This document shows positions 1-64,000 of a stretch of 64,000 bases of DNA, one piece after another. A model generated the notes under the pieces. It was not told the DNA's origin and made no database searches. It saw only the letters and a list, made by a program, of their open reading frames with translations. This stretch comes from Marinicella sp. (lineage in GTDB: Bacteria > Pseudomonadota > Gammaproteobacteria > Xanthomonadales > Marinicellaceae). The stretch covers positions 1,760,001-1,824,000 of the forward strand of contig OZ246001.1 in assembly GCA_965230295.1 (NCBI GenBank). The letters are read 5' to 3'. Numbering within the stretch: the first letter of the stretch is position 1; each line of letters starts with the position of its first letter. The position numbers and the translations under genes are program-made.

Positions 1-1
1 T

Positions 2-112
2 TTTGTGGCTTATTTGAATCGCTTTCAAATCAAACCGGAAGAGCAGGCATTGACGAACCTGTTTGGCAAAGAATATACAGACTACCGACAACAAGTGAGC
101 AGGTGGCTTTGA
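2..112 (+). CDS. 3' end of isoprenylcysteine carboxyl methyltransferase (ICMT)-family membrane protein, partial
   Basis: Manual translation of frame 2: FVAYLNRFQIKPEEQALTNLFGKEYTDYRQQVSRWL*, the typical EE..L...FG..Y..Y...V.RW C-terminus; TGA overlaps the next ATG. Confidence 0.8.
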   Translation, partial: FVAYLNRFQIKPEEQALTNLFGKEYTDYRQQVSRWL

Positions 113-534
113 TGAAAAAATATGAAATAAACAATGAAATTCCAACACCGATGGATTTTTTCGCTTTGTTTGAAACCACTGGTTGGAACGAAGCCTACCA
201 AGTCACACCACAAGCCTTGCAACAAGCCCTGGATGAAAGTTGGTACACCGTCAGTGCCTATGACAGGGGCGAATTGGTAGGGTTTGGCCGGGTGTTGTCT
301 GATGGGGTGTTGTATGCCATGATCTATGATTTGATCGTACATCCTGATTTCCAACAACAAGGCTTGGGTACGATGTTGTTGAACCGATTAATTGAAGCTT
401 GTCAAAAAGCCAACATCAGAGCCATTCAGCTGTTTTCGGCCCATGGAAAAACGCAGTTCTATGAATCCAGAGGTTTTGTCACCAGGCACCATGAAGCACC
501 AGGTATGGTGTATGCACACAAGAAAGACCATTGA
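112..534 (+). CDS. GNAT family N-acetyltransferase
   Basis: Acetyl-CoA motif A VHPDFQQQGLG and FYESRGF; ATG at 112 coupled (TGATG) to the upstream stop. Confidence 0.9.
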   Translation: MKKYEINNEIPTPMDFFALFETTGWNEAYQVTPQALQQALDESWYTVSAYDRGELVGFGRVLSDGVLYAMIYDLIVHPDFQQQGLGTMLLNRLIEACQKANIRAIQLFSAHGKTQFYESRGFVTRHHEAPGMVYAHKKDH

Positions 535-760
535 GTGTATCAACGTCCTTTTGGTCATTCAATGGGGTCATTTTTTAGTCGCCTCCAAAACTTTGATAAC
601 GCAACAGAGCCACTGGCCACTTGGGTGTTTGGTTGAGACCACAAATGACCGTTATTCAGGCCAAAAAATTAACACCTAAAAGTTGTTATGAGGACATCTG
701 AAACCCATAGGGACCTGAATCAATGGCCAACACCCCGCTTAATGTTAAGAAATTTGCCAT

Positions 761-3385
761 TTGAGGCTTCTTGATATCAGGTATATAATAATAGTGAATG
801 AAAGGGGAAAAACAGTTAACGGCTCAGTGATAAATCGAGTTGTGTTGCTTTGGTTATTACTAACATCAGCCATCTTGGCAAGAGCACAAAGCAACGACAA
901 ACAATCAAACAACATCATCCATGTTGGGGTTGCAAATGCCCCACCCATAATCATTATTGAACCAGACAAGCCACCTCAAGGCATGATGATTGATTTTCTT
1001 GAAAAAGTGGCATCCATGGAAAATTGGCAAATTAAGTGGGTTGTGAATGAATGGCCAGTGATTGATCAAATGATCAGAGACGGTCAAATTGACTTGATTA
1101 CTTTTATGGCTTATTCGGATGAGCGGGCACGATTCATGGATTTCAGCAACGAAAGTTTTGTCACAGAATGGGGCCAGGTGTATACCCAGAACAAACAAAC
1201 CTACCAAAGCATTTTAGATTTTGATGAAAAATCGGTTGCGGTGATGAAAGGTGAAATTCATGGCTCTGGATTTATTGAATTGTGTAAATTGTTTGAAATC
1301 ACTTGTCATTTTGAGGTGGTTGAAAGCTACCAAGCGGCATTCAGTTTGTTGAGCTCTGGTGAGGTTGATGGCTTGGCTTCAAGTAATATTGTTGGCTACG
1401 TTTATGAGTCAAAATTCGATGTACATCGCACAGGCATCATGTACCATCCACAGAAAACACTGTTTGCAATACCAAAAAACCATGACGCTCAGGTACTGAC
1501 AATACTTGACCGGTACCTGACCGAGTGGCGTCTATCAAGTGATTCCTACTACCACGAAATTCATGATAAATGGATCAACCGAATGGAGAAAAGCGATTGG
1601 CCACGTTGGTTGGTGTATTTGGCTGCCATATCAGTGTTGTTGTTGCTCTTATCCTGGCTGGTGGTGGTGTTTTTGCGCAAGCAAATTCGCAAACATGTGG
1701 GAGAAATATCTGACCAAAAGGACCAAATTTCACAAATCATTAATTTAGTACCTCACATGATATATGCCGTGAACGAGAAAGGCCAGGTGATATTGGCTAA
1801 TGACAACACGGAGAATTTTTTCGGCGTAGGACAGCTGAATGAAAAACATGTTGATGACATGCAAAATAACAAAGCCGGCTCGGAACCCTTATTCAGAGAT
1901 GATCAGTTCTTATTGTCTGATCGGGCCAGGTCATTTAACAAAGAAATCACCGTCATTAATGAACAAGACGGAGAAGCCATTTTTAAAGTTACTAAAGTGC
2001 CGTACTTTGGAAAAACCAGCCAGTTGCCTTCCATCGTTACCGTGGCCATTGATGTGACCGAAGAAAAGTTACATGAACAGCAAATGGAACACATGGTGCA
2101 GCATGATTTGTTGACCGGCTTGTCCAACCGGGTATTTCTGAATGAGCGAATCAAACAATCACACTTGCACGCTGTTAAGAAAAAGCAACATGGTGCCGTG
2201 TTGTTTATAGATTTGGATCACTTCAAAAAGGTCAATGATACTTTGGGGCATCGCATTGGCGACGAATTGTTAAAGCGGGTTGCCAAAACCTTAAACTCGA
2301 TAGTGGTTCCTGAAAACACGGTTGCCAGGATTGGCAGTGATGAGTTTGTGGTACAAATTGATGATCCGTCGGCTGATATGCCCTCTGCTGAAAAAGCCAT
2401 TTACCCAGTGGCCGAGCAAATAACGGAAATGTTAGGAACCCCCTGTGAAATAGAAGGGAACATACTTTATGTTTCGGCCAGTGTTGGCGTGGTCATCTAT
2501 CCAAATACTGAGGTCAGTCACAAACAAATTTTGCAAAGGGCCGATACAGCCATGCGTTTTGCAAAATACAAAGGGCGCAATCAATATGCTGTTTTTAAAG
2601 AAAATATGGAACGAGAAATAAAGCGGCAACATGTGATTGAGGAAGCCTTAAGATCCGCCATAAAAAATTCGGAATTCATCCTCCAGTTCCAACCACAAAT
2701 TGATGCCACGGAAGACAAATTAATTGGCGTGGAAGCCCTGCTGCGTTGGCAACACCCAAGTGGAGATTTGGTGCAGCCAAATGATTTCATAGGGGTAGCA
2801 GAACAAAGCGGTTTAATCGTTCCTTTGGGGTTCTGGGTCATAGAAGAAGCGTGCAAACAAATAAAAAAATGGTCACAAGAACACCAGGAACCACCCTTTA
2901 TCACGGTGAATTTATCCGTAGCACAAGTGCTGAACTTGGATTTTGTTGATGCGGTTAAAGCCATGCTTGAGAAGTACCAAATTAACCCGACCTTGTTAGA
3001 GTTGGAGGTGACAGAATCAGTGATGCTAGAAGATGCTTCTGTTGCCATAGAAGTGTTAAATCAACTGAAATCATTGGGGGTTAAACTGTCTATTGATGAT
3101 TTTGGAACAGGATTCTCTTCATTGAATTATTTAAAAAAACTGCCTTTTGATAAATTGAAAATCGACCGCAGTTTCATCAATGACATTCCTGGAGATCAAG
3201 ACAATGAGAACATCATCAAATCAATCATTACGATCAGTACAGACATGGGTTTAGAGTTGATTGCTGAGGGGGTAGAAACAAAGGAACAGGTTGACTTGTT
3301 GATGAATTTGAATTGTGATCATTTTCAGGGCTTCTTTTATGACAGACCCAGTAACATCGAATACATAGATAAAAAATACCTGTGA
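761..3385 (+). CDS. Periplasmic binding (PBP2) - TM - PAS - GGDEF - EAL c-di-GMP enzyme (true start probably slightly downstream)
   Basis: N-terminal signal/TM, SBP-like domain, second TM, HDLLTGLSNR, FIDLDHFKKVND, RIGSDEF, EALLRW, IDDFGTG, IAEGVET. Confidence 0.93.
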   Translation: MRLLDIRYIIIVNERGKTVNGSVINRVVLLWLLLTSAILARAQSNDKQSNNIIHVGVANAPPIIIIEPDKPPQGMMIDFLEKVASMENWQIKWVVNEWPVIDQMIRDGQIDLITFMAYSDERARFMDFSNESFVTEWGQVYTQNKQTYQSILDFDEKSVAVMKGEIHGSGFIELCKLFEITCHFEVVESYQAAFSLLSSGEVDGLASSNIVGYVYESKFDVHRTGIMYHPQKTLFAIPKNHDAQVLTILDRYLTEWRLSSDSYYHEIHDKWINRMEKSDWPRWLVYLAAISVLLLLLSWLVVVFLRKQIRKHVGEISDQKDQISQIINLVPHMIYAVNEKGQVILANDNTENFFGVGQLNEKHVDDMQNNKAGSEPLFRDDQFLLSDRARSFNKEITVINEQDGEAIFKVTKVPYFGKTSQLPSIVTVAIDVTEEKLHEQQMEHMVQHDLLTGLSNRVFLNERIKQSHLHAVKKKQHGAVLFIDLDHFKKVNDTLGHRIGDELLKRVAKTLNSIVVPENTVARIGSDEFVVQIDDPSADMPSAEKAIYPVAEQITEMLGTPCEIEGNILYVSASVGVVIYPNTEVSHKQILQRADTAMRFAKYKGRNQYAVFKENMEREIKRQHVIEEALRSAIKNSEFILQFQPQIDATEDKLIGVEALLRWQHPSGDLVQPNDFIGVAEQSGLIVPLGFWVIEEACKQIKKWSQEHQEPPFITVNLSVAQVLNLDFVDAVKAMLEKYQINPTLLELEVTESVMLEDASVAIEVLNQLKSLGVKLSIDDFGTGFSSLNYLKKLPFDKLKIDRSFINDIPGDQDNENIIKSIITISTDMGLELIAEGVETKEQVDLLMNLNCDHFQGFFYDRPSNIEYIDKKYL

Positions 3386-3418
3386 CGATTTTTGATTGTG
3401 GCAGATGAAACAGTCTGC

Positions 3419-5347
3419 TTACCAACCGCCGCCACCTCCGCCGCCACCGCCACCACCTGATGAACCACCGGAAGATGAACTGCCTGAGGAGTAGCTGCTT
3501 GAAGAACCAGAGCGGCTGGATGAATAAGACCTTGAAGAAGCGCTGCGAGGGGCGCTGGGTATGGTTGTAGATCTGGCCACATGGCTTTTCATTGATCGGG
3601 TCAAGTTGCTGATGGAAGTGTTGAAATCAGAATGCGGGGTGTATTCAGAATGCAGCCACTTGGGTTGAAAAGTGCTGCCATGACCACTGTTCTGTTCAGC
3701 TTGTGAATGGAGGGTATTGGTGAATTTTTTGGCCCATTGGTTTTCTAAATTCAAAGCCACCGCATAGGGCAATAACTCTTCATAATGTTCAAGGGTTTTG
3801 TCTGGCGGGTTCATCAAATCCAGGCGCTGTTCTTCTGCAGCTTTCATATACAATTTCAAGCCATCGATTTGATCCTTTAAATGTCGGCCAAATGGAGTGG
3901 GTGCGCGAAGGAGGTATGTGAACAGGCCATTGATGGTCAACAAAAACAGCACAAAATACAACCACTTTTGGTGTTCTAGCAACCAGTAAAAAATATCCAT
4001 ATAATGAGAAGCCAGTATGAACAGCAGCAGTATACCCATAAAAATAGGCGCGGCAGCAAGAAAGGCCAAGGCGATGCTGATGATCACCACAAAACCGATC
4101 AATATGGCTAACAATTCTCCCAGGTTTAAATGTTGCTGGTATATCAACAAGGTACCAATGAAAAAACACACCACACTGATCAGCCAACCACACAACACAT
4201 AGAAACCATTGTCTTTGAAACACCGGTTTTGATATTCTTTTTTTAGCTTGCTGTTCAAAGCATTCTTGGCATATCTCACTGAGGAATTGTATTGCTTGCT
4301 GATGGTGATGTGGCGACTGCGATCAGAAAACAGTTGTTGTTTGACTGACTTTTCACCACTTGAAAGTGGCGTTTTGGGGCGTTCTTTGATTAATTTTATG
4401 CGGTACTGTTTTTTCAGTTGAGTGATTTTGAGACAGCCCTTAACAGCCATACTCACTAAAGCCGCCACAAAGGTTTGGTCGTTGGCATGTCCATTATCGA
4501 TGTAGTGAACGGCTGCCGGAGACAGGCCTTTGGGCGGTTTGAATCGGGCCATGATGACGCCAGGATCCGGATCTATGCCATATCGAAACCAAGCGGATAA
4601 GTAAAAACCCACATAAAACAATGCGGTGACCAATGCCAACAACCACAGCACATTGTTCTTAATGAATCCGAGCCAATCAAAAGGTTTTGGGTTTAACAGG
4701 CCTTTGGCAAATTGGATGCCCACCGTCAAGCCCTGATAGGGTTCGAGCCGTTGGGAGGTTTTGAAGCCCAAAGTATCAGCTGTGTTCGCAACAACAAAGT
4801 TTTGATCTTGTTCGCCTTGGTAGCCAGTCCATGCTGATTGATCCAATACCAGGTTTAAGCCACCACCTGGTAAGGTGACAGAAACCGATGCTTCTTGAAT
4901 AGGAAAGGCCCACCCTGTACCAGTGACATTCCAATAAAATTCATCGTAGTTATCAAAATATCCAAGTTGTTGGTCGGTGGTGTAAACCAGTTGGTATTGG
5001 TGTAGGCCTGGATCTAGATATGCCGATGATGACCCCATGTAAATCCGAATGCCATTGGTGAGTTTTTCAGTGTGGAAAGGCTCAGCTTCACCATTACGGG
5101 TGACAGATTTCACATCGAAACCCACTTGTTTTTGTGTCAACCAGGCTCCGAAGTATTGGGTTGGAAAATCGCGATAAATGCCGCGATTGATCTCGCGTCT
5201 TTCAGCGTTGACTTCTATGGACTCGGTGACTGTGATCTGCCCAGAAGGGTGGATCATGATGTCGCTGTGAAAAGAAGTGATTAACTCCTCAGCATGGGCG
5301 TTGGCCAGTAACAACCAGGATAACAACAAAAAACACAGACGCATCAT
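3419..5347 (-). CDS. DUF2207 family membrane protein
   Basis: Signal peptide, GIYRDFP, YWNVTG, several TMs, YEELLPYAVAL, Ser/Gly-rich tail ending GGGGGW. Confidence 0.92.
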   Translation of the reverse strand: MMRLCFLLLSWLLLANAHAEELITSFHSDIMIHPSGQITVTESIEVNAERREINRGIYRDFPTQYFGAWLTQKQVGFDVKSVTRNGEAEPFHTEKLTNGIRIYMGSSSAYLDPGLHQYQLVYTTDQQLGYFDNYDEFYWNVTGTGWAFPIQEASVSVTLPGGGLNLVLDQSAWTGYQGEQDQNFVVANTADTLGFKTSQRLEPYQGLTVGIQFAKGLLNPKPFDWLGFIKNNVLWLLALVTALFYVGFYLSAWFRYGIDPDPGVIMARFKPPKGLSPAAVHYIDNGHANDQTFVAALVSMAVKGCLKITQLKKQYRIKLIKERPKTPLSSGEKSVKQQLFSDRSRHITISKQYNSSVRYAKNALNSKLKKEYQNRCFKDNGFYVLCGWLISVVCFFIGTLLIYQQHLNLGELLAILIGFVVIISIALAFLAAAPIFMGILLLFILASHYMDIFYWLLEHQKWLYFVLFLLTINGLFTYLLRAPTPFGRHLKDQIDGLKLYMKAAEEQRLDLMNPPDKTLEHYEELLPYAVALNLENQWAKKFTNTLHSQAEQNSGHGSTFQPKWLHSEYTPHSDFNTSISNLTRSMKSHVARSTTIPSAPRSASSRSYSSSRSGSSSSYSSGSSSSGGSSGGGGGGGGGGGW

Positions 5348-5404
5348 GTGTTTATTAAACTCCTTTGTGATCTGAGTTACAACTCCAAAATTACAATCAC
5401 CTTG

Positions 5405-6646
5405 TCAGAGTAAAGCATTGGCGAATAAAGGTGCCAAACTCAAAAGTGTTTGAATGTGTGCTTCATCAAAACCCCTTTTGTTGTTTTTGGTGAACAACAA
5501 CAAGCCGGATTTGTGTTGTAATTTAATCCGAATAACCAAAATTGAATTGGCATTGACCTGATTCAGTAAATACTTGGCAAAATGGGCCTGTTGGTTTTTT
5601 ATGGTGTGAGACAATACGTCATCAATGTGGATGAATTCATGGTCTTCAATGCCGTTTATGGTGCTGTCAATGGGCACCAGGGTTTTACCCATGAGGCCTT
5701 TTTGTGACTGGTTTGAGGCGATCAATTCGACAGAAAAACTGTCTTTCTTTGGAGCCATAAAGTAGGCATTAGACACATTAACAATGGCTTGGGTTTCTGT
5801 GCGAATTACCTCCATGGCATGCTGTTTAGTGGGCGCTGCATGAAGTTGGTTCAACAGCGATAAAATGCTTTGTGAGCGACCTGACAGCTGATTAAAGTCA
5901 GCAACCAATTGACCTATTTCATCTTCACTTTGGTCTTTTATTTTTAAACCATAGTTGCCCAAAGAAACTTCCCGACAAGCTTGTGCAACACGGATGATTC
6001 TTTTCACAATCGATTGGTTAAACCAGAGATACATCAGGATGAGTAACAGGGTGATCAAACCCATAGCCAACCAATTGAAATTGATGGTGGCTTGTCGCTG
6101 GGCCAGCACCAAGTCCTCAAAATTCATATGAGCCATTTCAATTTGGCTGAACAACCCTGATTCATCCGCCAGGATGTAATCATTGCCCCATTCAAGGCGA
6201 GGCTCTTCAGGGTTATCGCCTATCTGTTCATTGAACCCTTGTTGGAAGGTGGCCAATGCTTGTTCCATTTGTTTAAAACCCTGATTGTTTTTTTCTATCA
6301 GCATGCCATCAATCAACACATTGGTGGTGCTGTTGCGGTTGTAATAATCAAAAGCACTTTGGTTGACCATTTGTTCTAGTGAGGTGATGTTCTCTTGTAA
6401 TTGGGAAAAATACACCTTTAGATCACGGTTGTAGGATTCATAATCGCGCGGTGCATTTTCACCGTACTGTACGGACTGCTCTTTCATTAAGTCCACCAGT
6501 TGTTCCATTTTACTCATGTCTTTTGACAAAGTGATGTCGCTTGATAGTTGAGTAATGGCTTGGTTACTGAACCACAGGATCAAAGCAATCAGCAACAAAG
6601 CCAATGCGCCAGTGGTGATTAATTTTTGTTTGAGGCCAAATTTCAT
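5405..6646 (-). CDS. Membrane sensor: TM - periplasmic helical domain - TM - HAMP - GAF-like, no catalytic output
   Basis: Two TMs, HAMP (DEIGQLVADFNQL), GAF-like end (GLLLF...FDEAHIQTLLSLA); ATG at 6646. Confidence 0.75.
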   Translation of the reverse strand: MKFGLKQKLITTGALALLLIALILWFSNQAITQLSSDITLSKDMSKMEQLVDLMKEQSVQYGENAPRDYESYNRDLKVYFSQLQENITSLEQMVNQSAFDYYNRNSTTNVLIDGMLIEKNNQGFKQMEQALATFQQGFNEQIGDNPEEPRLEWGNDYILADESGLFSQIEMAHMNFEDLVLAQRQATINFNWLAMGLITLLLILMYLWFNQSIVKRIIRVAQACREVSLGNYGLKIKDQSEDEIGQLVADFNQLSGRSQSILSLLNQLHAAPTKQHAMEVIRTETQAIVNVSNAYFMAPKKDSFSVELIASNQSQKGLMGKTLVPIDSTINGIEDHEFIHIDDVLSHTIKNQQAHFAKYLLNQVNANSILVIRIKLQHKSGLLLFTKNNKRGFDEAHIQTLLSLAPLFANALL

Positions 6647-6656
6647 GTGGGTACCT

Positions 6657-7778
6657 TCAGTATGTTCGCCAACGATCAATGAATGATTCTCTGATGGCTT
6701 GGTTATCTAATTTTTCAGCTATCTGCATGATGAACTGATCTTGTGAGTGGCTTTGTTTTAAGGCATGGGTCAAAATAAAATCAGCCATAGGACCAATCAA
6801 GTCAGCCAAGTGGTCTCGCATGCCAGAGAAATCTTCATCATCGACCACCCAGTCAGTGGCAGACTGGGTGATGACTGTGCCCGTGGTAAAGAAACCTGAA
6901 GTTTCATCTTCTGTGGGTGCCGGGCTGGTCGTCTTTGCCGTCGTTTGTTTCAGGGTGTTCATCAAGGGCTTGAGTGCACTGACCACCTCTGGTACGGATG
7001 TAAACCGGTCTTTGTAACCCACACTCAATCCTTTGTGCATAAACTCGTGCAAGATCACAGGAATCAATGTTTTGCTGTTGAACTGGTTGTGCTTGGCCAT
7101 TTGATTGAGCTGTGGCAACACCGCCCCATCATAACTGTCGATGTCTTTGGCATGCCCCATCAGCTCATAAAACATGACGAACAAACTATAGACATCGGTA
7201 TAAGTGCCAACCTCATCTGAGCCAAACATTTGTTCAGGAGCCATGTATTTGGGGGTTCCAACGGCCACACCAATTTGAGTCATGTTTTGATTTTCATTGC
7301 TTTTGGCGATCCCAAAGTCTGTTAATTTCAATACTTTACCGCTCTCTAACAACACATTTTCAGGTTTGAGGTCGCGGTGAATGATGCCGTTTTGGTGTGC
7401 TACATGCAGTGCTTTGAGTAACTGCACAAACATCGACATAATTTTTAGCAATGGAATTGATCGCTGTTTTTTCAGCAGGGCTTTTAAGCTGGGGCCTTTG
7501 ATGTACTCCATCACCATATAAGCCATTTCATCCTGTTGACCGAAATCCAAGATGGTCACAATGTTGGGGTGATTGCACTTGGCCAATAGTTTAGCTTCTT
7601 GTACAAAACGAGCCACAAAATCTGCATCAGCAGATGTGGTTTTGGCTTCAGCGGCTATGGTTTTGATCGCCACTTTGCGGTCGATTTGCTCGTCATGACC
7701 CAAGTACACGATGCCCATCGCCCCTTGGCCCAACACCCCTTTGATGCGGTACTTGCTGATTTGTTGAGGCATCGACAT
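6657..7778 (-). CDS. Soluble Hanks-type Ser/Thr protein kinase
   Basis: GQGAMGIV, VAIK, HRDLKPEN, DFG, GTPKYMAPE, DVYS; no TM; small C-terminal helical domain (LADLIGPMA...FI). Confidence 0.95.
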   Translation of the reverse strand: MSMPQQISKYRIKGVLGQGAMGIVYLGHDEQIDRKVAIKTIAAEAKTTSADADFVARFVQEAKLLAKCNHPNIVTILDFGQQDEMAYMVMEYIKGPSLKALLKKQRSIPLLKIMSMFVQLLKALHVAHQNGIIHRDLKPENVLLESGKVLKLTDFGIAKSNENQNMTQIGVAVGTPKYMAPEQMFGSDEVGTYTDVYSLFVMFYELMGHAKDIDSYDGAVLPQLNQMAKHNQFNSKTLIPVILHEFMHKGLSVGYKDRFTSVPEVVSALKPLMNTLKQTTAKTTSPAPTEDETSGFFTTGTVITQSATDWVVDDEDFSGMRDHLADLIGPMADFILTHALKQSHSQDQFIMQIAEKLDNQAIRESFIDRWRTY

Positions 7779-7780
7779 GA

Positions 7781-8551
7781 TCAGCTCAACATGCTCATGG
7801 CCGCTTTGAGGCTGCGTTGTAAACGGTTGAAAGCTTGGCCAATTTGACTGATTTCGTCATGACCACGAACTTCGATTTCATCCACTTCTGCTTGTCCCTG
7901 GCTGATCAGCTCAGCCTGTTCAGCCATTCGCTTCAAAGGTTTGATGACCAGCACATGCATCATCAGATTCAACACCACCAACGCGACGACAATCAACAAC
8001 ACCAATAACAAAATGAATCTGTGAAATTCAGATTGAATAGCTGTTTGTTGTTCCGATAAATTGATGCGTACAATTTTTGCACCAGTGATTGATTGGTCAT
8101 TCATGATGGGTTTGGCAAAAGCGTAAAACGGCCCTTGAGCATCGGTCAATTGTGCAGTGATCACTGGCAGGTTAGGGTCGTTCTGAAACTGGTCAATGAT
8201 GTTTTGTTGCCAAACATTGGCTTGATACAAGGCAATGCCTGAGCCAATGATGGCCACTTTGTAACTGAATTTAGGTAAATGAAGTTGAGCATCAGCGAAA
8301 ACCTGGCTGGCGGCATAGGATCCGACCGATTGAGGCAAGAACCCAGCTTCCAGTTGTTGTAACAAAGGCAGTACTTCAAGTTGATTGTAATTTCGTATGG
8401 ATTCGGCCACTTGGTAAATCACATTGGCTTGTTGTTGTGTTTGCAGGTCTGCTTTTAACAACACTTGTTGTCGATGCAACAAAAACACCACAACCCAGCT
8501 GATTAACAATATGCTGAACAACACCAGATTAAATTTTAACCGCAATCCCAT
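7781..8551 (-). CDS. DUF3365/Tll0287-like periplasmic domain + HAMP membrane protein
   Basis: MGLRLKFNL, FLPQSV, FSYK, HAMP ending DEISQIGQAFNRLQRSLKAAMSML. Confidence 0.75.
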   Translation of the reverse strand: MGLRLKFNLVLFSILLISWVVVFLLHRQQVLLKADLQTQQQANVIYQVAESIRNYNQLEVLPLLQQLEAGFLPQSVGSYAASQVFADAQLHLPKFSYKVAIIGSGIALYQANVWQQNIIDQFQNDPNLPVITAQLTDAQGPFYAFAKPIMNDQSITGAKIVRINLSEQQTAIQSEFHRFILLLVLLIVVALVVLNLMMHVLVIKPLKRMAEQAELISQGQAEVDEIEVRGHDEISQIGQAFNRLQRSLKAAMSMLS

Positions 8552-8662
8552 AACTAATTTCTGCTTCAAGTTTTAAAGTAGAACCGGGTTTGCAAAAAAA
8601 ATCACAACGGCCTTGAAAAAAGTTGAGCGCTTTTCCTTACAATGGGTCGAGTATCGGTTGGG

Positions 8663-9091
8663 TTATTTTACTTTCCAATGCTTCTGCATTTCATAAAACA
8701 AGAACGAAGCGGACCAGGTGATCAACACCAAACCTGTTAATGACTCAATTCCAGTCAGAAAGCGAATGTCACCAATGGGTTCTATGTCACCAAAACCCAG
8801 TGTGGTGAAGGTGGAAAACGAAAAGTACACCGCATCTAAAAGCTCACCATTGTAGTTGCCTTGTAAGGTGCCCCACATGCCACTTTTGATTTTAAAGTGG
8901 TATGACAGGGCAAATATCCACACCTCGATGGAATGAGCCACCAAGGCGCCAAACACACCGATCACTATTTTAAAGCGTGGCCGGACTTGTAAAGTGTTGA
9001 TGCGCTTAGATAAGTGGAACAAAAACTCATAGTGAATCATCACGCACAATGAGACCACAAAAACATTGATAAGGGTGGCCCAGATGATCAT
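8663..9091 (-). CDS. Two-TM potassium channel family protein (Ion_trans_2)
   Basis: Pore helix and filter DAVYFSFSTFTTLGFGD. Confidence 0.9.
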   Translation of the reverse strand: MIIWATLINVFVVSLCVMIHYEFLFHLSKRINTLQVRPRFKIVIGVFGALVAHSIEVWIFALSYHFKIKSGMWGTLQGNYNGELLDAVYFSFSTFTTLGFGDIEPIGDIRFLTGIESLTGLVLITWSASFLFYEMQKHWKVK

Positions 9092-9498
9092 GCTGAATCC
9101 CCTAACAGCGCAACCAAATTTTCTCGCCAATGACTTATTTCAGAGTCACTGTATCTGGTCTCTGGCAAAGGATTGCCCCAAACCACATCAGGCCACAAGG
9201 GGTCTTGGCGGTGACGACCAATGACATGAATGTGTAATTGTTGAACGACATTACCAATGGCAGCGAAATTAATTTTTTCAGAACCCATGTTGGCTTTAAG
9301 GTAGTTGCTCAATAAACGGCTGATGCGGGTGATGATCATTTGGTTTTCAACCGACAAGTCACAAAACTCAATCACGTCAGTTTCAGGAATGATGATGAGC
9401 CAAGGCATCGAAGCGTTGTTATTTAACCTGATGTGACAGCCTTGATGAACAAACAAGTCATGGCTGTCTGCTGATAGCCTGTGGTCGATTTCAAACAT
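9088..9498 (-). CDS. HIT family protein
   Basis: KINFAAIGNVVQQLHIHVIGR, DPLWP. Confidence 0.9.
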   Translation of the reverse strand: MFEIDHRLSADSHDLFVHQGCHIRLNNNASMPWLIIIPETDVIEFCDLSVENQMIITRISRLLSNYLKANMGSEKINFAAIGNVVQQLHIHVIGRHRQDPLWPDVVWGNPLPETRYSDSEISHWRENLVALLGDSA

Positions 9499-9633
9499 GC
9501 CTTGATTTTACCTATTGGGTCCAAAAAAAGGTAATAAAACATGGACTTGGGGCATTGTTTTATATTTTTTGATCGACAGCAGCAAATTATAGGTCGATCA
9601 TTTGAAGCCCATGACCGCCGGGGGTAAGATGAA

Positions 9634-10164
9634 ATGATCATGAAGAATGTGTATGTATTGATCACACTGTTACTGCTGGCGCAGCCTTTGAGTGCACAAT
9701 TTCCACCATTAGAAATCAATTTGGATCAAGTGGAAGCTTCGGTTAATGGCTTGGCAGAGGCCTCCCTTCGCGCCGGCACCAATTGGCAAAACATCACCGA
9801 AATCAGAGGCAGCATCATTTTTGATCCAATGGTTGTTGATGAACCGGTGTTGATCTTTTGGGGCCTCTCTAACCCGGGCGGCGCTTTGATTCAGGACCAA
9901 GGTGGAGGCGTGTTGACCTACCAGTGGGAATCGTTGATTTCCATTGGCCCCACATTGAACCCGGGAGATGTCGTATTCACTTTACAGTTTGAAGTAACTG
10001 GCGGTGTTGGCAGTGCCACACCATTGGATTTCAGCAGTACTCCTGAACCACTGTTTTGGGCCAATGGATTCGGATGGTCAGGGAACAACCACTCGATCAG
10101 CAATGGATCAGTCACGATCGTGGTCGGTGATGATTTGATTTTCAAATCGGACTTTGACCCATAA
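9634..10164 (+). CDS. Secreted cohesin-like beta-sandwich protein with C-terminal DLIFxxDFD tag
   Basis: Signal peptide ending PLSA; IIFDP, FTLQFEV, PLDFS, NGSVTI resemble a cohesin fold; ends GDDLIFKSDFDP. Confidence 0.65.
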   Translation: MIMKNVYVLITLLLLAQPLSAQFPPLEINLDQVEASVNGLAEASLRAGTNWQNITEIRGSIIFDPMVVDEPVLIFWGLSNPGGALIQDQGGGVLTYQWESLISIGPTLNPGDVVFTLQFEVTGGVGSATPLDFSSTPEPLFWANGFGWSGNNHSISNGSVTIVVGDDLIFKSDFDP

Positions 10165-10190
10165 AAAAGGGCTCTGAAAGAGCCCTCATT
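10163..10190. terminator. Bidirectional intrinsic terminator
   Basis: AAAAAA-GGGCTCT-GAA-AGAGCCC-TCATTT between convergent genes. Confidence 0.85.
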
Positions 10191-10207
10191 TTGGAGTTGT
10201 TGTCTGT

Positions 10208-10954
10208 TTACAGGTTGAAGCTGAACCAGATGCCGAAATCACCGTCACCATGTCGCCAACCATCGTGGTATGGGTAGTAGGTGTAGTAGTCACGGTAGAA
10301 ATACTCATCGTGGTAATCCATACACCACATGCCTTCATGCCAGTGGCCATAACCATATCCAGGTCGATCAAAATAGTGGCCCAGGCCCCGCAATGGGCGA
10401 TAGCGGTAGTAATCATCATAATACACGTTGTAGTTATAAAAGTGGCGGTAATGGTTGCGCAAGTGCTTGCGGTACTTCTTCATGCGTTTTTTCCACTTTT
10501 TGTAGTGCTTTTTCGGCTTGTAATAATTGTGGCTTATGTACCCGTGGTTGTTGTAACCGTAATATCGGTTGTTGCGGTTATATCCATGGCTGTTGTAATG
10601 GCGGTTGCGGTTATCGAAATGCCGGTTGTTGCGGTAATCTCCATTGAAGCCATGGTGTCGGTGCTTGTTTGAATGGCGTTGACCGTAAGCGTGCCTGTTG
10701 TTGTAGCCATGCTTGTTTTGATAACCATTGTTGTGGCCGTGTTTATGTCTGCGGGTTTCTTGACGCGCACTGTGTGCACCCTTGACATGTTTTTGACCAC
10801 CGCCACGATAAGCGTGTTTGTTGTGGTTATGTGAGTATTGTTTGTTGTGATTTTGGCGGTGCTTATTGTGTCCACCGTCTCTGGATCGGTCAGCCAATGC
10901 AGATACACTGAAAACCAGAGCTGTTAATGTGAGGTATGTTTTAAAAGATTTCAT
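10208..10954 (-). CDS. Secreted low-complexity His/Asn/Tyr/Arg-rich protein
   Basis: RBS AGGAG, signal peptide ending SALA, H/N/Y/R/G-rich body, aromatic C-terminus GDFGIWFSFNL. Confidence 0.8.
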   Translation of the reverse strand: MKSFKTYLTLTALVFSVSALADRSRDGGHNKHRQNHNKQYSHNHNKHAYRGGGQKHVKGAHSARQETRRHKHGHNNGYQNKHGYNNRHAYGQRHSNKHRHHGFNGDYRNNRHFDNRNRHYNSHGYNRNNRYYGYNNHGYISHNYYKPKKHYKKWKKRMKKYRKHLRNHYRHFYNYNVYYDDYYRYRPLRGLGHYFDRPGYGYGHWHEGMWCMDYHDEYFYRDYYTYYPYHDGWRHGDGDFGIWFSFNL

Positions 10955-11000
10955 AATTAAATCTCCTGTTGTTACTGTGAGTCCCAATTTACGGGTCTAG

Positions 11001-11018
11001 ACTGAATCAAAACTGAAT
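11001..11018. promoter_or_regulatory. Direct repeat ACTGAAT-N4-ACTGAAT, OmpR/PhoB-type regulator site candidate
   Basis: 7-bp repeat at 11-bp period in the divergent intergenic region. Confidence 0.45.
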
Positions 11019-11132
11019 GTTATGGAGCTGTTCAGATAGCGTTAAGATATGGAAACCAGTGGAATGTCATATTTTGTGGTGAAATGGTTGTGCTGTTGCT
11101 ACAATCATTGCCTGATAAAATCTCGAATAGGC

Positions 11133-12614
11133 ATGAAATTTATTTTACTGATGGCCATATTTTTGGCCCCAAGCTCATGGGCAAACCCTGAACTACATAA
11201 CAAGAAACTGGACGAGTTACTGATCACCAATGCGATGGTCGTGGTGGGCGTGGGGACACCTGCTGAAGGCCCGTATGACATTCATATTAAGAATGGATTG
11301 ATCCACAAAATGACCAGGTCCAAAGAAGGTGCCAAGGTCAGAGAATTGGAGATTCAACACCTGGATGTCGAAGGTGCTTATGTATTGCCAGGTTTCATCA
11401 ACATGCATGCCCACAGCATGTATGAAAGATCTGAGATAGAAATGGCACAACCTTATCAGCATTATTTATGGCTGGCCAGTGGCATCACCACCATCAGGGA
11501 CTTGGGCAGTGATTTGGAAGAAACCCTAAAAAACAGAGAACAAAGTGCCAAGCATGAAATCATTGCGCCTCGGGTATTTGCTTATCCTGCCATTTGGGGC
11601 AACCACAGCGATGCAGATTTAAAAGAAAAAATAAAGGCATTCAAAAAACAAGGTGTTGATGGTTTGAAGTTTGGCATGATGGACAAACAAACATTCATGA
11701 CGGCATCTGAACTGGCCAATGATAACCGGTTGAAAGTGGCCAATCATGTCGGGGTGGAAGACATGTCTGCATGGGATAACATGGTGGCAGGTACCACCAG
11801 CATTGAACACTGGTATGGTGTTCCGGATGCCGCATTAAAAGGGGTGCAAAAGTTTCCGGCAGACATGAATTATTCGAATGAATTGCACCGTTTTCGTTAT
11901 GCCGGCCGGTTGTGGCGTGAAGCGGATGCAGAAAAGCTGGATGGCGTGCTCCAGGGTTTGGTGGATGCTGGGGTGGCCTGGGACCCAACTTTGGTTATTT
12001 ATGAGGCTTCCAGAGATTTACAACGGGCCATTTCTTCACCTTGGTTCAAAGATTATTTGCACCCTGGGTTGGAAATGTTTTTCCAACCCAGTGAGGATTC
12101 ACACGGTTCTTTTTTTTGGGGTTGGACATCAACCGATGAAACCTACTGGAAAAACAACTACCAGATTTGGTTTAAGGCCTTGCGCGATTTTGCCGATAAA
12201 GGTGGCATCATAACCACGGGAGAAGATGCCGGATTCATTTATCAATTGTTTGGTTTTGGATACCTTCGAGAATTACAGTTGCATCAGGAAGCAGGCTTCC
12301 ATCCACTGGAGGTGATCAAGCATGCCACAGTTAATTCAGCTCATGTGTTGGGGCAAGGGAAACAACTGGGTCAAGTGCGCATCGGATATACCGCTGATTT
12401 GGTGATTGTGAATGGCAACCCTTTGGCTGATTTGTCGGTGCTGTTGCCCAGAAACATCAAACCATTGACCGGCGATGAAAGTACCGGCGGCATTGTCTGG
12501 ACATTAAAAGATGGCATCCCTTACCATGCCCCAACCATGCTTAAAGCGGTCAGAGAAATGGTGCGAAAAGCCAGAAAGGACAACCCGATTAATTACTTGG
12601 TGGAGGCAGAATGA
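11133..12614 (+). CDS. Secreted amidohydrolase family protein
   Basis: Signal peptide, PGFINMHAH metal site, GITTIRDLG, SIEH, ADLVIVNGNP. Confidence 0.9.
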   Translation: MKFILLMAIFLAPSSWANPELHNKKLDELLITNAMVVVGVGTPAEGPYDIHIKNGLIHKMTRSKEGAKVRELEIQHLDVEGAYVLPGFINMHAHSMYERSEIEMAQPYQHYLWLASGITTIRDLGSDLEETLKNREQSAKHEIIAPRVFAYPAIWGNHSDADLKEKIKAFKKQGVDGLKFGMMDKQTFMTASELANDNRLKVANHVGVEDMSAWDNMVAGTTSIEHWYGVPDAALKGVQKFPADMNYSNELHRFRYAGRLWREADAEKLDGVLQGLVDAGVAWDPTLVIYEASRDLQRAISSPWFKDYLHPGLEMFFQPSEDSHGSFFWGWTSTDETYWKNNYQIWFKALRDFADKGGIITTGEDAGFIYQLFGFGYLRELQLHQEAGFHPLEVIKHATVNSAHVLGQGKQLGQVRIGYTADLVIVNGNPLADLSVLLPRNIKPLTGDESTGGIVWTLKDGIPYHAPTMLKAVREMVRKARKDNPINYLVEAE

Positions 12615-13030
12615 AATACCTTCACACCATGGTTCGGGTCAGTGACCTGTCGGCATCGTTGGAATTCTATGTGAACCAATTAGGCCTGGTTGAACACAGC
12701 CGAAGGGATGTAGAAGCCGGTCGCTTCACTCTGGTGTTTTTACATGCGCCAGGTGATGAGTCTGCCATGGTGGAGTTGACCCATAATTGGGATGAAAGCG
12801 GGTATACAGAAGGCCGAAACTTTGGACATTTGGCTTATTCGGTGGAGAACATTTATGAATTCTGTCAGCACTTGATGGATCAAGGCGTAATCATCAATCG
12901 ACCGCCTCGAGATGGCCGCATGGCATTTATACGCAGCCCTGATAACATTTCTATTGAGTTGTTGCAGCAAGGCGATGCCTTACCCGTTCAGGAACCTTGG
13001 CAGTCGATGGAAAATAAGGGCAGTTGGTGA
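12611..13030 (+). CDS. gloA: Lactoylglutathione lyase (glyoxalase I, VOC family)
   Basis: YLHTMVRV, ELTHNWD, FGHLAY, FIRSPDNISIELL. Confidence 0.88.
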   Translation: MKYLHTMVRVSDLSASLEFYVNQLGLVEHSRRDVEAGRFTLVFLHAPGDESAMVELTHNWDESGYTEGRNFGHLAYSVENIYEFCQHLMDQGVIINRPPRDGRMAFIRSPDNISIELLQQGDALPVQEPWQSMENKGSW

Positions 13031-13408
13031 TTAGCCCAGTAAATTTTGGTATAAGATCACACCCCAGACCAGTGCCACAATCAACAAGGCCATAAACACG
13101 GCTGCAGAACCCATGTCTTTGGCCCGTCCGGCCAGTTCGTGCCTTTCTTCACCACAAACCAGATCCACCACAGCTTCAATGGCTGAATTGATGATTTCCA
13201 CCAACATCACCAACAACCATGAGCCAACCAACATGATCAGTTGGGTGCCAGATGCTGCCAACCAAACGGCACAAGGCAACAAAACGATGCTCAAATAAAC
13301 TTCCATGCGGAAGGAAGCTTCTTCCTGGTAAGTGGCTTTCAGGCCTTTCAAGGTCCATTGAAAGGCCCGATAAATTTCTTTGGGTCCTCGAATGCCAGAA
13401 TCAGGCAT
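13031..13408 (-). CDS. dgkA: Diacylglycerol kinase
   Basis: [34 protein letters not shown]. Confidence 0.95.
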
Positions 13409-14852
13409 TGATTTTATACACCACGTTGGGTTCTTTCACTGCTTTGACTTCGTCCATGCGTCTTACAGGTGTGGTATAAGGTGCTTGTTTTAATGTGTCG
13501 ATGTCGTCACTGGCTTGAGCCAACACGTTGGCCATGGCTTCAACAAAAGCATCGATGGATTGTTTTGATTCAGTTTCTGTGGGTTCAATCAACAAACATT
13601 CAGCCACCAATAAGGGGAAATAAATGGTGGGTGCATGCATGTCTTGGTCCAACAATGCTTTGGCCAAGTCACTGGCGGTCAAGCCCAGGTCTTTGGCTTG
13701 TTTTTTCAGGGTAACAATAAACTCGTGACTGGCACGGCGGTTTTTAAACGCCAAATCAAAACCCACGGCCTCCAGACGTTTCATTAAATAGTTGGCGTTC
13801 AAAGTTGCAAATTCAGATATGCGTTGCATGCCCTCACGCCCATTGAGTAAGGCATAGACATAGGCACGTAAATTAACGCCAGCGTTGCCGGCAAAGGTTG
13901 ACAGCTGGCCAATGGTTTTCGGGGCTTCTTGTTCAGATACAAAATAATACTGACCGTCTTTTTTTCCCACGTAAGGAATCGGCATATAAGGCAGTAAACG
14001 CTCGCTAACGCCAATGGCACCAGATCCAGGACCTCCGCCACCATGTGGTGTAGAAAATGTTTTATGCAGGTTCATGTGGATCACATCAAAGCCCATGATG
14101 CCAGGGTTGGTTTTACCCAAAATGGCATTCAAATTGGCGCCATCGTAATACAGTAAACCGCCTGCAGCATGTACTTTATCGGCGATGACTTTGATTTTGC
14201 TTTCAAATACACCCAGTGTAGATGGGTTGGTCAACATGATGCCAGCTGTGTGTGGTCCCAGTGCGGCATCCAAGGCATCCATGTCAACATTACCATCTTC
14301 ATCTGTGCGAATTTCTTTGACTTTATAACCACACATGATGGCGGTGGCCGGGTTGGTCCCATGTGCCGCATCTGGTACGATGATTTCTCGCCGTTCAAAA
14401 TCTTGGCGGTCATCATGGTAAGCCTTGATCATGGCCACCCCGGAAAATTCACCTTGAGCACCTGCCATGGGTGTTAATGAAACACCTTTCATGTTGGTCA
14501 CAGCTTGTAAGATTTGTTGTAAGTGATACATACATGCCAGGTATCCTTGAGACAAACTGGCATGGGCCAATGGGTGGCGCGCCAGAAATTCATCTTTCAT
14601 GGCCAATGAATTACAGGCCCTGGGATTGTATTTCATGGTACAAGAACCCAAGGGGTAAAAGTTGGTATCGATGGAAAAGTTCTTCTGACTCAGTTGGGTG
14701 TAATGTCTGACCACATCTAATTCGCTGGCTTGTGGCATGCCTAAACGAGAACCTCTTTGGTATTGTTCTGGTATGAGGTGTGAGACATCAACTTCATTGG
14801 GAGATTGTGCGGTGGCAGTTCTGCCGGCTTTGGACTTTTCGAAAATCAACAT
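13401..14852 (-). CDS. gcvPB: Glycine dehydrogenase (decarboxylating) subunit 2
   Basis: [43 protein letters not shown]; 483 aa. Confidence 0.96.
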
Positions 14853-14862
14853 GATTCAGCCT

Positions 14863-16923
14863 TTAAAAATCATAGTAAAAAGATAAGTGGTAGTTTCTAC
14901 CTGGTGCATCTAAACCGGAAGCATGTTCGCGGTATTTTTTATTGAAAATATTTTCAACACCCAGTCTTACCTGGCCATTGATGCTGTGTTTCCAGGTGAA
15001 GTGCGTATCATATACCACAAAACCACCCGTGCCAAATGGATTGATGCGTGCATCACTTAAATCACGGGCACTGAGTCGGTCTTGGGTGTTGGCATAGCGA
15101 ACCTGAGACCTCATGTCCCAACGGTCACTGAGGTCTTGTTGATACCCTACAACACCAAACGCAGGTGGTATCCGGTCAGCCGGTCCAGTACCTTCAGAGG
15201 TTTCTTCCGTACCATGGGTGTAGGTGATGTTGGTAAATAAATGCCCACCATTGTCAAAATAGTAGTTCAGCTCAGCTTCCAATCCGTATATATCGACTTC
15301 ATTGATGTTTTGTGATTGCACCACATCCAGGCCATCAGCTGTGACTTCGCCGGTTTCAACCGATGCAATCACATCCTGGTATCTGGAAACAAAGGCCACC
15401 ACTTCAGCTTGCCATCCATTGCCAGCATGTTTATAACCAATGTCCAGTGAAATGACAGATTCAGGTTCTAGGCTTGGATTGATGACATTAAAACGGTTGC
15501 CTGAGCGTTCACCCACCTGGCCCAAGTCGAAAATATTGGGTGGTCTGAAGCCGCGACCAATGTTGGCAAAGACGCGATCTGAGTCATTGATTTTGTATAA
15601 CCAGCTGGCGTGCCATGTGAGGTCAGTGAGGCTCAATTGATCATTATCAATATCTGGGCTGTTCAGGTCTATGTCATAATCACTGAATCGGACACCGGTG
15701 GTGAATTCATGATCGCCGTTGTATTGATGCCAGTCGGCAAACACCGCAAATTGTCGCATTGAAGAGTCATCTGGATAGCGTGAAGCCCTGGGCACATCTG
15801 TCCCATCGGCCAACACCCTTTGACGGGCACTTGAAATGGTGTCTATATAGGAATCAAAGCCATAGACCAAAAGACTGTCGTCATCCAATGCTTTGTTCCA
15901 GTCTGCTTGTAAAGTAAACAGGTCACTGTGGTTTTGCTCGGTGTCAGTCCGGCTACCTGACAATGGGATGCTGTAACGGTTATCGGTGATTTTTTGGAAT
16001 GACAAGTGGTAGTTAGCCATGTCATACCAATCAGTTGGCGAAGCCGTTGTGTACTTCAAATGTGCAAATTGTCGCTCATTGGGTTGGAACAAGTAGACCT
16101 GTGACTCAGGTTCTGTTTCACCAAACCCGGCCACCAAATTATCAACCCGGGGTGTGGCTGGTTGGTGGGTGTATTGTAGGTCGAATATCCAGTTGGAAGT
16201 GTTCGATGTGTTGAACACCCATTTGTTGTTGAACGATCGGGAGGTATAGGCGGTGAATGGGATGGTTTCGCCAGAGCCAGTGGTGCGTTGCCCAATGTCT
16301 TGATAACTGAGGCCGAATGTGGATGCAATTTTATCGTTGCCAAAATCACCACCAATGTGACTGATCCACTTTTCATCGGCACTGTCCCATGAGCTGAAAA
16401 CCTGACCAGTCATGCTCCATTCACTGCTGTAAAACTCCGGCGTGTGGGTCAAGACATTGACCACACCACCCAGGGCGTCACCGCCATAAAGAACAGAACT
16501 GGGCCCTCTGACCACTTCAATTTGTGAAGTCATGAATGAATCCACCAGGGCCAGGTATTGATTCGGCGCGTTGCGGAAAAAAGCTGTGTTAACGCGCATG
16601 CCGTCAACCAAGTGAACATTGCCAGATCCTTTCAGGCCACGGATGATCGGGATGGCCTGACCTGGGGTGGTTTGTTGGATATAGACGCCTGACTCCTGAC
16701 GCAACAGATCAGGCAGTAAAGTATTGGGTTTGTTCTTGATTTCATCACGGGTAACCACGGAAACCGCTGTGGCTGTGTCATTGGTGGCGGTGGCGGTTTT
16801 GCTGGCCGTCACTTGAAGTGGCGCCAGTGATTCTACACTTTCATCTAGATTGACATCAGGCGCAGGGTTTTCTTGTGCCAGGCTGGCGGTAGCCACAATC
16901 AGCAATACAATACTCAGTTTCAT
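14863..16923 (-). CDS. TonB-dependent outer membrane receptor
   Basis: LQVTAS TonB box, IEVVRGPSSVLYGGDALGGVVN plug, ENIFNKKY, terminal Phe. Confidence 0.95.
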   Translation of the reverse strand: MKLSIVLLIVATASLAQENPAPDVNLDESVESLAPLQVTASKTATATNDTATAVSVVTRDEIKNKPNTLLPDLLRQESGVYIQQTTPGQAIPIIRGLKGSGNVHLVDGMRVNTAFFRNAPNQYLALVDSFMTSQIEVVRGPSSVLYGGDALGGVVNVLTHTPEFYSSEWSMTGQVFSSWDSADEKWISHIGGDFGNDKIASTFGLSYQDIGQRTTGSGETIPFTAYTSRSFNNKWVFNTSNTSNWIFDLQYTHQPATPRVDNLVAGFGETEPESQVYLFQPNERQFAHLKYTTASPTDWYDMANYHLSFQKITDNRYSIPLSGSRTDTEQNHSDLFTLQADWNKALDDDSLLVYGFDSYIDTISSARQRVLADGTDVPRASRYPDDSSMRQFAVFADWHQYNGDHEFTTGVRFSDYDIDLNSPDIDNDQLSLTDLTWHASWLYKINDSDRVFANIGRGFRPPNIFDLGQVGERSGNRFNVINPSLEPESVISLDIGYKHAGNGWQAEVVAFVSRYQDVIASVETGEVTADGLDVVQSQNINEVDIYGLEAELNYYFDNGGHLFTNITYTHGTEETSEGTGPADRIPPAFGVVGYQQDLSDRWDMRSQVRYANTQDRLSARDLSDARINPFGTGGFVVYDTHFTWKHSINGQVRLGVENIFNKKYREHASGLDAPGRNYHLSFYYDF

Positions 16924-16982
16924 GGGTCAATCTTTGGTCAAAGGGTGAGTAATTTACTATGGGTTCAGGCCAGAATCAACCA

Positions 16983-17001
16983 ACAAATGATAATGATAAG
17001 C
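16983..17001. promoter_or_regulatory. Fur box candidate upstream of the TonB-dependent receptor
   Basis: ACAAATGATAATGATAAGC, 13/19 by hand count to GATAATGATAATCATTATC, ~60 bp upstream of the ATG. Confidence 0.55.
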
Positions 17002-17026
17002 AACAAGTTTTAAACCGAGGCCTTTT

Positions 17027-17043
17027 CTGAACAGAAGCTGAAC
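17027..17043. promoter_or_regulatory. Direct repeat CTGAAC-N5-CTGAAC
   Basis: Same CTGAA core and 11-bp period as 11001-11018. Confidence 0.35.
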
Positions 17044-17075
17044 AAAAGACCAAGGACTTTCTATTTAAATGACCT

Positions 17076-19727
17076 TTAAGCTTGCGATTCTTTTTGGTAT
17101 TTCTTGATCTCATTGACAGTCAAAACATAGGCTTTGCGAGCGTTTTTTATGTTCTCAATCACGGCCTGTTCTTGCTCCTCAATGGCAGCAGCTTCTACTT
17201 TCTTACAATAGTGGCTGAATCCTGTGGCTCCGATGTTTGCACCGGTGGATTTCAGTGTGTGCGCAATTTGTCTGGCATTGGCATAGTCATGGGTTTGACT
17301 GAAAGTGTTCAACTGATTCAGCATGCCAGGCGATTCTTGCTGAAATAAATCCAACAACGAATTGGTTTCATCGCCCATGAATGTTCTGATTTCAGCCAAA
17401 GCCCGAGTATTCAACCATTTGGTGTTGACGTCATCAGAGTCTTCCTTTTCCTGCTTTTCTTCGGGGTCAGTGGTTGGTTTTGCAGGCTTCTTTTTGGCAC
17501 CCAATGGGTCCCATTTTTTCAATGTTTTTTCTAAGATGTACCGATTGAGTGGTTTGGACATGTAATCATCCATACCTGCATCCAGACATTTTTCCTTGTC
17601 ACCCAGCATGGCGTTGGCGGTCATGGCTATGATTGGGGTGTGGTTGAGGTTGTTGTTCTCTTCATATTTTCGGATGCGCTTGGTACAAAAATAACCGTCC
17701 ATTACGGGCATTTGGCAATCCATCAGAATCAAGCGGTAGCGGGTTTTTTTGGCTTTGTTTAAGGCCACCATGCCATTTTCTGCGACATCAAAAGGAAAGC
17801 CTATGTAATCAATCAGTTTTTGTGCCACCTTCAGGTTAACTTCATTGTCTTCAACCAGCAAGATGGTGTCTGAAATATCAGCATAATCGACGGTTTCATC
17901 CTGAGCCGCTGAAGATTCTTCAGGCGCATCTTTGGCTTCGGTTTCATAGGACTCGTCATGGCTGTCCTGTTCTTCATCCAACTCCAAGACTTCTTCTGGG
18001 AAGTAACGTCTTTCAAACTCACCAATGACCAGTTCGACTTCTTTGTCAGGGTGCATGATTTGGATGTTTTTATACTGTTTTACACCTGCAATGTGACCGC
18101 CGGTGGTGATGGCACAAATCCAAACGTCGTCTAACTCGCCCTTTTCTACCAATAACAACAATTGTCTTAACGTTTTGGCATTGGTATCAAAGTCAATAAA
18201 CAGCAAGGTGGTTTTACCATCCTGTATGCCCCTGGCAGCTTGAATTCTTGACAGTGCATGCTGGTAGTTCAATGAGGTTTGTACCGGTAACAGTGCTTTT
18301 TCTAAAGAAGCCTGAATGCGCTTGAATAAAACAGGATTGGTGTTCAATAAAATGGCTTGATGTTGATGGACTTCGGTACCACCATGCAAGGCATCACCTG
18401 CTGATTTGGTGAAAGGGATTTCAAACCAGAATGTACTGCCAACACCGGTTTTTGATTCAACACCCATTTGACCTTTGAGCAACTCTACAATTTTCTTACT
18501 GATGGCCAAGCCCAATCCGGTACCACCAAATTTGCGTGTCGATGAATTGTCGCCCTGGGTAAAGGCATTGAACAATTTTTCTACCTGATCCGGTGCGATA
18601 CCGATGCCTTGGTCTTTCACCGAAAACCTGATCAATTCTTTGGTGGTGAAATTTTTAACTTTTTTAACATCAACAATGATTTTGCCGTGATCAGAAAACT
18701 TAATGGCATTGGATAATATATTGGTCAGTACTTGTCTGACCCTGATGGGGTCCCCCCTTAACAAAGGATTGATTTGATCGTCTACGTTGACAGAAATTTC
18801 CAGACCTTTTCTTTCAGCTGATGAACTGAGACTGTCTAACACTTCTTCAACCACTTTTCTGACTTTTAACCCAGTGACTTCGGTGGTTAATTTGCCAGCT
18901 TCTACTTTCGAATAATCAAGCAAATCGTCAATCAGCTTCTGCATCTGAGTGGCCGATGTGTGCGCAGTGGTTAGGTAATCTTTCTGAAAAGCGTTGAGTT
19001 CTGTGTCCATAACAATGTCTATCAACGGCACAATACCATTCAATGGTGTGCGAATTTCATGACTCATGGTGGCCAGAAACTCCATCTTAGCCATTTCGGC
19101 AGCAGACAGATCGACCTTCAGGTTTTTGATTTGCTCTTTGAGCACTTTGGTTTCATAGATGGCTTCTTCGGCTTTTTTAATCTGTCTGGCCAGGCTGGCA
19201 GGCAGTGGATCGCTTTTCTTTTTCTTTTCGGTGGTTTCTGCCAACAAAAAACGACTGGCAACAACCACAAAACCAACCACCAAGAGCACCAACAATGAAA
19301 ACAGCAGTGGTTGACTCAGACCCAACTGATCGGCAGGCTGTAACAACAATAAAACAGCAAAACTCAAAACGGGTAATGCCATGCACAGGGCTGTTTTTTC
19401 TAAATTCAGCTGGGTAAAGAACAGAACAGAAGTCAGCCAAATTAACACCAAAGTCACAAATAAGGCAACATGGGCCTGATCACTTAACCAAAAACTCAGG
19501 GCCAGCCAAAAACTGCCAATCACAGGAATCATCCAGTCGACTTTTTTAGCAACCACATCATCAAAACGGTTTTGTATAACCGGGAAGGTATAAGCCCAAC
19601 CGGTGGCCAAGGTCAACACCAATAAAAGTAAGGGGATCTGATACAGTCCGCCTTCAATCCATGCCAGCAACAACATGAACAGTGCCAGTATGCACATCAG
19701 CAACTTTTTATTCTTTAAATGATCCAT
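17076..19727 (-). CDS. Hybrid sensor histidine kinase (multi-TM, HisKA, HATPase, pseudo-REC, REC, HPt)
   Basis: FLATMSHEIRTPLNG, NILSNAIKF, DQGIGI, GGTGLGLAI, LMDCQMP, AHTLKSTGANIGA. Confidence 0.94.
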   Translation of the reverse strand: MDHLKNKKLLMCILALFMLLLAWIEGGLYQIPLLLLVLTLATGWAYTFPVIQNRFDDVVAKKVDWMIPVIGSFWLALSFWLSDQAHVALFVTLVLIWLTSVLFFTQLNLEKTALCMALPVLSFAVLLLLQPADQLGLSQPLLFSLLVLLVVGFVVVASRFLLAETTEKKKKSDPLPASLARQIKKAEEAIYETKVLKEQIKNLKVDLSAAEMAKMEFLATMSHEIRTPLNGIVPLIDIVMDTELNAFQKDYLTTAHTSATQMQKLIDDLLDYSKVEAGKLTTEVTGLKVRKVVEEVLDSLSSSAERKGLEISVNVDDQINPLLRGDPIRVRQVLTNILSNAIKFSDHGKIIVDVKKVKNFTTKELIRFSVKDQGIGIAPDQVEKLFNAFTQGDNSSTRKFGGTGLGLAISKKIVELLKGQMGVESKTGVGSTFWFEIPFTKSAGDALHGGTEVHQHQAILLNTNPVLFKRIQASLEKALLPVQTSLNYQHALSRIQAARGIQDGKTTLLFIDFDTNAKTLRQLLLLVEKGELDDVWICAITTGGHIAGVKQYKNIQIMHPDKEVELVIGEFERRYFPEEVLELDEEQDSHDESYETEAKDAPEESSAAQDETVDYADISDTILLVEDNEVNLKVAQKLIDYIGFPFDVAENGMVALNKAKKTRYRLILMDCQMPVMDGYFCTKRIRKYEENNNLNHTPIIAMTANAMLGDKEKCLDAGMDDYMSKPLNRYILEKTLKKWDPLGAKKKPAKPTTDPEEKQEKEDSDDVNTKWLNTRALAEIRTFMGDETNSLLDLFQQESPGMLNQLNTFSQTHDYANARQIAHTLKSTGANIGATGFSHYCKKVEAAAIEEQEQAVIENIKNARKAYVLTVNEIKKYQKESQA

Positions 19728-19934
19728 TCAATCCTACCCTCTGGTGTTAATACATGCGACATGAGAAGCCGCAGGACAAGTTCAACCTCATACTTAAAAT
19801 TGTCCCATTCAACGAACATACCTATTTATGATTGTAGCTAAATATCAATCAGGTCGAAAGTTTTTTTTAACACCATTTGCAGGAAAGGGAGCTAATTACT
19901 TGAAATAGGTTGTTTTTTTGCAGAAATAACGGTG

Positions 19935-22900
19935 TCAATATCGGGTCAACAGTTCAGCGATTGTGTTTTTAGCCGCAGAGAACGAGAACCATTTTTCAAC
20001 GTTTTCTAAGCCGCCTTTTGAGACTTGCTGCCAAAGTGTTTGGTCTTGGTAAAGCTGAATCACCGCTTCAGCAAAAGAATCGGCATCATCAGCCATCAAC
20101 ACATCATAACCATTTTTGGTGTACATGCCTTCAACGGCCACACTGGTTCCCACCACGGGCTGTCCATAACTCATGCTCATGTTCACTTTACCTTTAACCC
20201 CGGCGCCAAACCGCAAAGGAGCAACGGCCAACCGGGTGTTTTGCATCAAGGGCTCTATGTCAGCAACAAACCCATGGAACTCAATATTGGGGTGTTGTCC
20301 CAATGCTTTTACTTGCTGTGGCGCCTTTGAACCGATGATGTGCAGTTTCAGTTCAGGGATTTCGGCGCATATTTTTGGCAGAATATCATTCACAAACCAC
20401 ACAATCCCATCTACATTAGGGGTGTGTTGATAACCGCCAATAAACATGATGTCCTGACTTTTGTTGTAGCCAACATGACCGCCATAAACTTCATGGATGT
20501 TAGACAACACAGCCACATCCAATTCGGCGTTTTCCTGGCCCATTACTTGCTGTTCGTATGAGCTGACTACCAAGGTTAAGTCACAAGCTTCGGCCACAGA
20601 GTATTCTTTGGCTTTGGTTTCGTTGGCTGTTTTCAGTGCCAAATCATCATTGTCGAGCTCCGCCATCCTTGTTTCCCGCAGGTAATGTAAGTCAACGGTA
20701 TCAAACCAGATTTTTGCTTTGGGGCAATAGGATCTGATCATGTCCATTACCGGTTCGGCCACATAATATCGACTCAATATCACCCGATCAAAATAAGCCC
20801 CTTTGGCCTTTAAATAGGCCAGAGGCGAGTTGTATTTTGGGGCATAAATACACTCGACACCCAACCTTTGCAGATCTTTGCTGTAGTCATCAAAAAAGGC
20901 CATGTTTTCGGGGATGAAACTGACATGGTGGCCCAATTCGATAAAAATTTGCATCAAATTGATCATCCGCAATGAACCAGAATCCTGATCAGGGGTCGGT
21001 GTACAGGCATCCAAAATCAACACCCTTGGTGGTTGATTTTGTAACCTGGCCAGCTCAATGTCAGACCCTGGTGCAGGTTGTTTCTCGAGTTCCGGTCGCC
21101 ATTTTTCTAAAAACTTTTGTTGATTGATGACTTGGAATTTTTTGGTTCCTGAATTCAGGTCTGTGCCCGAAGATATGCCTTCAAAGTGAATCACCCGGCT
21201 GAGCGGTTGATAAAGTACTTTTTTACCTGCTTTTCTGACCGCAAAAGCCAAGTCAGTGTCTTCGTAATAGGCCGGTTTGTAGCGTTCATCGAATTGTCCG
21301 AGTTCACGGAACAGGGCCGTACGAATCATGATGCTGGCGCCGCTGATGTAAGTGGCCTCTCGAACATGTTGGTATTCAGGGTCATCAGGAGTTTCCAAGC
21401 GGCCATAATTCCATCCGGATGCATCGCTGAATACAATACCACCAGCTTCCTGAAGGCGCCCATCAGGGTAAAGCAATTGGCTGCCCACCAACCCGGCATC
21501 AGGGTGCTGAGAGAAGGTGTGATAAAGTTCATCCAACCAACCTGGCAGCACTTCAGTGTCGTTATTTAAAAACAACAGGAATTGGCCTTGTGCCATTGCC
21601 GCGCCGGTGTTACATGATTGAATAAAGCCGCCATTTTCTGGTTGTCGATGATAGCGAATGCCTTGGGTGTTTTTGATTTCTTGAGGAGTTTCATCCGTTG
21701 AACAATCATCAACAACAATCACTTCGAAAGTCGTATTGTCTGTCAGTCTGGCTAAGGATTCTAAACAGTGGTAAGTGTGTTTAAAGTGATTAAAAACAGG
21801 AATTACAATACTGACCAGCGGATCTTTAGTCTGCTTAATACTTAGTGATTGGTAGCTTTCAACCACTGAGTGGGCAGAGACTGGAGGTCTTTTGGCCGGT
21901 TTCTTTAATTTGTTTTTCGCCATCAAGGCCGTTTGTTTCATGCCTCTGGTTTTTAGGCTGTTACGGACCCTGCGCGGTAAACTTTTGAGTTGACTGAATC
22001 TGAATTTAATGGCATTTCTTTTGTGTCTTGCATAAGTGGTGAAGCGGCGCAATGGTTTGGTGATGCGCCATGATCGGCTGTTAAGCATGGCTTCGATCTG
22101 TTCACTCAGTTGTGTTTTTTCTGCGGTTAACAAGCTGTTTGCGGTTTGTTCGTCCCGCAAAGTTGCACGGACCTGATTGACCTCAGCTTGAAGGTTGTCG
22201 TTGGCTTGGTCTAGTCGTTTGATGGCGTCCGTTTGTTCTGCTACGGTGTCACTTAAATGTTGAACCTCTTGTCGACCCAAGTCGATGTTATGGGCTAAGT
22301 GCTGATTGTGTTGATCAAGTTCTTTGGCCCATTTAACTTTTTCTTCCAGGTTTTGCTCAGTCGCTTTCAATGCAAGGGTCAGTTGGTTGGCAGATTGCTG
22401 TTCTCGTTTGAAGGCATCAGCCAAAGGAGAAGGTGTGGCCAGACCCCAAGTTTGGTAAGCACAAGGTTCAAACATAAAGTGTTTAAGCAGTTGGTCATAG
22501 GCCTTTTTGTTGTCATTGGTATTCCATTGCTTGGTGACCAATGAATTTTCTCTTAACTGAACCAATGTTTCCGGGTTTTGTTGCAGGGTTTTTATGTTTT
22601 CGATCAGTGCCTGGGCGTCGGGTTTGACCAACACACCATTTTTATTGTGTTCTATGCGGTTCTTCAAAGCACCAACAGCAGTGGCTAACACCGGCAAGCC
22701 CATGGTTTGTAGTTCAGACAGTGTATAGCTGAAAGTTTCAGCAGTGGTTGATGCCAATAAGCCCAGCTGTGGAGCAATTTTTTTCACCAAAGACTCGAGT
22801 TCTTCGTGTTGAAAATCTGCAATGACCCGGGTGTTGGCGAAGTCAACAAAGGCTTTGCCATTTTTACCAGCGCCCAACAAAACAAATTGAATGGACGCAT

Positions 22901-24251
22901 CATTTTGTAAGTCACTGATACAGGCTTGTAACAAATCCTGTCCTTTTGAGGGGCTGATGCGACCCAGAACCAACACCGTAAACGGCTCTTTATTCACCTG
23001 ATAGTCAATGGCTTGTAGCGGTTCAGGCGCATGCGGGATTACCACGGTTTTGTTAAAACATGACGCCTGTGGCAGTTTCAGAAGGTTGGTCTTAACGGAC
23101 TCATCAGGTGCCACGATCGAAACATGTGGTTGATTCAATAATTCATTGTTTTTGAATTGCCATTTGGCCAGTTGGTCAGCACTTATGGACCCAAAAGGCT
23201 CGTTTCGGGTATCTTTAAGTGCCTGTTCAATATGCTGTTCAGCAATTGGATCTTCATCCAACAAGGCATTTAAACTTGGCCAATGAGGAAAATAGTCGTG
23301 CAACACTCTGATGGTAGGTAAACCCGTGTTTAAACAATCCATGGCATGGCCAATCAAAGAAGAAACCACCAACCCATTGATGCCCCAAATATCAATCACA
23401 CGATCCAGCAACATGTGGTATTCGCGGTGATGTGTGGCCGTGGCAATGATCGGCGCTGCCAGATGGAATTCCTGTAGCACCGGACCTTGGATGTGTTGCC
23501 AGTGTAACAAGAACTTTTCTCCTTGTTGTTTACGGAAAAACTCTCCCTGGCTGCTGAGCACCAGATGATTCATTTCATTATGATTTTGAATAAAATCATT
23601 CACCCATTCATGCACACCACCGCCCCAATCCATGACCAAATGCAATACCGTGGGTTTGTTATCAAGCCGAGGATAACCAGGAAGTAGGTGCTCAGTTTGT
23701 ATTTTTGACAGGGTCATTTGCACCTTGACCAACGGGTGTGCGGGCAATGGTCTTTGATCGCCTGTATCAATGGCTTTAGGTGCAGATATTACGGTTTCAT
23801 TGGATGGCGTGTCTACCACCAGATTATTAACAGCGAACACCTCTGTATGGTCATCCAGATGGTCAACATGTCGCACAGCAAAACAATTGAGGTTAAGTGC
23901 AGTGCTGACATAGTATTGAGCTTTTTGTATAAGGTATACAAGCTGATCTAATTGCGCCAAGGTGCCTGTAAATGGTTCGGTCAAGGGTGAAATTTGTCGT
24001 TGTTGGGTGCTCAGCGCACAGGTTTTCATGACCTGCGTATCATCCAATAAGGGCTGTAAAAGCCGTCTTTGCCAGTGTGGTGGTAAGAAAGCTTGGGCAT
24101 TGACCACTGTGATGATGTGGTCATTTTTGATTGAGTTTTTTATCCACTCAATCAGCTGTTCATCCACCGTTTCTTGGGTGCTGTACAGCACAGAACCCGA
24201 TTGCTGGTCTTTTGAGCTGTTGTAGTAGACGGTGTGAACATTTTTCTGCAT
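19935..24251 (-). CDS. Multidomain glycosyltransferase (GT-B + coiled coil + GT2 + GT-B)
   Basis: ETFSYTLSE, long coiled coil ending SRSWRITKPLR, VSIVIPVFN/VVDDCS/FLNND, FGAGVKGKV. Confidence 0.92.
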   Translation of the reverse strand: MQKNVHTVYYNSSKDQQSGSVLYSTQETVDEQLIEWIKNSIKNDHIITVVNAQAFLPPHWQRRLLQPLLDDTQVMKTCALSTQQRQISPLTEPFTGTLAQLDQLVYLIQKAQYYVSTALNLNCFAVRHVDHLDDHTEVFAVNNLVVDTPSNETVISAPKAIDTGDQRPLPAHPLVKVQMTLSKIQTEHLLPGYPRLDNKPTVLHLVMDWGGGVHEWVNDFIQNHNEMNHLVLSSQGEFFRKQQGEKFLLHWQHIQGPVLQEFHLAAPIIATATHHREYHMLLDRVIDIWGINGLVVSSLIGHAMDCLNTGLPTIRVLHDYFPHWPSLNALLDEDPIAEQHIEQALKDTRNEPFGSISADQLAKWQFKNNELLNQPHVSIVAPDESVKTNLLKLPQASCFNKTVVIPHAPEPLQAIDYQVNKEPFTVLVLGRISPSKGQDLLQACISDLQNDASIQFVLLGAGKNGKAFVDFANTRVIADFQHEELESLVKKIAPQLGLLASTTAETFSYTLSELQTMGLPVLATAVGALKNRIEHNKNGVLVKPDAQALIENIKTLQQNPETLVQLRENSLVTKQWNTNDNKKAYDQLLKHFMFEPCAYQTWGLATPSPLADAFKREQQSANQLTLALKATEQNLEEKVKWAKELDQHNQHLAHNIDLGRQEVQHLSDTVAEQTDAIKRLDQANDNLQAEVNQVRATLRDEQTANSLLTAEKTQLSEQIEAMLNSRSWRITKPLRRFTTYARHKRNAIKFRFSQLKSLPRRVRNSLKTRGMKQTALMAKNKLKKPAKRPPVSAHSVVESYQSLSIKQTKDPLVSIVIPVFNHFKHTYHCLESLARLTDNTTFEVIVVDDCSTDETPQEIKNTQGIRYHRQPENGGFIQSCNTGAAMAQGQFLLFLNNDTEVLPGWLDELYHTFSQHPDAGLVGSQLLYPDGRLQEAGGIVFSDASGWNYGRLETPDDPEYQHVREATYISGASIMIRTALFRELGQFDERYKPAYYEDTDLAFAVRKAGKKVLYQPLSRVIHFEGISSGTDLNSGTKKFQVINQQKFLEKWRPELEKQPAPGSDIELARLQNQPPRVLILDACTPTPDQDSGSLRMINLMQIFIELGHHVSFIPENMAFFDDYSKDLQRLGVECIYAPKYNSPLAYLKAKGAYFDRVILSRYYVAEPVMDMIRSYCPKAKIWFDTVDLHYLRETRMAELDNDDLALKTANETKAKEYSVAEACDLTLVVSSYEQQVMGQENAELDVAVLSNIHEVYGGHVGYNKSQDIMFIGGYQHTPNVDGIVWFVNDILPKICAEIPELKLHIIGSKAPQQVKALGQHPNIEFHGFVADIEPLMQNTRLAVAPLRFGAGVKGKVNMSMSYGQPVVGTSVAVEGMYTKNGYDVLMADDADSFAEAVIQLYQDQTLWQQVSKGGLENVEKWFSFSAAKNTIAELLTRY

Positions 24252-24374
24252 GCGCGCATTCTACCAAAATTCATTCAATGAAGGGGTGCCAAAAGGCATG
24301 AAGGTTTAAGAACATACCTTTTGCTAACACCGGGTTTTGGAGGGTGCGATGGCCGTCGAGAAGCCTGCCAAATG

Positions 24375-25136
24375 TTATTTAATTATTTCAGTGGGCAGGC
24401 CTAAATTTGTTTTGCTGTAGCCCTCGGGTACTTGAAAGGTCTGGGCGCCCAATGCATCATGGTTGATTTCAGTCAGGTAGGCTTTCTGCAATCCCATGTC
24501 GTAATAAACGGGAATGACTGATCCAATGTCAGAAAAATTCATGCTTTGGTCTTGACCGAATTGTGAAGCAAGCTTTTCAACCGTTTGCATGAATTGATTG
24601 ATGCTGTCATAGTCAGCGGCAGGGATACCCAAATCAGCAATGTCAGCCACACAAAAATCACCATCTTTTTGACCTTCAACCATTTTGATAACCACCTCAC
24701 AATCAAAACCGTTGTAATTAGAGGACTGACCACTTTTGTTGTACTGAGGAGGAGCGGCTTGCTTGGGCATTTGCTTTTTTATCATTGACTCCATCATGCC
24801 CCTCATTTGATCACGTTGAGCAGCTGGCATTTGAGACAGTTGTTCTTCGAGCATGCGATCAACCATGGCTGAAACGTCACTCAATGCAGCGATTTCTTTT
24901 TCGCCAAACACCACATAACTTTGGTCCTGGTGATTAACCACCGTGAAGGCATTGGCTTGGGCATTGAAAATTAATGCGGTATTGACGTCACTGTTGTTGG
25001 TGATTTTTGCCACGCCATCACTCATATACATGACGCTGTTTTGCTGGCCATTGGCATCGTTGTAAATCAGTGTGGTGTCCGCGTGAGACTGGACACTGAA
25101 AAGTATGGCTGATAATAATAAAATTCTTGGTTTCAT
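24375..25136 (-). CDS. Secreted DUF4412-like protein
   Basis: Signal peptide, LEEQLSQMPAAQRDQM, GFDCEV, FQVPEGY. Confidence 0.7.
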   Translation of the reverse strand: MKPRILLLSAILFSVQSHADTTLIYNDANGQQNSVMYMSDGVAKITNNSDVNTALIFNAQANAFTVVNHQDQSYVVFGEKEIAALSDVSAMVDRMLEEQLSQMPAAQRDQMRGMMESMIKKQMPKQAAPPQYNKSGQSSNYNGFDCEVVIKMVEGQKDGDFCVADIADLGIPAADYDSINQFMQTVEKLASQFGQDQSMNFSDIGSVIPVYYDMGLQKAYLTEINHDALGAQTFQVPEGYSKTNLGLPTEIIK

Positions 25137-25240
25137 GAATGATTCCCTCTGTTGTATTTGCAGTGCTCATTGTAGGTACAATTCTTGAATCTCATGTTAA
25201 CATGCGGACATTCATTTTGTGAACTGGATCAAGTCCAACG

Positions 25241-27295
25241 GTGCCAAAGAAAAAAGCAACCAAAAGTAAAATCAAGAAATACCTGTTCAAGTCCGTGCTG
25301 TTCATGGTGGGGCTCATGGCCGGGCTGGTGGTGCCTTGGTATTTTTACATCAATTACATCACAGACACCATCGTTCAAGACCGATGGGACATACCCTCGG
25401 TGGTCTATGCGCGTCCCTTGGAGTTGTATCAAGGGCTCACGTTGTCACCACAAGCATTGACCTTTGAGCTGGATTTGTTGGGCTATCAGCCCACTGCAGA
25501 CGCACCCAACCCTGGCCAATATAAACGTGAGGGCAAGCGTTATTGGATCCACAGTAAAGGTTTTGAGTTTCCAGATGCTGCTGCCAAAGCGCAATTGATT
25601 GAATTCTCTTTGAATGGGCCATCCATCCAATCCATCACCCCAAAACTGGCCAGGTTGGAACCGCCGATCATTGGTCGTTTTTTCACCACAGACTTTGAAA
25701 ATCGTTTGCCAATTAAACTGGCGGAGATTCCTGACAGCATGATTCGTGGCTTGCAAGCAGTCGAAGACCGTGACTTCAAAAACCACCACGGCGTTTCCTG
25801 GTGGGGTATCATGCGAGCTGCTGTTAAAAACTTAATGGCAGGAGAAGTGGTACAAGGTGGCAGCACCATCACCCAACAGCTGATCAAGAATAAATTACAT
25901 TACAGTCAAAACAGTTTGTTGCGAAAGTTGCATGAAGCCCTGGCGGCAACTTTGTTGGAAACCAAGTTAAGCAAAGCACAAATATTAGAGTCTTACTTTA
26001 ATGAAGTTTATTGGGGTCAAGATGGCAAAGTGGCTGTCCATGGGGTGGTTGAAGCAGCTCAGTATTATTTTGCCAAACCTGTGGCTCGTTTGAATTTGGC
26101 AGAGCAGGCCTTGCTGGTGGGCATCATCAAAGGCCCTTCCTGGTACAACCCATACCGCCAAACCAAACGGGCCTTATTGCGCCGCAATGTGGTGTTAAAA
26201 AGTTGGTTGGAAACCGGGGTCATCAATGCAGCGCAGCACCAAAAAGCCACGCATTTGCCGCTGGGGTTGTCTAAAAGTCGACAGTTGAAAACGGACTTTG
26301 ACGATTACATGGATGTGGTGAAGCGGCAGATTAAAAAGCAGTTTTCTTTACAAGACTTGAAAAGCAATGGATTGAGGATTTTCACCAGTATGGATCCATT
26401 TGTGCAATACAAGACCACCCAAACGGCCAAAAAAACCAGCGATTGGCTGTCTGATGATGTAGAAAGTGCCATCCTGGTCAGTGGTGCAAAGAATGGTGAA
26501 TTATTGGCTGTAACGGGATCGAAATCAGCGCGTTCGCATTACAACAGGGCCTTGTTAGCAAAACGTCAAATTGGCTCTTTAATCAAACCTTTGGTTTATT
26601 TAGCAGGTCTCGAGTTGTTGTCAGGGTTCAATCTGGATGAAACGTTACAAGATGAGCCATTGCAGGTAACCACTGCAGACAACAAAACTTGGCAGCCTAA
26701 CAATTGGGACCGGCAGAGCTTGGGAGCCATCAGTGCCGCTACCGCATTGATTCAATCCCGCAACCAAGCCACTGTCGATTTAGGCTTGCGCATTAACTTG
26801 AATCGTTTCATTGCCTTTCTGAAACAGTTGGGACTACAAGTTCAACGCAACAACCACCCAGCCTTGTTTCTTGGAGCCATTGAGCTGACACCATTTGAAG
26901 TCCAGCATTTATTTGGGATATTTGCATCTCGAGGAGCCAACCAATACATCAATTCTATCCGTTATGTGACCGATCAAAATAACCAAATTCTCAGTCGTTC
27001 ACAACAATCAATGAACCATGACCTGGCGGTCGGCAACATTGACACCATCAATTGGGCCATGCATCAAATCACCATCGAAGGGACCGCTAAAAAATTAACC
27101 CATGCATTCGAATTGGCTGGTCCCATGTTTGGCAAGACGGGCACCACCAATGACGGTAAAGACAGTTGGTTTGCTGGCTTCACACATGATTATTTGGTCA
27201 CTGTTTGGGTTGGCAGAGATGACAACAAACCGACACCCTATTCGGGCAGTAATGGTGCTTTGATCCTGTGGGGGCATTTGTTCAAAAACCTTTGA
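25241..27295 (+). CDS. mrcB: Class A penicillin-binding protein 1B
   Basis: VYARPLEL, UB2H-like region, EDRDF..HHG, GGSTITQQL, GSLIK, SRN, KTGTT. Confidence 0.9.
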   Translation: MPKKKATKSKIKKYLFKSVLFMVGLMAGLVVPWYFYINYITDTIVQDRWDIPSVVYARPLELYQGLTLSPQALTFELDLLGYQPTADAPNPGQYKREGKRYWIHSKGFEFPDAAAKAQLIEFSLNGPSIQSITPKLARLEPPIIGRFFTTDFENRLPIKLAEIPDSMIRGLQAVEDRDFKNHHGVSWWGIMRAAVKNLMAGEVVQGGSTITQQLIKNKLHYSQNSLLRKLHEALAATLLETKLSKAQILESYFNEVYWGQDGKVAVHGVVEAAQYYFAKPVARLNLAEQALLVGIIKGPSWYNPYRQTKRALLRRNVVLKSWLETGVINAAQHQKATHLPLGLSKSRQLKTDFDDYMDVVKRQIKKQFSLQDLKSNGLRIFTSMDPFVQYKTTQTAKKTSDWLSDDVESAILVSGAKNGELLAVTGSKSARSHYNRALLAKRQIGSLIKPLVYLAGLELLSGFNLDETLQDEPLQVTTADNKTWQPNNWDRQSLGAISAATALIQSRNQATVDLGLRINLNRFIAFLKQLGLQVQRNNHPALFLGAIELTPFEVQHLFGIFASRGANQYINSIRYVTDQNNQILSRSQQSMNHDLAVGNIDTINWAMHQITIEGTAKKLTHAFELAGPMFGKTGTTNDGKDSWFAGFTHDYLVTVWVGRDDNKPTPYSGSNGALILWGHLFKNL

Positions 27296-27392
27296 TACAC
27301 GGCCTTTCTGAACCATGGTACGACCTTTGGGATTTTGAAAAATTTGTATTGATGGCTTGATAAATCGGCGTTTAAAGCTATGATTAAGCGCT

Positions 27393-27893
27393 ATGTCAAA
27401 ACACAACCCCACAACCCCTCTGAAAATCTTTGGTATTGTTACGGTGGCTGTTCTATTAAGTCACTGTAGTTACAAACGTGTGGACGTAGAAAAAGATGTC
27501 CGCGAGCCTGCCAGAGACAATGATTCACTGATTCAAGTTTCACCGATGGTGCCAGCCGCTGTGTATGCCTTGATCAACGAAGCAGACATGCAAATGAGTG
27601 ATGGTCAAGTTAAGCTTGCCATTCTGACATTAAAAAGGGCCTTATCGATCAGCCCGGCCTCCGCTTTGGTGCAACAACATTTGTCAGAAGCTTATTTGTC
27701 AGATGCTGATTACAAGCAAGCCCTGTATTGGTCTACATTGGTGGTCAACCAGGGCCCTGATCAGGGAGCTTTGTGTGAACGATCCAGGCGAACCCAAGCG
27801 TTGGCAGCAGAATTGTTGAATGAAGTGGTGGTTCAGGCCCAGGCTTTGGATGCCATTGCTGAATGCACCACCAAAAAGCCGGCGCGCTTTTGA
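27393..27893 (+). CDS. TPR lipoprotein, LpoP-like PBP1B activator candidate
   Basis: Lipobox-like LSHC, TPR helix pair (AILTLKRALSISP), directly after PBP1B. Confidence 0.6.
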   Translation: MSKHNPTTPLKIFGIVTVAVLLSHCSYKRVDVEKDVREPARDNDSLIQVSPMVPAAVYALINEADMQMSDGQVKLAILTLKRALSISPASALVQQHLSEAYLSDADYKQALYWSTLVVNQGPDQGALCERSRRTQALAAELLNEVVVQAQALDAIAECTTKKPARF

Positions 27894-29803
27894 TGCATAC
27901 AATCGAGCAGGTGCTGGGTGAAGGTGGGTTATTTGAGCAACAAATAGACTCTTTCAAACCCCGTTCTCAGCAGTTGGCTATGGCTGAACACATTGCGGCC
28001 GTGATGGCTGACCAACACATCCTGATTGCTGAAGCTGGTACGGGTACGGGAAAAACCTATGCCTATTTAATTCCGGCACTGATCTCTGGTCAAAAAATCA
28101 TCGTTTCTACCGGTACCAAAACCCTCCAGGACCAGTTGTTCACCAAAGACATACCTCTGCTGTTGGATTTGTTGAGCCTAAAACCCAAAGTGAGGTTACT
28201 TAAAGGCCGCAACAATTACCTGTGTTTAGACAGGTACCATAAATCGGCGCTGATGCCCGTCAGTCGCTATCCAGAAAACAAGGCACTATTTGGCCACTTG
28301 AAAAACTGGATTCACCAAACCAACAGTGGTGAAATCGCTGAGTTGACTGAATACATTGAAAACCGCATGATGTTATCCAACATCACATCAACCCCGGAAA
28401 ATTGTTTGGGTTCTGATTGTGATCATTACAATGATTGTTTTGTCTACAAAGCCAGGCGCCGGGCTTTGGATGCGGATTTACTGGTGATCAACCACCATTT
28501 GTTGTTTGCTGATATGGCGATCAAACAAGGGGGTTTTGGCGAGCTGTTACCGAAAGCAGATGTGATGGTGTTGGATGAATCGCACCAAATTCCAGAAATT
28601 GCCGGACGTTTTTTCAGTCAATTGTTCAGTTCCCGACAATGCAGTGAATTACTCAATGACCTGCTGACAGAAGCCGGAGAGGTGGATGCGGCTTTTGCTG
28701 CCATCAGCGAACCACATGAACAGATGAAAAGGGCTTTGCGAGACACTTTGTTGTCGATGAGTCAAATGCCAGAACGAGAGAGCACCAAACGTTTGTTCCA
28801 AACCCCAATCATCATTGAGGTGTTTGACTTATTGATGCACCACATGGGCTTATTGGTGAATGCCTTAGAACCACTGGTGGTACAAAGCACAGGCCTGCAG
28901 AATTGTTATTTACGTTTGACGGCTTTGGGTGATTTGTTACAAGACATGATGCAACAAGGTGAGTCCAATTTTATTTATTGGTTCGAGGCCAGGGACAAGT
29001 ATTTTGCCTTACACAAATCCCCGTTAGACATTGCTGATCCACTGCGAGAATTCAGGGCGGCTTTTGATACGGCATGGGTGATGACTTCAGCGACTTTAAC
29101 GGTTAATAACAGTTTTGAACATTTTCAACAACAGACCGGGTTTGATGATGCCCAGACATTGTTGTTAGACAGCCCGTTTGATTACCAAAAACAGGCTTTG
29201 ATGTTGTTGCCAAAAAACCTGCCAGAACCCAATGACTATGAGTTCAATCCGGCCATGTTTGAATATGTTTTGCCCTTGATAGAACAAGCCAAAGGCGGGG
29301 TGTTTTTCTTGTTCACTTCACACCGGTCATTACAAATGGCTGCACACTTCTTCAAAGCAAAAACCCACAAGCCGCTGTTTGTTCAAGGCACGGCTGATCG
29401 CAATCAAATGCTCGAGGATTTCAGGGCCGCGGGCAATGGTTTGTTGCTGGGTGCCGCCAGTTTCTGGGAAGGCGTTGATGTTTCAGGGACCAGCCTCAGT
29501 TGTGTCATCATCGATAAACTGCCATTTGCCCATCCCAGTGAACCGGTGTTGAAAGCCAAGATCGAGCACATCAACAAACAGGGTGGCAAGGCATTTTATG
29601 ATTTACAAATTCCCAAAGCCATCATTGCCTTGAAACAGGGTGCCGGGCGGTTGATCAGAGGCGAACAAGACCATGGTGTTTTGGTCATTTGTGACCGCAG
29701 AATCACCAGCAAAGGATATGGACCCTTGTTCCTAAAATCGCTGCCAAATATGCAAATCAGTCATGACCTTGAAACAGCCCTGAGCTTTTTAGCCGAGTTG
29801 TAG
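27893..29803 (+). CDS. yoaA: ATP-dependent DNA helicase, DinG/YoaA family (Fe-S)
   Basis: EAGTGTGKT, KGRNNYLC, CLGSDC...C, DESH, SATLT, FWEGVD, QGAGRLIR. Confidence 0.9.
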   Translation: MHTIEQVLGEGGLFEQQIDSFKPRSQQLAMAEHIAAVMADQHILIAEAGTGTGKTYAYLIPALISGQKIIVSTGTKTLQDQLFTKDIPLLLDLLSLKPKVRLLKGRNNYLCLDRYHKSALMPVSRYPENKALFGHLKNWIHQTNSGEIAELTEYIENRMMLSNITSTPENCLGSDCDHYNDCFVYKARRRALDADLLVINHHLLFADMAIKQGGFGELLPKADVMVLDESHQIPEIAGRFFSQLFSSRQCSELLNDLLTEAGEVDAAFAAISEPHEQMKRALRDTLLSMSQMPERESTKRLFQTPIIIEVFDLLMHHMGLLVNALEPLVVQSTGLQNCYLRLTALGDLLQDMMQQGESNFIYWFEARDKYFALHKSPLDIADPLREFRAAFDTAWVMTSATLTVNNSFEHFQQQTGFDDAQTLLLDSPFDYQKQALMLLPKNLPEPNDYEFNPAMFEYVLPLIEQAKGGVFFLFTSHRSLQMAAHFFKAKTHKPLFVQGTADRNQMLEDFRAAGNGLLLGAASFWEGVDVSGTSLSCVIIDKLPFAHPSEPVLKAKIEHINKQGGKAFYDLQIPKAIIALKQGAGRLIRGEQDHGVLVICDRRITSKGYGPLFLKSLPNMQISHDLETALSFLAEL

Positions 29804-29870
29804 AGGGACTATTGGCTAAAAAACATCACAATTCACAGAAAATTAAGCCCATCCGTGTTAATTTCTAGTC

Positions 29871-31982
29871 ATGGTCCGGACATTGTATTTACAGATAATC
29901 GTCATTAGCATGCTTGGTTGGTCTTTTGCCAGCCAGTCTCAATCGAAGGTGTCTGGTTGGCAGGTGGATACTGTGCACGGTCCTTCACAACAAGGCATTG
30001 CTGACAGCATAGCATTGGATTTCAACCAGGATGGTCGATTGGATGTGGCTTCAGTGTCATACAACGATGGTCACTTAAGGCTGTATTTAAATCAAGGCAA
30101 CCTCGTTTTTGATCAACAGATCATCAGCACAGATTTATTTGGCGCATTTCGAATCGTCAAAGCAGATTTGAATGACGACAATGAATTTGACTTTATAGTC
30201 CCATCGATAGAGACTTCTGAAATCATTGCCGTGATGAGTGGTCCTGATGGACATGAAAAGCAAGTCATTGCTTCAGGTGTGTTGGTTCCCAGTGATGCCC
30301 AGGTTGGGTTTCTCAATGACGATGATTTATTGGATGTGGCAAGCACTTCATTTCAGGAGGGATTGCTGCTGGCACATCTACAACAAATCGATGGCAGTTT
30401 TGAAACCGAAATCATTTCAGATGTGCCTGTAAACCCCAGAAAAATGGTGCTTGAAGATTTCGATAACGATGGCTTGGTTGATGTGTTGTTGGCCTCATCA
30501 GGTGACGATTCAATCAGGCTTTTCACAAAGCAGCAAAATGATGGGTATGTTGAGACATTGATCAGCAACCAAGCCCTGGGTACCAGGTACACGGAATCTT
30601 GTGACGTCAATGGCGACATGTTACCTGATTTTGTGGTTTCAGCATCAGACGCAAACACCATCTGGGTCTATACAAATTTGGGGTCTAACACATTCAGTCA
30701 AACAGAGCTGGACAATGATGTGGCAGGGGTTCGTTCCTTGTACTGTGTTGACATTGATGATGACGGTCAGCAAGAATTACTCAACTTAGCAGCAGTCACC
30801 GGGGTGATTTATGCCCATGAATTGAAGGGCCCAGTCAACAGGGTTGAAGTGGCCAGTAACAGAGATGGGTATGTCAATGTCAAAGCAGGGGTGTTTACAG
30901 GTGATCAAACAAGCTTATTAACCCAAACGTTTTTTGATAACAGAAATTTGTTGTATGACCCGCTATCAACCAATCAAGAACAAGTGGTTTGGGAAGATTT
31001 TCCAGATGGGGCCAGTGATGTCAAAATGGGAGACATCAACAATGACGGGGTGGAAGATTTGGTGGCATCCAGTTTCAGAGACGATCGGGTGCAATGGTAT
31101 GATGGCACAACCTTTCAACATCACATCATAGCTGAAAATATAGATGGGGCCGCAGAGGTTTTGGTGGTTGATCTGGATGATGACGGATGGGTGGATGTGT
31201 TGTCAGCCGCTTCTTTTGCCAACACTTTTTATTGGCATCGAAATACCGGCAATGAGGTGTTCAATACCTTGGTCATTTTCGACGATGCGCGTTTTGCCAA
31301 TGGATTGGCTGTCGCTGATCTTGATGAAGATGGCCAATTAGATGTGGTCGGGACTTCAGGTTCTGATGACAGTGTCAGGTTGTTTACCCGCAATGGCGTG
31401 TCATTCACTGTACAGTTGCTTGATGACCAAAATGATGCCCCCAATGAGGTCAAAATATATGATATGGACGGAGACATGGATCTTGATTTGGTGGTTCCAT
31501 ATACGTTCTCTGACGAGTTGGTGATGTATGAAAATTTGGGAGGTGCTTTTAGCAGCCAAGTTCTGGCATCAAACCTGGACAGGATTGACTCCACCGCAAT
31601 AACCGACATCAACAATGATGGGTTCATGGATATATTGGCCAGTGTTGCTGGAGATGATGTGGTGGTTAAGTTGATCAATCAAGCCAATGGTGTATTCGTG
31701 CAAGAACCATTGATTCAAGACATTGAAACGCCTAAGAGAATCAAGTTCAATTCAGCCACCCCATACAATTTTTTACAAACCAACTTTTTCCCGAATGGTG
31801 TTGAAGTTGCTTCCATTTATAACTTAGGCGGGGTTCCCGGTGATTATGGTGACTTGTTGTTCGAGTTCAGCAATGCATTGTCCAACTCCAGTCACGTTTT
31901 TTTGGCTTCTTTGCAAGATTTGATTTATGCTGATGGATTTCAAACACAACAAGCCTTCACTCTTGATATTGACCATCCATAA
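29871..31982 (+). CDS. Secreted FG-GAP/VCBS repeat beta-propeller protein with near-terminal DLIYADGFQ tag
   Basis: Signal peptide; many DxxxDGxxD Ca-binding repeats (DFNQDGRLD, DINNDGVED, DLDEDGQLD etc.). Confidence 0.9.
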   Translation: MVRTLYLQIIVISMLGWSFASQSQSKVSGWQVDTVHGPSQQGIADSIALDFNQDGRLDVASVSYNDGHLRLYLNQGNLVFDQQIISTDLFGAFRIVKADLNDDNEFDFIVPSIETSEIIAVMSGPDGHEKQVIASGVLVPSDAQVGFLNDDDLLDVASTSFQEGLLLAHLQQIDGSFETEIISDVPVNPRKMVLEDFDNDGLVDVLLASSGDDSIRLFTKQQNDGYVETLISNQALGTRYTESCDVNGDMLPDFVVSASDANTIWVYTNLGSNTFSQTELDNDVAGVRSLYCVDIDDDGQQELLNLAAVTGVIYAHELKGPVNRVEVASNRDGYVNVKAGVFTGDQTSLLTQTFFDNRNLLYDPLSTNQEQVVWEDFPDGASDVKMGDINNDGVEDLVASSFRDDRVQWYDGTTFQHHIIAENIDGAAEVLVVDLDDDGWVDVLSAASFANTFYWHRNTGNEVFNTLVIFDDARFANGLAVADLDEDGQLDVVGTSGSDDSVRLFTRNGVSFTVQLLDDQNDAPNEVKIYDMDGDMDLDLVVPYTFSDELVMYENLGGAFSSQVLASNLDRIDSTAITDINNDGFMDILASVAGDDVVVKLINQANGVFVQEPLIQDIETPKRIKFNSATPYNFLQTNFFPNGVEVASIYNLGGVPGDYGDLLFEFSNALSNSSHVFLASLQDLIYADGFQTQQAFTLDIDHP

Positions 31983-32159
31983 TCTTTTTGTTTTTAATAA
32001 AACACGTCTTAAATTTAAGGCATCATCAAATGAGTTCCTTTGATTGGTATGAACTCCCAATAGTAAGCAAAGCAAGGTGGTTAATTTACCAATGAATTCT
32101 GTCTATTTATCTAGAATATAGTTAAAATTTAATCGCCTATATATGGAACCATAAATTTA

Positions 32160-32804
32160 ATGAAGAAAAAGCTTTTGTTTGTTCATATTGCTAAGACGGG
32201 AGGCACAAGCATTCGGCGAATGCTCAATAAAGCAACGCCAAAAATAGAATATGATTGTATTCATAATGGTAAGCTTATAAGGCATCAGAACAATAAAATT
32301 GTGCGCCAAGCCATTGGCGGAAGAATGGCTTCAGATGATTATGATTATACGGCTTTTTTTGTTCGAAACCCCTATGCCAGATTACTGAGCTGCTATAAAT
32401 ACTTTTATGGTGGCGGTCTCAATCAGTTCAATGACAAAACATTTCAAGGCGATAAAGACACACAAGAATTGATCAAAAAACAATTCCCGAAATTCCAAGA
32501 TTGTTGTCATAACTTAAAAGAATTTTGTGAAATAATCACCCATGCCAGACCCATGACAGAATGCATTGAAAGCAGCTGTTCATTACCATCAAACCAGAAA
32601 GCCATCATTCAAGGGCGCTTTGAATCATACAATGAAAGTGTGATTAACCTGTTTTCGCATTTAGGCACAACCATTCAAACTGATGACATTCTGAAAATAA
32701 ATTTATCTTCACAAAACGATCAATTTAAATATGACGCAGCTATGAAAGAAGAAGTTTATCAGTTCTATAAAAATGATTTTGATCACTTCAACTATGACAA
32801 GTGA
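32160..32804 (+). CDS. Sulfotransferase family 2 protein
   Basis: FVHIAKTGGTS, VRNPYARLLS, YKNDFDHFNY. Confidence 0.88.
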   Translation: MKKKLLFVHIAKTGGTSIRRMLNKATPKIEYDCIHNGKLIRHQNNKIVRQAIGGRMASDDYDYTAFFVRNPYARLLSCYKYFYGGGLNQFNDKTFQGDKDTQELIKKQFPKFQDCCHNLKEFCEIITHARPMTECIESSCSLPSNQKAIIQGRFESYNESVINLFSHLGTTIQTDDILKINLSSQNDQFKYDAAMKEEVYQFYKNDFDHFNYDK

Positions 32805-32857
32805 TTAATTAATCATATGGGTATCCATTGGTTTTATCACACGGTTTTAGCTAGGAA

Positions 32858-34627
32858 CTAATCCGCATCATTCGATAAATATTTATATTGAACGGCTTGG
32901 TATTTTTTTACCCATTCGTTGTTTTGCATGTCTTTAATATCAAATGATTTGTTGTCATCTAAGAGCACAAAAGTAAAAGCTTGATACTGTTTTTTGACTT
33001 CGTTTAAAAAAGCATAAAACCCCTTCGGTTTGATGTTGGCGATTTTCATTAAGGTTAAACCAATGAAATTCATGCTGGTAAACAGCTCATTTGAATCTGG
33101 AAAATTCACATCATAATTTGCCCAAAATAAATAAGGCACAGTGTGTTGTTGAACCTTTTCCTCAAAAGTCCAGTTTTTCAAAGGAGTCTCCCTTTTTGCT
33201 TTTAATGCGGGTTGGTGGTCGCCGACAATCAATATGATGGTTTTTTCACTGCTGTTCAATTGATTGGTCAGGCTTTTGAACAGTTCATCGATGTGAATCA
33301 TGGCGTTGTAATACGCGATTATTTCATTGTTGTGTTCGTTGCTTAAATCACTGCTCAACAACTTAACCTTGTTGTTTGGGTAATCTTTGATTTTCCATGG
33401 TGCATGAGAAGAGTTAGGGAAGGCGAAGATAAAAGATTTATCTTGATGGCTGATTAATTCACCAATTTTGGCTGAAATTTCCTCGCTGGATCCATATCTT
33501 TTGGTTGGATCAAGTTCAATACTTTGATCAAACCTGCTTAAGCTAAATTTATGGTCAAAACCCAAATGTTCATATATCGAGCCATAACCATACCCTTTCA
33601 TTTCTACCACCTGAATGGCATTGGTGGTGTAGTTATGTTGTTTAAATTGTCTTGCGATGCTTGGTATGTTGTGATGGATGAAGTCTTTATAAGGAATTGA
33701 ACCAACAGGATTAAAAACATTAGAGAAACCTGTTAACAATTCAAATTCTGCATTGATTGACTTCCCTCCAAACACCGGCGAAATGAGGTTGCCAGAAAGA
33801 CCAGAGCTTTCTAACTGATTAAATATTGGAGTCACTTCTATATTGGTTTTCCACGGCAACTCCTTAACGTTTTGGTATGACTCTATCAATAAGACAATGA
33901 CATTGTCAGGGGTTGCTCTCGGGTGTTCAAAAACATCCTGTCCCTTTTGAGAATGGTCACTTAGATATTCATTGGCCAGCTTCAGCGAATAGTGACTGGG
34001 TTTTTCAAGCTTACTTGAGAAATAAGCACTTTGAATGAAAAAAGTTAACAGTCCGAATTTTTGAGTTTTCTCATATATATTTGAATTCCATTTGTATTTT
34101 ATCTTTTGGCTACTGAGGTATTTTTTCACCCCTTGTGGAGTCGAGCTGAGAATAACTACAAACAACAAGAGTGTCACAGAAGAAATAAGCCGATAATGAT
34201 TGCCTTTGCCTTTCTTTGCGGCATAAAAAAAGACAACAGCAATGATACAAAGCAAACTCAGAACAGCGACAAGAACAAAGGTGTCTATGCTGTCTAAATT
34301 TAACAGTAAATCATACAGTTGAAAAAAATCATAGTAAACGATAGGTACCTTCAAATATGAAAACTTGACCAGAGAAACAGCAACAAACAACAAATAAAGG
34401 GTGTTGCTAATAAGAAAAGAAAAGATCAAGTTATTGGTGATGATTAAACAACACAGAAATATCAAAAACAAACCAATAAATTCAATCAGGAACCCTGGTA
34501 ATTCAAGATGAATGTCTGATTGATAGCCTCCAACATATTCTTGTAAAGAATAATAAAGCAAAAATATGACCGCCACTTGAAGTAGAACCAACCCCAGCGA
34601 TATGAGATATTTGTTGTTTTTTATCAT
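32858..34627 (-). CDS. LTA synthase / sulfatase-fold membrane phosphotransferase
   Basis: N-terminal TMs, NVIVLLIES, FGGKSINAEFELLTG, SHAPW, VGDHQP. Confidence 0.88.
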   Translation of the reverse strand: MIKNNKYLISLGLVLLQVAVIFLLYYSLQEYVGGYQSDIHLELPGFLIEFIGLFLIFLCCLIITNNLIFSFLISNTLYLLFVAVSLVKFSYLKVPIVYYDFFQLYDLLLNLDSIDTFVLVAVLSLLCIIAVVFFYAAKKGKGNHYRLISSVTLLLFVVILSSTPQGVKKYLSSQKIKYKWNSNIYEKTQKFGLLTFFIQSAYFSSKLEKPSHYSLKLANEYLSDHSQKGQDVFEHPRATPDNVIVLLIESYQNVKELPWKTNIEVTPIFNQLESSGLSGNLISPVFGGKSINAEFELLTGFSNVFNPVGSIPYKDFIHHNIPSIARQFKQHNYTTNAIQVVEMKGYGYGSIYEHLGFDHKFSLSRFDQSIELDPTKRYGSSEEISAKIGELISHQDKSFIFAFPNSSHAPWKIKDYPNNKVKLLSSDLSNEHNNEIIAYYNAMIHIDELFKSLTNQLNSSEKTIILIVGDHQPALKAKRETPLKNWTFEEKVQQHTVPYLFWANYDVNFPDSNELFTSMNFIGLTLMKIANIKPKGFYAFLNEVKKQYQAFTFVLLDDNKSFDIKDMQNNEWVKKYQAVQYKYLSNDAD

Positions 34628-36573
34628 AAATACTTTTCAAAAATAGGAGTTAGTAATGCCGAGGCCTTACGCGTAATGTGGTCATCATCCCTAAAAAGCA
34701 GGACGTTGTTTTTTACCAATTTACACGGGGATTCCGGGCACAGTATTTTTTCAATAGGCATATATTTTATGGCGTCACCATACACTTTAATTTCATTCAT
34801 AATGATGTCGTTAACACCTTCATTCACTGTTCCAAATAAGTCCTGTTCTTTATTTAAATAAATATTTCTGGCAAAAGTTTTGCGGGGATTGAAGCTGAGC
34901 ACAGGGTTGTCTTCAATAACAACTATATTTTTTTGGTGCTGTACCAGCAACTCAAAGGTTCGGTGTAAGCCCCTGAGGAACAACACATCCCTTGATTCTG
35001 GATAGTTGTTGTTTTGTTGGTAATCGAAGTGTTCAATTTTTCTGCGGTTATGATCATACCCCCTGTAAGCAAGAGCCCAATAGCCTGCCAGAAAAACGGT
35101 TTTGATTTCTTTGTTTTTAATGATTTCATCGATGGCCAAATCTGTAAATCTCAGGCAAGACTTTCTGCCTTTTTTATCAATACCAATGATGGGTCGGCAC
35201 CCGGGTCTTGTATATTGAAAACCAGATTTTCCCTTATTTATGGCAGCTAATTTGAGGCCGTACTTGAAAGCTTCGGCATGAGAATCCCCGAACAAGGCAA
35301 AGCTCGGTTTGGCATTGGGGTCACCAAAAGTGCAGAAGTTTTTATCCTTAATGTCCTGAGAGCTCATCCTGTGACAATGTCTGTTTTCTGGCAGGTAATC
35401 TTTAGATGTGCTTGCGTGAATAACAGCATCCGGTAACCGGCCAGGGAAGCCGTTTGTGTATATGACACATAAAGACAAGGTAATGATCAATGTGGCCATG
35501 ATAAGGAGGCTTTTCAGTTTGGTAGATAACCCCAGCGAATAAATACCATTGCCTCTGAATGGCTTTTCAACAAAAAGATAAGTGATGATGGAAAGCAATA
35601 ATGAAAGCACTAAAATAATTTCATTCAAATAGACATGAGAAAAAGCCATCTTTAGATAAACAGTTATTGGCCAGTGCCATAAATACAAAGAGTAGGATAT
35701 CAAGCCGATGAAAACCAAGTACTTATGTGACAGGACCTTATTCACAAAAGGCTCTTTTTCGAAACTGCCTGAAAAAATGATCAGCATACTTCCCAATACA
35801 GGTAACAGTGCATAATATCCCGGAAACAGTATATTTGTTTCAAACCAATAAATTGGGAAAATAATTAAACAACAGCCAACGATTGATATAAGCTCAATGA
35901 TGTGGCCATTTATTTTTTTTATGTGCTGAAGTATCAGGGTCAGAAAAAAACCAGCCAACAATTCCCAGGCCCTTGAAAACAACATATAAAAGGAAAAAGT
36001 AATATCAAGGCTGGTGTATAAGACATTGATATAAAAAGACAGAATAATCAATGACGTGGTTATTACAAATATTTGTTTTTTATTGAGTTTGGTCAGTATC
36101 AGATAAGCAAAAAGTGGGAACAAAATATAAAATTGCTCCTCGACACCCAGAGACCAAAGGTGTAATAACGGCGTTGCCTCAGCCTCTATTTCAAAATACC
36201 CAGTATTGAGCCAATACAAAACATTTGGTACGAACAGTGTAGAAGCTATTGAAGCAACACCCAGGTCAAAAAACTCGTCACTTAACAGGATAAAGAACCC
36301 GGCAATTAAACAAACCAGGATTAAGGTCAGTAAAACGGGCAGGATCCGCAGAATTCTTTTTTTATAGAAATGTCTAAAGGAGAAATCATTGTTCAGTGTT
36401 TTGGTGTAAATAATCTGAGAAATGAGAAAGCCAGAAATGACAAAAAAAACATCTACACCTATATATCCACCATTGAAAAAAGGATAATCTAAATGGAAAA
36501 AAACCACAGCCAAAACGGCAATGGCTCGTAAGCCATCAATATCAGGTCTGTATTTTAAAGGGGCATTCTTCAT
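34624..36573 (-). CDS. Acyltransferase-3 + SGNH O-acyltransferase (OafA/OatA-like)
   Basis: YRPDIDGLRAIAV, VDVFFVISGF, HLWSLGVEEQFY, GDSHA, DDDH. Confidence 0.93.
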   Translation of the reverse strand: MKNAPLKYRPDIDGLRAIAVLAVVFFHLDYPFFNGGYIGVDVFFVISGFLISQIIYTKTLNNDFSFRHFYKKRILRILPVLLTLILVCLIAGFFILLSDEFFDLGVASIASTLFVPNVLYWLNTGYFEIEAEATPLLHLWSLGVEEQFYILFPLFAYLILTKLNKKQIFVITTSLIILSFYINVLYTSLDITFSFYMLFSRAWELLAGFFLTLILQHIKKINGHIIELISIVGCCLIIFPIYWFETNILFPGYYALLPVLGSMLIIFSGSFEKEPFVNKVLSHKYLVFIGLISYSLYLWHWPITVYLKMAFSHVYLNEIILVLSLLLSIITYLFVEKPFRGNGIYSLGLSTKLKSLLIMATLIITLSLCVIYTNGFPGRLPDAVIHASTSKDYLPENRHCHRMSSQDIKDKNFCTFGDPNAKPSFALFGDSHAEAFKYGLKLAAINKGKSGFQYTRPGCRPIIGIDKKGRKSCLRFTDLAIDEIIKNKEIKTVFLAGYWALAYRGYDHNRRKIEHFDYQQNNNYPESRDVLFLRGLHRTFELLVQHQKNIVVIEDNPVLSFNPRKTFARNIYLNKEQDLFGTVNEGVNDIIMNEIKVYGDAIKYMPIEKILCPESPCKLVKNNVLLFRDDDHITRKASALLTPIFEKYL

Positions 36574-36664
36574 ACTTAGAATAGGTTTGATTGTTATGTC
36601 TTAGGCTGTAGGTAACATCAGAAGAGGTGGCTCAATGGATTTTAGCATGTGGTGCCATGGTTAT

Positions 36665-37597
36665 CTAAAAGAACTTATTTATCAAATCATGGAATGATTT
36701 TCTTTCAAGGTTAAGATCGTGTGCTTTCACAGTCGCATCAGCGTGCCCTTTCATCACTTTCATTGCTTCATTCGTCAGCTCCATTGACTGTCTTGTGACA
36801 GCATAAATATCTTCTAGGGTATAGGAAGGGACAAAACAATTTTTACCATCAATACAATAATCATTACCAATCGCAAACGGGCAAATAACCAATGCATTCA
36901 ACGCCATGGCCTCTAATGCCGGCAGATAAAATCCTTCCAACGGATTGGGAAGACACACCACAGTTTTTGCTACAGATACAAAATCTATGAATGACTGTCT
37001 GTCCATCCTCTCGGACAAAAGTTTAACTTTCAAGCCCAGTGGATCGAGTTTTGCTTTCAGCGCTTCCCCCATTTCAGGGTTTTTCAGGCCTGCGATTAAA
37101 ATGTCAATGGTTTTTGGTTTTATAGCCAGTGTTCGAAGTTCCTTCAAATCGGTTCCTGCTGGAATGGTGATCACTGGTCCATTTACCTGTGGAATTTTGC
37201 TGGCCATTTCAGTCATGGCGCCGCTGACACATATCCGGGTTGCCGGCTTGTCAAGATTCTTGAAACGATCAAACTCTGGCATGAGTTTAGATGGGTGCTG
37301 GATTAAATATATAACTTTGAAACCACTTTCATAATGATACTTGCTCGGGATAAATCGTTCCCAGCCCCAACCAGAAATAAACACCACATCAACTTTTTCC
37401 CAGTCTATTTCAGGCATGACATTGTCTTTGTATCTGAACCAAGGGTTTGAAGGCTGCCAGTCAATATCGTCAGGCATGTACAACAACGTATTTAGGTTTT
37501 CATGGCACAAGGCATGCTCGTAATAATGCCTTACTTTTAAAGCCCCGCCACTTGGCTTAACACTTTTTACCGCAAATATGATATTTAGTTTTTGCAT
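36665..37597 (-). CDS. GT-B (GT4-like) glycosyltransferase
   Basis: PSGGALK, EGFYLPALEAMA (EX7E). Confidence 0.88.
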   Translation of the reverse strand: MQKLNIIFAVKSVKPSGGALKVRHYYEHALCHENLNTLLYMPDDIDWQPSNPWFRYKDNVMPEIDWEKVDVVFISGWGWERFIPSKYHYESGFKVIYLIQHPSKLMPEFDRFKNLDKPATRICVSGAMTEMASKIPQVNGPVITIPAGTDLKELRTLAIKPKTIDILIAGLKNPEMGEALKAKLDPLGLKVKLLSERMDRQSFIDFVSVAKTVVCLPNPLEGFYLPALEAMALNALVICPFAIGNDYCIDGKNCFVPSYTLEDIYAVTRQSMELTNEAMKVMKGHADATVKAHDLNLERKSFHDLINKFF

Positions 37598-38043
37598 CGC
37601 ATCAATCGTTTTTACTTAGTCGCTAATGAACCAGAGAATGGTCAACCATTATAACAACACCACCGGCTTGAATGTGCTTTGGTCGGATACAGCCTAATGG
37701 TGATTAAATGCTTTGCAACCAAAGAATTCAACCCCCATCTAACAACACCCTATACTGCACTTTTTAATGGTTGAAGGGGTTTGTTTGGTGAGTCAGGCCG
37801 TTTCAGTTTCAGCTTGCCTTATCCATTATTTTCAATTACCATTCTTTTGTTTAACATAACTTCTATCACATCTACATCATCATTTGGCTTGTGATACCAA
37901 AATACCATTGAACAAGTGTATTTTTTTATTCTGAAAGTTTTTGGAAGAGTGTATTTAAGTCCGGTCAATAATCAACCTTAAAAATATGTTTTTCTGAAAT
38001 TCTGTAAAGTGAAAAGCGTTCCGTTGAATCTTGAGAGAGCAAA

Positions 38044-38862
38044 ATGTTTACAACCGACAGGTTTATATATATTCAAATGCAAAAGACTGGTTGTACCCAT
38101 ATTGCAAAATTATTGTCGAAGATATTTGATGGAAAACAAGTCGGTACACACAACACTGCATCAAAAGAGCAAATTGACTCAGACCTGTATTTTATCTCTT
38201 CTATAAGAAATCCTTGGGATTGGTATTTATCTCTTTGGACATATGGGGTACAGGGTAGGGGTGGTGTTATGAGCAGACTCACAAAAAAGAATCGTCGTGA
38301 GGCACTCAAAGTGGCTGCAGAAAGCTCCTCTTTGAAAGACAACAAACAAGAACTGCTTAACAAAGTTTTGAAAAAAGTCGCTATATGGGATCAGTTGTAC
38401 GAAGATAATGGCTGTGTAGAATCTTTTAGAAAGTGGCTGAGCCTTATCCAAGACCCAGCTAACGCCAACTTATTGGGCGAAGGGTATGGAGACTCACAAG
38501 TTGCTAGTCATTGTGGATTTATGTCTTATAGATACCTGAAAACATGTTGTTCTGAAGTGGGCAATATCAAGGAGTCAAATACAATATCAAACTACATAGA
38601 TTTGGTTAAGTTTGAAAGAAAGAATTGTTATATTGATTTTTTTATTCGACAAGAATCTTTAGAAAGTGATTTATGTCAGGTGCTAGAAAAAATAAGAACG
38701 CTCAAACAAGAAGAGAAGAGTTTGATTTGGGGTGCAAAAAAAACAAATACATCGGTAAGGCCGCTTTCGATTTCTGAGTATTATGATCAGGAATCAAAAG
38801 ATTTAGTCCTGAATAGAGAACGGCTATTGGTGGAAAAATTTGACTATCAGTTTCCAAGTTGA
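38044..38862 (+). CDS. Sulfotransferase-like protein
   Basis: IYIQMQKTGCT, IRNPWDWYLS, ESLESD, EKFDYQF. Confidence 0.78.
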   Translation: MFTTDRFIYIQMQKTGCTHIAKLLSKIFDGKQVGTHNTASKEQIDSDLYFISSIRNPWDWYLSLWTYGVQGRGGVMSRLTKKNRREALKVAAESSSLKDNKQELLNKVLKKVAIWDQLYEDNGCVESFRKWLSLIQDPANANLLGEGYGDSQVASHCGFMSYRYLKTCCSEVGNIKESNTISNYIDLVKFERKNCYIDFFIRQESLESDLCQVLEKIRTLKQEEKSLIWGAKKTNTSVRPLSISEYYDQESKDLVLNRERLLVEKFDYQFPS

Positions 38863-39013
38863 AAGATAAAAAGAACGCAGTAACCTTCAAGTGTTAAAAT
38901 GAATAATTGCGATTGGTTGGTAAATTTTAGAAGGGCCGAAAACCTCAAAAGAAATGTTATTAAAAGCCTGATCAAAATCAGACTAATGAAGGCTTATTGT
39001 CTACAGTAATAAA

Positions 39014-39559
39014 ATGAACAGAGATTCAGGAAAAATATTTTGTATTGGATTCCATAAAACAGGTACCAAAAGCCTGACATCATCACTCAGACAATTGGGG
39101 TTTAAAGTTAAAGGTAGGTTTGGCGTTAATGACAGCAACATCCAAAACAATGCATTAAGCAAAGCAAAAAAGCTTGTTAGACAATATGATGCATTCCAAG
39201 ATAACCCATGGCCAATTCTATATAAAGAACTGGATGTGTTGGTTCCAAACAGCAAGTTTATTTTAACCATAAGGAACAAAGAATCGTGGTTAAAAAGTGT
39301 TATTAATTACTTTGGTGAAAGTGAAACCGAAATGAGAAAATGGATCTATGGTCATGGTTCACCAGTCAACAATGAATCAATTTATTTATCAACTTACGTC
39401 AAGCACAACGACGCGGTCAAAGATTATTTCTCTGACCGACAATCTGACTTGCTTATCATGGATCTTGAACAAGGAAATGGTTGGAGTGAACTGTGTTCTT
39501 TCTTGAAAATAGATGATGTTCCACTTTCACCTTTTCCACACAAAAACAAAGGATCATGA
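39014..39559 (+). CDS. Sulfotransferase (short, Sulfotransfer_4-like)
   Basis: KIFCIGFHKTGTKS, KFILTIR..ESWLKS, WSELCSFL, FPHKN. Confidence 0.88.
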   Translation: MNRDSGKIFCIGFHKTGTKSLTSSLRQLGFKVKGRFGVNDSNIQNNALSKAKKLVRQYDAFQDNPWPILYKELDVLVPNSKFILTIRNKESWLKSVINYFGESETEMRKWIYGHGSPVNNESIYLSTYVKHNDAVKDYFSDRQSDLLIMDLEQGNGWSELCSFLKIDDVPLSPFPHKNKGS

Positions 39560-41274
39560 GCAAGAAACCCATTCACATTTCATTTGTTGTACACCGCGGC
39601 TTTCTGGAAACACAGTCTGTCTTACTTGTTTGTTCCATTTTGAATGTCTACGGCAATAAGGTGAAGATTCATGCAGGGGTTCCAGAACACCTGGGCGGTG
39701 TCGAATCAGGAATCAGCCATGAATTCAAAAACATTTTAACCGAGTTGGGTGTTGAGTTTTTTACAGTAAAAAATCCGATTGGTGAAGACTATCCAATTGG
39801 TAATAAGCTGGGTTGTTTCGCCAAAGTTGATTCCGGAATAAGAATATTTTTAGATACAGATGTTCTCCTTTTGAGACCGTTGGATTTAACCGGCCTCTCC
39901 GATGACAGCATCGCCATTAAGCCAGCAGATAGAAAAACATATAAATGGAGTGATGGAGACTGGAGTTACGCCTATGAAAAATACAGTAAGGCAACACCAA
40001 GCCTGGTTCAAATGTATTCAACTTGTTTCAATGAGTTGATGCGCCCTTATTACAATGCTGGGGTCATCATATTGAGTGGATGTCATGATTTCAGTGAAGC
40101 TTGGAGCTCAATCTCAAAGCAAGTAGACAGTGATGAAAACTTAGCCAATAAAAGACCTTGGCTGGATCAGCTGGCCTTACCGCTGGCCATCAAAAAACTT
40201 GGTTTAAAAGCCACTAACCTCAGTGAGCAATATAACTTTCCTGCGCACTTAAAAACTGTTCCAGCAGACCCTCCTTGCATTGTTCACTATCACTGGGCAA
40301 ACATATTATCCAGAGACCACCAGCTGCTAAAATACGTGAAAAAACTGGCTGACTCGTATCCTGTTTTGTCTGCAGTTTTTAGCGCCTCGTCTCAACAGTG
40401 GCAAGATTTAAATGGATTGATCAAGCAAAAGCGCAAAAAAGAGGTGTTCAGCAAAGATTGTTCCGGCAGGAACATCATTCTGACCGGCATTCCACGAAGC
40501 GGTACCAGTCACTTGTGTTCTCTGTTATCAAAGTACAATGACACTTTTGTTTTGAATGAGCCCAAAGAAGTGATCAGGCCCATTAACAGGCAGCCTATTC
40601 CTTATGGCGTTGATGGGTTTTATGCAGAAATAAGAAAAAACATTCGCTTGAATAAGCCAATTGAAAACAAGCACATTGACGGAAAGATCATCTCCGACAC
40701 AACAGTTGAAGACGAAAGAACACTCTATAGTAAGCCAGACTTAACACCAAACTACCACTTATATACAAAGAATACTTTAGGCTACTTGTTTGCCATTGAG
40801 CGCCTCAAACAAACCATGCCGGATACAAAAATATTCTCATTGTTCAGAAACCCGGTTGATACGATCGCCTCATGGAAGAACAGTTTTGAGCATTTAGAAA
40901 AATCTTTGCCGCTTGAGCTGAAAACCATAAGGTTGCAAAGTAGGTGGTTAAACAAGAAAGACAACCTGAGTCTGATGCAGATCAATTCTTGTGATGATGA
41001 CTGTATCAGAAGGGCAATCTTTTGGAATTTTTTGGCCATTAGGATGATCAAGAATGCACATTTAATTAATCTTTTGCATTATGATGATTTGATACTAGAC
41101 ACGAATCGAGCGATCAATAAAATCAGGAATTTGGCAGGCCATGAGGCAGATGAAATGGTTTTAAAATCTTCTGATATCAGGTCAAAGCGATCTGCATTGA
41201 GTGATGCTGAAATCAACTTAATCGAAGAAATAACCCACAATACTTACCAACAACTGTTGCGCTTAAAAATTTAA
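39556..41274 (+). CDS. GT8-like glycosyltransferase fused to a sulfotransferase
   Basis: N-half FLDTD, YYNAGV, LDQLAL, YNFP, IVHYH; C-half LTGIPRSGTS, LNEP, RNPVDTIASW. Confidence 0.8.
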   Translation: MSKKPIHISFVVHRGFLETQSVLLVCSILNVYGNKVKIHAGVPEHLGGVESGISHEFKNILTELGVEFFTVKNPIGEDYPIGNKLGCFAKVDSGIRIFLDTDVLLLRPLDLTGLSDDSIAIKPADRKTYKWSDGDWSYAYEKYSKATPSLVQMYSTCFNELMRPYYNAGVIILSGCHDFSEAWSSISKQVDSDENLANKRPWLDQLALPLAIKKLGLKATNLSEQYNFPAHLKTVPADPPCIVHYHWANILSRDHQLLKYVKKLADSYPVLSAVFSASSQQWQDLNGLIKQKRKKEVFSKDCSGRNIILTGIPRSGTSHLCSLLSKYNDTFVLNEPKEVIRPINRQPIPYGVDGFYAEIRKNIRLNKPIENKHIDGKIISDTTVEDERTLYSKPDLTPNYHLYTKNTLGYLFAIERLKQTMPDTKIFSLFRNPVDTIASWKNSFEHLEKSLPLELKTIRLQSRWLNKKDNLSLMQINSCDDDCIRRAIFWNFLAIRMIKNAHLINLLHYDDLILDTNRAINKIRNLAGHEADEMVLKSSDIRSKRSALSDAEINLIEEITHNTYQQLLRLKI

Positions 41275-41291
41275 CCAACGGTTTGTTACAT

Positions 41292-42116
41292 TCAATCGTA
41301 TTCGAAGTTATCGTAAAACTTCTTGTAGTGATCACCGTATTTAACCAGATAGTCCTGGATTAATTGTTTTTCACTGTGGTCGTAATATTTGTTTTTATTT
41401 CCTGATTCAAGCTTATTGATGTCAGGTGAATTATTGCCTGTTATTTGACTGATGATTCCATGGGTGTCTGTTAACAGGTCTTCATATTTGATAATTTCAA
41501 CAGCGTTTAAGTGGTTGAAAAACTCCCGGTAAAACCAATCAATGATCAAAACCTGTTTATGCAACAAGTCTGTTGATCCTGAAGTAAAGTCTAAAAAATC
41601 AGTTGAATATTTCTCAGCTATTTTCATGTTGCCGAAACTGACTGGTATTTTCAGCGACCGCCATGACATGATGCATGAAATCGGATTTCGAATGATGCCA
41701 TATATTTTGAATTCATTGGTCTTGATCAAATCACTGAGGCAGGCGGTGAATTGCGCATTTGATTTGATATAAAAAGGGTACTTGGCATATGCCTTCTCTA
41801 ACTGCACCCACTCTTCATTCTTAATTGTGATGACTTCACCACTGTTGTCTCTTTTGTAATAATTTGTGGGCGTCTTTTGCGTTTCTTTGTTAATTTTCAG
41901 CTTTAAGGGTTTGTTTTGATCAATGTCGGTCCTGAGTCTTGCAATTTGAAACAGCAGTTCTTTGGTAAACGCATCGCTGGTTTCACTTGATTGCCTGATT
42001 AATTTCAACCATTCTGGCTCACTGAACACAACAGCTTTTTGGCTGTCTGCAATTAGTGATGTAATGAGGGTTGTCCCTGATCTGGGAATACCGGTTATGA
42101 GGTTATTTGATTTCAT
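41292..42116 (-). CDS. Sulfotransferase
   Basis: ITGIPRSGTT, FSEP, IRNPISCIMSW, KYEDL. Confidence 0.85.
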   Translation of the reverse strand: MKSNNLITGIPRSGTTLITSLIADSQKAVVFSEPEWLKLIRQSSETSDAFTKELLFQIARLRTDIDQNKPLKLKINKETQKTPTNYYKRDNSGEVITIKNEEWVQLEKAYAKYPFYIKSNAQFTACLSDLIKTNEFKIYGIIRNPISCIMSWRSLKIPVSFGNMKIAEKYSTDFLDFTSGSTDLLHKQVLIIDWFYREFFNHLNAVEIIKYEDLLTDTHGIISQITGNNSPDINKLESGNKNKYYDHSEKQLIQDYLVKYGDHYKKFYDNFEYD

Positions 42117-42125
42117 TGAGATATA

Positions 42126-42160
42126 AAAAAACCCTGACATCAAATGTTCAGGGTTTTTTT
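42126..42160 (-). terminator. Intrinsic terminator of the 248-aa secreted protein gene
   Basis: A7-CCCTGA...TCAGGG-T-tract hairpin ~20 bp after the stop. Confidence 0.85.
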
Positions 42161-42182
42161 ATTACTTTGTTTTAATAAACAA

Positions 42183-42929
42183 TTATGGTCCGCAAGATCC
42201 ACCAATAAATGTTTGTCTTCTGCTTTCGAATTCATCTAAGAAGTACAATGAGCCAAGGCCGGCATTGTTACTTTTATCCATTGAACCCAATCGAGCTCTG
42301 GTGATGAAAGGCCATTTAACAGAAGTGTTCAAGCCAGTTAAATCAACGGCTGGAGTATCAGACTCAGCAGTGGCATTAACCCATAACTTGAATGTACCAG
42401 CTGTTAAGTCAACATCATACTCAACTCTTGTAGGAGCGTCAGGGATGTCAACAAAATGACGGCTCTTGTTTTGAGCAGCAGATCCACCATTGTCCTGACG
42501 AACAAACAGATCTAAGCGGTATTGGTTGGCAACAACACTTTCAAGTTTAATTTGCACGATGTCAGAGTTGTCGCAGTTACCACCAGCACATTGAGCTTGG
42601 TGAACTTTAACCCTTCTGTTTGAACCAGTTGTGTTCATAGGCAGAGAGTTAGGATCAAGACAAAACGCAGCACGATATCTGGTTTCTTGGTTTGGAGAAC
42701 CGTCCTGAACAAAGTGTCTGCTTGCCTGACCACCGTTTTGGTTGATCACTTCCAGAGCAAGACCACATTGAGTGCCCGCTTGTGCGGCAGCTGCAGTGAT
42801 GTTCATCCCATTAGTAGGGTTGTTATATTGTCCCCATGCAGCACCATTGGTGTTGTCACATTGTGCCATCGCAACAGTACCAAATAACATGGCTGTTGTA
42901 GCTACTACTATTTTATTGATTAATTTCAT
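42183..42929 (-). CDS. Secreted Cys-containing beta-sandwich protein of unknown function (candidate surface scaffold)
   Basis: RBS GAAGG, signal peptide ending AMA-Q, six Cys, motifs FVQDGSP..E.RYRAAF.LDPN and FLDEFESRRQTFIG. Confidence 0.8.
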   Translation of the reverse strand: MKLINKIVVATTAMLFGTVAMAQCDNTNGAAWGQYNNPTNGMNITAAAAQAGTQCGLALEVINQNGGQASRHFVQDGSPNQETRYRAAFCLDPNSLPMNTTGSNRRVKVHQAQCAGGNCDNSDIVQIKLESVVANQYRLDLFVRQDNGGSAAQNKSRHFVDIPDAPTRVEYDVDLTAGTFKLWVNATAESDTPAVDLTGLNTSVKWPFITRARLGSMDKSNNAGLGSLYFLDEFESRRQTFIGGSCGP

Positions 42930-43009
42930 ATTTACCTTCTATTTTTAATTGAATATATATTATAACGGCCTTTTTTTGATTATCGGTCAAATTAATTTCA
43001 TTTTTTTTA

Positions 43010-43960
43010 TTACCACATATGTTCTGTCATATTTAACGCCTTTAATACCACGTCCCTCTCATTTTCCAAAGTGAATAATTTTGATTCCTGTTTGGCCTTT
43101 TTTAATAATTGATTCTTAACACCATCATCCATTGCGCATACTTGATGAATAGAGCTTGCCATACTTTCAGTGTCATATGCACTGACAAAGCATGTTTCCA
43201 TGTGTTTTGAGTATGAGCGGTTACCGACACAATCAGGGATAATCACCAACGAGTCCAGCATCATGGCTTCAACGCCAGGGATATAATGTTCTTCTACTTG
43301 TTTTGGCAGGTGGACTGACAAATGGCTTTGTGCCAATTTCATCTGAAATTCCTTTTTTGAGATCCAACCGTCAATGACTTCAATCCTGGCATTCAATTCA
43401 TTGAGCATTGACTTCAGTTGTGTGGCCATGGGTGGGTTTTTATTACCGACAATCAAAACATCATAAATTTTTTGGTGCATAAGGTTTTGGGCTTCTTCAA
43501 AGATGCCAACACCATTTGGCAAGAAGATTGTCTCCCCATTGGTGTTGGGGTGGTTGTTGGTGGCATCATACAGTTCTCTGCTGGGACAAAGTCGGATGGC
43601 CTTTCTTGGCAGGAAGTCAAAAGATTTATGTCCAGGCTTAACGGCCCTGAAGTTATTGACTGGTGAGACTATAGGCATGGAGTCAGGAATGGTTCTTTGG
43701 GCAGAGTATTTAATCCAGTCTTTGCCTGAGTTTAAAAACAGAATATCAGGTTCCTCTTTCAAATCTTTCAGGGTGGGCATTTCTTCAAAACAACTAAACC
43801 AGGGTAAATGCTCATCCCAAATAGAGTCTTCATCAAAATAAATAACCGGTTTATAGTCTTTAAAACCTTTGATGTGATTAAAAAAATCAAAGGTCTTGTG
43901 GTGTGCTCCCCTGACCACCCCCTTTAAACCAAAGTGTTGGTAAAATAATACTGTTTTCAT
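43010..43960 (-). CDS. GT-B (GT4-like) glycosyltransferase, paralog of 36665-37597
   Basis: DVLIVGNKNP, EEHYIPGVEAMML. Confidence 0.8.
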   Translation of the reverse strand: MKTVLFYQHFGLKGVVRGAHHKTFDFFNHIKGFKDYKPVIYFDEDSIWDEHLPWFSCFEEMPTLKDLKEEPDILFLNSGKDWIKYSAQRTIPDSMPIVSPVNNFRAVKPGHKSFDFLPRKAIRLCPSRELYDATNNHPNTNGETIFLPNGVGIFEEAQNLMHQKIYDVLIVGNKNPPMATQLKSMLNELNARIEVIDGWISKKEFQMKLAQSHLSVHLPKQVEEHYIPGVEAMMLDSLVIIPDCVGNRSYSKHMETCFVSAYDTESMASSIHQVCAMDDGVKNQLLKKAKQESKLFTLENERDVVLKALNMTEHMW

Positions 43961-43981
43961 AGTTTTGAATTTTAATAATAA

Positions 43982-44623
43982 TTAAAACATCTTATCAATC
44001 AGGCTGAAGTATTCTGCCAATAAATCTTTATTGACCAAATCAGCTGCCTTGCGTTTGTTGGAGTGGATGGGTTTGATGGGTTCGTTGTTTGAGTACGTGA
44101 CGTTGTTCTTATCAAAAAACAAGACCAACTCTTCAGCCCATTGAGCAGATCTTGTGACATCAATTTCTAAAAAGTTCTGTTTGTTTTGAAAGTGAACCCT
44201 CGCTTGCTTGTGGTAAAGGTCTCTGTCTAAAAGCCATTTTTTAAGTGCAATGGCTTCGTTGGTATAAAAATCTTTGGCCATTTTCCCATATTTTTTTTTG
44301 GTGAGCACCGTTTGGTGGTCGACATTGTCATTGTGTCTCATGACATGCTTGACTCGTGAATACAGCCATTCCTTTTTATCTCTGGTGTTCAGGATAAATA
44401 AACTGTTTGGAAACCATTTTTCCAACAGGGTGAAGTTACATTGTTCGCCATCGGTGTAACATTGGTCGATAAAATAGTCTTTGCCCTTTTTGACATAACT
44501 ATAATGGCACCACTCTGTATTATGAACACTGGATAAACCACATGATTTGAAAAAACGGTGTAGAGATGTGGTTCCCGTTTTATTGAAACCAATACAAAAG
44601 ATTTTTTGCTCCTTTTTGCTCAT
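43982..44623 (-). CDS. Sulfotransferase
   Basis: KIFCIGFNKTGTTS, FILNTR..EWLYS. Confidence 0.85.
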   Translation of the reverse strand: MSKKEQKIFCIGFNKTGTTSLHRFFKSCGLSSVHNTEWCHYSYVKKGKDYFIDQCYTDGEQCNFTLLEKWFPNSLFILNTRDKKEWLYSRVKHVMRHNDNVDHQTVLTKKKYGKMAKDFYTNEAIALKKWLLDRDLYHKQARVHFQNKQNFLEIDVTRSAQWAEELVLFFDKNNVTYSNNEPIKPIHSNKRKAADLVNKDLLAEYFSLIDKMF

Positions 44624-44648
44624 AGTAGCGTCATTGATGGATTAAAGG

Positions 44649-45350
44649 CTAAATGCAAATTTCTAACAACTTGTCATAAAGCGGTAAAAGATTTTTTGGG
44701 CAATCATCTCGGGCATAGTTATTTTGATTAACTAAATTTTTATCAAAAAACTCAACGTTGTTATTGGCAGTTAACTGCAACTGAGAACTGATTAAGTCTA
44801 TTTTTTTAAGGTATTCGGTATGCTCCAAATCAAAGTTAATAATTGGAAATTCAGATTGATGATAAATACCAATTAATTTTTCATTATAGACCTGCCATAA
44901 GTGGCTTGCCTGTTCCTCGGACATGGTCAAGTTTTTATGTTTTCTGGCCAAGAGTGATTGAATGACCGCAACAGGGTGTCTAATGGTCCCAACCAGCTGA
45001 TGGTTTGGAATCTCATCTTTCCAAAATGAGTAAGCCAATACCATTCTGGGGTCTTTTATTCCCCATGGCTTGGGCACCTTTTGATAATTTGCAATGACTT
45101 GATCTCTTCTTGTTGCCAACTCATTGTTCCAGGTTAGTGGGCCCGTTGGAGGACTTCTCCAGCTGCCCTGGTTGTGCTGTAAAAGAGACTCATTCAATTT
45201 GAAAACGTCTTTGTTTTCTTGATTGCCTTTTTTGTTGTGTTTGTTGGAGTCAGAGACTGTTCCCAAATTCAGGCCAAAATCTTTTAAACAACCGGTCAGA
45301 CAACTGGTGCCACTGCGGTGCATGCCAAGTATGATAATGGCGTCACTCAT
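44649..45350 (-). CDS. Sulfotransferase
   Basis: ILGMHRSGTS, WGIKDPR, RHPVAVIQSL. Confidence 0.88.
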   Translation of the reverse strand: MSDAIIILGMHRSGTSCLTGCLKDFGLNLGTVSDSNKHNKKGNQENKDVFKLNESLLQHNQGSWRSPPTGPLTWNNELATRRDQVIANYQKVPKPWGIKDPRMVLAYSFWKDEIPNHQLVGTIRHPVAVIQSLLARKHKNLTMSEEQASHLWQVYNEKLIGIYHQSEFPIINFDLEHTEYLKKIDLISSQLQLTANNNVEFFDKNLVNQNNYARDDCPKNLLPLYDKLLEICI

Positions 45351-46176
45351 TGGATGTCAGTTTCGTGTAAAAAGAAGGGTCTTCTTCTATCATTTTGAAT
45401 ATTTTTTTACTGTTTTCCCGGTTTTTAAGCATTTCATATTTTAATGGCAAAAATAATTTCCTGGCGAGCCAACGAGGCATGATTTTTTTTGCCTTTTGAA
45501 ACCTTTCGAACCTTGATTCAAAATCTTTAACCTTATTTCTGTCTACTCGGGTTCCGGGGTTTCGGAATGCGGCTCCATGGTGATAAACCAAGTTTTCGTA
45601 TACACCAAACAGTAACGGGTGAAGGTCATGCTGGTTACTGCGATTGAGCTTATACCAGTCGATGTTCCTGTTATTCAACTTTCTTAACATCACACCACCC
45701 ACATCCCACACATCCTTGTTAAACTTATCTTTCCATGTGATACCCCCATGGTTCCAGTCTCCTTGTATCTCTTTCCAAAATTTGACTTTACAAATACAAA
45801 AACAAGGGTGAGGTTGAATGTCGCCATTGTTTTCATACCTTTGGACGGCAGCCAGCGGGTATTGTTTTAGCGCGGTTGAAAATAAATTATCAAGTGGAGC
45901 AATGGGGAAAGCATCTCCATCCAAAAACATCAAATAGTCGTCTTCTGATTCTGCATTAAAAGCGGCCATATCAGCCAACAAATTGAGTTTAATGGGGTGG
46001 CTTTTGATGTCTTCTGTATTGGTATAAAAGAACTTTTCTTTGTGCATGCCTACTTTAGGTACATGGTTCAAAAACGCATAGACCTTAAAAGGTTCATTGA
46101 GGTTTTGATTTAAGTATTTCAGCTGTATGTCTATCCAATCAGCTGACTTCCAATGAATAGTGAGGACATGAATCAT
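45343..46176 (-). CDS. Putative GT-A fold glycosyltransferase
   Basis: MFLDGDAFP (DxD), HPCF, DVGG, YHHG; locus context. Confidence 0.55.
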   Translation of the reverse strand: MIHVLTIHWKSADWIDIQLKYLNQNLNEPFKVYAFLNHVPKVGMHKEKFFYTNTEDIKSHPIKLNLLADMAAFNAESEDDYLMFLDGDAFPIAPLDNLFSTALKQYPLAAVQRYENNGDIQPHPCFCICKVKFWKEIQGDWNHGGITWKDKFNKDVWDVGGVMLRKLNNRNIDWYKLNRSNQHDLHPLLFGVYENLVYHHGAAFRNPGTRVDRNKVKDFESRFERFQKAKKIMPRWLARKLFLPLKYEMLKNRENSKKIFKMIEEDPSFYTKLTSNE

Positions 46177-46342
46177 GCTTAAACGATTAATTCTGTTAAT
46201 TTATTAAGTTAGCAAAGTATACAGTCACTCTACATTTAATCAAACACTAATGAATGGTAGATATGAAATGATTGAGGTATTAGCAGGTTTACTGTTTTAA
46301 AAAGTGTAAAATGGGCGTTTTTTTATTCCATAAAACTAACCT

Positions 46343-47011
46343 ATGAAAACGCTGAGTGAAAAAATCCAGGAAATCCAAAAGGCAGGAATTTTTTTAGGCG
46401 GGCCGCCTGAGCTGTTCGAAGATGCCGGGAGAAAGATGCTGATGGTGTTATTAAATGAAGGGTTGATGCCGTACTCTAAAGTTTTGGACATCGGTTGTGG
46501 TTGCTTGAGAGGTGGGTACTGGGTGATACGTTTTCTCAACAGTCAGGGTTACTATGGAATAGAGCCCAATAAAGCCATGTTGGCGGAAGGTTTAAATTGT
46601 TTGTTTTCAAGAGAAACGCTAGAACTGAAAAACCCCAGTTTTGATCACAATGAAGATTTCGATGTTTCAGTTTTCAACACCAAATTTGATTATTTTCTCG
46701 CCAGGTCTATTTGGACCCATGCATCAAAACAACAAATTTCCGTGATGTTAGACGGGTTTGCAAACCACACCAATCCGAAAGCCGTGTTTTTAACATCATT
46801 TGTCAATGCCAAGCTTGAAAGCGAGGAATACATGGAGCACAGCTGGGTTGGCAAAAGTCACAACTCTGATGAAGCAGGGATCGTGAAACACAGTTTCGAT
46901 TGGATTGAGTCAGAGTGTATAAACAGAGGCCTTCAGGCCGAAATCATTGTCAATGAAACTTTTGACCTAAGTAACAACCAAAGGTGGATAAAAATAACCC
47001 AAAAGTCATGA
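46343..47011 (+). CDS. Class I SAM-dependent methyltransferase
   Basis: VLDIGCGCLRGG, FDYFLARSIWTH. Confidence 0.88.
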   Translation: MKTLSEKIQEIQKAGIFLGGPPELFEDAGRKMLMVLLNEGLMPYSKVLDIGCGCLRGGYWVIRFLNSQGYYGIEPNKAMLAEGLNCLFSRETLELKNPSFDHNEDFDVSVFNTKFDYFLARSIWTHASKQQISVMLDGFANHTNPKAVFLTSFVNAKLESEEYMEHSWVGKSHNSDEAGIVKHSFDWIESECINRGLQAEIIVNETFDLSNNQRWIKITQKS

Positions 47012-47934
47012 AACACGCCATCCTATTTTGTGTTGAGGCAGGATTGCTTGAAAGCCAGACTCGCTTGTTGGTCAATTCGTTCAAACAATTTTCTCCTGGT
47101 AACAACCATCACCTGTTTGCATTTTCACCCAGAGAAAATTTTCGGCCAAGCAGCAAGACTTATGAGTATTTGGCCAGAAACCATGTGACACACATAGATC
47201 ACTGTTTAAATGATTCATTTTTGAATTACCCCATTGCCAACAAAATTTTAGCTTGTTCATATTTTGAGCAAAACATGCCTGAATTCGAATCAGTCATGTT
47301 CTTGGACACTGACACCGTCCTTTTGAATGATTTTGGCCTCAACGAGTTTGACTCCAAGGGGCTTTATCTAAAACCGGTTGGACACAAAGGACCGGGAACG
47401 GTCGGCAACGAAGATGCCAATGATGGTTTTTGGCAGCAAGTTTTTTCATTGTTTGAACTTGCTTTGCCAGCGGTTAAATTTCACACCACGATCAAAGACA
47501 CAGCGATTCGAGGTTATTTCAATGCTGGATTGGTGTGGTCAAATAAAGTACCTGGCTTTTTTCAGCAATGGGAACAAGATTTTTTGAAACTGATTGACTC
47601 CGGATTGACACCACCTGGGTTTGTTTCGAAAGATCGAAACAATTTCAGGTGTCTCGACCAAGTTGCGTTGGCAGTCACGGCAAGTCGATTTGATGAATGC
47701 ATCAAAATATTGCCTGCCGGATACAATCACCACATTCCATTCAGGCCCATGATGGTCGATAAGTATTGCCCAGATTTTAAGGACTTGATCCACATTCATT
47801 ATCACAAGTGGTTCCAACACCCTGGTTTTTTGGATCACATCACTACAGAACAAGAGAAACTATCCGTACAATACCAGTGGCTTAAGAAACAGTTGCCGTT
47901 AACACCAACCATCGATGATCAGTTCAAGTGTTGA
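47008..47934 (+). CDS. GT8-like glycosyltransferase, paralog of the 39556 N-half
   Basis: YPIANK, FLDTD, YFNAGL, LDQVAL, HIHYH. Confidence 0.75.
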   Translation: MKHAILFCVEAGLLESQTRLLVNSFKQFSPGNNHHLFAFSPRENFRPSSKTYEYLARNHVTHIDHCLNDSFLNYPIANKILACSYFEQNMPEFESVMFLDTDTVLLNDFGLNEFDSKGLYLKPVGHKGPGTVGNEDANDGFWQQVFSLFELALPAVKFHTTIKDTAIRGYFNAGLVWSNKVPGFFQQWEQDFLKLIDSGLTPPGFVSKDRNNFRCLDQVALAVTASRFDECIKILPAGYNHHIPFRPMMVDKYCPDFKDLIHIHYHKWFQHPGFLDHITTEQEKLSVQYQWLKKQLPLTPTIDDQFKC

Positions 47935-48026
47935 TCTGGAGCAGAGTGTCAGCTTTAATTTGACTTTTCTTGGGGTTTTTTTCTTCATCGGTTACAATCA
48001 ATGAATTCATTTTCTCATGACTTCTG

Positions 48027-50699
48027 ATGCCTAATAAAACCCTGTATTTAGTTGATGGTTCTTCCTATCTGTTTCGCGCATTTTTCTCGCCCGGTTTGAA
48101 CCGGTTGAAGAGTAAAGAAGGCCATCCCACTGGGGTGATGTATGGGGTCACCAACATGCTGAAAAGGATGTTTGATGACTATGACCCTACCTATATGGTG
48201 GTGGTTTTTGATGCCAAGGGCAAAACGTTTCGTCATGATATGTATGCCGAATACAAAGCCAATCGACCGCCCATGCCTGATGACTTGCGAATGCAGTTAC
48301 AACCCACCAAAGACCTGATTAAAGCCATGGGCATTCCGATGTTGGAGGTTCCACATGTAGAGGCCGATGATGTGATAGGTACCTTGGTAAAAAAAGCAGA
48401 GACATTGGGCATAGAAACACTGGTGTCCACCAGCGATAAGGATTTGGCCCAGTTGGTTTCAGCACATGTGACCTTGGTCAATACCATGTCTGATTATGTG
48501 ATGGATGAAGCAGGTGTGATGGAAAAGTTTGGTGTCAGACCGGATCAGATCATAGACTACCTGGCTTTGATCGGCGACTCGTCTGATAACATCCCGGGGG
48601 TTAATAAAGTGGGACCAAAAACAGCAGTTAAGTGGTTACATGAATATGAAACGGTCGATAACATCATCGCTCATGCGGATGACTTCAAGGGAAAAGTCGG
48701 TGAGTACTTGCGTGAAGGTATTGAACAACTGAAGTTGTCCAGAGAGCTGGTTGTGATCAAAAAGGATTGTGATGTTGATTATCAAGTAGGTGATTTTAAA
48801 CTCAAGGACAAGGACATAGCTGCGCTCAATGCCATCGGCAAACAGTATGACATGCGGCGGTTTGCTGAATTGTCTGCAGAGGATGAAGCGGAAACTGAAC
48901 CGTCAGAAAAAATAGAATACGACTGCATCCAAGACATGAAGACATTGGAAAAATGGATGTCAGACATCAAACGAGCAGGTTTGGTGGCTTTTGATTTAGA
49001 AACAGACTCCATCAATCCAATTGGTGCCAACATCATTGGCCTGTCATTCTCCCATGCGCCGGAAAAAGCGGCCTATGTGCCAATAGGTCATGAGACAACA
49101 GAAAGCCAATTGTCATTAAAAGAAGTTTTGTCAGCAGTGGTTCCCGTTTTAGAGTCAGTGGATGTGGTGGGTCAACATTTTAAGTATGACCTCAATGTGT
49201 TGTCTGGCTATGATGTCAAAATCAACAGCCAAAAGTTTGACACCATGCTAGAGTCATATGTGCTCAATGCCTCAGCATCCAGGCACGATATGGATTCGCT
49301 GGCAGCTTTGTATCTGGACAAGAAAACAGTCAAATATGAAGACATTTGTGGCAAAGGTGCCAAACAAATTCCTTTTGCCCAAGTGGCCTTGGATGATGCC
49401 ACCCATTATGCCGCTGAAGATGCCGACATCACTTTACAACTGCATCTTGCCTTGTGGGAACAACTGGAAAAAGCCGAACAAAAAGCGGTTTTTACAGAAC
49501 TGGAAATGCCCTTGGTGAAAGTGTTGGCTGATATGGAGCAAACGGGTGTATTGATTGATCGGGTTGAATTGGCGAAACAAAGTAAGCACCTGGAACTGAG
49601 TATGAACAAACTACAACTCCAGGCTTTCGAATTGGCAGGTAAGGAGTTTAATCTGGGATCACCCAAACAATTACAAGCCATTCTGTTTGAAGAGCAAGGT
49701 TTGCCGGTGTTGAAAAAAACTGCCACTGGTCAAGCCTCTACAGCGGAAGACGTTTTACAAGACCTGTCGGCGGATTATGAATTGCCTGCGGTCATTTTAG
49801 AGTATCGATCTTTGAGCAAACTCAAAAGCACCTACACCGACAAGTTGCCCTTGGAAATCAATGAAAAAACCGGGCGTGTTCATACGTCCTATCATCAAGC
49901 TGTGGCCATTACAGGCCGATTGTCGTCTTCAAACCCAAATCTACAAAACATCCCTATTCGCACCCAAGAAGGGCGCAAAGTGCGCAAAGCCTTCGTCGCA
50001 CCGGATGGGTGGCAATTGATGGCAGCAGATTATTCACAAATTGAGCTGCGGATCATGGCACATTTGTCCCAAGATGAAAATCTGTTGGGTGCTTTTAACC
50101 AAGGAGTGGATGTCCACAGCCAAACCGCTTCACAGGTGTTTGATACAGGTTTGGATGAGGTCAGTGCTGAACAGCGCCGAGCCGCCAAAGCCATTAATTT
50201 TGGTTTGATGTATGGAATGAGTGCTTTTGGGTTAAGTAAACAACTGCACATCAGTCGCAAAGAAGCTTCCACTTATATGAAGCAATATTTTGCCCAATAT
50301 CCCAAGGTCAAAGGCTTCATTGATGGCGTTAAGCAACAAGCGGCAGATCAAGGGTACTTGGATACCCTGTTTGGTCGTCGCTTGTATTTTCCGGAAATCA
50401 ACAACCGCAATGCCCGCGTTCGTGCTGGGGCTGAACGGGCAGCGATCAATGCACCGATGCAAGGCAGTGCTGCAGACATCATCAAAAGGGCGATGTTGGC
50501 CGTTCATAAAAAAACCCATGGAGCAGAAGACATCAGGGTCATCATGCAAGTTCATGATGAACTGGTGTTTGAGGTTAAACAAGGGTCGGCAGAACAATGG
50601 GCACAAAAAATCAAAACCATCATGGAAGGAGTGGTTCAGTTGGATGTGCCATTGGTGGTTGATTATGGGATAGGGAACAACTGGGATGAAGCACATTGA
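48027..50699 (+). CDS. polA: DNA polymerase I
   Basis: LVDGSSYLFRAF, EADDVIGT, FDLET, ADYSQIELR, KAINFGLMYG, QVHDELV. Confidence 0.99.
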   Translation: MPNKTLYLVDGSSYLFRAFFSPGLNRLKSKEGHPTGVMYGVTNMLKRMFDDYDPTYMVVVFDAKGKTFRHDMYAEYKANRPPMPDDLRMQLQPTKDLIKAMGIPMLEVPHVEADDVIGTLVKKAETLGIETLVSTSDKDLAQLVSAHVTLVNTMSDYVMDEAGVMEKFGVRPDQIIDYLALIGDSSDNIPGVNKVGPKTAVKWLHEYETVDNIIAHADDFKGKVGEYLREGIEQLKLSRELVVIKKDCDVDYQVGDFKLKDKDIAALNAIGKQYDMRRFAELSAEDEAETEPSEKIEYDCIQDMKTLEKWMSDIKRAGLVAFDLETDSINPIGANIIGLSFSHAPEKAAYVPIGHETTESQLSLKEVLSAVVPVLESVDVVGQHFKYDLNVLSGYDVKINSQKFDTMLESYVLNASASRHDMDSLAALYLDKKTVKYEDICGKGAKQIPFAQVALDDATHYAAEDADITLQLHLALWEQLEKAEQKAVFTELEMPLVKVLADMEQTGVLIDRVELAKQSKHLELSMNKLQLQAFELAGKEFNLGSPKQLQAILFEEQGLPVLKKTATGQASTAEDVLQDLSADYELPAVILEYRSLSKLKSTYTDKLPLEINEKTGRVHTSYHQAVAITGRLSSSNPNLQNIPIRTQEGRKVRKAFVAPDGWQLMAADYSQIELRIMAHLSQDENLLGAFNQGVDVHSQTASQVFDTGLDEVSAEQRRAAKAINFGLMYGMSAFGLSKQLHISRKEASTYMKQYFAQYPKVKGFIDGVKQQAADQGYLDTLFGRRLYFPEINNRNARVRAGAERAAINAPMQGSAADIIKRAMLAVHKKTHGAEDIRVIMQVHDELVFEVKQGSAEQWAQKIKTIMEGVVQLDVPLVVDYGIGNNWDEAH

Positions 50700-50719
50700 A
50701 GGGATTGCTACAGGGCCGC

Positions 50720-50935
50720 TTCTTTTCACTGTGTGAAAAACCGCAACCCTTTCGCAGGCTTTGATGAGTTGTCCTGTTTGACTCGCGTTGCTCGCCAAGG
50801 GCCAACATGGGTCTGCTTGGTTCCAGGCTGTTTCTTTTCACTGCGTGAAAAACCGCAACCCTTTCGCAGGCTTTGATGATTTGTCCTGTTTGACTCGCGT
50901 TGCTCGCCAAGGGCCATTATGGGTCTGCTTGGTTC
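50720..50935. repeat. Tandem duplication of a 104-bp unit (50720-50823, 50832-50935; period 112)
   Basis: Hand alignment shows 4 mismatches; each unit starts with hairpin TTTTCAC-TG[TC]-GTGAAAA. Confidence 0.95.
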
Positions 50936-50979
50936 GATACAGCTTTGCAAAAACGCCAAACCGGCTTCACAACAGTAAA

Positions 50980-51006
50980 CGTCATTTCCGCGAAGGCGGG
51001 AATCTA
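50980..51006. repeat. REP-like palindrome of the GTCATTCCCGCGAAGGCGGGAATC class
   Basis: CGTCATTTCCGCGAAGGCGGGAATCTA; ATT[T/C]CC-N8-GGGAAT hairpin. Confidence 0.65.
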
Positions 51007-51522
51007 TCCGAATTTGAGCCATGATAAAACCGATAGCACCTCAGTATTCAGTAAGAGAGGTAAGAAAATAAAGAGCTATTCCCGTTCAATCGCCTTGTTT
51101 GCCAAGAAGCAACAAAGGTCTTGTGATTTATAATGGTATCTAAGGAATGTCCTTGGGACTCCATTCTGGTTCATGGTCTGACAGGTCTTCATATTTGCTG
51201 CGCAAATAAACCGACCTTTACAGACTATTGTCTGAGCAGTTGCTTCGCACTGCATGTCTGTTCCTACAAAAGTGAAAGCGGCCACGGCTTGATACCTCGG
51301 GCTTGCACTCTCTGACTGGCTTACAGGGATGTAGGTCTGTCGCGTGAGCAGGATGCGGAAGCGACCAGCGAGGCTTCACGGCTTATCGATCACTCCATCA
51401 AGGCTTCTTGACTTTGTCAAATCGCCATTCTTACATGATCTGCCTAACCGAGTGCGCCGGTCGAGCTGATCATCAGCTCTCCACAGTTTGATTTGGCCAG
51501 AAAGAAAGGAGTGTCTATTGTT

Positions 51523-51819
51523 ATGTTTTTTAAAAGGTGGAAAGTTTATGATCCTCGTTGGTTAGCAGAAGACTGCCAATACGCTTTTTCTGAATACCCT
51601 TGGCTTGAAGATGCATTGAAGCCCTGTTGCAAAGCCAGGAAAAGAAGCGCTTTTTATACGTATTTTGAAAAGCACAGCAGACCGAATGAACCATCGTCAA
51701 ATTGGCAAATTCAAGAAAGCATCCATATAGAGGGGACCCGAGAAGGTGACATTATTCTTGATATCATCAAAGAAAACCGGGTTGGTGGTATTGAGTTTAT
51801 TTCACGCTTGATGAAGTAG
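51523..51819 (+). CDS. Small hypothetical protein
   Basis: AAGGAG upstream of ATG 51523; protein-like composition (EYPWL...GDIILDIIKENRVGGIEF). Confidence 0.6.
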   Translation: MFFKRWKVYDPRWLAEDCQYAFSEYPWLEDALKPCCKARKRSAFYTYFEKHSRPNEPSSNWQIQESIHIEGTREGDIILDIIKENRVGGIEFISRLMK

Positions 51820-51999
51820 CTTGGAAGGATGGTCTGGGATTCCTATCCAAATCTATAGGCTGTGCTGATTTCAGTACTTTCCGGCCAGAAACGGACGACA
51901 TCCTTCGTGCGATGTTGTGTATTATTCTCAATTTTGAAGTCGGTTTTTGATAAAGAGAATGACAGAAAAACTGAAAGCAAAGGGTTGACAAGTTGTTTT

Positions 52000-52212
52000 T
52001 TATACACAGTGTGAAATGGTTTTGTCAAAAAACAAGCCCTTAGCCAAATTCATTTGTTTTGTACATTCAAAAAAAGGCGTAAACAACTGATTTATAAAGA
52101 TTGTGCTTGGTGGTTAAAGTTTAACCAAGGCGTGTGCGGTATAAGTCTCACTTGCAAAAGAAGCAAAAAAATCAAAGTTATGAACAAAGTTATCCACAAT
52201 TTTTGTGGATAA
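52000..52212. promoter_or_regulatory. DnaA-box cluster with IHF site (DARS-like)
   Basis: TTATACACA 52000-52008; IHF consensus AATCAGTTGTTTA (- strand, 52080-52092); TTATGAACA 52178-52186; TTATCCACA 52190-52198; TGTGGATAA 52204-52212. Confidence 0.75.
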
Positions 52213-52260
52213 CTGAAAAGTGTCCAGTGTTGTACAAGCTTACCTGGGTTACTGCGGTGT

Positions 52261-53061
52261 TTAAAAGGTGAAGTACATCCGCAAGGCCAACACAACAATC
52301 AGCCCTGCAAACAGGCGTTTTAACAATGGAATGGGTAAGCGATGGGTTAAATGTGCCCCATAAGAAGTGGTGATTAGGCTGCCAGCCGTGATCGCTAAAG
52401 TGGCTGGCCAATAAACATAGCCCAACACCTGATCTGGTAAATGGACTTGGCCAATGCCTTTGATGATAAACACAAAGCAACCAGCCATGGCCAATGGAAG
52501 ACCAATGCTGGCAGCCGTAGCAATGGCTTTTTTGATGTTGATGCGATGCCAACTCAAGTAAGGTACTGTTAATGAACCGCCACCAATGGCAATCAAGGCG
52601 GACAAAAATCCAATGACAAACCCAACCGGAAGCAGCTCAACGGTCTTGATTTTATCGCTGGCATGGGTCTTGGGCTTGAAGCCAAAAATCATTTGGACTG
52701 CCACAGCCACCATCAGGATCATGAAGATCAAAGCGATGGATTTTGATGGTATTTGAATGACGTAATAGGTGGCCAATCCACTGCCAAGTAAAACAGCTGG
52801 ACTGATTTGGTATGTGATGGGCCACAAAATGGCTTGGTGTTGTTGATGGGTTCTGATACTGATGATGGCATTGATCACTATACAAGACATGGAGGTGGCC
52901 AAGGCCAAATGGACCACCACTTCGGGGCTCATTCCTAGCCACAAAAAATAGGCAGTTAAGGCAGGTACCATGATGGCGCCACCCCCGATACCAAATAAAC
53001 CAGCAAAAAAACCAACCACCATTCCCAGTAAGATCAAAATAATGATACTGGTTACAACCAT
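52261..53061 (-). CDS. Sulfite exporter TauE/SafE family protein
   Basis: GLFGIGGGAIMVP, ALATS, AIGGGSLTVP, GYVYWPA; multi-TM. Confidence 0.9.
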   Translation of the reverse strand: MVVTSIIILILLGMVVGFFAGLFGIGGGAIMVPALTAYFLWLGMSPEVVVHLALATSMSCIVINAIISIRTHQQHQAILWPITYQISPAVLLGSGLATYYVIQIPSKSIALIFMILMVAVAVQMIFGFKPKTHASDKIKTVELLPVGFVIGFLSALIAIGGGSLTVPYLSWHRINIKKAIATAASIGLPLAMAGCFVFIIKGIGQVHLPDQVLGYVYWPATLAITAGSLITTSYGAHLTHRLPIPLLKRLFAGLIVVLALRMYFTF

Positions 53062-53089
53062 GACTCAGATAACAATCGATGCAGAATGG

Positions 53090-54556
53090 TCAGCGCCGCC
53101 GCCCAAACAGCGTCTTCCAAATGGCATTGACCGCTTTGGTGGTTAATCGCCGCTGAAGAGATTTGCCCAGCTTTGTTGCAAAAGAATCTCGTGGTCGACC
53201 TGGTCTGCGTTTTGGCTTGGCTGCCTCTGCTTCCAGTTTGGCTTGTTCCTTGGCCTTTTGTTCAGCCATTTCCTGTTGTCGCTTTTGCAGTTTTTCATGG
53301 GCCGATTCACGGTCAAGACCCGTGTCATATTTCCCACCCACAGGGGACCGTTCCATCACCAATTTTCGTTCGGCATCGGTTGCAGGGCCCATGCGACATC
53401 GAGGGGGGGCTATTTTGACTCGATCCACCACAGTGGGAGCACCTTTCTCTTCCAAAGTAGACACCAAAGCTTCACCCACGCCCAATTCAGTAATCACGTC
53501 AGCGGTATTAAAGTTGGGGTTGGGTCGGAAGGAATCTGCCACAGCCCTGATGACTTTTTTATCTTTTGGTGTGTAAGCCCGCAGGGCATGTTGAATTTTA
53601 TTACCCAGCTGACCCAATATGTCTTCAGGTATGTCACCAGGTGATTGGGTACAGAAATAAACCCCAACGCCTTTAGACCGAATCAATCTGGCCACTTGTT
53701 CAATGCGCTTCAGTACTTCTTTGGGTGAATCTTCAAAGATCAAGTGTGCTTCATCAAAAAACAACACCAGTTTTGGTACCGGGAGGTCACCGACTTCTGG
53801 CAAGGTTTCAAACAATTCAGTCATTAACCACAGCAAAAATGAGGCATACAATTGTGGTTTCATCATCAAGTCCCTGGACTCCATGATGCTGATGATGCCG
53901 TTACCAGACATGTCTTGGCGCATCAAGTCTTTCAATGCCAAAGCTGGCTCACCGAACAGCTGGTCAGCACTCTGTGACTCCAAATTCAACAATCGACGTT
54001 GGATGGCACCAATGGATGCGTTGGTGATGCGCCCGTATTCGGCAGAAATGCTTTTGTGATGCTCTCCCATGAAATGCAGCAAAGATTTCAAATCCTTCAA
54101 GTCCAACAACGGCATTTGATTTTCTTCAGCATACCTAAAAGCCACCGCAACCACGCCTTCTTGTACATCGGACAGTTCCAACAATCGGCTTAAATACATC
54201 GGGCCAATTTCTTCTATGGTGGTCCTCACTGGGTGGCCGTGTTTCTTAAATATGTCCCAGAATATGGTTGGAGACCCTTCGTAACGGTAGTTTTTGATGT
54301 GGAGTTTTTTGGCCCGGTTGTCTAAAAACTCTTTTTGTTTTCCAGCTTGGGACAAGCCAGAAACGTCGCCCTTGATGTCAGTAACAAAGACCGGGACACC
54401 CAGCTCTGAAAAATTTTCTGCCAACACTTGCAAAGTAACTGTTTTACCAGTTCCTGTGGCGCCTGTGATTAAGCCATGACGATTGGCAAAATGACCTAAA
54501 ATCATGGCTGGCTTTTCACCATGGCCGAAATGTAAAACTTTCTGTTCTGTGCTCAT
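53090..54556 (-). CDS. HerA-like ATPase (DUF853/YjgR family)
   Basis: NRHGLITGATGTGKT, FFDEAH, LIRSKGVGVYF, QHALRA. Confidence 0.92.
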   Translation of the reverse strand: MSTEQKVLHFGHGEKPAMILGHFANRHGLITGATGTGKTVTLQVLAENFSELGVPVFVTDIKGDVSGLSQAGKQKEFLDNRAKKLHIKNYRYEGSPTIFWDIFKKHGHPVRTTIEEIGPMYLSRLLELSDVQEGVVAVAFRYAEENQMPLLDLKDLKSLLHFMGEHHKSISAEYGRITNASIGAIQRRLLNLESQSADQLFGEPALALKDLMRQDMSGNGIISIMESRDLMMKPQLYASFLLWLMTELFETLPEVGDLPVPKLVLFFDEAHLIFEDSPKEVLKRIEQVARLIRSKGVGVYFCTQSPGDIPEDILGQLGNKIQHALRAYTPKDKKVIRAVADSFRPNPNFNTADVITELGVGEALVSTLEEKGAPTVVDRVKIAPPRCRMGPATDAERKLVMERSPVGGKYDTGLDRESAHEKLQKRQQEMAEQKAKEQAKLEAEAAKPKRRPGRPRDSFATKLGKSLQRRLTTKAVNAIWKTLFGRRR

Positions 54557-54560
54557 TTGA

Positions 54561-55937
54561 TTATGATGTTGTGTATTGGCCGTGTAGCCAGTTAAAAATG
54601 GCAACCATGCCGAGGGCCTCTCCACCTTCAGTACCACCCGTGCGATCACCGAAATTCCAGCCGTAGGTGTCAACATGGACCCATGCTATTTCGGGTGCTA
54701 CGAAATGTTCCAAAAACAAGGCAGCTGTGATGCAACCTGCTTGAGGTATCGAACCGGTGTTTGACAAGTCAGCAATGCTGGATTTGATGTATTTTTTGTA
54801 ACTTTGTTGCAACGGCAAAGGCCAAGTCTCATCATGGGTCAATTGGCCACTGGCAAAGATGCCATCACTGATTTCTTTGCGGTTGGAAAAAATGGGCGTG
54901 ACCGTTGGTCCCATGGCCACCCTGGCTGCACCGGTTAGGGTGGCAAAGTCAATGATCAATTCTGGTTTAGATTCACTGGCATAAGTCAATGCATCTGCCA
55001 ATATGACGCGGCCTTCAGCGTCGGTATGGCCTATTTCTACAGTTTGACCTGATCGGGTTTGAGCCACGTCGCCTTGTCGATAAGCATTGCCTGACACAGC
55101 ATTTTCGACGGTTGGGATCAACACCTGTAAACAAACCGGTAATTGGTGATCTATGATCATTTGGGCCAGCCCAAAGACATGTGCACCACCACCCATGTCT
55201 TTTTTCATCCAGCGCATGAATTGAGCGGCTTTCATGTTGTTGCCACCGGTATCAAAACAAACCCCTTTGCCCACCAGTGAAATTTTCGGGTGTGCCTCAT
55301 TGCCCCAGTTCAATTCTATTAACCTGGGAGCTTTGTGACTGGCTCGACCAACGATATGAATGGAAGGAAAGTTTTCGGTCAACAATGCTTCACCAATAAT
55401 CTCGGTAAAAGTGGTGTGATTTTGTTCTGCAAAGGATTCAGCAAAAGCAGACATCTCGGTGGGTCCCATGTCATCTGCGGGTGTATTGATCAAATCCCGA
55501 ACCATCGAAGTGGCGTGGATGGCAGACAGTTCGTAATGATGGTCTTTGATGTTGTTAACCACCAGAACAGCACATTCTTTGGTTTTGATGTAGCGATCAA
55601 ATTGGTAGCTGCCAAATCCCCAGCCTAAAATGATGGCGGTGGTGATTTCTGCCGTTTCGCTTTCCACATGATAATGTCCCAGCGGTATTTTTTTTATCGC
55701 ATGGGCAAAGCTGTATGGGCTCAAATCATCCGCAATGGTCAGGTAAATTTTGGCAATGGAACCATCGGCCTTGCGATCAACCAGAAAATTACCTGCCTTT
55801 TTACCCAACTGCTGTTGTTCTGCAGAGGACTTCAAAAAGTCATTCTGTGCCTCTAGCCAAGTATCATAGGTGCCTTTGATGATTGGGATAACCGGCGTGG
55901 TTTGGCCTTCATATTCCGAGCTGATGTGATGTGTCAT
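54561..55937 (-). CDS. M17 leucyl aminopeptidase family protein
   Basis: VGKGVCFDTGG, MKKDMGG, TDAEGR, DFATLTGA. Confidence 0.94.
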   Translation of the reverse strand: MTHHISSEYEGQTTPVIPIIKGTYDTWLEAQNDFLKSSAEQQQLGKKAGNFLVDRKADGSIAKIYLTIADDLSPYSFAHAIKKIPLGHYHVESETAEITTAIILGWGFGSYQFDRYIKTKECAVLVVNNIKDHHYELSAIHATSMVRDLINTPADDMGPTEMSAFAESFAEQNHTTFTEIIGEALLTENFPSIHIVGRASHKAPRLIELNWGNEAHPKISLVGKGVCFDTGGNNMKAAQFMRWMKKDMGGGAHVFGLAQMIIDHQLPVCLQVLIPTVENAVSGNAYRQGDVAQTRSGQTVEIGHTDAEGRVILADALTYASESKPELIIDFATLTGAARVAMGPTVTPIFSNRKEISDGIFASGQLTHDETWPLPLQQSYKKYIKSSIADLSNTGSIPQAGCITAALFLEHFVAPEIAWVHVDTYGWNFGDRTGGTEGGEALGMVAIFNWLHGQYTTS

Positions 55938-56028
55938 GTCAAAATGTATGTAATGAGAATAGAATGATTATACTCAAGGCTTATTTGAATATCGACACCG
56001 TTGTCAATTGTTCACATAACGAGGTATT

Positions 56029-56502
56029 TTATTTTGTTTGGTAGATCATTTCTTGGTGAGGAATCAAGTCTTCCAGATAGTATTGTCCGGTACTGACAAA
56101 CCCCAAGTTAACATAAAACTGATGCAAGTAAGATTGAGCAGATATTTTGAGCGGGTGCTCAGGAAAACGATCAAGGCATGCAAGGATGGCCGCTTTCATT
56201 AAGGCCCCGCCGACTTTTTCATGCCTCACTTGTTCGGCAACCACCACTCGGCCAATGCTGATGTACTCGTTGTTATTTTGTTCAGGTGTCAGGATGCGCG
56301 CATAGGCCACCAAATCACCATTGTCAGCTTTTTTGAACAGGTGTAAAGCGTCCTCATCAAGTCCATCAAGGTCCAAATAGGGGCAGTCCTGTTCAAGTAC
56401 AAAAACGGCATTTCTGAGTTGCATCAGCTGATACAACTCATGGAGGCTCAGTTCGGCAAATTTGCGCAATGAAAATTCTGAATCATTCAAAGTCATCAGC
56501 AA
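56029..56502 (-). CDS. elaA: ElaA-like GNAT acetyltransferase
   Basis: LRNAVFVLEQDCPYLDLDG, IGRVVV, ISAQSYL..FY, YLEDLIPH. Confidence 0.88.
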   Translation of the reverse strand: MLMTLNDSEFSLRKFAELSLHELYQLMQLRNAVFVLEQDCPYLDLDGLDEDALHLFKKADNGDLVAYARILTPEQNNNEYISIGRVVVAEQVRHEKVGGALMKAAILACLDRFPEHPLKISAQSYLHQFYVNLGFVSTGQYYLEDLIPHQEMIYQTK

Positions 56503-59062
56503 AAATCAAATCATTGTCAAGCTCAAGCGGCAGGGGCCAAACATAGGCACCGCGGGATCGGGTGAATACAGCCAAGGTGGTGGCACCTCGATCAATGGTC
56601 ATGTCCCATATCATCACTGAAGGCAAACCGTTGTCAAATCTGAACCATACTGGCTCATCCACATCCACATTTTCGGTATAGTATAAGCCCCAATCGGTGC
56701 CGGCAAAAACCATGCCGGGGACGTTTGGGTTCACCATCACACTGTCAACTGGAATGTTGGGTAAGTTACCTGACTTATTTTTCCATTCAAAACTGCTGCA
56801 ATCACTGTTACAACTGACTTCAAATAAGTGGCCGGGTGTGCTTGGGGTGTTTTGATCAAACCCTCCAACAGCGGCATAGCCTTTGGTGGCAATGGAACCA
56901 TCAGTGACGACATCTAAAACGGGTCTGTTAGGCAGCACAGTGTTGCCACCAGTCACATCCACCCAATTGGCCGAGTTGGCAGAACCCATGCCCATATCAA
57001 AGCCATAATAAACGTTGCCATCATTGGTTCCCACAATAGCCACAGTGGCATCAGAAATACCATAATGCATTTGATTGATGATGGATCGATTCCCCAACAC
57101 CCCTTTGGTTAAATCAGGGCTGTTGACGTACCAGGCAGAATTATTCAGCCCACCAGTGGTGGTCTCCCAGATTCGGTAAGTACCAGCCATCAATTGGTCA
57201 CATGATCCACCGGTACAATCGTGCTTGTTTAAATGGAAGGGGAAAATGAAGGGTACCCGGTTATCATTTGACCAAGGATTGGCAAAGGAGGAGTAACTGC
57301 CCAGGGGGCCATTGGTACTGATTCTCATGTTGCCGAATTGTGATTCAACATAAACCCGTTGTCCATTGATGGGTTCAATGGTTGCATAGATACCGTCACC
57401 ACCATTGACACGGGTCCATGGTTTGGCTTCAAAGGGTTCTGAGTTGGTGTCCCATAAGGCCACAGAAGAGCCGTTGTCCTGGGCACCGCCAACAGCCACC
57501 CGATCGGTGCTATTAACAAAATCTGCACTGATGTCACCAGAATAAAACTCAATGGTGTTGATGGTGTTGTTAAGTTGGGTATAAACAATGTCTCTTGCGT
57601 TGGCTTCGCTGGCATTGCTGGTGTAATACACACCGCCATCATTGCCCACCAACAATTGATTTGGGTCGCCTGCCACATAAGCGCGGGCATGGTGATCAAC
57701 ATGGACAAAATCGCCAGCATTGGGGCCACCGGCATAGCCACATGTGCTGTTGGTGAAGGTATCTCCACCATTACTGGACTTGAACAAATCCACTGCCGAT
57801 AAAAACAACTCATCTGAATTGGATGGAGAGACACTCATGCCCATGTCATACCAGGCTTGGGTGCCACTGTCGTCACAACCAATGAAGTCATTGGTATCGG
57901 CCACTTGTGTCCAGCTGGTACCACCATTGGTGGTTTTCCATACCCCTTTAACAGCTCGGGTACTGACATCTGCCACTTGTGCATACAACACTTCGTTGTC
58001 TGATGGAGCCATGGTCAAATCAATGCGACCTAAATCATTGGCAGGATAGGGTGTGCCTTCGCCGGTTCCAGCAGGCCAACCATTGGTGCTGGTTGTGACC
58101 AAGGTCCAAGTGGGGCAACCTGTGGCAGGGAAATCTGCTTTATAAATGCCATTGGCACCGTTTTGACTGAGGTCGGCTTGTACAGTGGTGTTGTGTCCTC
58201 GGGTTCCAATGGCAGCATAGATTTCTCCAGAGGCATTGACCTCCATCCCAGTGATGTCTTGACGCTGGGTATCAAATGAGTTGGTCAAACATGCCTCGGT
58301 CCAATCAGTGCCGTTGTTGAATGAAAAGAACAGTCCCGTTTTGGTGCCCACCACTATTTGAGTAGAATCTAACGGGTTGGTTCTTACCCGGCCAATGGCT
58401 TGGTATTGAGGAAACTCACCAACGGGTTGATCACGATAAGGGGCAAATTCCGCTTCACCCAGCACTTCCCATGTATTGCCTGCATCAACAGATCGCAACA
58501 ACCCGGCACTACCAAATGAGTAAGATCCATAGCGCAAGTCTCCAGTCCCGGCATAAATGATGTTTGGGTCATTGGGGTCAAGGTGCAAATCACCAATGGC
58601 AGCACCATTGACGCCAGTGGTGTCGGTGACATTGGCCCAGGTGGTTTGATCATCACAACAGTCTGTGGTTTTCCAAACACCACCACCATCAACACCAGCA
58701 TAGGCGATGGTTTCATCAGTGGGGTGACTGACGATCACATTAACCCGACCAGAGTAGGCTGTACCCGCTGGGTTGCCCAAAGGTTTTGGGCCCAGTGCGA
58801 TAAAAGCATTGGGATCAAGGCCTTTAAAGTTTGCTGCATTCCGGTTCATACGAGCCGGTTGTTTTTTGCGGTTTTTCTCGTGTGATACACGTGCTGAAAC
58901 CAACCACTCCTGGCTGTATTGGAAGGTTGGGTAACTGTATCTGGTGGCCCAATAATCACCCCTAACAGGTTTGTAATAATCTTCCATATCACTGTGGTCA
59001 TTATCACTGCTACAAGCTGCCATCAGTAAGCTGGCGCACATTAAACTAAAGATTTTTTTCAT
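56483..59062 (-). CDS. Lipoprotein with BNR/Asp-box (sortilin/xyloglucanase-like) beta-propellers and C-terminal DLIFADDFE tag
   Basis: Lipobox MAAC, SGRV, GGVWKT, SVDAGNTW, TTNGGTSW, HVDHH, GNDGGVY, GGAQDNG, GTDWG, TRSRGAY. Confidence 0.85.
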   Translation of the reverse strand: MKKIFSLMCASLLMAACSSDNDHSDMEDYYKPVRGDYWATRYSYPTFQYSQEWLVSARVSHEKNRKKQPARMNRNAANFKGLDPNAFIALGPKPLGNPAGTAYSGRVNVIVSHPTDETIAYAGVDGGGVWKTTDCCDDQTTWANVTDTTGVNGAAIGDLHLDPNDPNIIYAGTGDLRYGSYSFGSAGLLRSVDAGNTWEVLGEAEFAPYRDQPVGEFPQYQAIGRVRTNPLDSTQIVVGTKTGLFFSFNNGTDWTEACLTNSFDTQRQDITGMEVNASGEIYAAIGTRGHNTTVQADLSQNGANGIYKADFPATGCPTWTLVTTSTNGWPAGTGEGTPYPANDLGRIDLTMAPSDNEVLYAQVADVSTRAVKGVWKTTNGGTSWTQVADTNDFIGCDDSGTQAWYDMGMSVSPSNSDELFLSAVDLFKSSNGGDTFTNSTCGYAGGPNAGDFVHVDHHARAYVAGDPNQLLVGNDGGVYYTSNASEANARDIVYTQLNNTINTIEFYSGDISADFVNSTDRVAVGGAQDNGSSVALWDTNSEPFEAKPWTRVNGGDGIYATIEPINGQRVYVESQFGNMRISTNGPLGSYSSFANPWSNDNRVPFIFPFHLNKHDCTGGSCDQLMAGTYRIWETTTGGLNNSAWYVNSPDLTKGVLGNRSIINQMHYGISDATVAIVGTNDGNVYYGFDMGMGSANSANWVDVTGGNTVLPNRPVLDVVTDGSIATKGYAAVGGFDQNTPSTPGHLFEVSCNSDCSSFEWKNKSGNLPNIPVDSVMVNPNVPGMVFAGTDWGLYYTENVDVDEPVWFRFDNGLPSVMIWDMTIDRGATTLAVFTRSRGAYVWPLPLELDNDLIFADDFE

Positions 59063-60392
59063 GTTTGATCCTGGGAAAATGTTTGGCTATTAATTGGTCG
59101 TTGAGGGGTTTTTGCTTCATGGCCGATGCAATCAGGTTCATGGTTAAGTTAACCGCTCCGCGGTTTTTCTGTACCAAAGTTTTAGCGGCTTGACCCATCG
59201 CAATGCGGGCCTCTTCGTTTTCAATGAGGTATTCCATGCTGCGAATGATGTCATTGGCATCATGGACTGTCTGAGAGCCTCCACAGTCATTCAGCAGTTG
59301 TGTGATTTCAGTGAAGTTGTGCGTGTTTGGACCGACCAAAACAGGTAAGGAAAAAACCGCAGCTTCAAGCACATTGTGCCCACCAATGTTGGCAATCGAA
59401 CCACCCACAAAGGCAATGTCTGATGAGGCATAAAATTCCAGCATTTCCCCCATGGTATCAACCACAAACACATCTCCATCAATGTCACACAAACCGATTT
59501 CACTGCGCAATTGGGTGTTGAACCCTTTGTTACGACATGCCTGGGTGGTGCTCTGAAACCGTTCAGGGTGTCTTGGTACAATGACCAGCATCAGTTTGGG
59601 GTGTCTTTGTTTCAGTACCGCGTAGGCATCCAGGACTTCTATTTCATCGTCTTGATGGGTACTGGCAGCGATCCACACCAAACGACTGTTCTGGTAATGT
59701 TCCCGGATTTCCTCGCCTTTTTCAATGATGTGGTCTTCAATGATGATGTCAAACTTTAAACTGCCCACGACAAATATTTTTTCCGGGTAACAGCCCAGTT
59801 GTATCATTCTTTTGGCATCAGTGACGGTTTGTGCTGCCACATAAGCTGTGTCATTGAAGGCCTTGGCGGCCAGGGACTCCACCCAGCGATAGCCTTTCAT
59901 GGAAACTTCAGACAACCTGGCGTTGGCAACCACAATGGGGATGTCTTTCTTTTTACAAAAACGAAACAGGTTGGGCCAAATTTCCGTTTCCATGATGACG
60001 GCCAGGTCTGGTTTGGTTTTGCGCAAGAACCGCTTAACAGCACCTGGCAGGTCATAAGGTAAATATACATGAAATACCTGGTCGCCAAAAATTTGTTGTA
60101 CCCGATCAGAACCGGTGGGTGTGATGGTGGTTAACACAAATGAATGGTCTTGGTATTTTGCCATCAACGCTTTGATCAAAGGGATGGCCGCATTCACTTC
60201 ACCGACCGATACCGCATGAACCCAGATGGATTTGTTTTTGAACTTTGGTGATTTGAACCAACCAAATCGTTCATGCCAGCGCTGTAAATAGGCTTTGGTT
60301 TTGATGCCACGGGTGGCCAGTCTGATCAAGACCAACGGTGTCAATAAAGTGGTGACCAGCGAATAAAACCTTGAGCGCAATTCAAGTTTCAT
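59046..60392 (-). CDS. waaA: Kdo transferase
   Basis: WVHAVSVGE, ETEIWPN, AASTH, PRHPERF, GGHNVLE. Confidence 0.96.
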   Translation of the reverse strand: MKLELRSRFYSLVTTLLTPLVLIRLATRGIKTKAYLQRWHERFGWFKSPKFKNKSIWVHAVSVGEVNAAIPLIKALMAKYQDHSFVLTTITPTGSDRVQQIFGDQVFHVYLPYDLPGAVKRFLRKTKPDLAVIMETEIWPNLFRFCKKKDIPIVVANARLSEVSMKGYRWVESLAAKAFNDTAYVAAQTVTDAKRMIQLGCYPEKIFVVGSLKFDIIIEDHIIEKGEEIREHYQNSRLVWIAASTHQDDEIEVLDAYAVLKQRHPKLMLVIVPRHPERFQSTTQACRNKGFNTQLRSEIGLCDIDGDVFVVDTMGEMLEFYASSDIAFVGGSIANIGGHNVLEAAVFSLPVLVGPNTHNFTEITQLLNDCGGSQTVHDANDIIRSMEYLIENEEARIAMGQAAKTLVQKNRGAVNLTMNLIASAMKQKPLNDQLIAKHFPRIKHEKNL

Positions 60393-60946
60393 CGCAGTAC
60401 CTGTCCGTTACTTGCCAGTTTGATGGTTGAGGGTTGGGTTTGCTGGCCTAATGGGAGGTCGAGGTAGTAATCCACCTCATCACCCCAAGAGGTTTGTATT
60501 TGTTGGCAGTTTTCCGGTGTGACCTGGCCACTGATGTTGGCGCTGGTAGAGACCAAGGCATGATTCAACTGGTCGCACAGGGCTTTAACTGTGGGGTGGT
60601 TGCTGACCCGAACAGCCACACTGTCATGTGCACCAGTGATCCAACGTGGGGTCAATGCAGTGGCAGGAAATACCCAGGTTGCATGCCCAGGCCAAGTTTT
60701 TAAGGCCCTTGCCAAGTGGCCCCTTTCGGCTGGTTGAATTAAAGGCAAAACATGTTGAATGTGTGAGGCGATGAGAATCAGGCCTTTGCTGACAGGCCGC
60801 TGTTTGAGTTGTAAGACTTTATTAACCGCCATTTCGTTGCGGTAATCACAACCTATACCAAAAACACCTTCAGTGGGATAAACCAGCACACCGCCATGAT
60901 TCACGGTCGCTACAGCTTGCTTGATGGATTGACCTGTTTCAGACAT
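60389..60946 (-). CDS. tsaC: Threonylcarbamoyl-AMP synthase (YrdC/TsaC)
   Basis: YPTEGVFGIGC, LKQRP..KGLIL, AVRV, STSAN. Confidence 0.93.
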   Translation of the reverse strand: MSETGQSIKQAVATVNHGGVLVYPTEGVFGIGCDYRNEMAVNKVLQLKQRPVSKGLILIASHIQHVLPLIQPAERGHLARALKTWPGHATWVFPATALTPRWITGAHDSVAVRVSNHPTVKALCDQLNHALVSTSANISGQVTPENCQQIQTSWGDEVDYYLDLPLGQQTQPSTIKLASNGQVLR

Positions 60947-60948
60947 GG

Positions 60949-63357
60949 TTACTTTTTAGCAGTCTTTTTGGCGGCTTTCTTTTTGGTGGTTTTTTTCTTG
61001 GTTGTTTTCTTCTTAGTAACCTTTTTACTGGTTTTCTTCTTGGTTACTTTTTTCTTAGCAACTTTTTTCTTGCCACGTCTTTTCTTATCAGGTGCTTTGG
61101 CCAAAATTTGTATACATTCTTCATGGGTCAAAGCTTTTGGGTCTTGGTCTTTGAGGATTTTACCGTTCTTGTTGCCATCGGTAACATAAGGACCCCAGCG
61201 GCCATTGAGCACCTGTATGCCATCATCAAAAGTTTGGATGATTCTGTTGGCATCGGCAATTTTTTTCTCAGTAATCAACACCAATGCTTCTTCTAAAGTG
61301 ATGGTGTATGGGTCGCCGTCTTTGATGCTGACAAACTTATTGGCATACCTGACATAGGGACCAAATCGACCAATGTTGGCCGAAACTTTTTCACCTTCAG
61401 AGGTTTCGCCAAGATCGCGAGGCAAATCAAACAAAGCCAATGCCTCTTCAAAAGTGATGGTGTCTAGTTTTTGACCAGGCAGCAAGCCTGCAAATTGTGG
61501 TTTATCTTCATCATCACGGGTACCAATTTGGACGAAAGTACCGTATTTACCTATCCGAACTGACATGGGTTTGCCGGTTTTGGGGTCGGTGCCTAACTCT
61601 CGTTTGTATTGTGCTTCGTCTCTAGAAACCGTTTCCTCTTTTTCTTCAACCAACTTGATGAATGGTTCCCAAAACTGTTTCATCAGCGGTTTCCAGGTTT
61701 TTTCCCCGCGAGAAACGGCATCTAATGCGTCTTCCAATCGGGCAGTGAATTCATAGTCCACATAATCTTTGAAGTGAGCTTCTAAAAACCTGGCCACCAC
61801 TTTACCCACATCGGTGGGGATGAATCGTTTGCTTTCCAATTCAACATAGTCTCTGTTCAACAGGGTCGATATGATGCTGGCATAAGTTGAAGGTCGGCCG
61901 ATGCCAAACTCTTCCAAGGCTTTAACCAATGTGGCTTCTGAATAGCGTGGAGGTGGCTCGGTAAAGTGTTGAACGCCATTGATCTCTTTAACTTCAACCA
62001 CGTCACCTTTTTTGAGGTTGGGTAAATGTTTTTCTTTGTTGTCCTTCTTGACATCATCCATGCCTTCTTCATAGACGGTCAGGAAACCTTTGATTAAAAT
62101 GGTAGAACCTGAAGCCCTTAAGTTATGCCCGTCACCAAAGCTGAAATCTGCTGATACCGTACCTATGGTGGCATTGATCATTTGACTGGCCAAAGTTCTT
62201 TTCCAAATCAAATCGTATAAACGGTATTGGTCATGATCTAAAGATGATTTGATTTCTGCAGGTATCAATTGCGCAGAGACAGCTCGAATCGCCTCATGCG
62301 CCTCTTGTGCATTTTTAGATTTGCTTTTGTAATGGTTGGGTTTATCTGGCACTTGTTTGGCGCCGTATTTATTTTTGATCACGTCACGGATTTCTTCAAT
62401 CGCATCATTGGCCAGATTCAATGAGTCGGTACGCATGTAAGTGATTAAGCCTTGGCGTTGACCATTGATTTCCATGCCTTCATACAGTTGTTGCGCAATT
62501 TGCATGGTTTTGCGTGCGGTGAAACCGAGTTTCCGTGCGGCTTCTTGCTGCATGGTTGAGGTGATGAAGGCTGCAGCTGGCTTCCTTTTGCGTTCACGTT
62601 GGGTCAGCTCTGTCACAGTCAACTGTGTACCTGCTTGGGACCGCAGTGTTGTTAAAGCTTCATCGGCCAACTGTTGATTGTTGATGTCGAATTTCTTGAG
62701 TTTGTTACCGGCATATATGTTGAGATTAGATTCAAAGGCTTCTGTTCCTTTATTCATTTGGCCGTGAATGGTCCAATACTCCTCCTTAATAAAGGCCGCA
62801 ATTTCATCTTCGCGTTGAACAATCATACGCAAAGCAGGTGATTGGACGCGACCGGCTGATAATCCACGTCTGACCTTCTTCCACAACAAAGGAGATAAGT
62901 TAAAACCTACCAAATAATCCAAGGCCCGTCTGGCTTGTTGGGCATCAACCAATTCATCAGAGATTTCACGGGGGTTGGCCACCGCTTCTTGAATGGCTGA
63001 TTTGGTGATTTCTGAAAACACCACACGTTTGATGTCCTTGTCTTTAAGTAAATTTCTGGCCTTGAGGATTTCAACCACATGCCAGGATATGGCTTCTCCT
63101 TCACGGTCCAAGTCCGTTGCCAGATATATGGTGCTGGCTTTTTTTGCAGCTTTGACTATGGCATCGATGTGTTTTTTGTTCTTTTCGACATCAACATACT
63201 TCAGCTCAAAATCATTTTCCGGCACCACGGCTCCCGATTTGGCCAACAAATCTCGGACATGGCCATAAGAGGCCAGTACTTTGTGGCCTTTGCCGAGGTA
63301 TTTTTCTATGGTTTTTGCTTTTGCGGGTGATTCTACGATCAGTAAGTTTTCAGCCAT
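60949..63357 (-). CDS. topA: DNA topoisomerase I with non-zinc C-terminal repeats and Lys-rich tail
   Basis: IVESPAKAKT, DLDREGE, SAGRVQS, ITYMRTDS, GIGRPSTY, GRFGPYV-type repeats. Confidence 0.97.
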   Translation of the reverse strand: MAENLLIVESPAKAKTIEKYLGKGHKVLASYGHVRDLLAKSGAVVPENDFELKYVDVEKNKKHIDAIVKAAKKASTIYLATDLDREGEAISWHVVEILKARNLLKDKDIKRVVFSEITKSAIQEAVANPREISDELVDAQQARRALDYLVGFNLSPLLWKKVRRGLSAGRVQSPALRMIVQREDEIAAFIKEEYWTIHGQMNKGTEAFESNLNIYAGNKLKKFDINNQQLADEALTTLRSQAGTQLTVTELTQRERKRKPAAAFITSTMQQEAARKLGFTARKTMQIAQQLYEGMEINGQRQGLITYMRTDSLNLANDAIEEIRDVIKNKYGAKQVPDKPNHYKSKSKNAQEAHEAIRAVSAQLIPAEIKSSLDHDQYRLYDLIWKRTLASQMINATIGTVSADFSFGDGHNLRASGSTILIKGFLTVYEEGMDDVKKDNKEKHLPNLKKGDVVEVKEINGVQHFTEPPPRYSEATLVKALEEFGIGRPSTYASIISTLLNRDYVELESKRFIPTDVGKVVARFLEAHFKDYVDYEFTARLEDALDAVSRGEKTWKPLMKQFWEPFIKLVEEKEETVSRDEAQYKRELGTDPKTGKPMSVRIGKYGTFVQIGTRDDEDKPQFAGLLPGQKLDTITFEEALALFDLPRDLGETSEGEKVSANIGRFGPYVRYANKFVSIKDGDPYTITLEEALVLITEKKIADANRIIQTFDDGIQVLNGRWGPYVTDGNKNGKILKDQDPKALTHEECIQILAKAPDKKRRGKKKVAKKKVTKKKTSKKVTKKKTTKKKTTKKKAAKKTAKK

Positions 63358-63360
63358 GGT

Positions 63361-63837
63361 TTAATGTTCATGATCGACCGGTGGATCAAACATCAAACTT
63401 TCCATTGATGCAAAGGCTTGTTCCTCTTCCGGTTGTGAAAATAAAATTATCAAAGCCAGCCATTGTAAATCATCAACGTCGATGTTGTCAGCATTTAGAT
63501 TAAGCAAACCATTGATCAACAGTTCACGGGTGTTGGGCGTTAAAATACCTGAGGATTCTAAATATTGGATGAAGTTAATACCTTCTTCGTCTAACAATTC
63601 CAATTCGGTGGAAGTGTAATACCTGATGGCGTCAGGGGACTGTTCAATGGGTTGGTGGGTTTTGTCATTGATGCTCAGCAGCCAGTCAAAAGCATGGTCA
63701 ATGGTTGATTGTTCAAATCCAGCTTGTTCAAGTCCATAATATATGCTGTTTTTGGTGTACTGCTCTTGGAGGTTGGTTTGTTCGGACAAATAGTTTTCAA
63801 ACAAATAAACCAAGACGTCAATGATGTTTTCATTCAT
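63361..63837 (-). CDS. smg: Smg (DUF494) protein
   Basis: IIDVLVYLFENY, AGF...I..AFDWL, RELLI; dprA-smg-topA synteny. Confidence 0.92.
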   Translation of the reverse strand: MNENIIDVLVYLFENYLSEQTNLQEQYTKNSIYYGLEQAGFEQSTIDHAFDWLLSINDKTHQPIEQSPDAIRYYTSTELELLDEEGINFIQYLESSGILTPNTRELLINGLLNLNADNIDVDDLQWLALIILFSQPEEEQAFASMESLMFDPPVDHEH

Positions 63838-64000
63838 AGTTTTTGATACTTTGCACCCGGTAATTTTTCAACCAAACCCGATAACTCCATGATGAGCAAG
63901 TCAGATGCGACATCACCACTGGATAAATCGGTCAGTTCCACAATATCATCAAATGACATGGGATGAAAGTCTAAATGATCGAAAATGTGCTGTTGTGATT
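63834..64000 (-). CDS. dprA: DNA-processing protein DprA, C-terminal winged helix (partial)
   Basis: Manual translation ...HPMSFDDIVELTDLSSGDVASDLLIMELSGLVEKLPGAKYQKL*; ATGA overlap with smg. Confidence 0.88.
   Translation of the reverse strand, partial: SQQHIFDHLDFHPMSFDDIVELTDLSSGDVASDLLIMELSGLVEKLPGAKYQKL

Follow-up and report, generated by a model that had tools for sequence, protein, structure and literature searches.

Why should three unrelated exported proteins, encoded within one 64,000-nucleotide stretch of a Marinicella genome (the window), carry closely similar nine-residue tails at or near their C-termini? The initial annotation had read a DLI[FY]-type end on each, and all three lie where it placed them:

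9634 to 10164, plus strand: gene for a 176-residue exported, stand-alone cohesin-fold protein, tagged (translation, AF2, Foldseek)
10132 to 10158, plus strand: its tag, DLIFKSDFD, then one Pro, then the stop (protein end ...VVGD-DLIFKSDFD-P)
29871 to 31982, plus strand: gene for a 703-residue exported FG-GAP/VCBS propeller, tagged (Pfam FG-GAP_3, 5.7e-43)
31917 to 31943, plus strand: its tag, DLIYADGFQ, then a 12-residue extension, then the stop (translation)
56483 to 59062, minus strand: gene for an 859-residue BNR/Sortilin-Vps10-like propeller with a lipoprotein-type signal (..LMAAC), tagged (translation; homologues PF15902, precomputed)
56486 to 56512, minus strand: its tag, DLIFADDFE, exactly C-terminal (protein end ...LDN-DLIFADDFE)

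The open reading frame at 56483 to 59062 lies on the minus strand, and a plus-strand reading of these coordinates is meaningless. In relatives from other bacteria, known surface-sorting modules take the position of the nine-residue tail, which makes it a probable address or docking label of an undescribed kind.

Across the whole 4,008,074-bp genome, a PSSM with a threshold allowing about 0.7 false matches per proteome places D-[LV]-I-F-x-[DNS]-[GD]-F-[ED] no more than 12 residues from the stop in 139 of 3423 open reading frames (ORFs), a naive set called without a gene finder and freed of shadow ORFs. The protein stops at the motif in 73 of these, in keeping with the earlier description of a tail with neither a transmembrane (TM) helix nor a basic end; in the other 66, 1 to 12 mostly polar residues lie between tag and stop. 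The looser regex D.[ILVM][FYW]...F[EDQ] matches 118 times in the same 3423 ORFs, 101 times within 15 residues of the C-terminus and 59 times exactly at it, compared with means of 11.25 matches overall and 0.45 near the C-terminus in 20 shuffles. The shared tail is therefore real, and the enrichment at C-termini of exported proteins that had been proposed for it is about 200-fold. About 4% of the proteome uses the tag, or about one gene in twenty-five.

A hydrophobic N-terminal stretch is present in 119 of the 139 tagged ORFs and in 1467 of the 3284 others, by a Kyte-Doolittle test that is crude and is not SignalP; of the 20 tagged ORFs that fail it, most, by eye, still begin with a signal-like or Tat sequence, or else are fragments or have a wrongly called start. 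Two tagged DUF1501 proteins bear Tat signals, so the tag must act on folded proteins. The 101 regex-defined carriers form 65 blastp clusters, and Pfam, run on 45 of the 101, returned 40 families, including FG-GAP, LRR, PA, reprolysin, CotH, M14, M28, M64, S8, GSDH and beta-helix; one tagged protein of this genome is a Tc/RHS-type toxin. With this diversity and near-universal export signals, the notion of a portable tag on unrelated exported proteins is borne out.

Conservation is confined to a block of nine residues, far shorter than the C-terminal domain (CTD) of the type IX secretion system (T9SS), as had been supposed, and no conservation was found upstream of it across the 101 regex-defined carriers. 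The tag is conserved as protein, 46% of same-residue codon pairs differing in codon. Its origin as a DNA repeat or mobile element is rejected by this codon diversity and by the absence of conserved DNA 3' of the stop codon of tagged genes. Eight true internal, N-terminal or tandem copies were found, and a free carboxylate is thus not obligatory. The majority of internal copies are followed by Pro-rich linkers, with no common domain, and some by whole domains (DUF11, a MAM-like domain); a few are located at domain junctions.

The tag ranges over one gammaproteobacterial order, in most of its families, and is rare outside. Its core, F-x-[DN]-G-F-E-stop, occurs in 81 of 121 genomes of the order, each at least 90% complete and the Marinicella genome included, and in none of the 15 genomes of one family. 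Dokdonella, Wenzhouxiangella and Marinicella, named as carriers in the initial annotation, all appear in the titles of matching records. Relative to the core, the Marinicella version has an additional conserved D-[LV]-I and often D for G. A 20-residue sister form (..F.DGFE[ST]GDT..W..) was rejected as the local form, being present in just 11 of the 121 genomes at 1 to 3 copies each. Searches of the Pfam and NCBIfam libraries returned no model of the tail, and literature searches by motif strings and on sorting-signal, Wenzhouxiangella and Marinicella topics returned no description of it.

The tail lies outside the fold in both of the window proteins modeled with AF2. The 176-residue protein is a beta-sandwich whose best Foldseek matches in the PDB are all cohesins (E 2e-9, TMq 0.67), and the label cohesin-like thus holds at the level of fold; over residues 166-176 the chain is coil, with pLDDT under 50. 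In the BNR protein (mean pLDDT 86.9), the final strand spans residues 839-843 and coil follows over 844-859, with pLDDT 53 for the last block. Among 59 aligned BNR homologues, the linker before the tag is variable and F..DGFE is kept. An integral strand of each protein's own fold, the result that had been named as speaking against a tag, was not seen in either of the two models from the three window proteins. The suggestion that the tag is itself a single beta-strand is not borne out by the models, both of which give low-confidence coil. Such coil would be equally expected of an unimportant tail, and the case rests on conservation.

Homologues of the window proteins carry other modules in place of the tag. 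Nine homologues of the cohesin-fold protein were found, and one of them, P0132 (58% identity), has a T9SS CTD (PF18962, precomputed) at the tag position. For the FG-GAP protein, the tag is replaced by a T9SS CTD in 26 of 119 homologues (our own count), by a dockerin (PF00404) in 3 and by a long tail in 10. Its Marinicella-type orthologues P0134-P0146 have just 0 to 5 residues after the tag, so the 12-residue extension in the window is a local addition. The 120 listed homologues of the BNR protein, sorted by regex classes, comprise 62 short tails, 20 long sister tails, 21 YLP-like ends, 7 TM-plus-basic anchors, 2 dockerin-like ends (P0111 and P0120) and 8 others. No orthologue of this cargo was found in five tag-poor genomes, one of which held a weak match at 30% identity. 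The T9SS CTD, dockerin, YLP-box motif or TM anchor found at the tag position in homologues of all three window proteins argues, by analogy, for a sorting or anchoring role.

On balance we lean towards a model where the tail is portable, surface-directing and active after export, a tag for sorting or retention that is read by a putative trans-acting partner. Sec or Tat would take the carriers through the inner membrane, and these would then fold, leaving the tail flexible and outside the fold; the partner would read the tail and direct or hold the protein at the cell surface. Surface retention is the outcome we infer, and the feature recognized would be a short hairpin or strand, exposed to the partner, and not a free carboxylate. 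In other phyla this task falls to the T9SS CTD, dockerins, the YLP-box motif or C-terminal membrane anchors. For outer-membrane transit, the simplest assignment would be to the single canonical type II secretion system (T2SS). Excerpts of a published account of the sister genus Wenzhouxiangella (PMC7691419) report that no proteolytic activity is released into the medium, that its authors assumed outer-membrane-anchored proteases, and that a T2SS belongs to the shared core genome. Around the 101 regex-defined genes of this genome (7-gene stretches, 3 genes per side), and among the ORFs of 119 loci of 8 kb in other genomes, the only recurrent untagged neighbors are pairs of regulators (ECF sigma and Ser/Thr kinase), with no machine among them.

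The tail might act earlier, as a linear T2SS secretion signal read in the periplasm, governing passage across the outer membrane and not later retention. We consider this unlikely, although a candidate reader (family X) exists:

855496 to 856917 of the whole genome, just downstream of gspD: gene for a 473-residue exported protein, a T2SS operon accessory candidate (family X)

In many genomes family X and the T2SSM_b gene share a contig and are 4-5 kb apart, and among the 121 genomes of the order X is present in 80 of 81 that are tag-positive vs 16 of 40 that are tag-negative. G132 is the exception; its T2SS gene is 3.8 kb from a contig end, and X may be unassembled there. Within one family (f12), X occurs in 5 of 5 tag-positive and 1 of 9 tag-negative genomes, and outside the order both X (8 of 249 genomes) and the tag are rare. 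The tagged Tat substrates also fit, as the T2SS moves folded proteins. However, counted as independent events, the joint absences behind this co-distribution come to about two (family f2 and part of f12), and shared ancestry could explain the pattern. X also occurs in groups that lack the tag or nearly lack it: genus g8, in all 9 genomes, and family f8, in 13 of 14. X is thus at best necessary, not sufficient. It has 11 paralogues in the Marinicella genome, one itself tagged, and so looks like cargo, with a normal cleavable signal peptide predicted. T2SS signals are generally held to be conformational, which counts against a linear one.

Sequence and profile searches found no relative of family X in Pfam, NCBIfam or the PDB, and in the ESM Atlas it bears automatic names only, such as 'cell surface protein'. 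Complex prediction, with 21 aligned rows for X (residues 28-473) and 10 for the cohesin-fold cargo (residues 22-176), scored 0.00 in both runs, which had no control pairs, and so speaks neither for nor against binding. A 420-residue exported neighbor of X is in none of five test genomes and is not conserved. The T2SS itself was rejected as a discriminator of the tag: 38 of 41 relatives have T2SSM_b (PF10741), as do 119 of the 121 genomes, tag-free families included, and this near-universal marker neither supports nor tests a T2SS route. It is tempting to speculate that tail, family X and T2SS together form a surface-display pathway, in which a linear nonapeptide would mark folded periplasmic proteins for T2SS-dependent export or capture, but we regard this as distinctly unlikely.

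Covalent attachment has precedents in PorU for T9SS cargo and in the sortases and rhombosortase for their own signals, and the tail could be a processing site, at or before which an envelope enzyme cleaves and links the protein to LPS, lipid or peptidoglycan. The tail sits where homologues have cleaved sorting signals, the residues before it are linker-like (S, P, D, N and G are most frequent at position -1), and the genome encodes several homologues of S41-type C-terminal-processing peptidases (5 matches, 4 open frames). Processing is nevertheless improbable, given that no cleavage motif is conserved upstream, that no candidate enzyme is co-located with tagged genes, and that extensions of 1 to 12 residues, tandem copies and internal copies with domains after them fit strict C-terminal transpeptidation poorly.

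The S41 homologues bear equally on stability, where an acidic, aromatic end would shield proteins from tail-specific periplasmic proteases or serve as a regulated degron. Tail-specific protease prefers small apolar C-termini, and the last residue is E, D or Q in 101 of 101 regex-defined tags. A protective end, however, needs no nine conserved positions including D-x-I-F, internal or N-terminal copies would not protect, and sorting modules at the same place in homologues would go without account; we judge this very improbable. Least credible of all, to the point of being nearly discounted, is a structural role as the last strand of each fold, as what remains of the first strand of a downstream domain since lost, or as a strand for self-association: a few internal copies do lie at domain junctions, and the sister form resembles the strands with which some jelly-roll or lectin-type domains begin, but the tail is outside the fold in both AF2 models, nothing upstream is conserved over at least 65 families, and most internal copies precede Pro-rich linkers rather than a common domain.

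If the tail is a sorting or retention tag read at the surface, a simple motif would predict the surface and secreted proteome of Marinicella, Wenzhouxiangella, Dokdonella and their relatives, which include proteolytic and predatory bacteria. The tag would also offer a minimal, transplantable handle for surface display. With only nine residues and cultured Marinicella strains in existence, recognition of folded proteins at the last step of export would be directly testable in a T2SS-bearing Gram-negative. Should the surface-display pathway through family X be true, the T2SS would gain, in the tail, its first linear cargo signal.

Among known systems, the T9SS type A CTD (Por_Secre_tail, PF18962/TIGR04183) is like the tag in being C-terminal, without a TM helix, and borne by many unrelated Sec-exported proteins of one lineage, and it sits exactly at the tag position in homologues of two window proteins (cohesin-fold and FG-GAP). 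It is unlike the tag in being a folded beta-sandwich of 70-100 residues with a known Bacteroidota machine, whereas the tag is nine residues, modeled as coil, in Gammaproteobacteria. Neither PF18962 nor PF00404 matches the three window proteins, and the tag is thus neither a T9SS CTD nor a dockerin. The YLP-box (NF053834 ultrashort_CTERM, NF050076 sort_motif_YLP), itself a putative motif, is the only one of the catalogued C-terminal motifs we found that spans 10-11 positions and lacks a TM helix, and it occupies the tag position in Chloroflexi BNR homologues. Its sequence (..YLPV..P vs DLIFxDGFE) and phyla differ. NF053834 matches the end of the BNR homologue P0100 (13.3 bits, cut-off 10) and neither of two window tails, with limited sensitivity, as two other YLP-like controls were missed; NF050076 has no match in the Marinicella genome.

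The tripartite signals (LPXTG/sortase, PEP-CTERM/exosortase, GlyGly-CTERM/rhombosortase, MYXO-CTERM/myxosortase and IPTL-CTERM) share the many-to-one logic of the tag, with dozens of unrelated exported proteins per genome and one lineage-restricted C-terminal signature, as described in excerpts of published accounts (PMC3237569, PMC1569441, PMC11980579, bioRxiv 10.1101/2023.06.07.544157). Unlike the tag, they place a TM helix and basic cluster after the motif and use an intramembrane or membrane-bound enzyme. The tag has no such motif, helix and cluster arrangement, and a scan for TM-plus-basic ends returned other, untagged proteins. About six proteins of this genome end in PVPVP, a TM helix and basic residues, which we take to be IPTL-CTERM-like. 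The outer-membrane-protein beta-signal has a terminal aromatic residue in the last barrel strand, whereas the tag ends in E, D or Q and its carriers have soluble folds (propellers, proteases, the cohesin fold).

Very short receptor-read labels with acidic and hydrophobic residues or a free acidic end are known in the extreme C-terminal motif of type I secretion system (T1SS) proteases and lipases, and in eukaryotic KDEL and PTS1. T1SS substrates have no N-terminal signal peptide and leave in one step, unlike the tagged proteins with their Sec or Tat signals (119 of 139 in the crude test); KDEL and PTS1 are eukaryotic and strictly dependent on a free C-terminus. In the dockerin-cohesin pair, a module that is C-terminal like the tag holds enzymes non-covalently on a surface scaffold, and dockerins replace the tag in some homologues. 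A dockerin, however, is about 60-70 residues long, a duplicated loop-helix module that binds Ca and has a partner of known fold, vs nine residues for the tag. Sorting tags at the C-terminus determine what a bacterium displays on its surface or releases, and, to our knowledge, the discovery of each has so far opened the way to a new sorting enzyme or secretion route.

The nine-residue tag D-[LV]-I-F-x-[DNS]-[GD]-F-[ED] is real, very abundant and uncatalogued. Three exported proteins of the window carry it in translation:

9634-10164, plus strand: 176-aa cohesin-fold protein, ending GD-DLIFKSDFD-P and stop
29871-31982, plus strand: 703-aa FG-GAP protein, tag DLIYADGFQ at 31917-31943, stop 12 residues further
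56483-59062, minus strand: 859-aa BNR protein, ending DN-DLIFADDFE and stop

The initial annotation had read a shared tail on these proteins, and the open reading frames bear it out at all three places, the BNR gene lying on the minus strand. Pfam matches FG-GAP repeats in the 703-aa protein and has no family for the 176-aa or 859-aa protein, and the search for an existing model of the tail found no NCBIfam match on any of the three window tails. The description of the 176-aa protein as cohesin-like agrees with its predicted fold, for which the top Foldseek PDB matches are all cohesins (E 2e-9).

In the whole genome holding the window (G000; a single contig, C1, of 4,008,074 bp, 44% G+C), naive calling with shadow ORFs discarded left 3423 ORFs. 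The regular expression D.[ILVM][FYW]...F[EDQ] matched 118 times, within 15 residues of the C-terminus in 101 cases and exactly terminal in 59; shuffled proteins gave 11.25 matches overall and 0.45 near the C-terminus. A PSSM from three iterations, calibrated on shuffled tails to let through about 0.7 false matches per proteome, found 139 tagged ORFs, with the tag exactly terminal in 73 and followed by 1-12 residues in the remainder. The four commonest C-terminal tripeptides of the genome are GFE, DFE, GFD and NFD. Aligned regex copies give the logo D-[LV]-I-F-[AEK]-[DSN]-[GD]-F-[ED], with no conservation among the 25 residues upstream. Every synonymous codon is used in the tag, 46% of same-residue codon pairs differ, tagged genes end with all three stop codons, and nothing recurs in the downstream DNA except T-runs; the tag is thus conserved at the protein level.

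By blastp, the 101 regex-defined carriers form 65 clusters. Pfam on 45 of these carriers names 40 families, including LRR, PA, reprolysin, CotH, M14, M28, M64, S8, GSDH, beta-helix, LTD and, with 8 members, FG-GAP. By a crude test, a hydrophobic N-terminus is present on 119/139 tagged ORFs vs 1467/3284 others, and the 20 that fail are mostly signal-like by eye, or fragments. The enrichment at C-termini of exported proteins that the initial annotation had proposed to test for is seen both in the 101 near-terminal copies, against 0.45 in shuffles, and in the commoner hydrophobic N-terminus. Two tagged DUF1501 proteins have twin-arginine N-termini (Pfam TAT_signal matches one, below the model's own cut-off) and lipoboxes are few among tagged ORFs (about five), so the tag is borne by soluble proteins exportable already folded. 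More than a dozen FG-GAP paralogues, several of them fragments, form an array in loci L121 and L123 (G000:C1:3,803,983-3,839,387); their tails are often GF[DE]-C-[INM], the tag plus Cys and one residue. Two 209-aa genes (G000:C1:1286676-1287305 and 1287941-1288570) agree in all of their first 30 residues and end alike, in an atypical DVIYASNFY plus one further residue; they look like a recent tandem duplication.

The idea that the tag is an integral strand of each protein's own fold runs against two window models, in which the tail is of low confidence and the last BNR strand lies before it. The AlphaFold2 model of the BNR protein (59 aligned homologues; mean pLDDT 86.9) places that strand at 839-843, followed by coil at 844-859, with pLDDT 53 in the final block. 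The 176-aa protein (10 sequences) is modeled as a beta-sandwich with mean pLDDT 76.5, and residues 166-176 fall below 50.

Homologues carry various ends at this position. The 120 BNR homologues listed have a common domain up to ..GAYVWPLP and diverge beyond it; by regex class their ends are 62 short GFE-type, 20 long (a 20-residue sister form, xIFxDGFE[ST]GDTxxWSxxVP), 21 YLP-like, 7 TM-plus-basic anchors, 2 dockerin-like and 8 others. The YLP end of homologue P0100 passes the cut-off of NCBIfam NF053834 'ultrashort_CTERM', which in the same run did not match the window tails; sensitivity of this model is limited, since it missed 2/3 YLP-like controls. A 58%-identical homologue of the cohesin-fold protein has a T9SS CTD instead of the tail. 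Marinicella-type orthologues of the FG-GAP protein keep the tag, with 0-5 residues beyond it, and among the 119 homologues listed the more distant ones include 26 with a T9SS CTD, 3 with a dockerin and 10 with the long tail, several of the last from sources naming Thermoanaerobaculia or Holophagales.

C-terminal position is preferred, not obligatory. There are eight convincing non-terminal copies in the genome: one is a tandem tag pair, several lie at domain junctions, where DUF11, a MAM-like domain or a module of ~90 residues follows (the last showing an acidic DxDGDG stretch when read by eye, and matching no family), and one is N-terminal, in a 2340-aa SpvB/TcdB_midN/RHS-type protein whose lipoprotein signal it directly follows:

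G000:C1:1551084-1558106, minus strand (L165): 2340-aa protein; tag, then SpvB, FG-GAP, TcdB_midN and RHS repeats

L165 is a predicted polymorphic-toxin locus without an obvious export partner. Downstream of the gene, to about 1,546,000, runs a series of small lipoprotein-like genes resembling an immunity array. In two large proteins (L166, L167) an internal tag is followed by a C-terminal module of ~90 residues that has a dockerin/TSP3-like DxDGDG loop, and the stand-alone cohesin-fold protein at 9634-10164 (plus strand) is itself tagged; together these hint at a cohesin-dockerin-like layer superposed on the tag.

A strict DNA pattern of tag plus stop has 50 matches in G000 and occurs in 24/24 other genomes of its family (f1), with 12-71 matches each against 0-1 in the reversed control. 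Named relatives of its proteins put G000 in the Marinicella lineage. The 80 tagged loci listed come from Marinicella, Lysobacterales MAGs, Dokdonella, Tahibacter, Pseudofulvimonas, Wenzhouxiangellaceae and Rhodanobacteraceae.

Genomes with the pattern F-x-[DN]-G-F-E-stop, by family, among 121 genomes of the order at least 90% complete (G000 counted in f1)
f1: 15/15
f3: 7/7
f4: 14/14; median 34 matches, maximum 65
f5: 2/2
f6: 2/2
f9: 10/10
f11: 14/14
f2: 0/15
f7: 5/14; genus g8 0/9
f8: 7/14, low counts
f12: 5/14, low counts

Few genomes of the order (11/121) have the long sister form, with 1-3 copies each. A class-wide sample of 250 genomes besides the order gave at most 2 matches each, with 1-2 in 21 genomes, comparable to the reversed control, which matched in about 16.

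A candidate reader of the tag is family X, an exported protein with no relative in Pfam, NCBIfam or PDB and with strongly conserved motifs LIYPYYTVNN, EWVVTFPTK and WDREE:

L138:7499-8917, minus strand (G000:C1:855496-856917): family X gene, 473-aa exported protein, directly downstream of gspD

It lies beside the T2SS in 96/121 genomes of the order, across families, and the genomes with X include all tagged ones but one: 80 genomes have both, 1 the tag only, 16 X only and 24 neither, five X-negative genomes, being unlisted, having been deduced from family tallies. In the sole tagged genome without X (G132), a T2SS gene lies 3.8 kb from a contig end. Of tagged genomes 80/81 have X, vs 16/40 untagged. 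Three observations speak against a reader role: X is present in all 9 tag-free g8 genomes, its 11 paralogues in G000 include one that is tagged, and joint absences of tag and X come down to about two lineages. Elsewhere in the class sample X occurs in 8/249 genomes, none of them tagged. If a pathway of tail, family X and T2SS is true, a loss of export or retention specific to an X mutant would favor it. The T2SS itself does not discriminate tagged genomes, since T2SSM_b is near-universal (119/121 genomes of the order). G000 has three secretins, in one canonical T2SS operon, in pilMNOPQ and in a Tad-like locus.

Downstream, in L138:1-7418, the T2SS operon runs on into a PPIase gene (Pfam Rotamase). 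Frames beyond this gene, read by eye, resemble an ABC-2 type transporter pair, a family-2 glycosyltransferase and a methyltransferase, and look like O-antigen or polysaccharide export adjoining the secretion genes. Tagged genes have just two kinds of recurrent untagged neighbor, TPR-bearing Ser/Thr kinases and ECF sigma factors. The two are paired, a PF07638 sigma gene with a gene for a ~900-aa kinase, at L122:3355-6581 (plus strand) and nine other G000 sites; 5/10 ECF sigma genes in G000 are within three genes of a tagged gene, and matching families appear in 10-13 of 119 loci from other genomes.

The leading reading, at slightly better than even odds, is that the tag is a post-export sorting or retention label. 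No description of it was found in literature on sorting signals, Wenzhouxiangella or Marinicella, or by literal motif strings. About six other proteins of G000 end in a PVPVP-type motif, hydrophobic helix and basic tail, which we take to be IPTL-CTERM-like:

G000:C1:3056-3868
G000:C1:820214-821107
G000:C1:982792-983415
G000:C1:2285626-2286402
G000:C1:2778439-2783760
G000:C1:3946541-3948502

These classical tripartite ends therefore form a second, minor sorting class alongside the GFE tag. In Wenzhouxiangella AB-CW3, passages of PMC7691419 state, protease activity is not released, and the authors assume outer-membrane-anchored proteases; the same passages place the T2SS within the core genome common to AB-CW3 and Marinicella. 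Membership tests for the YLP-box motif, a T1SS signal and the OMP beta-signal placed the tag in none of them. Unlike tripartite signals, the tag has neither TM helix nor basic tail and so is not one of them, as the initial annotation held in setting it apart from LPXTG, PEP-CTERM and GlyGly-CTERM. The T9SS CTD and dockerin are longer and folded, whereas the tag, rightly called far shorter than a T9SS CTD, is too short and not folded, and so is neither. In working, these two may nonetheless be its nearest analogs, as the tag takes their place in homologues.

Follow-up and report, generated by a model that had tools for sequence, protein, structure and literature searches.

A strand-less jelly-roll protein of Marinicella as a candidate natural catcher of a nine-residue C-terminal tag

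The C-terminal signatures LPXTG, PEP-CTERM, GlyGly-CTERM, MYXO-CTERM and the T9SS CTD are short and are found on many varied exoproteins of one genome. In sortase-type C-terminal sorting signals, the motif is followed by a transmembrane helix and then by a basic tail. Cohesin-dockerin and SpyTag/SpyCatcher each pair a small tag with one dedicated partner domain. Dockerins fold into Ca2+-binding modules about 70 aa long and scaffoldins are multivalent; SpyTag/SpyCatcher is man-made, consists of one domain divided between a strand peptide and the remainder, and forms an isopeptide bond. In donor-strand complementation, known from chaperone-usher pilins, archaeal threads and cannulae, a strand-deficient fold is completed by another polypeptide. 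The donor strand comes from the same kind of subunit, and a filament is built. For cannulae, the jelly-roll case, and for AbpX, Ca2+ is reported to be involved too (bioRxiv 10.1101/2024.12.30.630787, 10.64898/2026.01.04.697558).

We analysed a window of Marinicella sp. DNA, by which we mean the whole stretch of 64,000 nucleotides, and within it a gene for a small secreted protein. This protein may be a natural catcher of a nine-residue tag, because the strand that it lacks ends about 50 other secreted proteins of the same genome; we refer to it below as the catcher. The gene and its signals are as follows.

42183..42929, minus strand: catcher gene, 248 aa, ATG start, secreted protein predicted to be a Cip1/PL20-like beta-jelly-roll without strand 1
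42864-42929, minus strand: predicted catcher signal peptide, residues 1-22; the mature chain starts at QC
42935..42939, minus strand: Shine-Dalgarno-like GAAGG, 6-10 nt 5′ of the catcher ATG, read from the sequence
42959..42964, minus strand: perfect -10 box TATAAT upstream of the catcher, read from the sequence
42985-42990, minus strand: -35-like TTGACC with a 20-nt spacer to TATAAT, the sole -35-like hexamer
42123..42162, minus strand: intrinsic terminator hairpin with A- and T-runs on either side, from RNA folding

The catcher begins with MKLINKIVVATTAMLFGTVAMA, which resembles a signal peptide; QCDNTNGAAW comes next, and the mature form is a single domain of 226 residues. The signal peptide and the six Cys listed in a first-pass annotation of this DNA were borne out by the translated ORF, and the motifs quoted there (AAAAQAGTQCGL, FVQDGSPNQETRYRAAFCLDPN and FLDEFESRRQTFIG) were all found in the translation. 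The same annotation gave the gene its own ribosome-binding site, its own terminator and a perfect TATAAT, and these correspond to GAAGG, to the folded hairpin and to 42964-42959 on the minus strand. A consensus scanner called no promoter at the catcher, because it allowed a spacing of 16-18 nt and that between TTGACC and TATAAT is 20 nt. The terminator was not picked up by a pattern scanner and was recovered by folding (-21.7 kcal/mol, z -5.65, equalled by 0 of 200 shuffles). Codon adaptation was scored against 33 ribosomal/EF genes, and 2778 ORFs were ranked. The catcher has a CAI of 0.713, which is rank 79 (97th percentile). The ribosomal genes average 0.729, the median of the genome is 0.629, and the 15 neighbouring ORFs have lower values than the catcher (0.56-0.67). 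Its skew to AAC, GAC, GGT, GCT, ACT and GTT, described earlier as unlike its neighbours, was confirmed, and the high expression that had been suggested on that basis is probable from codon usage. Axis 1 of a codon-usage PCA was also considered as an expression axis; it was dropped in favour of CAI because its extreme genes (GmrSD, resolvase, HEPN and others) represent foreign AT-rich DNA.

No family was found for the catcher by hmmscan against Pfam-A with E up to 10 or by a scan of NCBIfam. The AF2 model (pLDDT 92) shows a Cip1/PL20-like beta-jelly-roll whose two sheets can be superposed on 2ZZJ and 3ZYP. The best Foldseek matches of the model are PL7, PL14 and PL20 lyases and Cip1, and the ESM Atlas gave as its lead a cluster of Cip1-like PF21340 proteins (0.94). 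Using VIA-align, the catcher aligned with 2zzj_A over 197 residues (28..245 versus 9..236, Z 17.9, rmsd 2.9) and with 3zyp_A at Z 14.3. At the level of sequence, 2zzj_A was also the top match of profile A3 against the sequences of solved structures, with a marginal E of 0.057 and only noise beyond it, and profile A2 gave only a chance-level match to HmuY (E 0.26). The nearest structural match is thus Cip1/PL20 glucuronan lyase (PDB 3ZYP, 2ZZJ; PF21340 Polysacc_lyase-like), although, unlike PF21340, the catcher gives no significant match to any Pfam model.

These fold relationships, and the ESM Atlas lead with them, are what would be expected if the catcher were simply a stand-alone Cip1/PL20-like glycan binder or lyase of the sulfated-glycan island in which its gene lies. 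Strand 1 would then be dispensable, and the tag would be an unrelated, autonomous sorting or retention signal for other machinery. We regard this explanation as unlikely. The 64-sequence alignment A2 of the family holds no invariant His, Tyr or Lys, and no conserved candidate catalytic residues were seen in the family alignment; further points on both sides are given below.

Multidomain relatives, mostly from Chloroflexota, carry the same domain preceded in cis by (D)LIFxDGFE. Pfam gave no match to the domain in ten of these in-cis relatives. We defined a strict motif, [LIVM][LIVM][FY]x[DNSGTA]xF[EDQN] directly before SGNLSAW, and also counted a relaxed form. Among 118 multidomain instances in the fetched homologues, 58 had the strict motif and 53 more the relaxed one, which has some background since it also matches 17 of 102 free-standing N-termini. 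The first-pass annotation had described a domain of other bacteria reading DLIFADGFE-SGDLSAW and had proposed a search for homologues with the strand in cis; the domain is real, and such homologues exist. In 96 of the 102 free-standing homologues, a signal peptide is instead followed by 'QC..N.SAW' and the strict motif is absent. The domain occurs in its relatives as tandem copies or C-terminally after many unrelated modules, and it ends within 5 aa of the protein C-terminus in 53 multidomain instances. Judged from these architectures, its placement is that of a binding module rather than an enzyme, which argues against the stand-alone lyase.

In an AF2 model of one in-cis homologue, P0125, LIFAD forms a strand (E45-49). 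This model aligned with glucuronan lyase 2zzj over 196 residues (44..258 versus 1..238, Z 21.0, rmsd 2.4) and with 3zyp at Z 17.8. The alignment of P0125 with 2zzj therefore starts at chain residue 1 and includes the motif strand, whereas that of the catcher starts only at residue 9. Computation thus supports the view that the catcher lacks the canonical first strand of its in-cis and solved relatives, in agreement with the earlier description of a beta-sandwich missing its first strand.

The missing segment reappears at the C-termini of other proteins. The three tagged cargoes already noted in the window are all present (DDLIFKSDFDP, QDLIYADGFQ plus 12 aa, and NDLIFADDFE, each followed by a stop).

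56483..59062, minus strand: cargo 1, 859-aa lipoprotein-like BNR/sortilin-like protein ending NDLIFADDFE; tag at 56486-56512
29871..31982, plus strand: cargo 2, 703-aa FG-GAP repeat protein; DLIYADGFQ at 31917-31943, then 12 residues
9634..10164, plus strand: cargo 3, 176-aa secreted protein ending DLIFKSDFDP; tag at 10132-10158

Genome-wide, the tag lies within 12 aa of the stop in 53 ORFs, of which 31 end exactly at the tag, nine have one residue more and 47 have signal-peptide-like N-termini. The earlier equation of the missing strand with the cargo tag therefore extends to about 50 secreted proteins of the genome. They include peptidases, adhesin-like repeat proteins and a nuclease. At the DNA level the tag pattern gave 29 matches in the genome versus 0 for a reversed-pattern control. 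The idea that the tags are remnants was rejected, as 43 of 44 family genomes have them at the very C-terminus, with 0-1 matches for the reversed pattern. At E up to 1, the three cargoes of the window matched no curated sorting-domain model of NCBIfam. The 53 cargoes matched 49 families, and the 25 of these that were listed include neither a cohesin nor a dockerin family. The tag motif strings and the catcher were not found in the literature searched by string and topic. The catcher domain itself has a single match in the genome. That the tag is the very segment preceding the domain family in cis, in a genome with one copy of that domain, counts against the reading in which tag and catcher are unrelated; a chance identity between a nine-residue tag and the in-cis segment is implausible.

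The tag and the catcher may also divide a metal site between them. In Cip1, strand 1 is Ile2-Asp4, and the structural Ca2+ ligands are N-terminal Asp5 (main-chain O) and Glu7, Ser37/Asn40 in a loop, and Asp206 in the last strand; Asp7 and Asp222 are the equivalents in 2ZZJ (PMC3764139). An N-terminal I-x-D-D-F-E...W segment and a conserved last-strand Asp, which in the solved proteins hold a structural Ca2+ (PMC3764139), are the points of likeness to Cip1/PL20. The catcher itself, unlike Cip1/PL20, is missing the N-terminal strand and with it half of the Ca2+ site. Its invariant D232, in LDEFESRR, appears from the alignment to fit Asp206/Asp222, and the N-terminal ligands, absent in the catcher, appear to be present in the tags. 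The ...DDFE of the tag and D232 of the catcher may therefore match the two halves of a Cip1-type Ca2+ site.

Complex prediction of the catcher with a fragment of cargo 1 gave a score of 0.78 (runs 0.78, 0.80 and 0.78), versus 0.09 for the best of three controls. Of 80 solved complexes, 58 attained the mark for this score, as did 2 of 110 mismatched pairs; both counts are approximate here, since a custom alignment was used. The runs shared at least 96% of contacts, with a partner pLDDT of at least 59. On the partner side the predicted interface consisted of cargo 1 residues 850-859 alone, the last ten, and the pairs with least error formed regular antiparallel registers with catcher residues 233-238 and 74-78. 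The modelled tag adjoins the last strand and the mature N-terminus of the catcher, beside which the first-pass annotation had expected strand insertion. The family has 17 positions that are invariant or nearly so; 11 of them fall in the 30-residue predicted interface, where 2.2 were expected (hypergeometric p 2.5e-7). Surface conservation in the free-standing family is thus highest at the predicted tag site and not at an obvious catalytic set, a further point against a stand-alone lyase. The complex score supports tag binding. It may reflect fold completion remembered from in-cis relatives, as with the halves of a split gene, and it is silent on affinity.

These data are computational and are best read as a natural split-domain tag/catcher pair, an explanation that we consider somewhat probable. 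The gene of a highly expressed, Sec-exported catcher would have had its first strand removed, the mature chain starting just after it, and about 50 Sec-exported proteins would carry the missing strand, DLIFxDxFE, at the C-terminus. After export, the tag would insert antiparallel to the last strand of the catcher (LDEFESRR), beside strand 72-78, and would so rebuild a complete jelly-roll domain in trans. The structural Ca2+ site would probably be completed at the same time, and binding may then depend on Ca2+. The cargo would gain, non-covalently, the C-terminal jelly-roll module that other phyla fuse in cis.

The same predicted binding could instead serve inside the envelope, with the catcher as a periplasmic chaperone or secretion adaptor and the rebuilt domain as a common module read by an outer-membrane secretion system. 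Both partners have Sec signal peptides, and the cargo set resembles the exoprotein sets that bear other sorting tags. No secretion-system gene was found in the neighbourhood of the catcher, however, and the in-cis form common in Chloroflexota is a permanent C-terminal module there, so we consider this variant improbable.

The distribution of the two partners was compared in a 151-genome sample of the order. At least three tags were present in 20 of the 28 genomes with a strong catcher match versus 6 of the 123 others, and the co-occurrence spans three families. Since kin are not independent, the association rests on about three clades. Of the 14 family genomes of at most 60 contigs, 13 combine the catcher with 5-48 tags; the remaining one has no catcher and 3 tags. 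Eight of 44 family genomes (G010, G013, G015, G027, G028, G036, G038 and G040) have no strong catcher match yet contain 15-31 tags. They are assemblies of 110-470 contigs, and three of them (G010, G028 and G040) have the conserved flanking gene at the end of a contig; G015, which is not one of these three, is 97% complete. Conversely, G108 and G129 have a strong catcher match and 0 tags, and four further families of the order carry weaker free-standing relatives together with 0-3 strict tags, so that a catcher-like protein can exist without the tag. The phylogenetic profile predicted earlier, a strand-less protein in genomes with many tagged ones, therefore holds at the level of clades but has exceptions among individual genomes. 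The tag-rich genomes without a detected catcher, and the catcher-like proteins in clades nearly free of strict tags, favour the explanation in which the tag and the catcher are unrelated.

So does the gene neighbourhood, which consists of sulfotransferases, GT1-like genes, a sulfatase-family gene and an acyltransferase.

41292..42143, minus strand: sulfotransferase gene (Pfam Sulfotransfer_3/_1), directly downstream of the catcher
46984..47934, plus strand: conserved companion gene for a 316-aa protein with an LDTDT stretch and without Pfam family or signal peptide

Of 16 related loci, 10 have a sulfotransferase homologue next to the catcher and 13 have the companion gene near it; the companion is present in 23 of the 24 family genomes with a strong catcher match. 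Three island neighbours (38044-38862, 45343-46176 and 46984-47934) are without Pfam match, so that the earlier singling out of the catcher as the only non-enzyme in the island could not be affirmed. The setting raises another possibility, in which the catcher is the substrate of the island: a surface or S-layer-like glycoprotein, present in quantity, that the neighbouring enzymes glycosylate or sulfate. Abundance is suggested by the codon bias, the companion gene co-occurs as described, and several N-x-S/T sequons can be read in the catcher sequence. This possibility leaves the missing strand and the tags unexplained, and we hold it to be very improbable. No S-layer feature was found in the small, single-domain catcher, which has no lattice or anchoring module, and the S-layer-like subunit proposed in the first-pass annotation is unsupported.

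Under the split-domain reading, the rebuilt module may hold its cargo on the cell's own sulfated surface glycan, an idea suggested by the conserved sulfotransferase/glycosyltransferase neighbourhood and by the glycan-binding cleft of the fold. A wider version can be put forward only tentatively, and we lean against it. It would be a proteome-wide system in which one strand-less jelly-roll, made in abundance, serves about 50 exoproteins in trans by way of a C-terminal donor strand of nine residues, Ca2+-rich seawater switches assembly on, and a lectin-like module moors enzymes to the cell's sulfated capsule, also in other families of the order (Lysobacterales in the sequence records). Assembly would be confined to Ca2+-rich seawater because the interface would complete the Ca2+ site. 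If this version were true, the tag would represent a new class of bacterial protein-sorting signal, with a complementing domain rather than an enzyme as its reader.

The predicted pair shares with donor-strand complementation the completion of a strand-deficient fold by another polypeptide. Unlike the subunits of pilins, threads and cannulae, the catcher is itself untagged, ending in GGSCGP, and about 50 unrelated proteins would act as donors. This would give 1:1 capture and no polymer. Nor is there a subunit that is both donor and acceptor, as a filament would need: the C-terminus is FIGGSCGP and the genome holds one copy of the domain. The tag resembles LPXTG and the other C-terminal signatures in being short and borne by many varied exoproteins of one genome. 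It differs from sortase-type signals in that neither a transmembrane helix nor a basic tail follows it (in 31 of 53 proteins the motif is the very end of the chain) and in that its proposed partner is a complementing domain rather than a sortase-type enzyme. As in cohesin-dockerin and SpyTag/SpyCatcher, a small tag would be bound by one dedicated domain; unlike cohesin-dockerin, the tag has nine residues and the catcher is monovalent and of one domain, and unlike SpyCatcher, the catcher is natural and no covalent bond is indicated. Because it is a single domain with one predicted site, the catcher would be an adaptor and not the multivalent scaffold proposed earlier. With one site per catcher, the stoichiometry for about 50 cargoes would require high expression, for which we have the codons as evidence.

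Should the binding prove real, this would be the first natural case known to us of a split domain of which a single copy is shared by an entire secretome by means of a short peptide tag, and it would combine donor-strand complementation with the logic of C-terminal sorting. It would also account for the C-terminal motif, so far without annotation, that hundreds of exoproteins carry in Marinicellaceae and related families, give a function to a widespread protein family without a Pfam model, and provide a ready-made non-covalent peptide/catcher pair for protein engineering, possibly switchable by Ca2+.

The cysteines of the mature catcher, read from the translation, are C24, C55, C90, C114, C119 and C246. 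A lipoprotein was considered and rejected: Q precedes Cys24, and C24 and C55 are both near-invariant, which suits a disulfide. Cys24 and Cys55 are probably so linked. C90 and C246 are absent together in about nine of 28 alignment rows, counted by eye (P0037-P0040, P0042, P0043, P0046 and P0050), and P0045 keeps both. Their joint loss suggests a second disulfide in the catcher.

The protein studied here, which we call the catcher, is secreted and is encoded in the source genome (G000; 4.01 Mb, 44% G+C, one contig), of which the window spans G000:C1:1760001-1824000, with the following signals, the last two read from the sequence:

42183-42929, minus strand: catcher ORF, ATG start, 248 aa
42964-42959, minus strand: perfect TATAAT (−10 box)
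6-10 nt 5′ of the catcher ATG, minus strand: GAAGG, Shine-Dalgarno-like

Past the stop codon lie a hairpin and T-run (−21.7 kcal/mol, z −5.65 on folding), so that the ribosome-binding site, −10 box and terminator claimed by the first-pass annotation are all present. A consensus scanner called no promoter at the TATAAT, because the sole −35-like hexamer is 20 nt off. The chain also agrees with its earlier description, having a signal-peptide-like stretch ending AMA, a mature portion opening with QCDNTNGAAW, and six cysteines in that portion. In A1, an alignment of the family, C90 and the C-terminal Cys are gained or lost jointly across homologues, a sequence pattern that fits a second disulfide. 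Many high-G+C relatives in A1 have A-A-C or A-V-C ahead of Cys24, which could be read as a lipobox in some.

No Pfam or NCBIfam family was found for the catcher. An exhaustive HMMER search recovered 482 cluster representatives with E ≤ 1e-3, of which 76 have E ≤ 1e-10; the named homologues are Marinicella hypothetical proteins. The AF2 model from a 64-sequence alignment (pLDDT 92, pTM 0.87) is a two-sheet beta-sandwich, matched by Foldseek at TM ~0.5 to PL7/PL14/PL20 lyases, GH131, Cip1 and clostridial neurotoxin Hc-N lectin-like domains. In an all-against-representatives comparison the top structural relative was the PL20 glucuronan lyase 2zzj (Z 17.9, rmsd 2.9, 197 residues aligned), about 3 Z units above the broad ConA-like field. 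The same structure was the best PDB sequence match of the family profile, at an E-value of only 0.057, and ESM Atlas pointed to a Cip1-like PF21340 cluster (0.94); the PF21340 (Cip1/PL20) sequence model itself did not recover it. From the fold matches, the marginal profile match and the ESM Atlas lead, we therefore class the catcher with the Cip1/PL20 jelly-rolls, as a remote relative that has no name yet.

The query was realigned to 196 fetched homologues, and domain instances were divided into free-standing and multidomain forms. The 102 free-standing instances are proteins of ~235-270 aa, and 96 of them have a signal peptide followed by QC..N.SAW, without the strict motif [LIVM][LIVM][FY]x[DNSGTA]xF[EDQN]. 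In 58 of 118 multidomain instances this motif lies directly ahead of the domain, typically as DLIFADGFE-SGNLSAWS, and 53 more have a relaxed form, e.g. DPIFADGFESGDLSAW; the relaxed pattern also matches 17 of the 102 free forms and therefore carries background. The domain that the first-pass annotation described with a leading DLIFADGFE strand thus exists, and a homologue search finds that strand in cis. Several multidomain proteins carry tandem copies, and in 53 of the 118 instances the domain ends within 5 aa of the C-terminus. Among named records, in-cis forms are mostly from Chloroflexota, and free forms from Marinicella and Lysobacterales genera including Dokdonella, Rudaea, Tahibacter and Rhodanobacter. 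The AF2 model of one in-cis homologue, P0125 (pLDDT 88.7), has LIFAD as a strand (E45-49) and covers 2zzj from chain residue 1 to 238 (Z 21.0, rmsd 2.4); it also aligns with 3zyp, 5gmt and many more from their first residues. The catcher alignment begins at residue 9 of 2zzj and residue 7 of 3zyp. In these models, therefore, the motif is the canonical first strand of the fold, and the catcher starts just past it. In a relative of the same genus, a second domain copy lies in a 2383-aa open frame (G018:C66:27353-27919), so an in-cis form apparently coexists with the free catcher there.

The source genome holds a single copy of the domain and many C-terminal copies of the motif, which we call tags. 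When all six frames were scanned for [DEN][LFI][IVLM][FYW]xxxF[EDQN] within 12 residues of the stop, 53 ORFs of at least 80 aa proved to be tagged, three of them within the window, as had been claimed. The motif is the exact end of 31 and is followed by one extra residue in 9; its consensus is D48 L43 I52 F48 x D36 G24/D18 F53 E30/D17 (counts of 53). A matching DNA pattern gave 29 hits in the genome and its reversed control 0. Read from the first ATG, 47 of the 53 begin with a signal-peptide-like stretch. Pfam families across all 53 include M12B, S8, M28, M14 and M64 peptidases, FG-GAP, cadherin-like, Big and LTD repeats, CotH and endonuclease I, among others; the tagged set is a typical exoproteome. 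Internal copies also occur in large proteins with no jelly-roll domain after them, one of them 42 residues from the N-terminus of a 2344-aa frame:

G000:C1, e.g. 1226645, 1424140, 1506073, 1557992, 1829582, 2454577, 3178409, 3567488: internal DLIFxxGFE/N copies

The complex was predicted from the mature catcher (residues 22-248, with the 64-sequence alignment A2) together with the C-terminal 45 residues of a tagged 859-aa BNR/sortilin-like protein. The score was 0.78 (runs 0.78, 0.80, 0.78); the best of 3 controls scored 0.09. Of 80 solved complexes 58 attain the score mark used, as do 2 of 110 mismatched pairs; these counts are only rough for a custom alignment such as this. Runs shared at least 96% of contacts, with partner pLDDT at least 59. 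On the cargo, the confident interface comprises residues 850-859 (NDLIFADDFE) only; on the catcher it comprises 24, 28-29, 31-32, 44, 48, 51, 53-57, 74, 76-79, 82, 85, 212 and 232-240. Against the last strand of the catcher, the best pairs form an antiparallel register (237 with 852/853, 235 with 854/855, 233 with 857), and a second regular register pairs 74 with 856 and 76 with 854. On our reading, the tag would lie within a single sheet, with one strand of the catcher on each side. The free family has 17 invariant or near-invariant positions, 11 of them in the 30-residue predicted interface (2.2 expected, p 2.5e-7); the conserved interface positions are kept in in-cis forms too, where they pack against the strand that the protein itself supplies. 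The model supports catcher-tag binding as a prediction. Because in-cis relatives exist, the result may reflect completion of the fold by likeness, and the score is no measure of affinity.

We consider it fairly probable that catcher and tags form a split-domain system. The catcher would be exported abundantly and would receive from each tagged exoprotein the absent first strand and part of a Ca2+ site, which would restore the C-terminal jelly-roll module encoded in cis in other phyla. An improbable alternative is that the catcher, with its signal-peptide-like N-terminus, serves as a periplasmic secretion adaptor. Pilins are an established case of donor-strand complementation. Two preprints report it, with Ca2+ involved, for archaeal jelly-roll cannulae and for AbpX (bioRxiv 10.1101/2024.12.30.630787, 10.64898/2026.01.04.697558). 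These systems build homopolymers, unlike the proposed catcher-tag pair. C-terminal sorting tags have similar cargo sets but rely on a TM helix and a processing enzyme, and cohesin-dockerin pairs share the capture logic but use folded modules. No paper on the tag or the catcher was found in the literature searched; the pair would be a variant on known kinds, resting on computation.

The Ca2+ site is suggested by Cip1, which according to its structural description (PMC3764139) holds one structural Ca2+. Strand 1 there is Ile2-Asp4, followed by a loop, Phe6-Trp15; the ligands are the Asp5 main-chain O and Glu7 side chain of the N-terminal segment, Ser37 and Asn40 of a loop, and the conserved Asp206 of the last strand, which is bidentate. 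Counterparts in 2ZZJ are Asp7 and Asp222 (PMC3764139). The Cip1 pattern I-x-D-D-F-E...W corresponds to the tag I-F-x-D-[DG]-F-E followed by N..W32 of the catcher, and by motif the last-strand LDE of the catcher (invariant D232) matches YDE around Asp222. If this mapping is right, tag and catcher would each supply half of the ligands. The D-x-F-[ED] ending of the tag and its position at the extreme C-terminus, abutting the catcher N-terminus, would then be explained.

The surroundings of the catcher gene contain at least six sulfotransferases, two GT1-like genes, a sulfatase-family gene, an AT3-SGNH acyltransferase and a methyltransferase, and include:

32160-47011: low-G+C island (35-42% G+C), bounded by polA
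46984-47934, plus strand: flanking companion gene, 316 aa, no signal peptide
52261-53061: TauE/SafE sulfite-exporter-family gene

The island looks like a sulfated surface-glycan cluster. Our preferred guess is that the rebuilt module binds the cell's own sulfated surface glycan, since sulfotransferase/GT-like genes are conserved around the catcher and its fold has a glycan cleft. The companion, for which no Pfam family was found, contains an LDTDT (DxD-like) stretch; its gene adjoins the catcher in 13 of 16 loci, and of the 24 family genomes where the catcher match is strong, 23 have it. It may be a glycosyltransferase tied to the function of the catcher.

The first-pass annotation expected the catcher in tag-rich genomes. 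Across 44 family genomes, the tag DNA pattern was present in 43 (0-48 copies); the reversed pattern gave 0, except for one genome with 1. The catcher was found in 23 by single protein and in 26 by profile, 24 of these strongly, and the median tag number was 19 with a strong catcher (n=24) versus 7 without (n=20). Among the 14 genomes in at most 60 contigs, 13 have the catcher and 5-48 tags, and the catcher-less one (G026) has 3 tags. In an order-wide sample of 151 genomes from eleven families, some profile match occurred in 88, spanning all eleven; strong matches occurred in 28, in families f1, f3 and f11. At least three tags were found in 20 of these 28 versus 6 of the 123 others. Families f4, f7, f9 and f10 have weak matches only and 0-3 tags, and the tag numbers of five named Lysobacterales genomes in which free forms occur are 6, 11, 1, 6 and 0. 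As kin are not independent, the association amounts to about three clade-level co-occurrences. Two genomes (G108, G129) have a strong match and zero tags. Counter to the model, eight family genomes, all in 110-470 contigs, have 15-31 tags without a strong catcher. The companion occurs without the catcher only in G010, G028 and G040, each time at a contig end, which in G040 and G028 cuts through the gene; this points to unassembled islands. In the other five, including G015 (97% complete), both genes are absent. The tag might instead be read by other machinery, the catcher being simply a glycan-binding or lyase protein of the island; we hold this to be clearly the less probable reading.

Expression was gauged with codon weights from 33 ribosomal-protein and elongation-factor genes of the source genome, clustered around L2, which was found via PF00181; the remainder were recognised from their N-termini. 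The catcher CAI of 0.713 ranks 79th among 2778 ORFs of at least 150 aa, close to the ribosomal mean (0.729; genome median 0.629), and the fifteen neighbouring ORFs have 0.56-0.67; the earlier claim of a codon skew unlike its neighbours therefore stands. The S-layer-like scaffold proposed with it finds no support: the catcher consists of a single domain, has one predicted site and does not itself carry a tag. That it is itself a glycosylated surface-layer protein, for all its codon usage and its neighbourhood of glycan genes, seems to us very unlikely. Codon-usage PCA was discarded as a misleading measure of expression, its main axis being foreign AT-rich genes. The strongest outliers, which probably mark mobile or defence islands, are resolvase, GmrSD, FRG-domain and RiboL-PSP HEPN proteins:

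G000:C1:3724519-3726963, 3750735-3751937, 3781451-3782242, 1955558-1956973: codon-usage outliers

At G000:C1:2740446-2743707, listing ORFs by ATG starts only divides the EF-G gene into two frames (317 and 332 aa) and the second EF-Tu copy into 265 aa plus an overlapping frame; these splits in the str operon may be frameshifts, assembly errors or artefacts of crude ORF calling.
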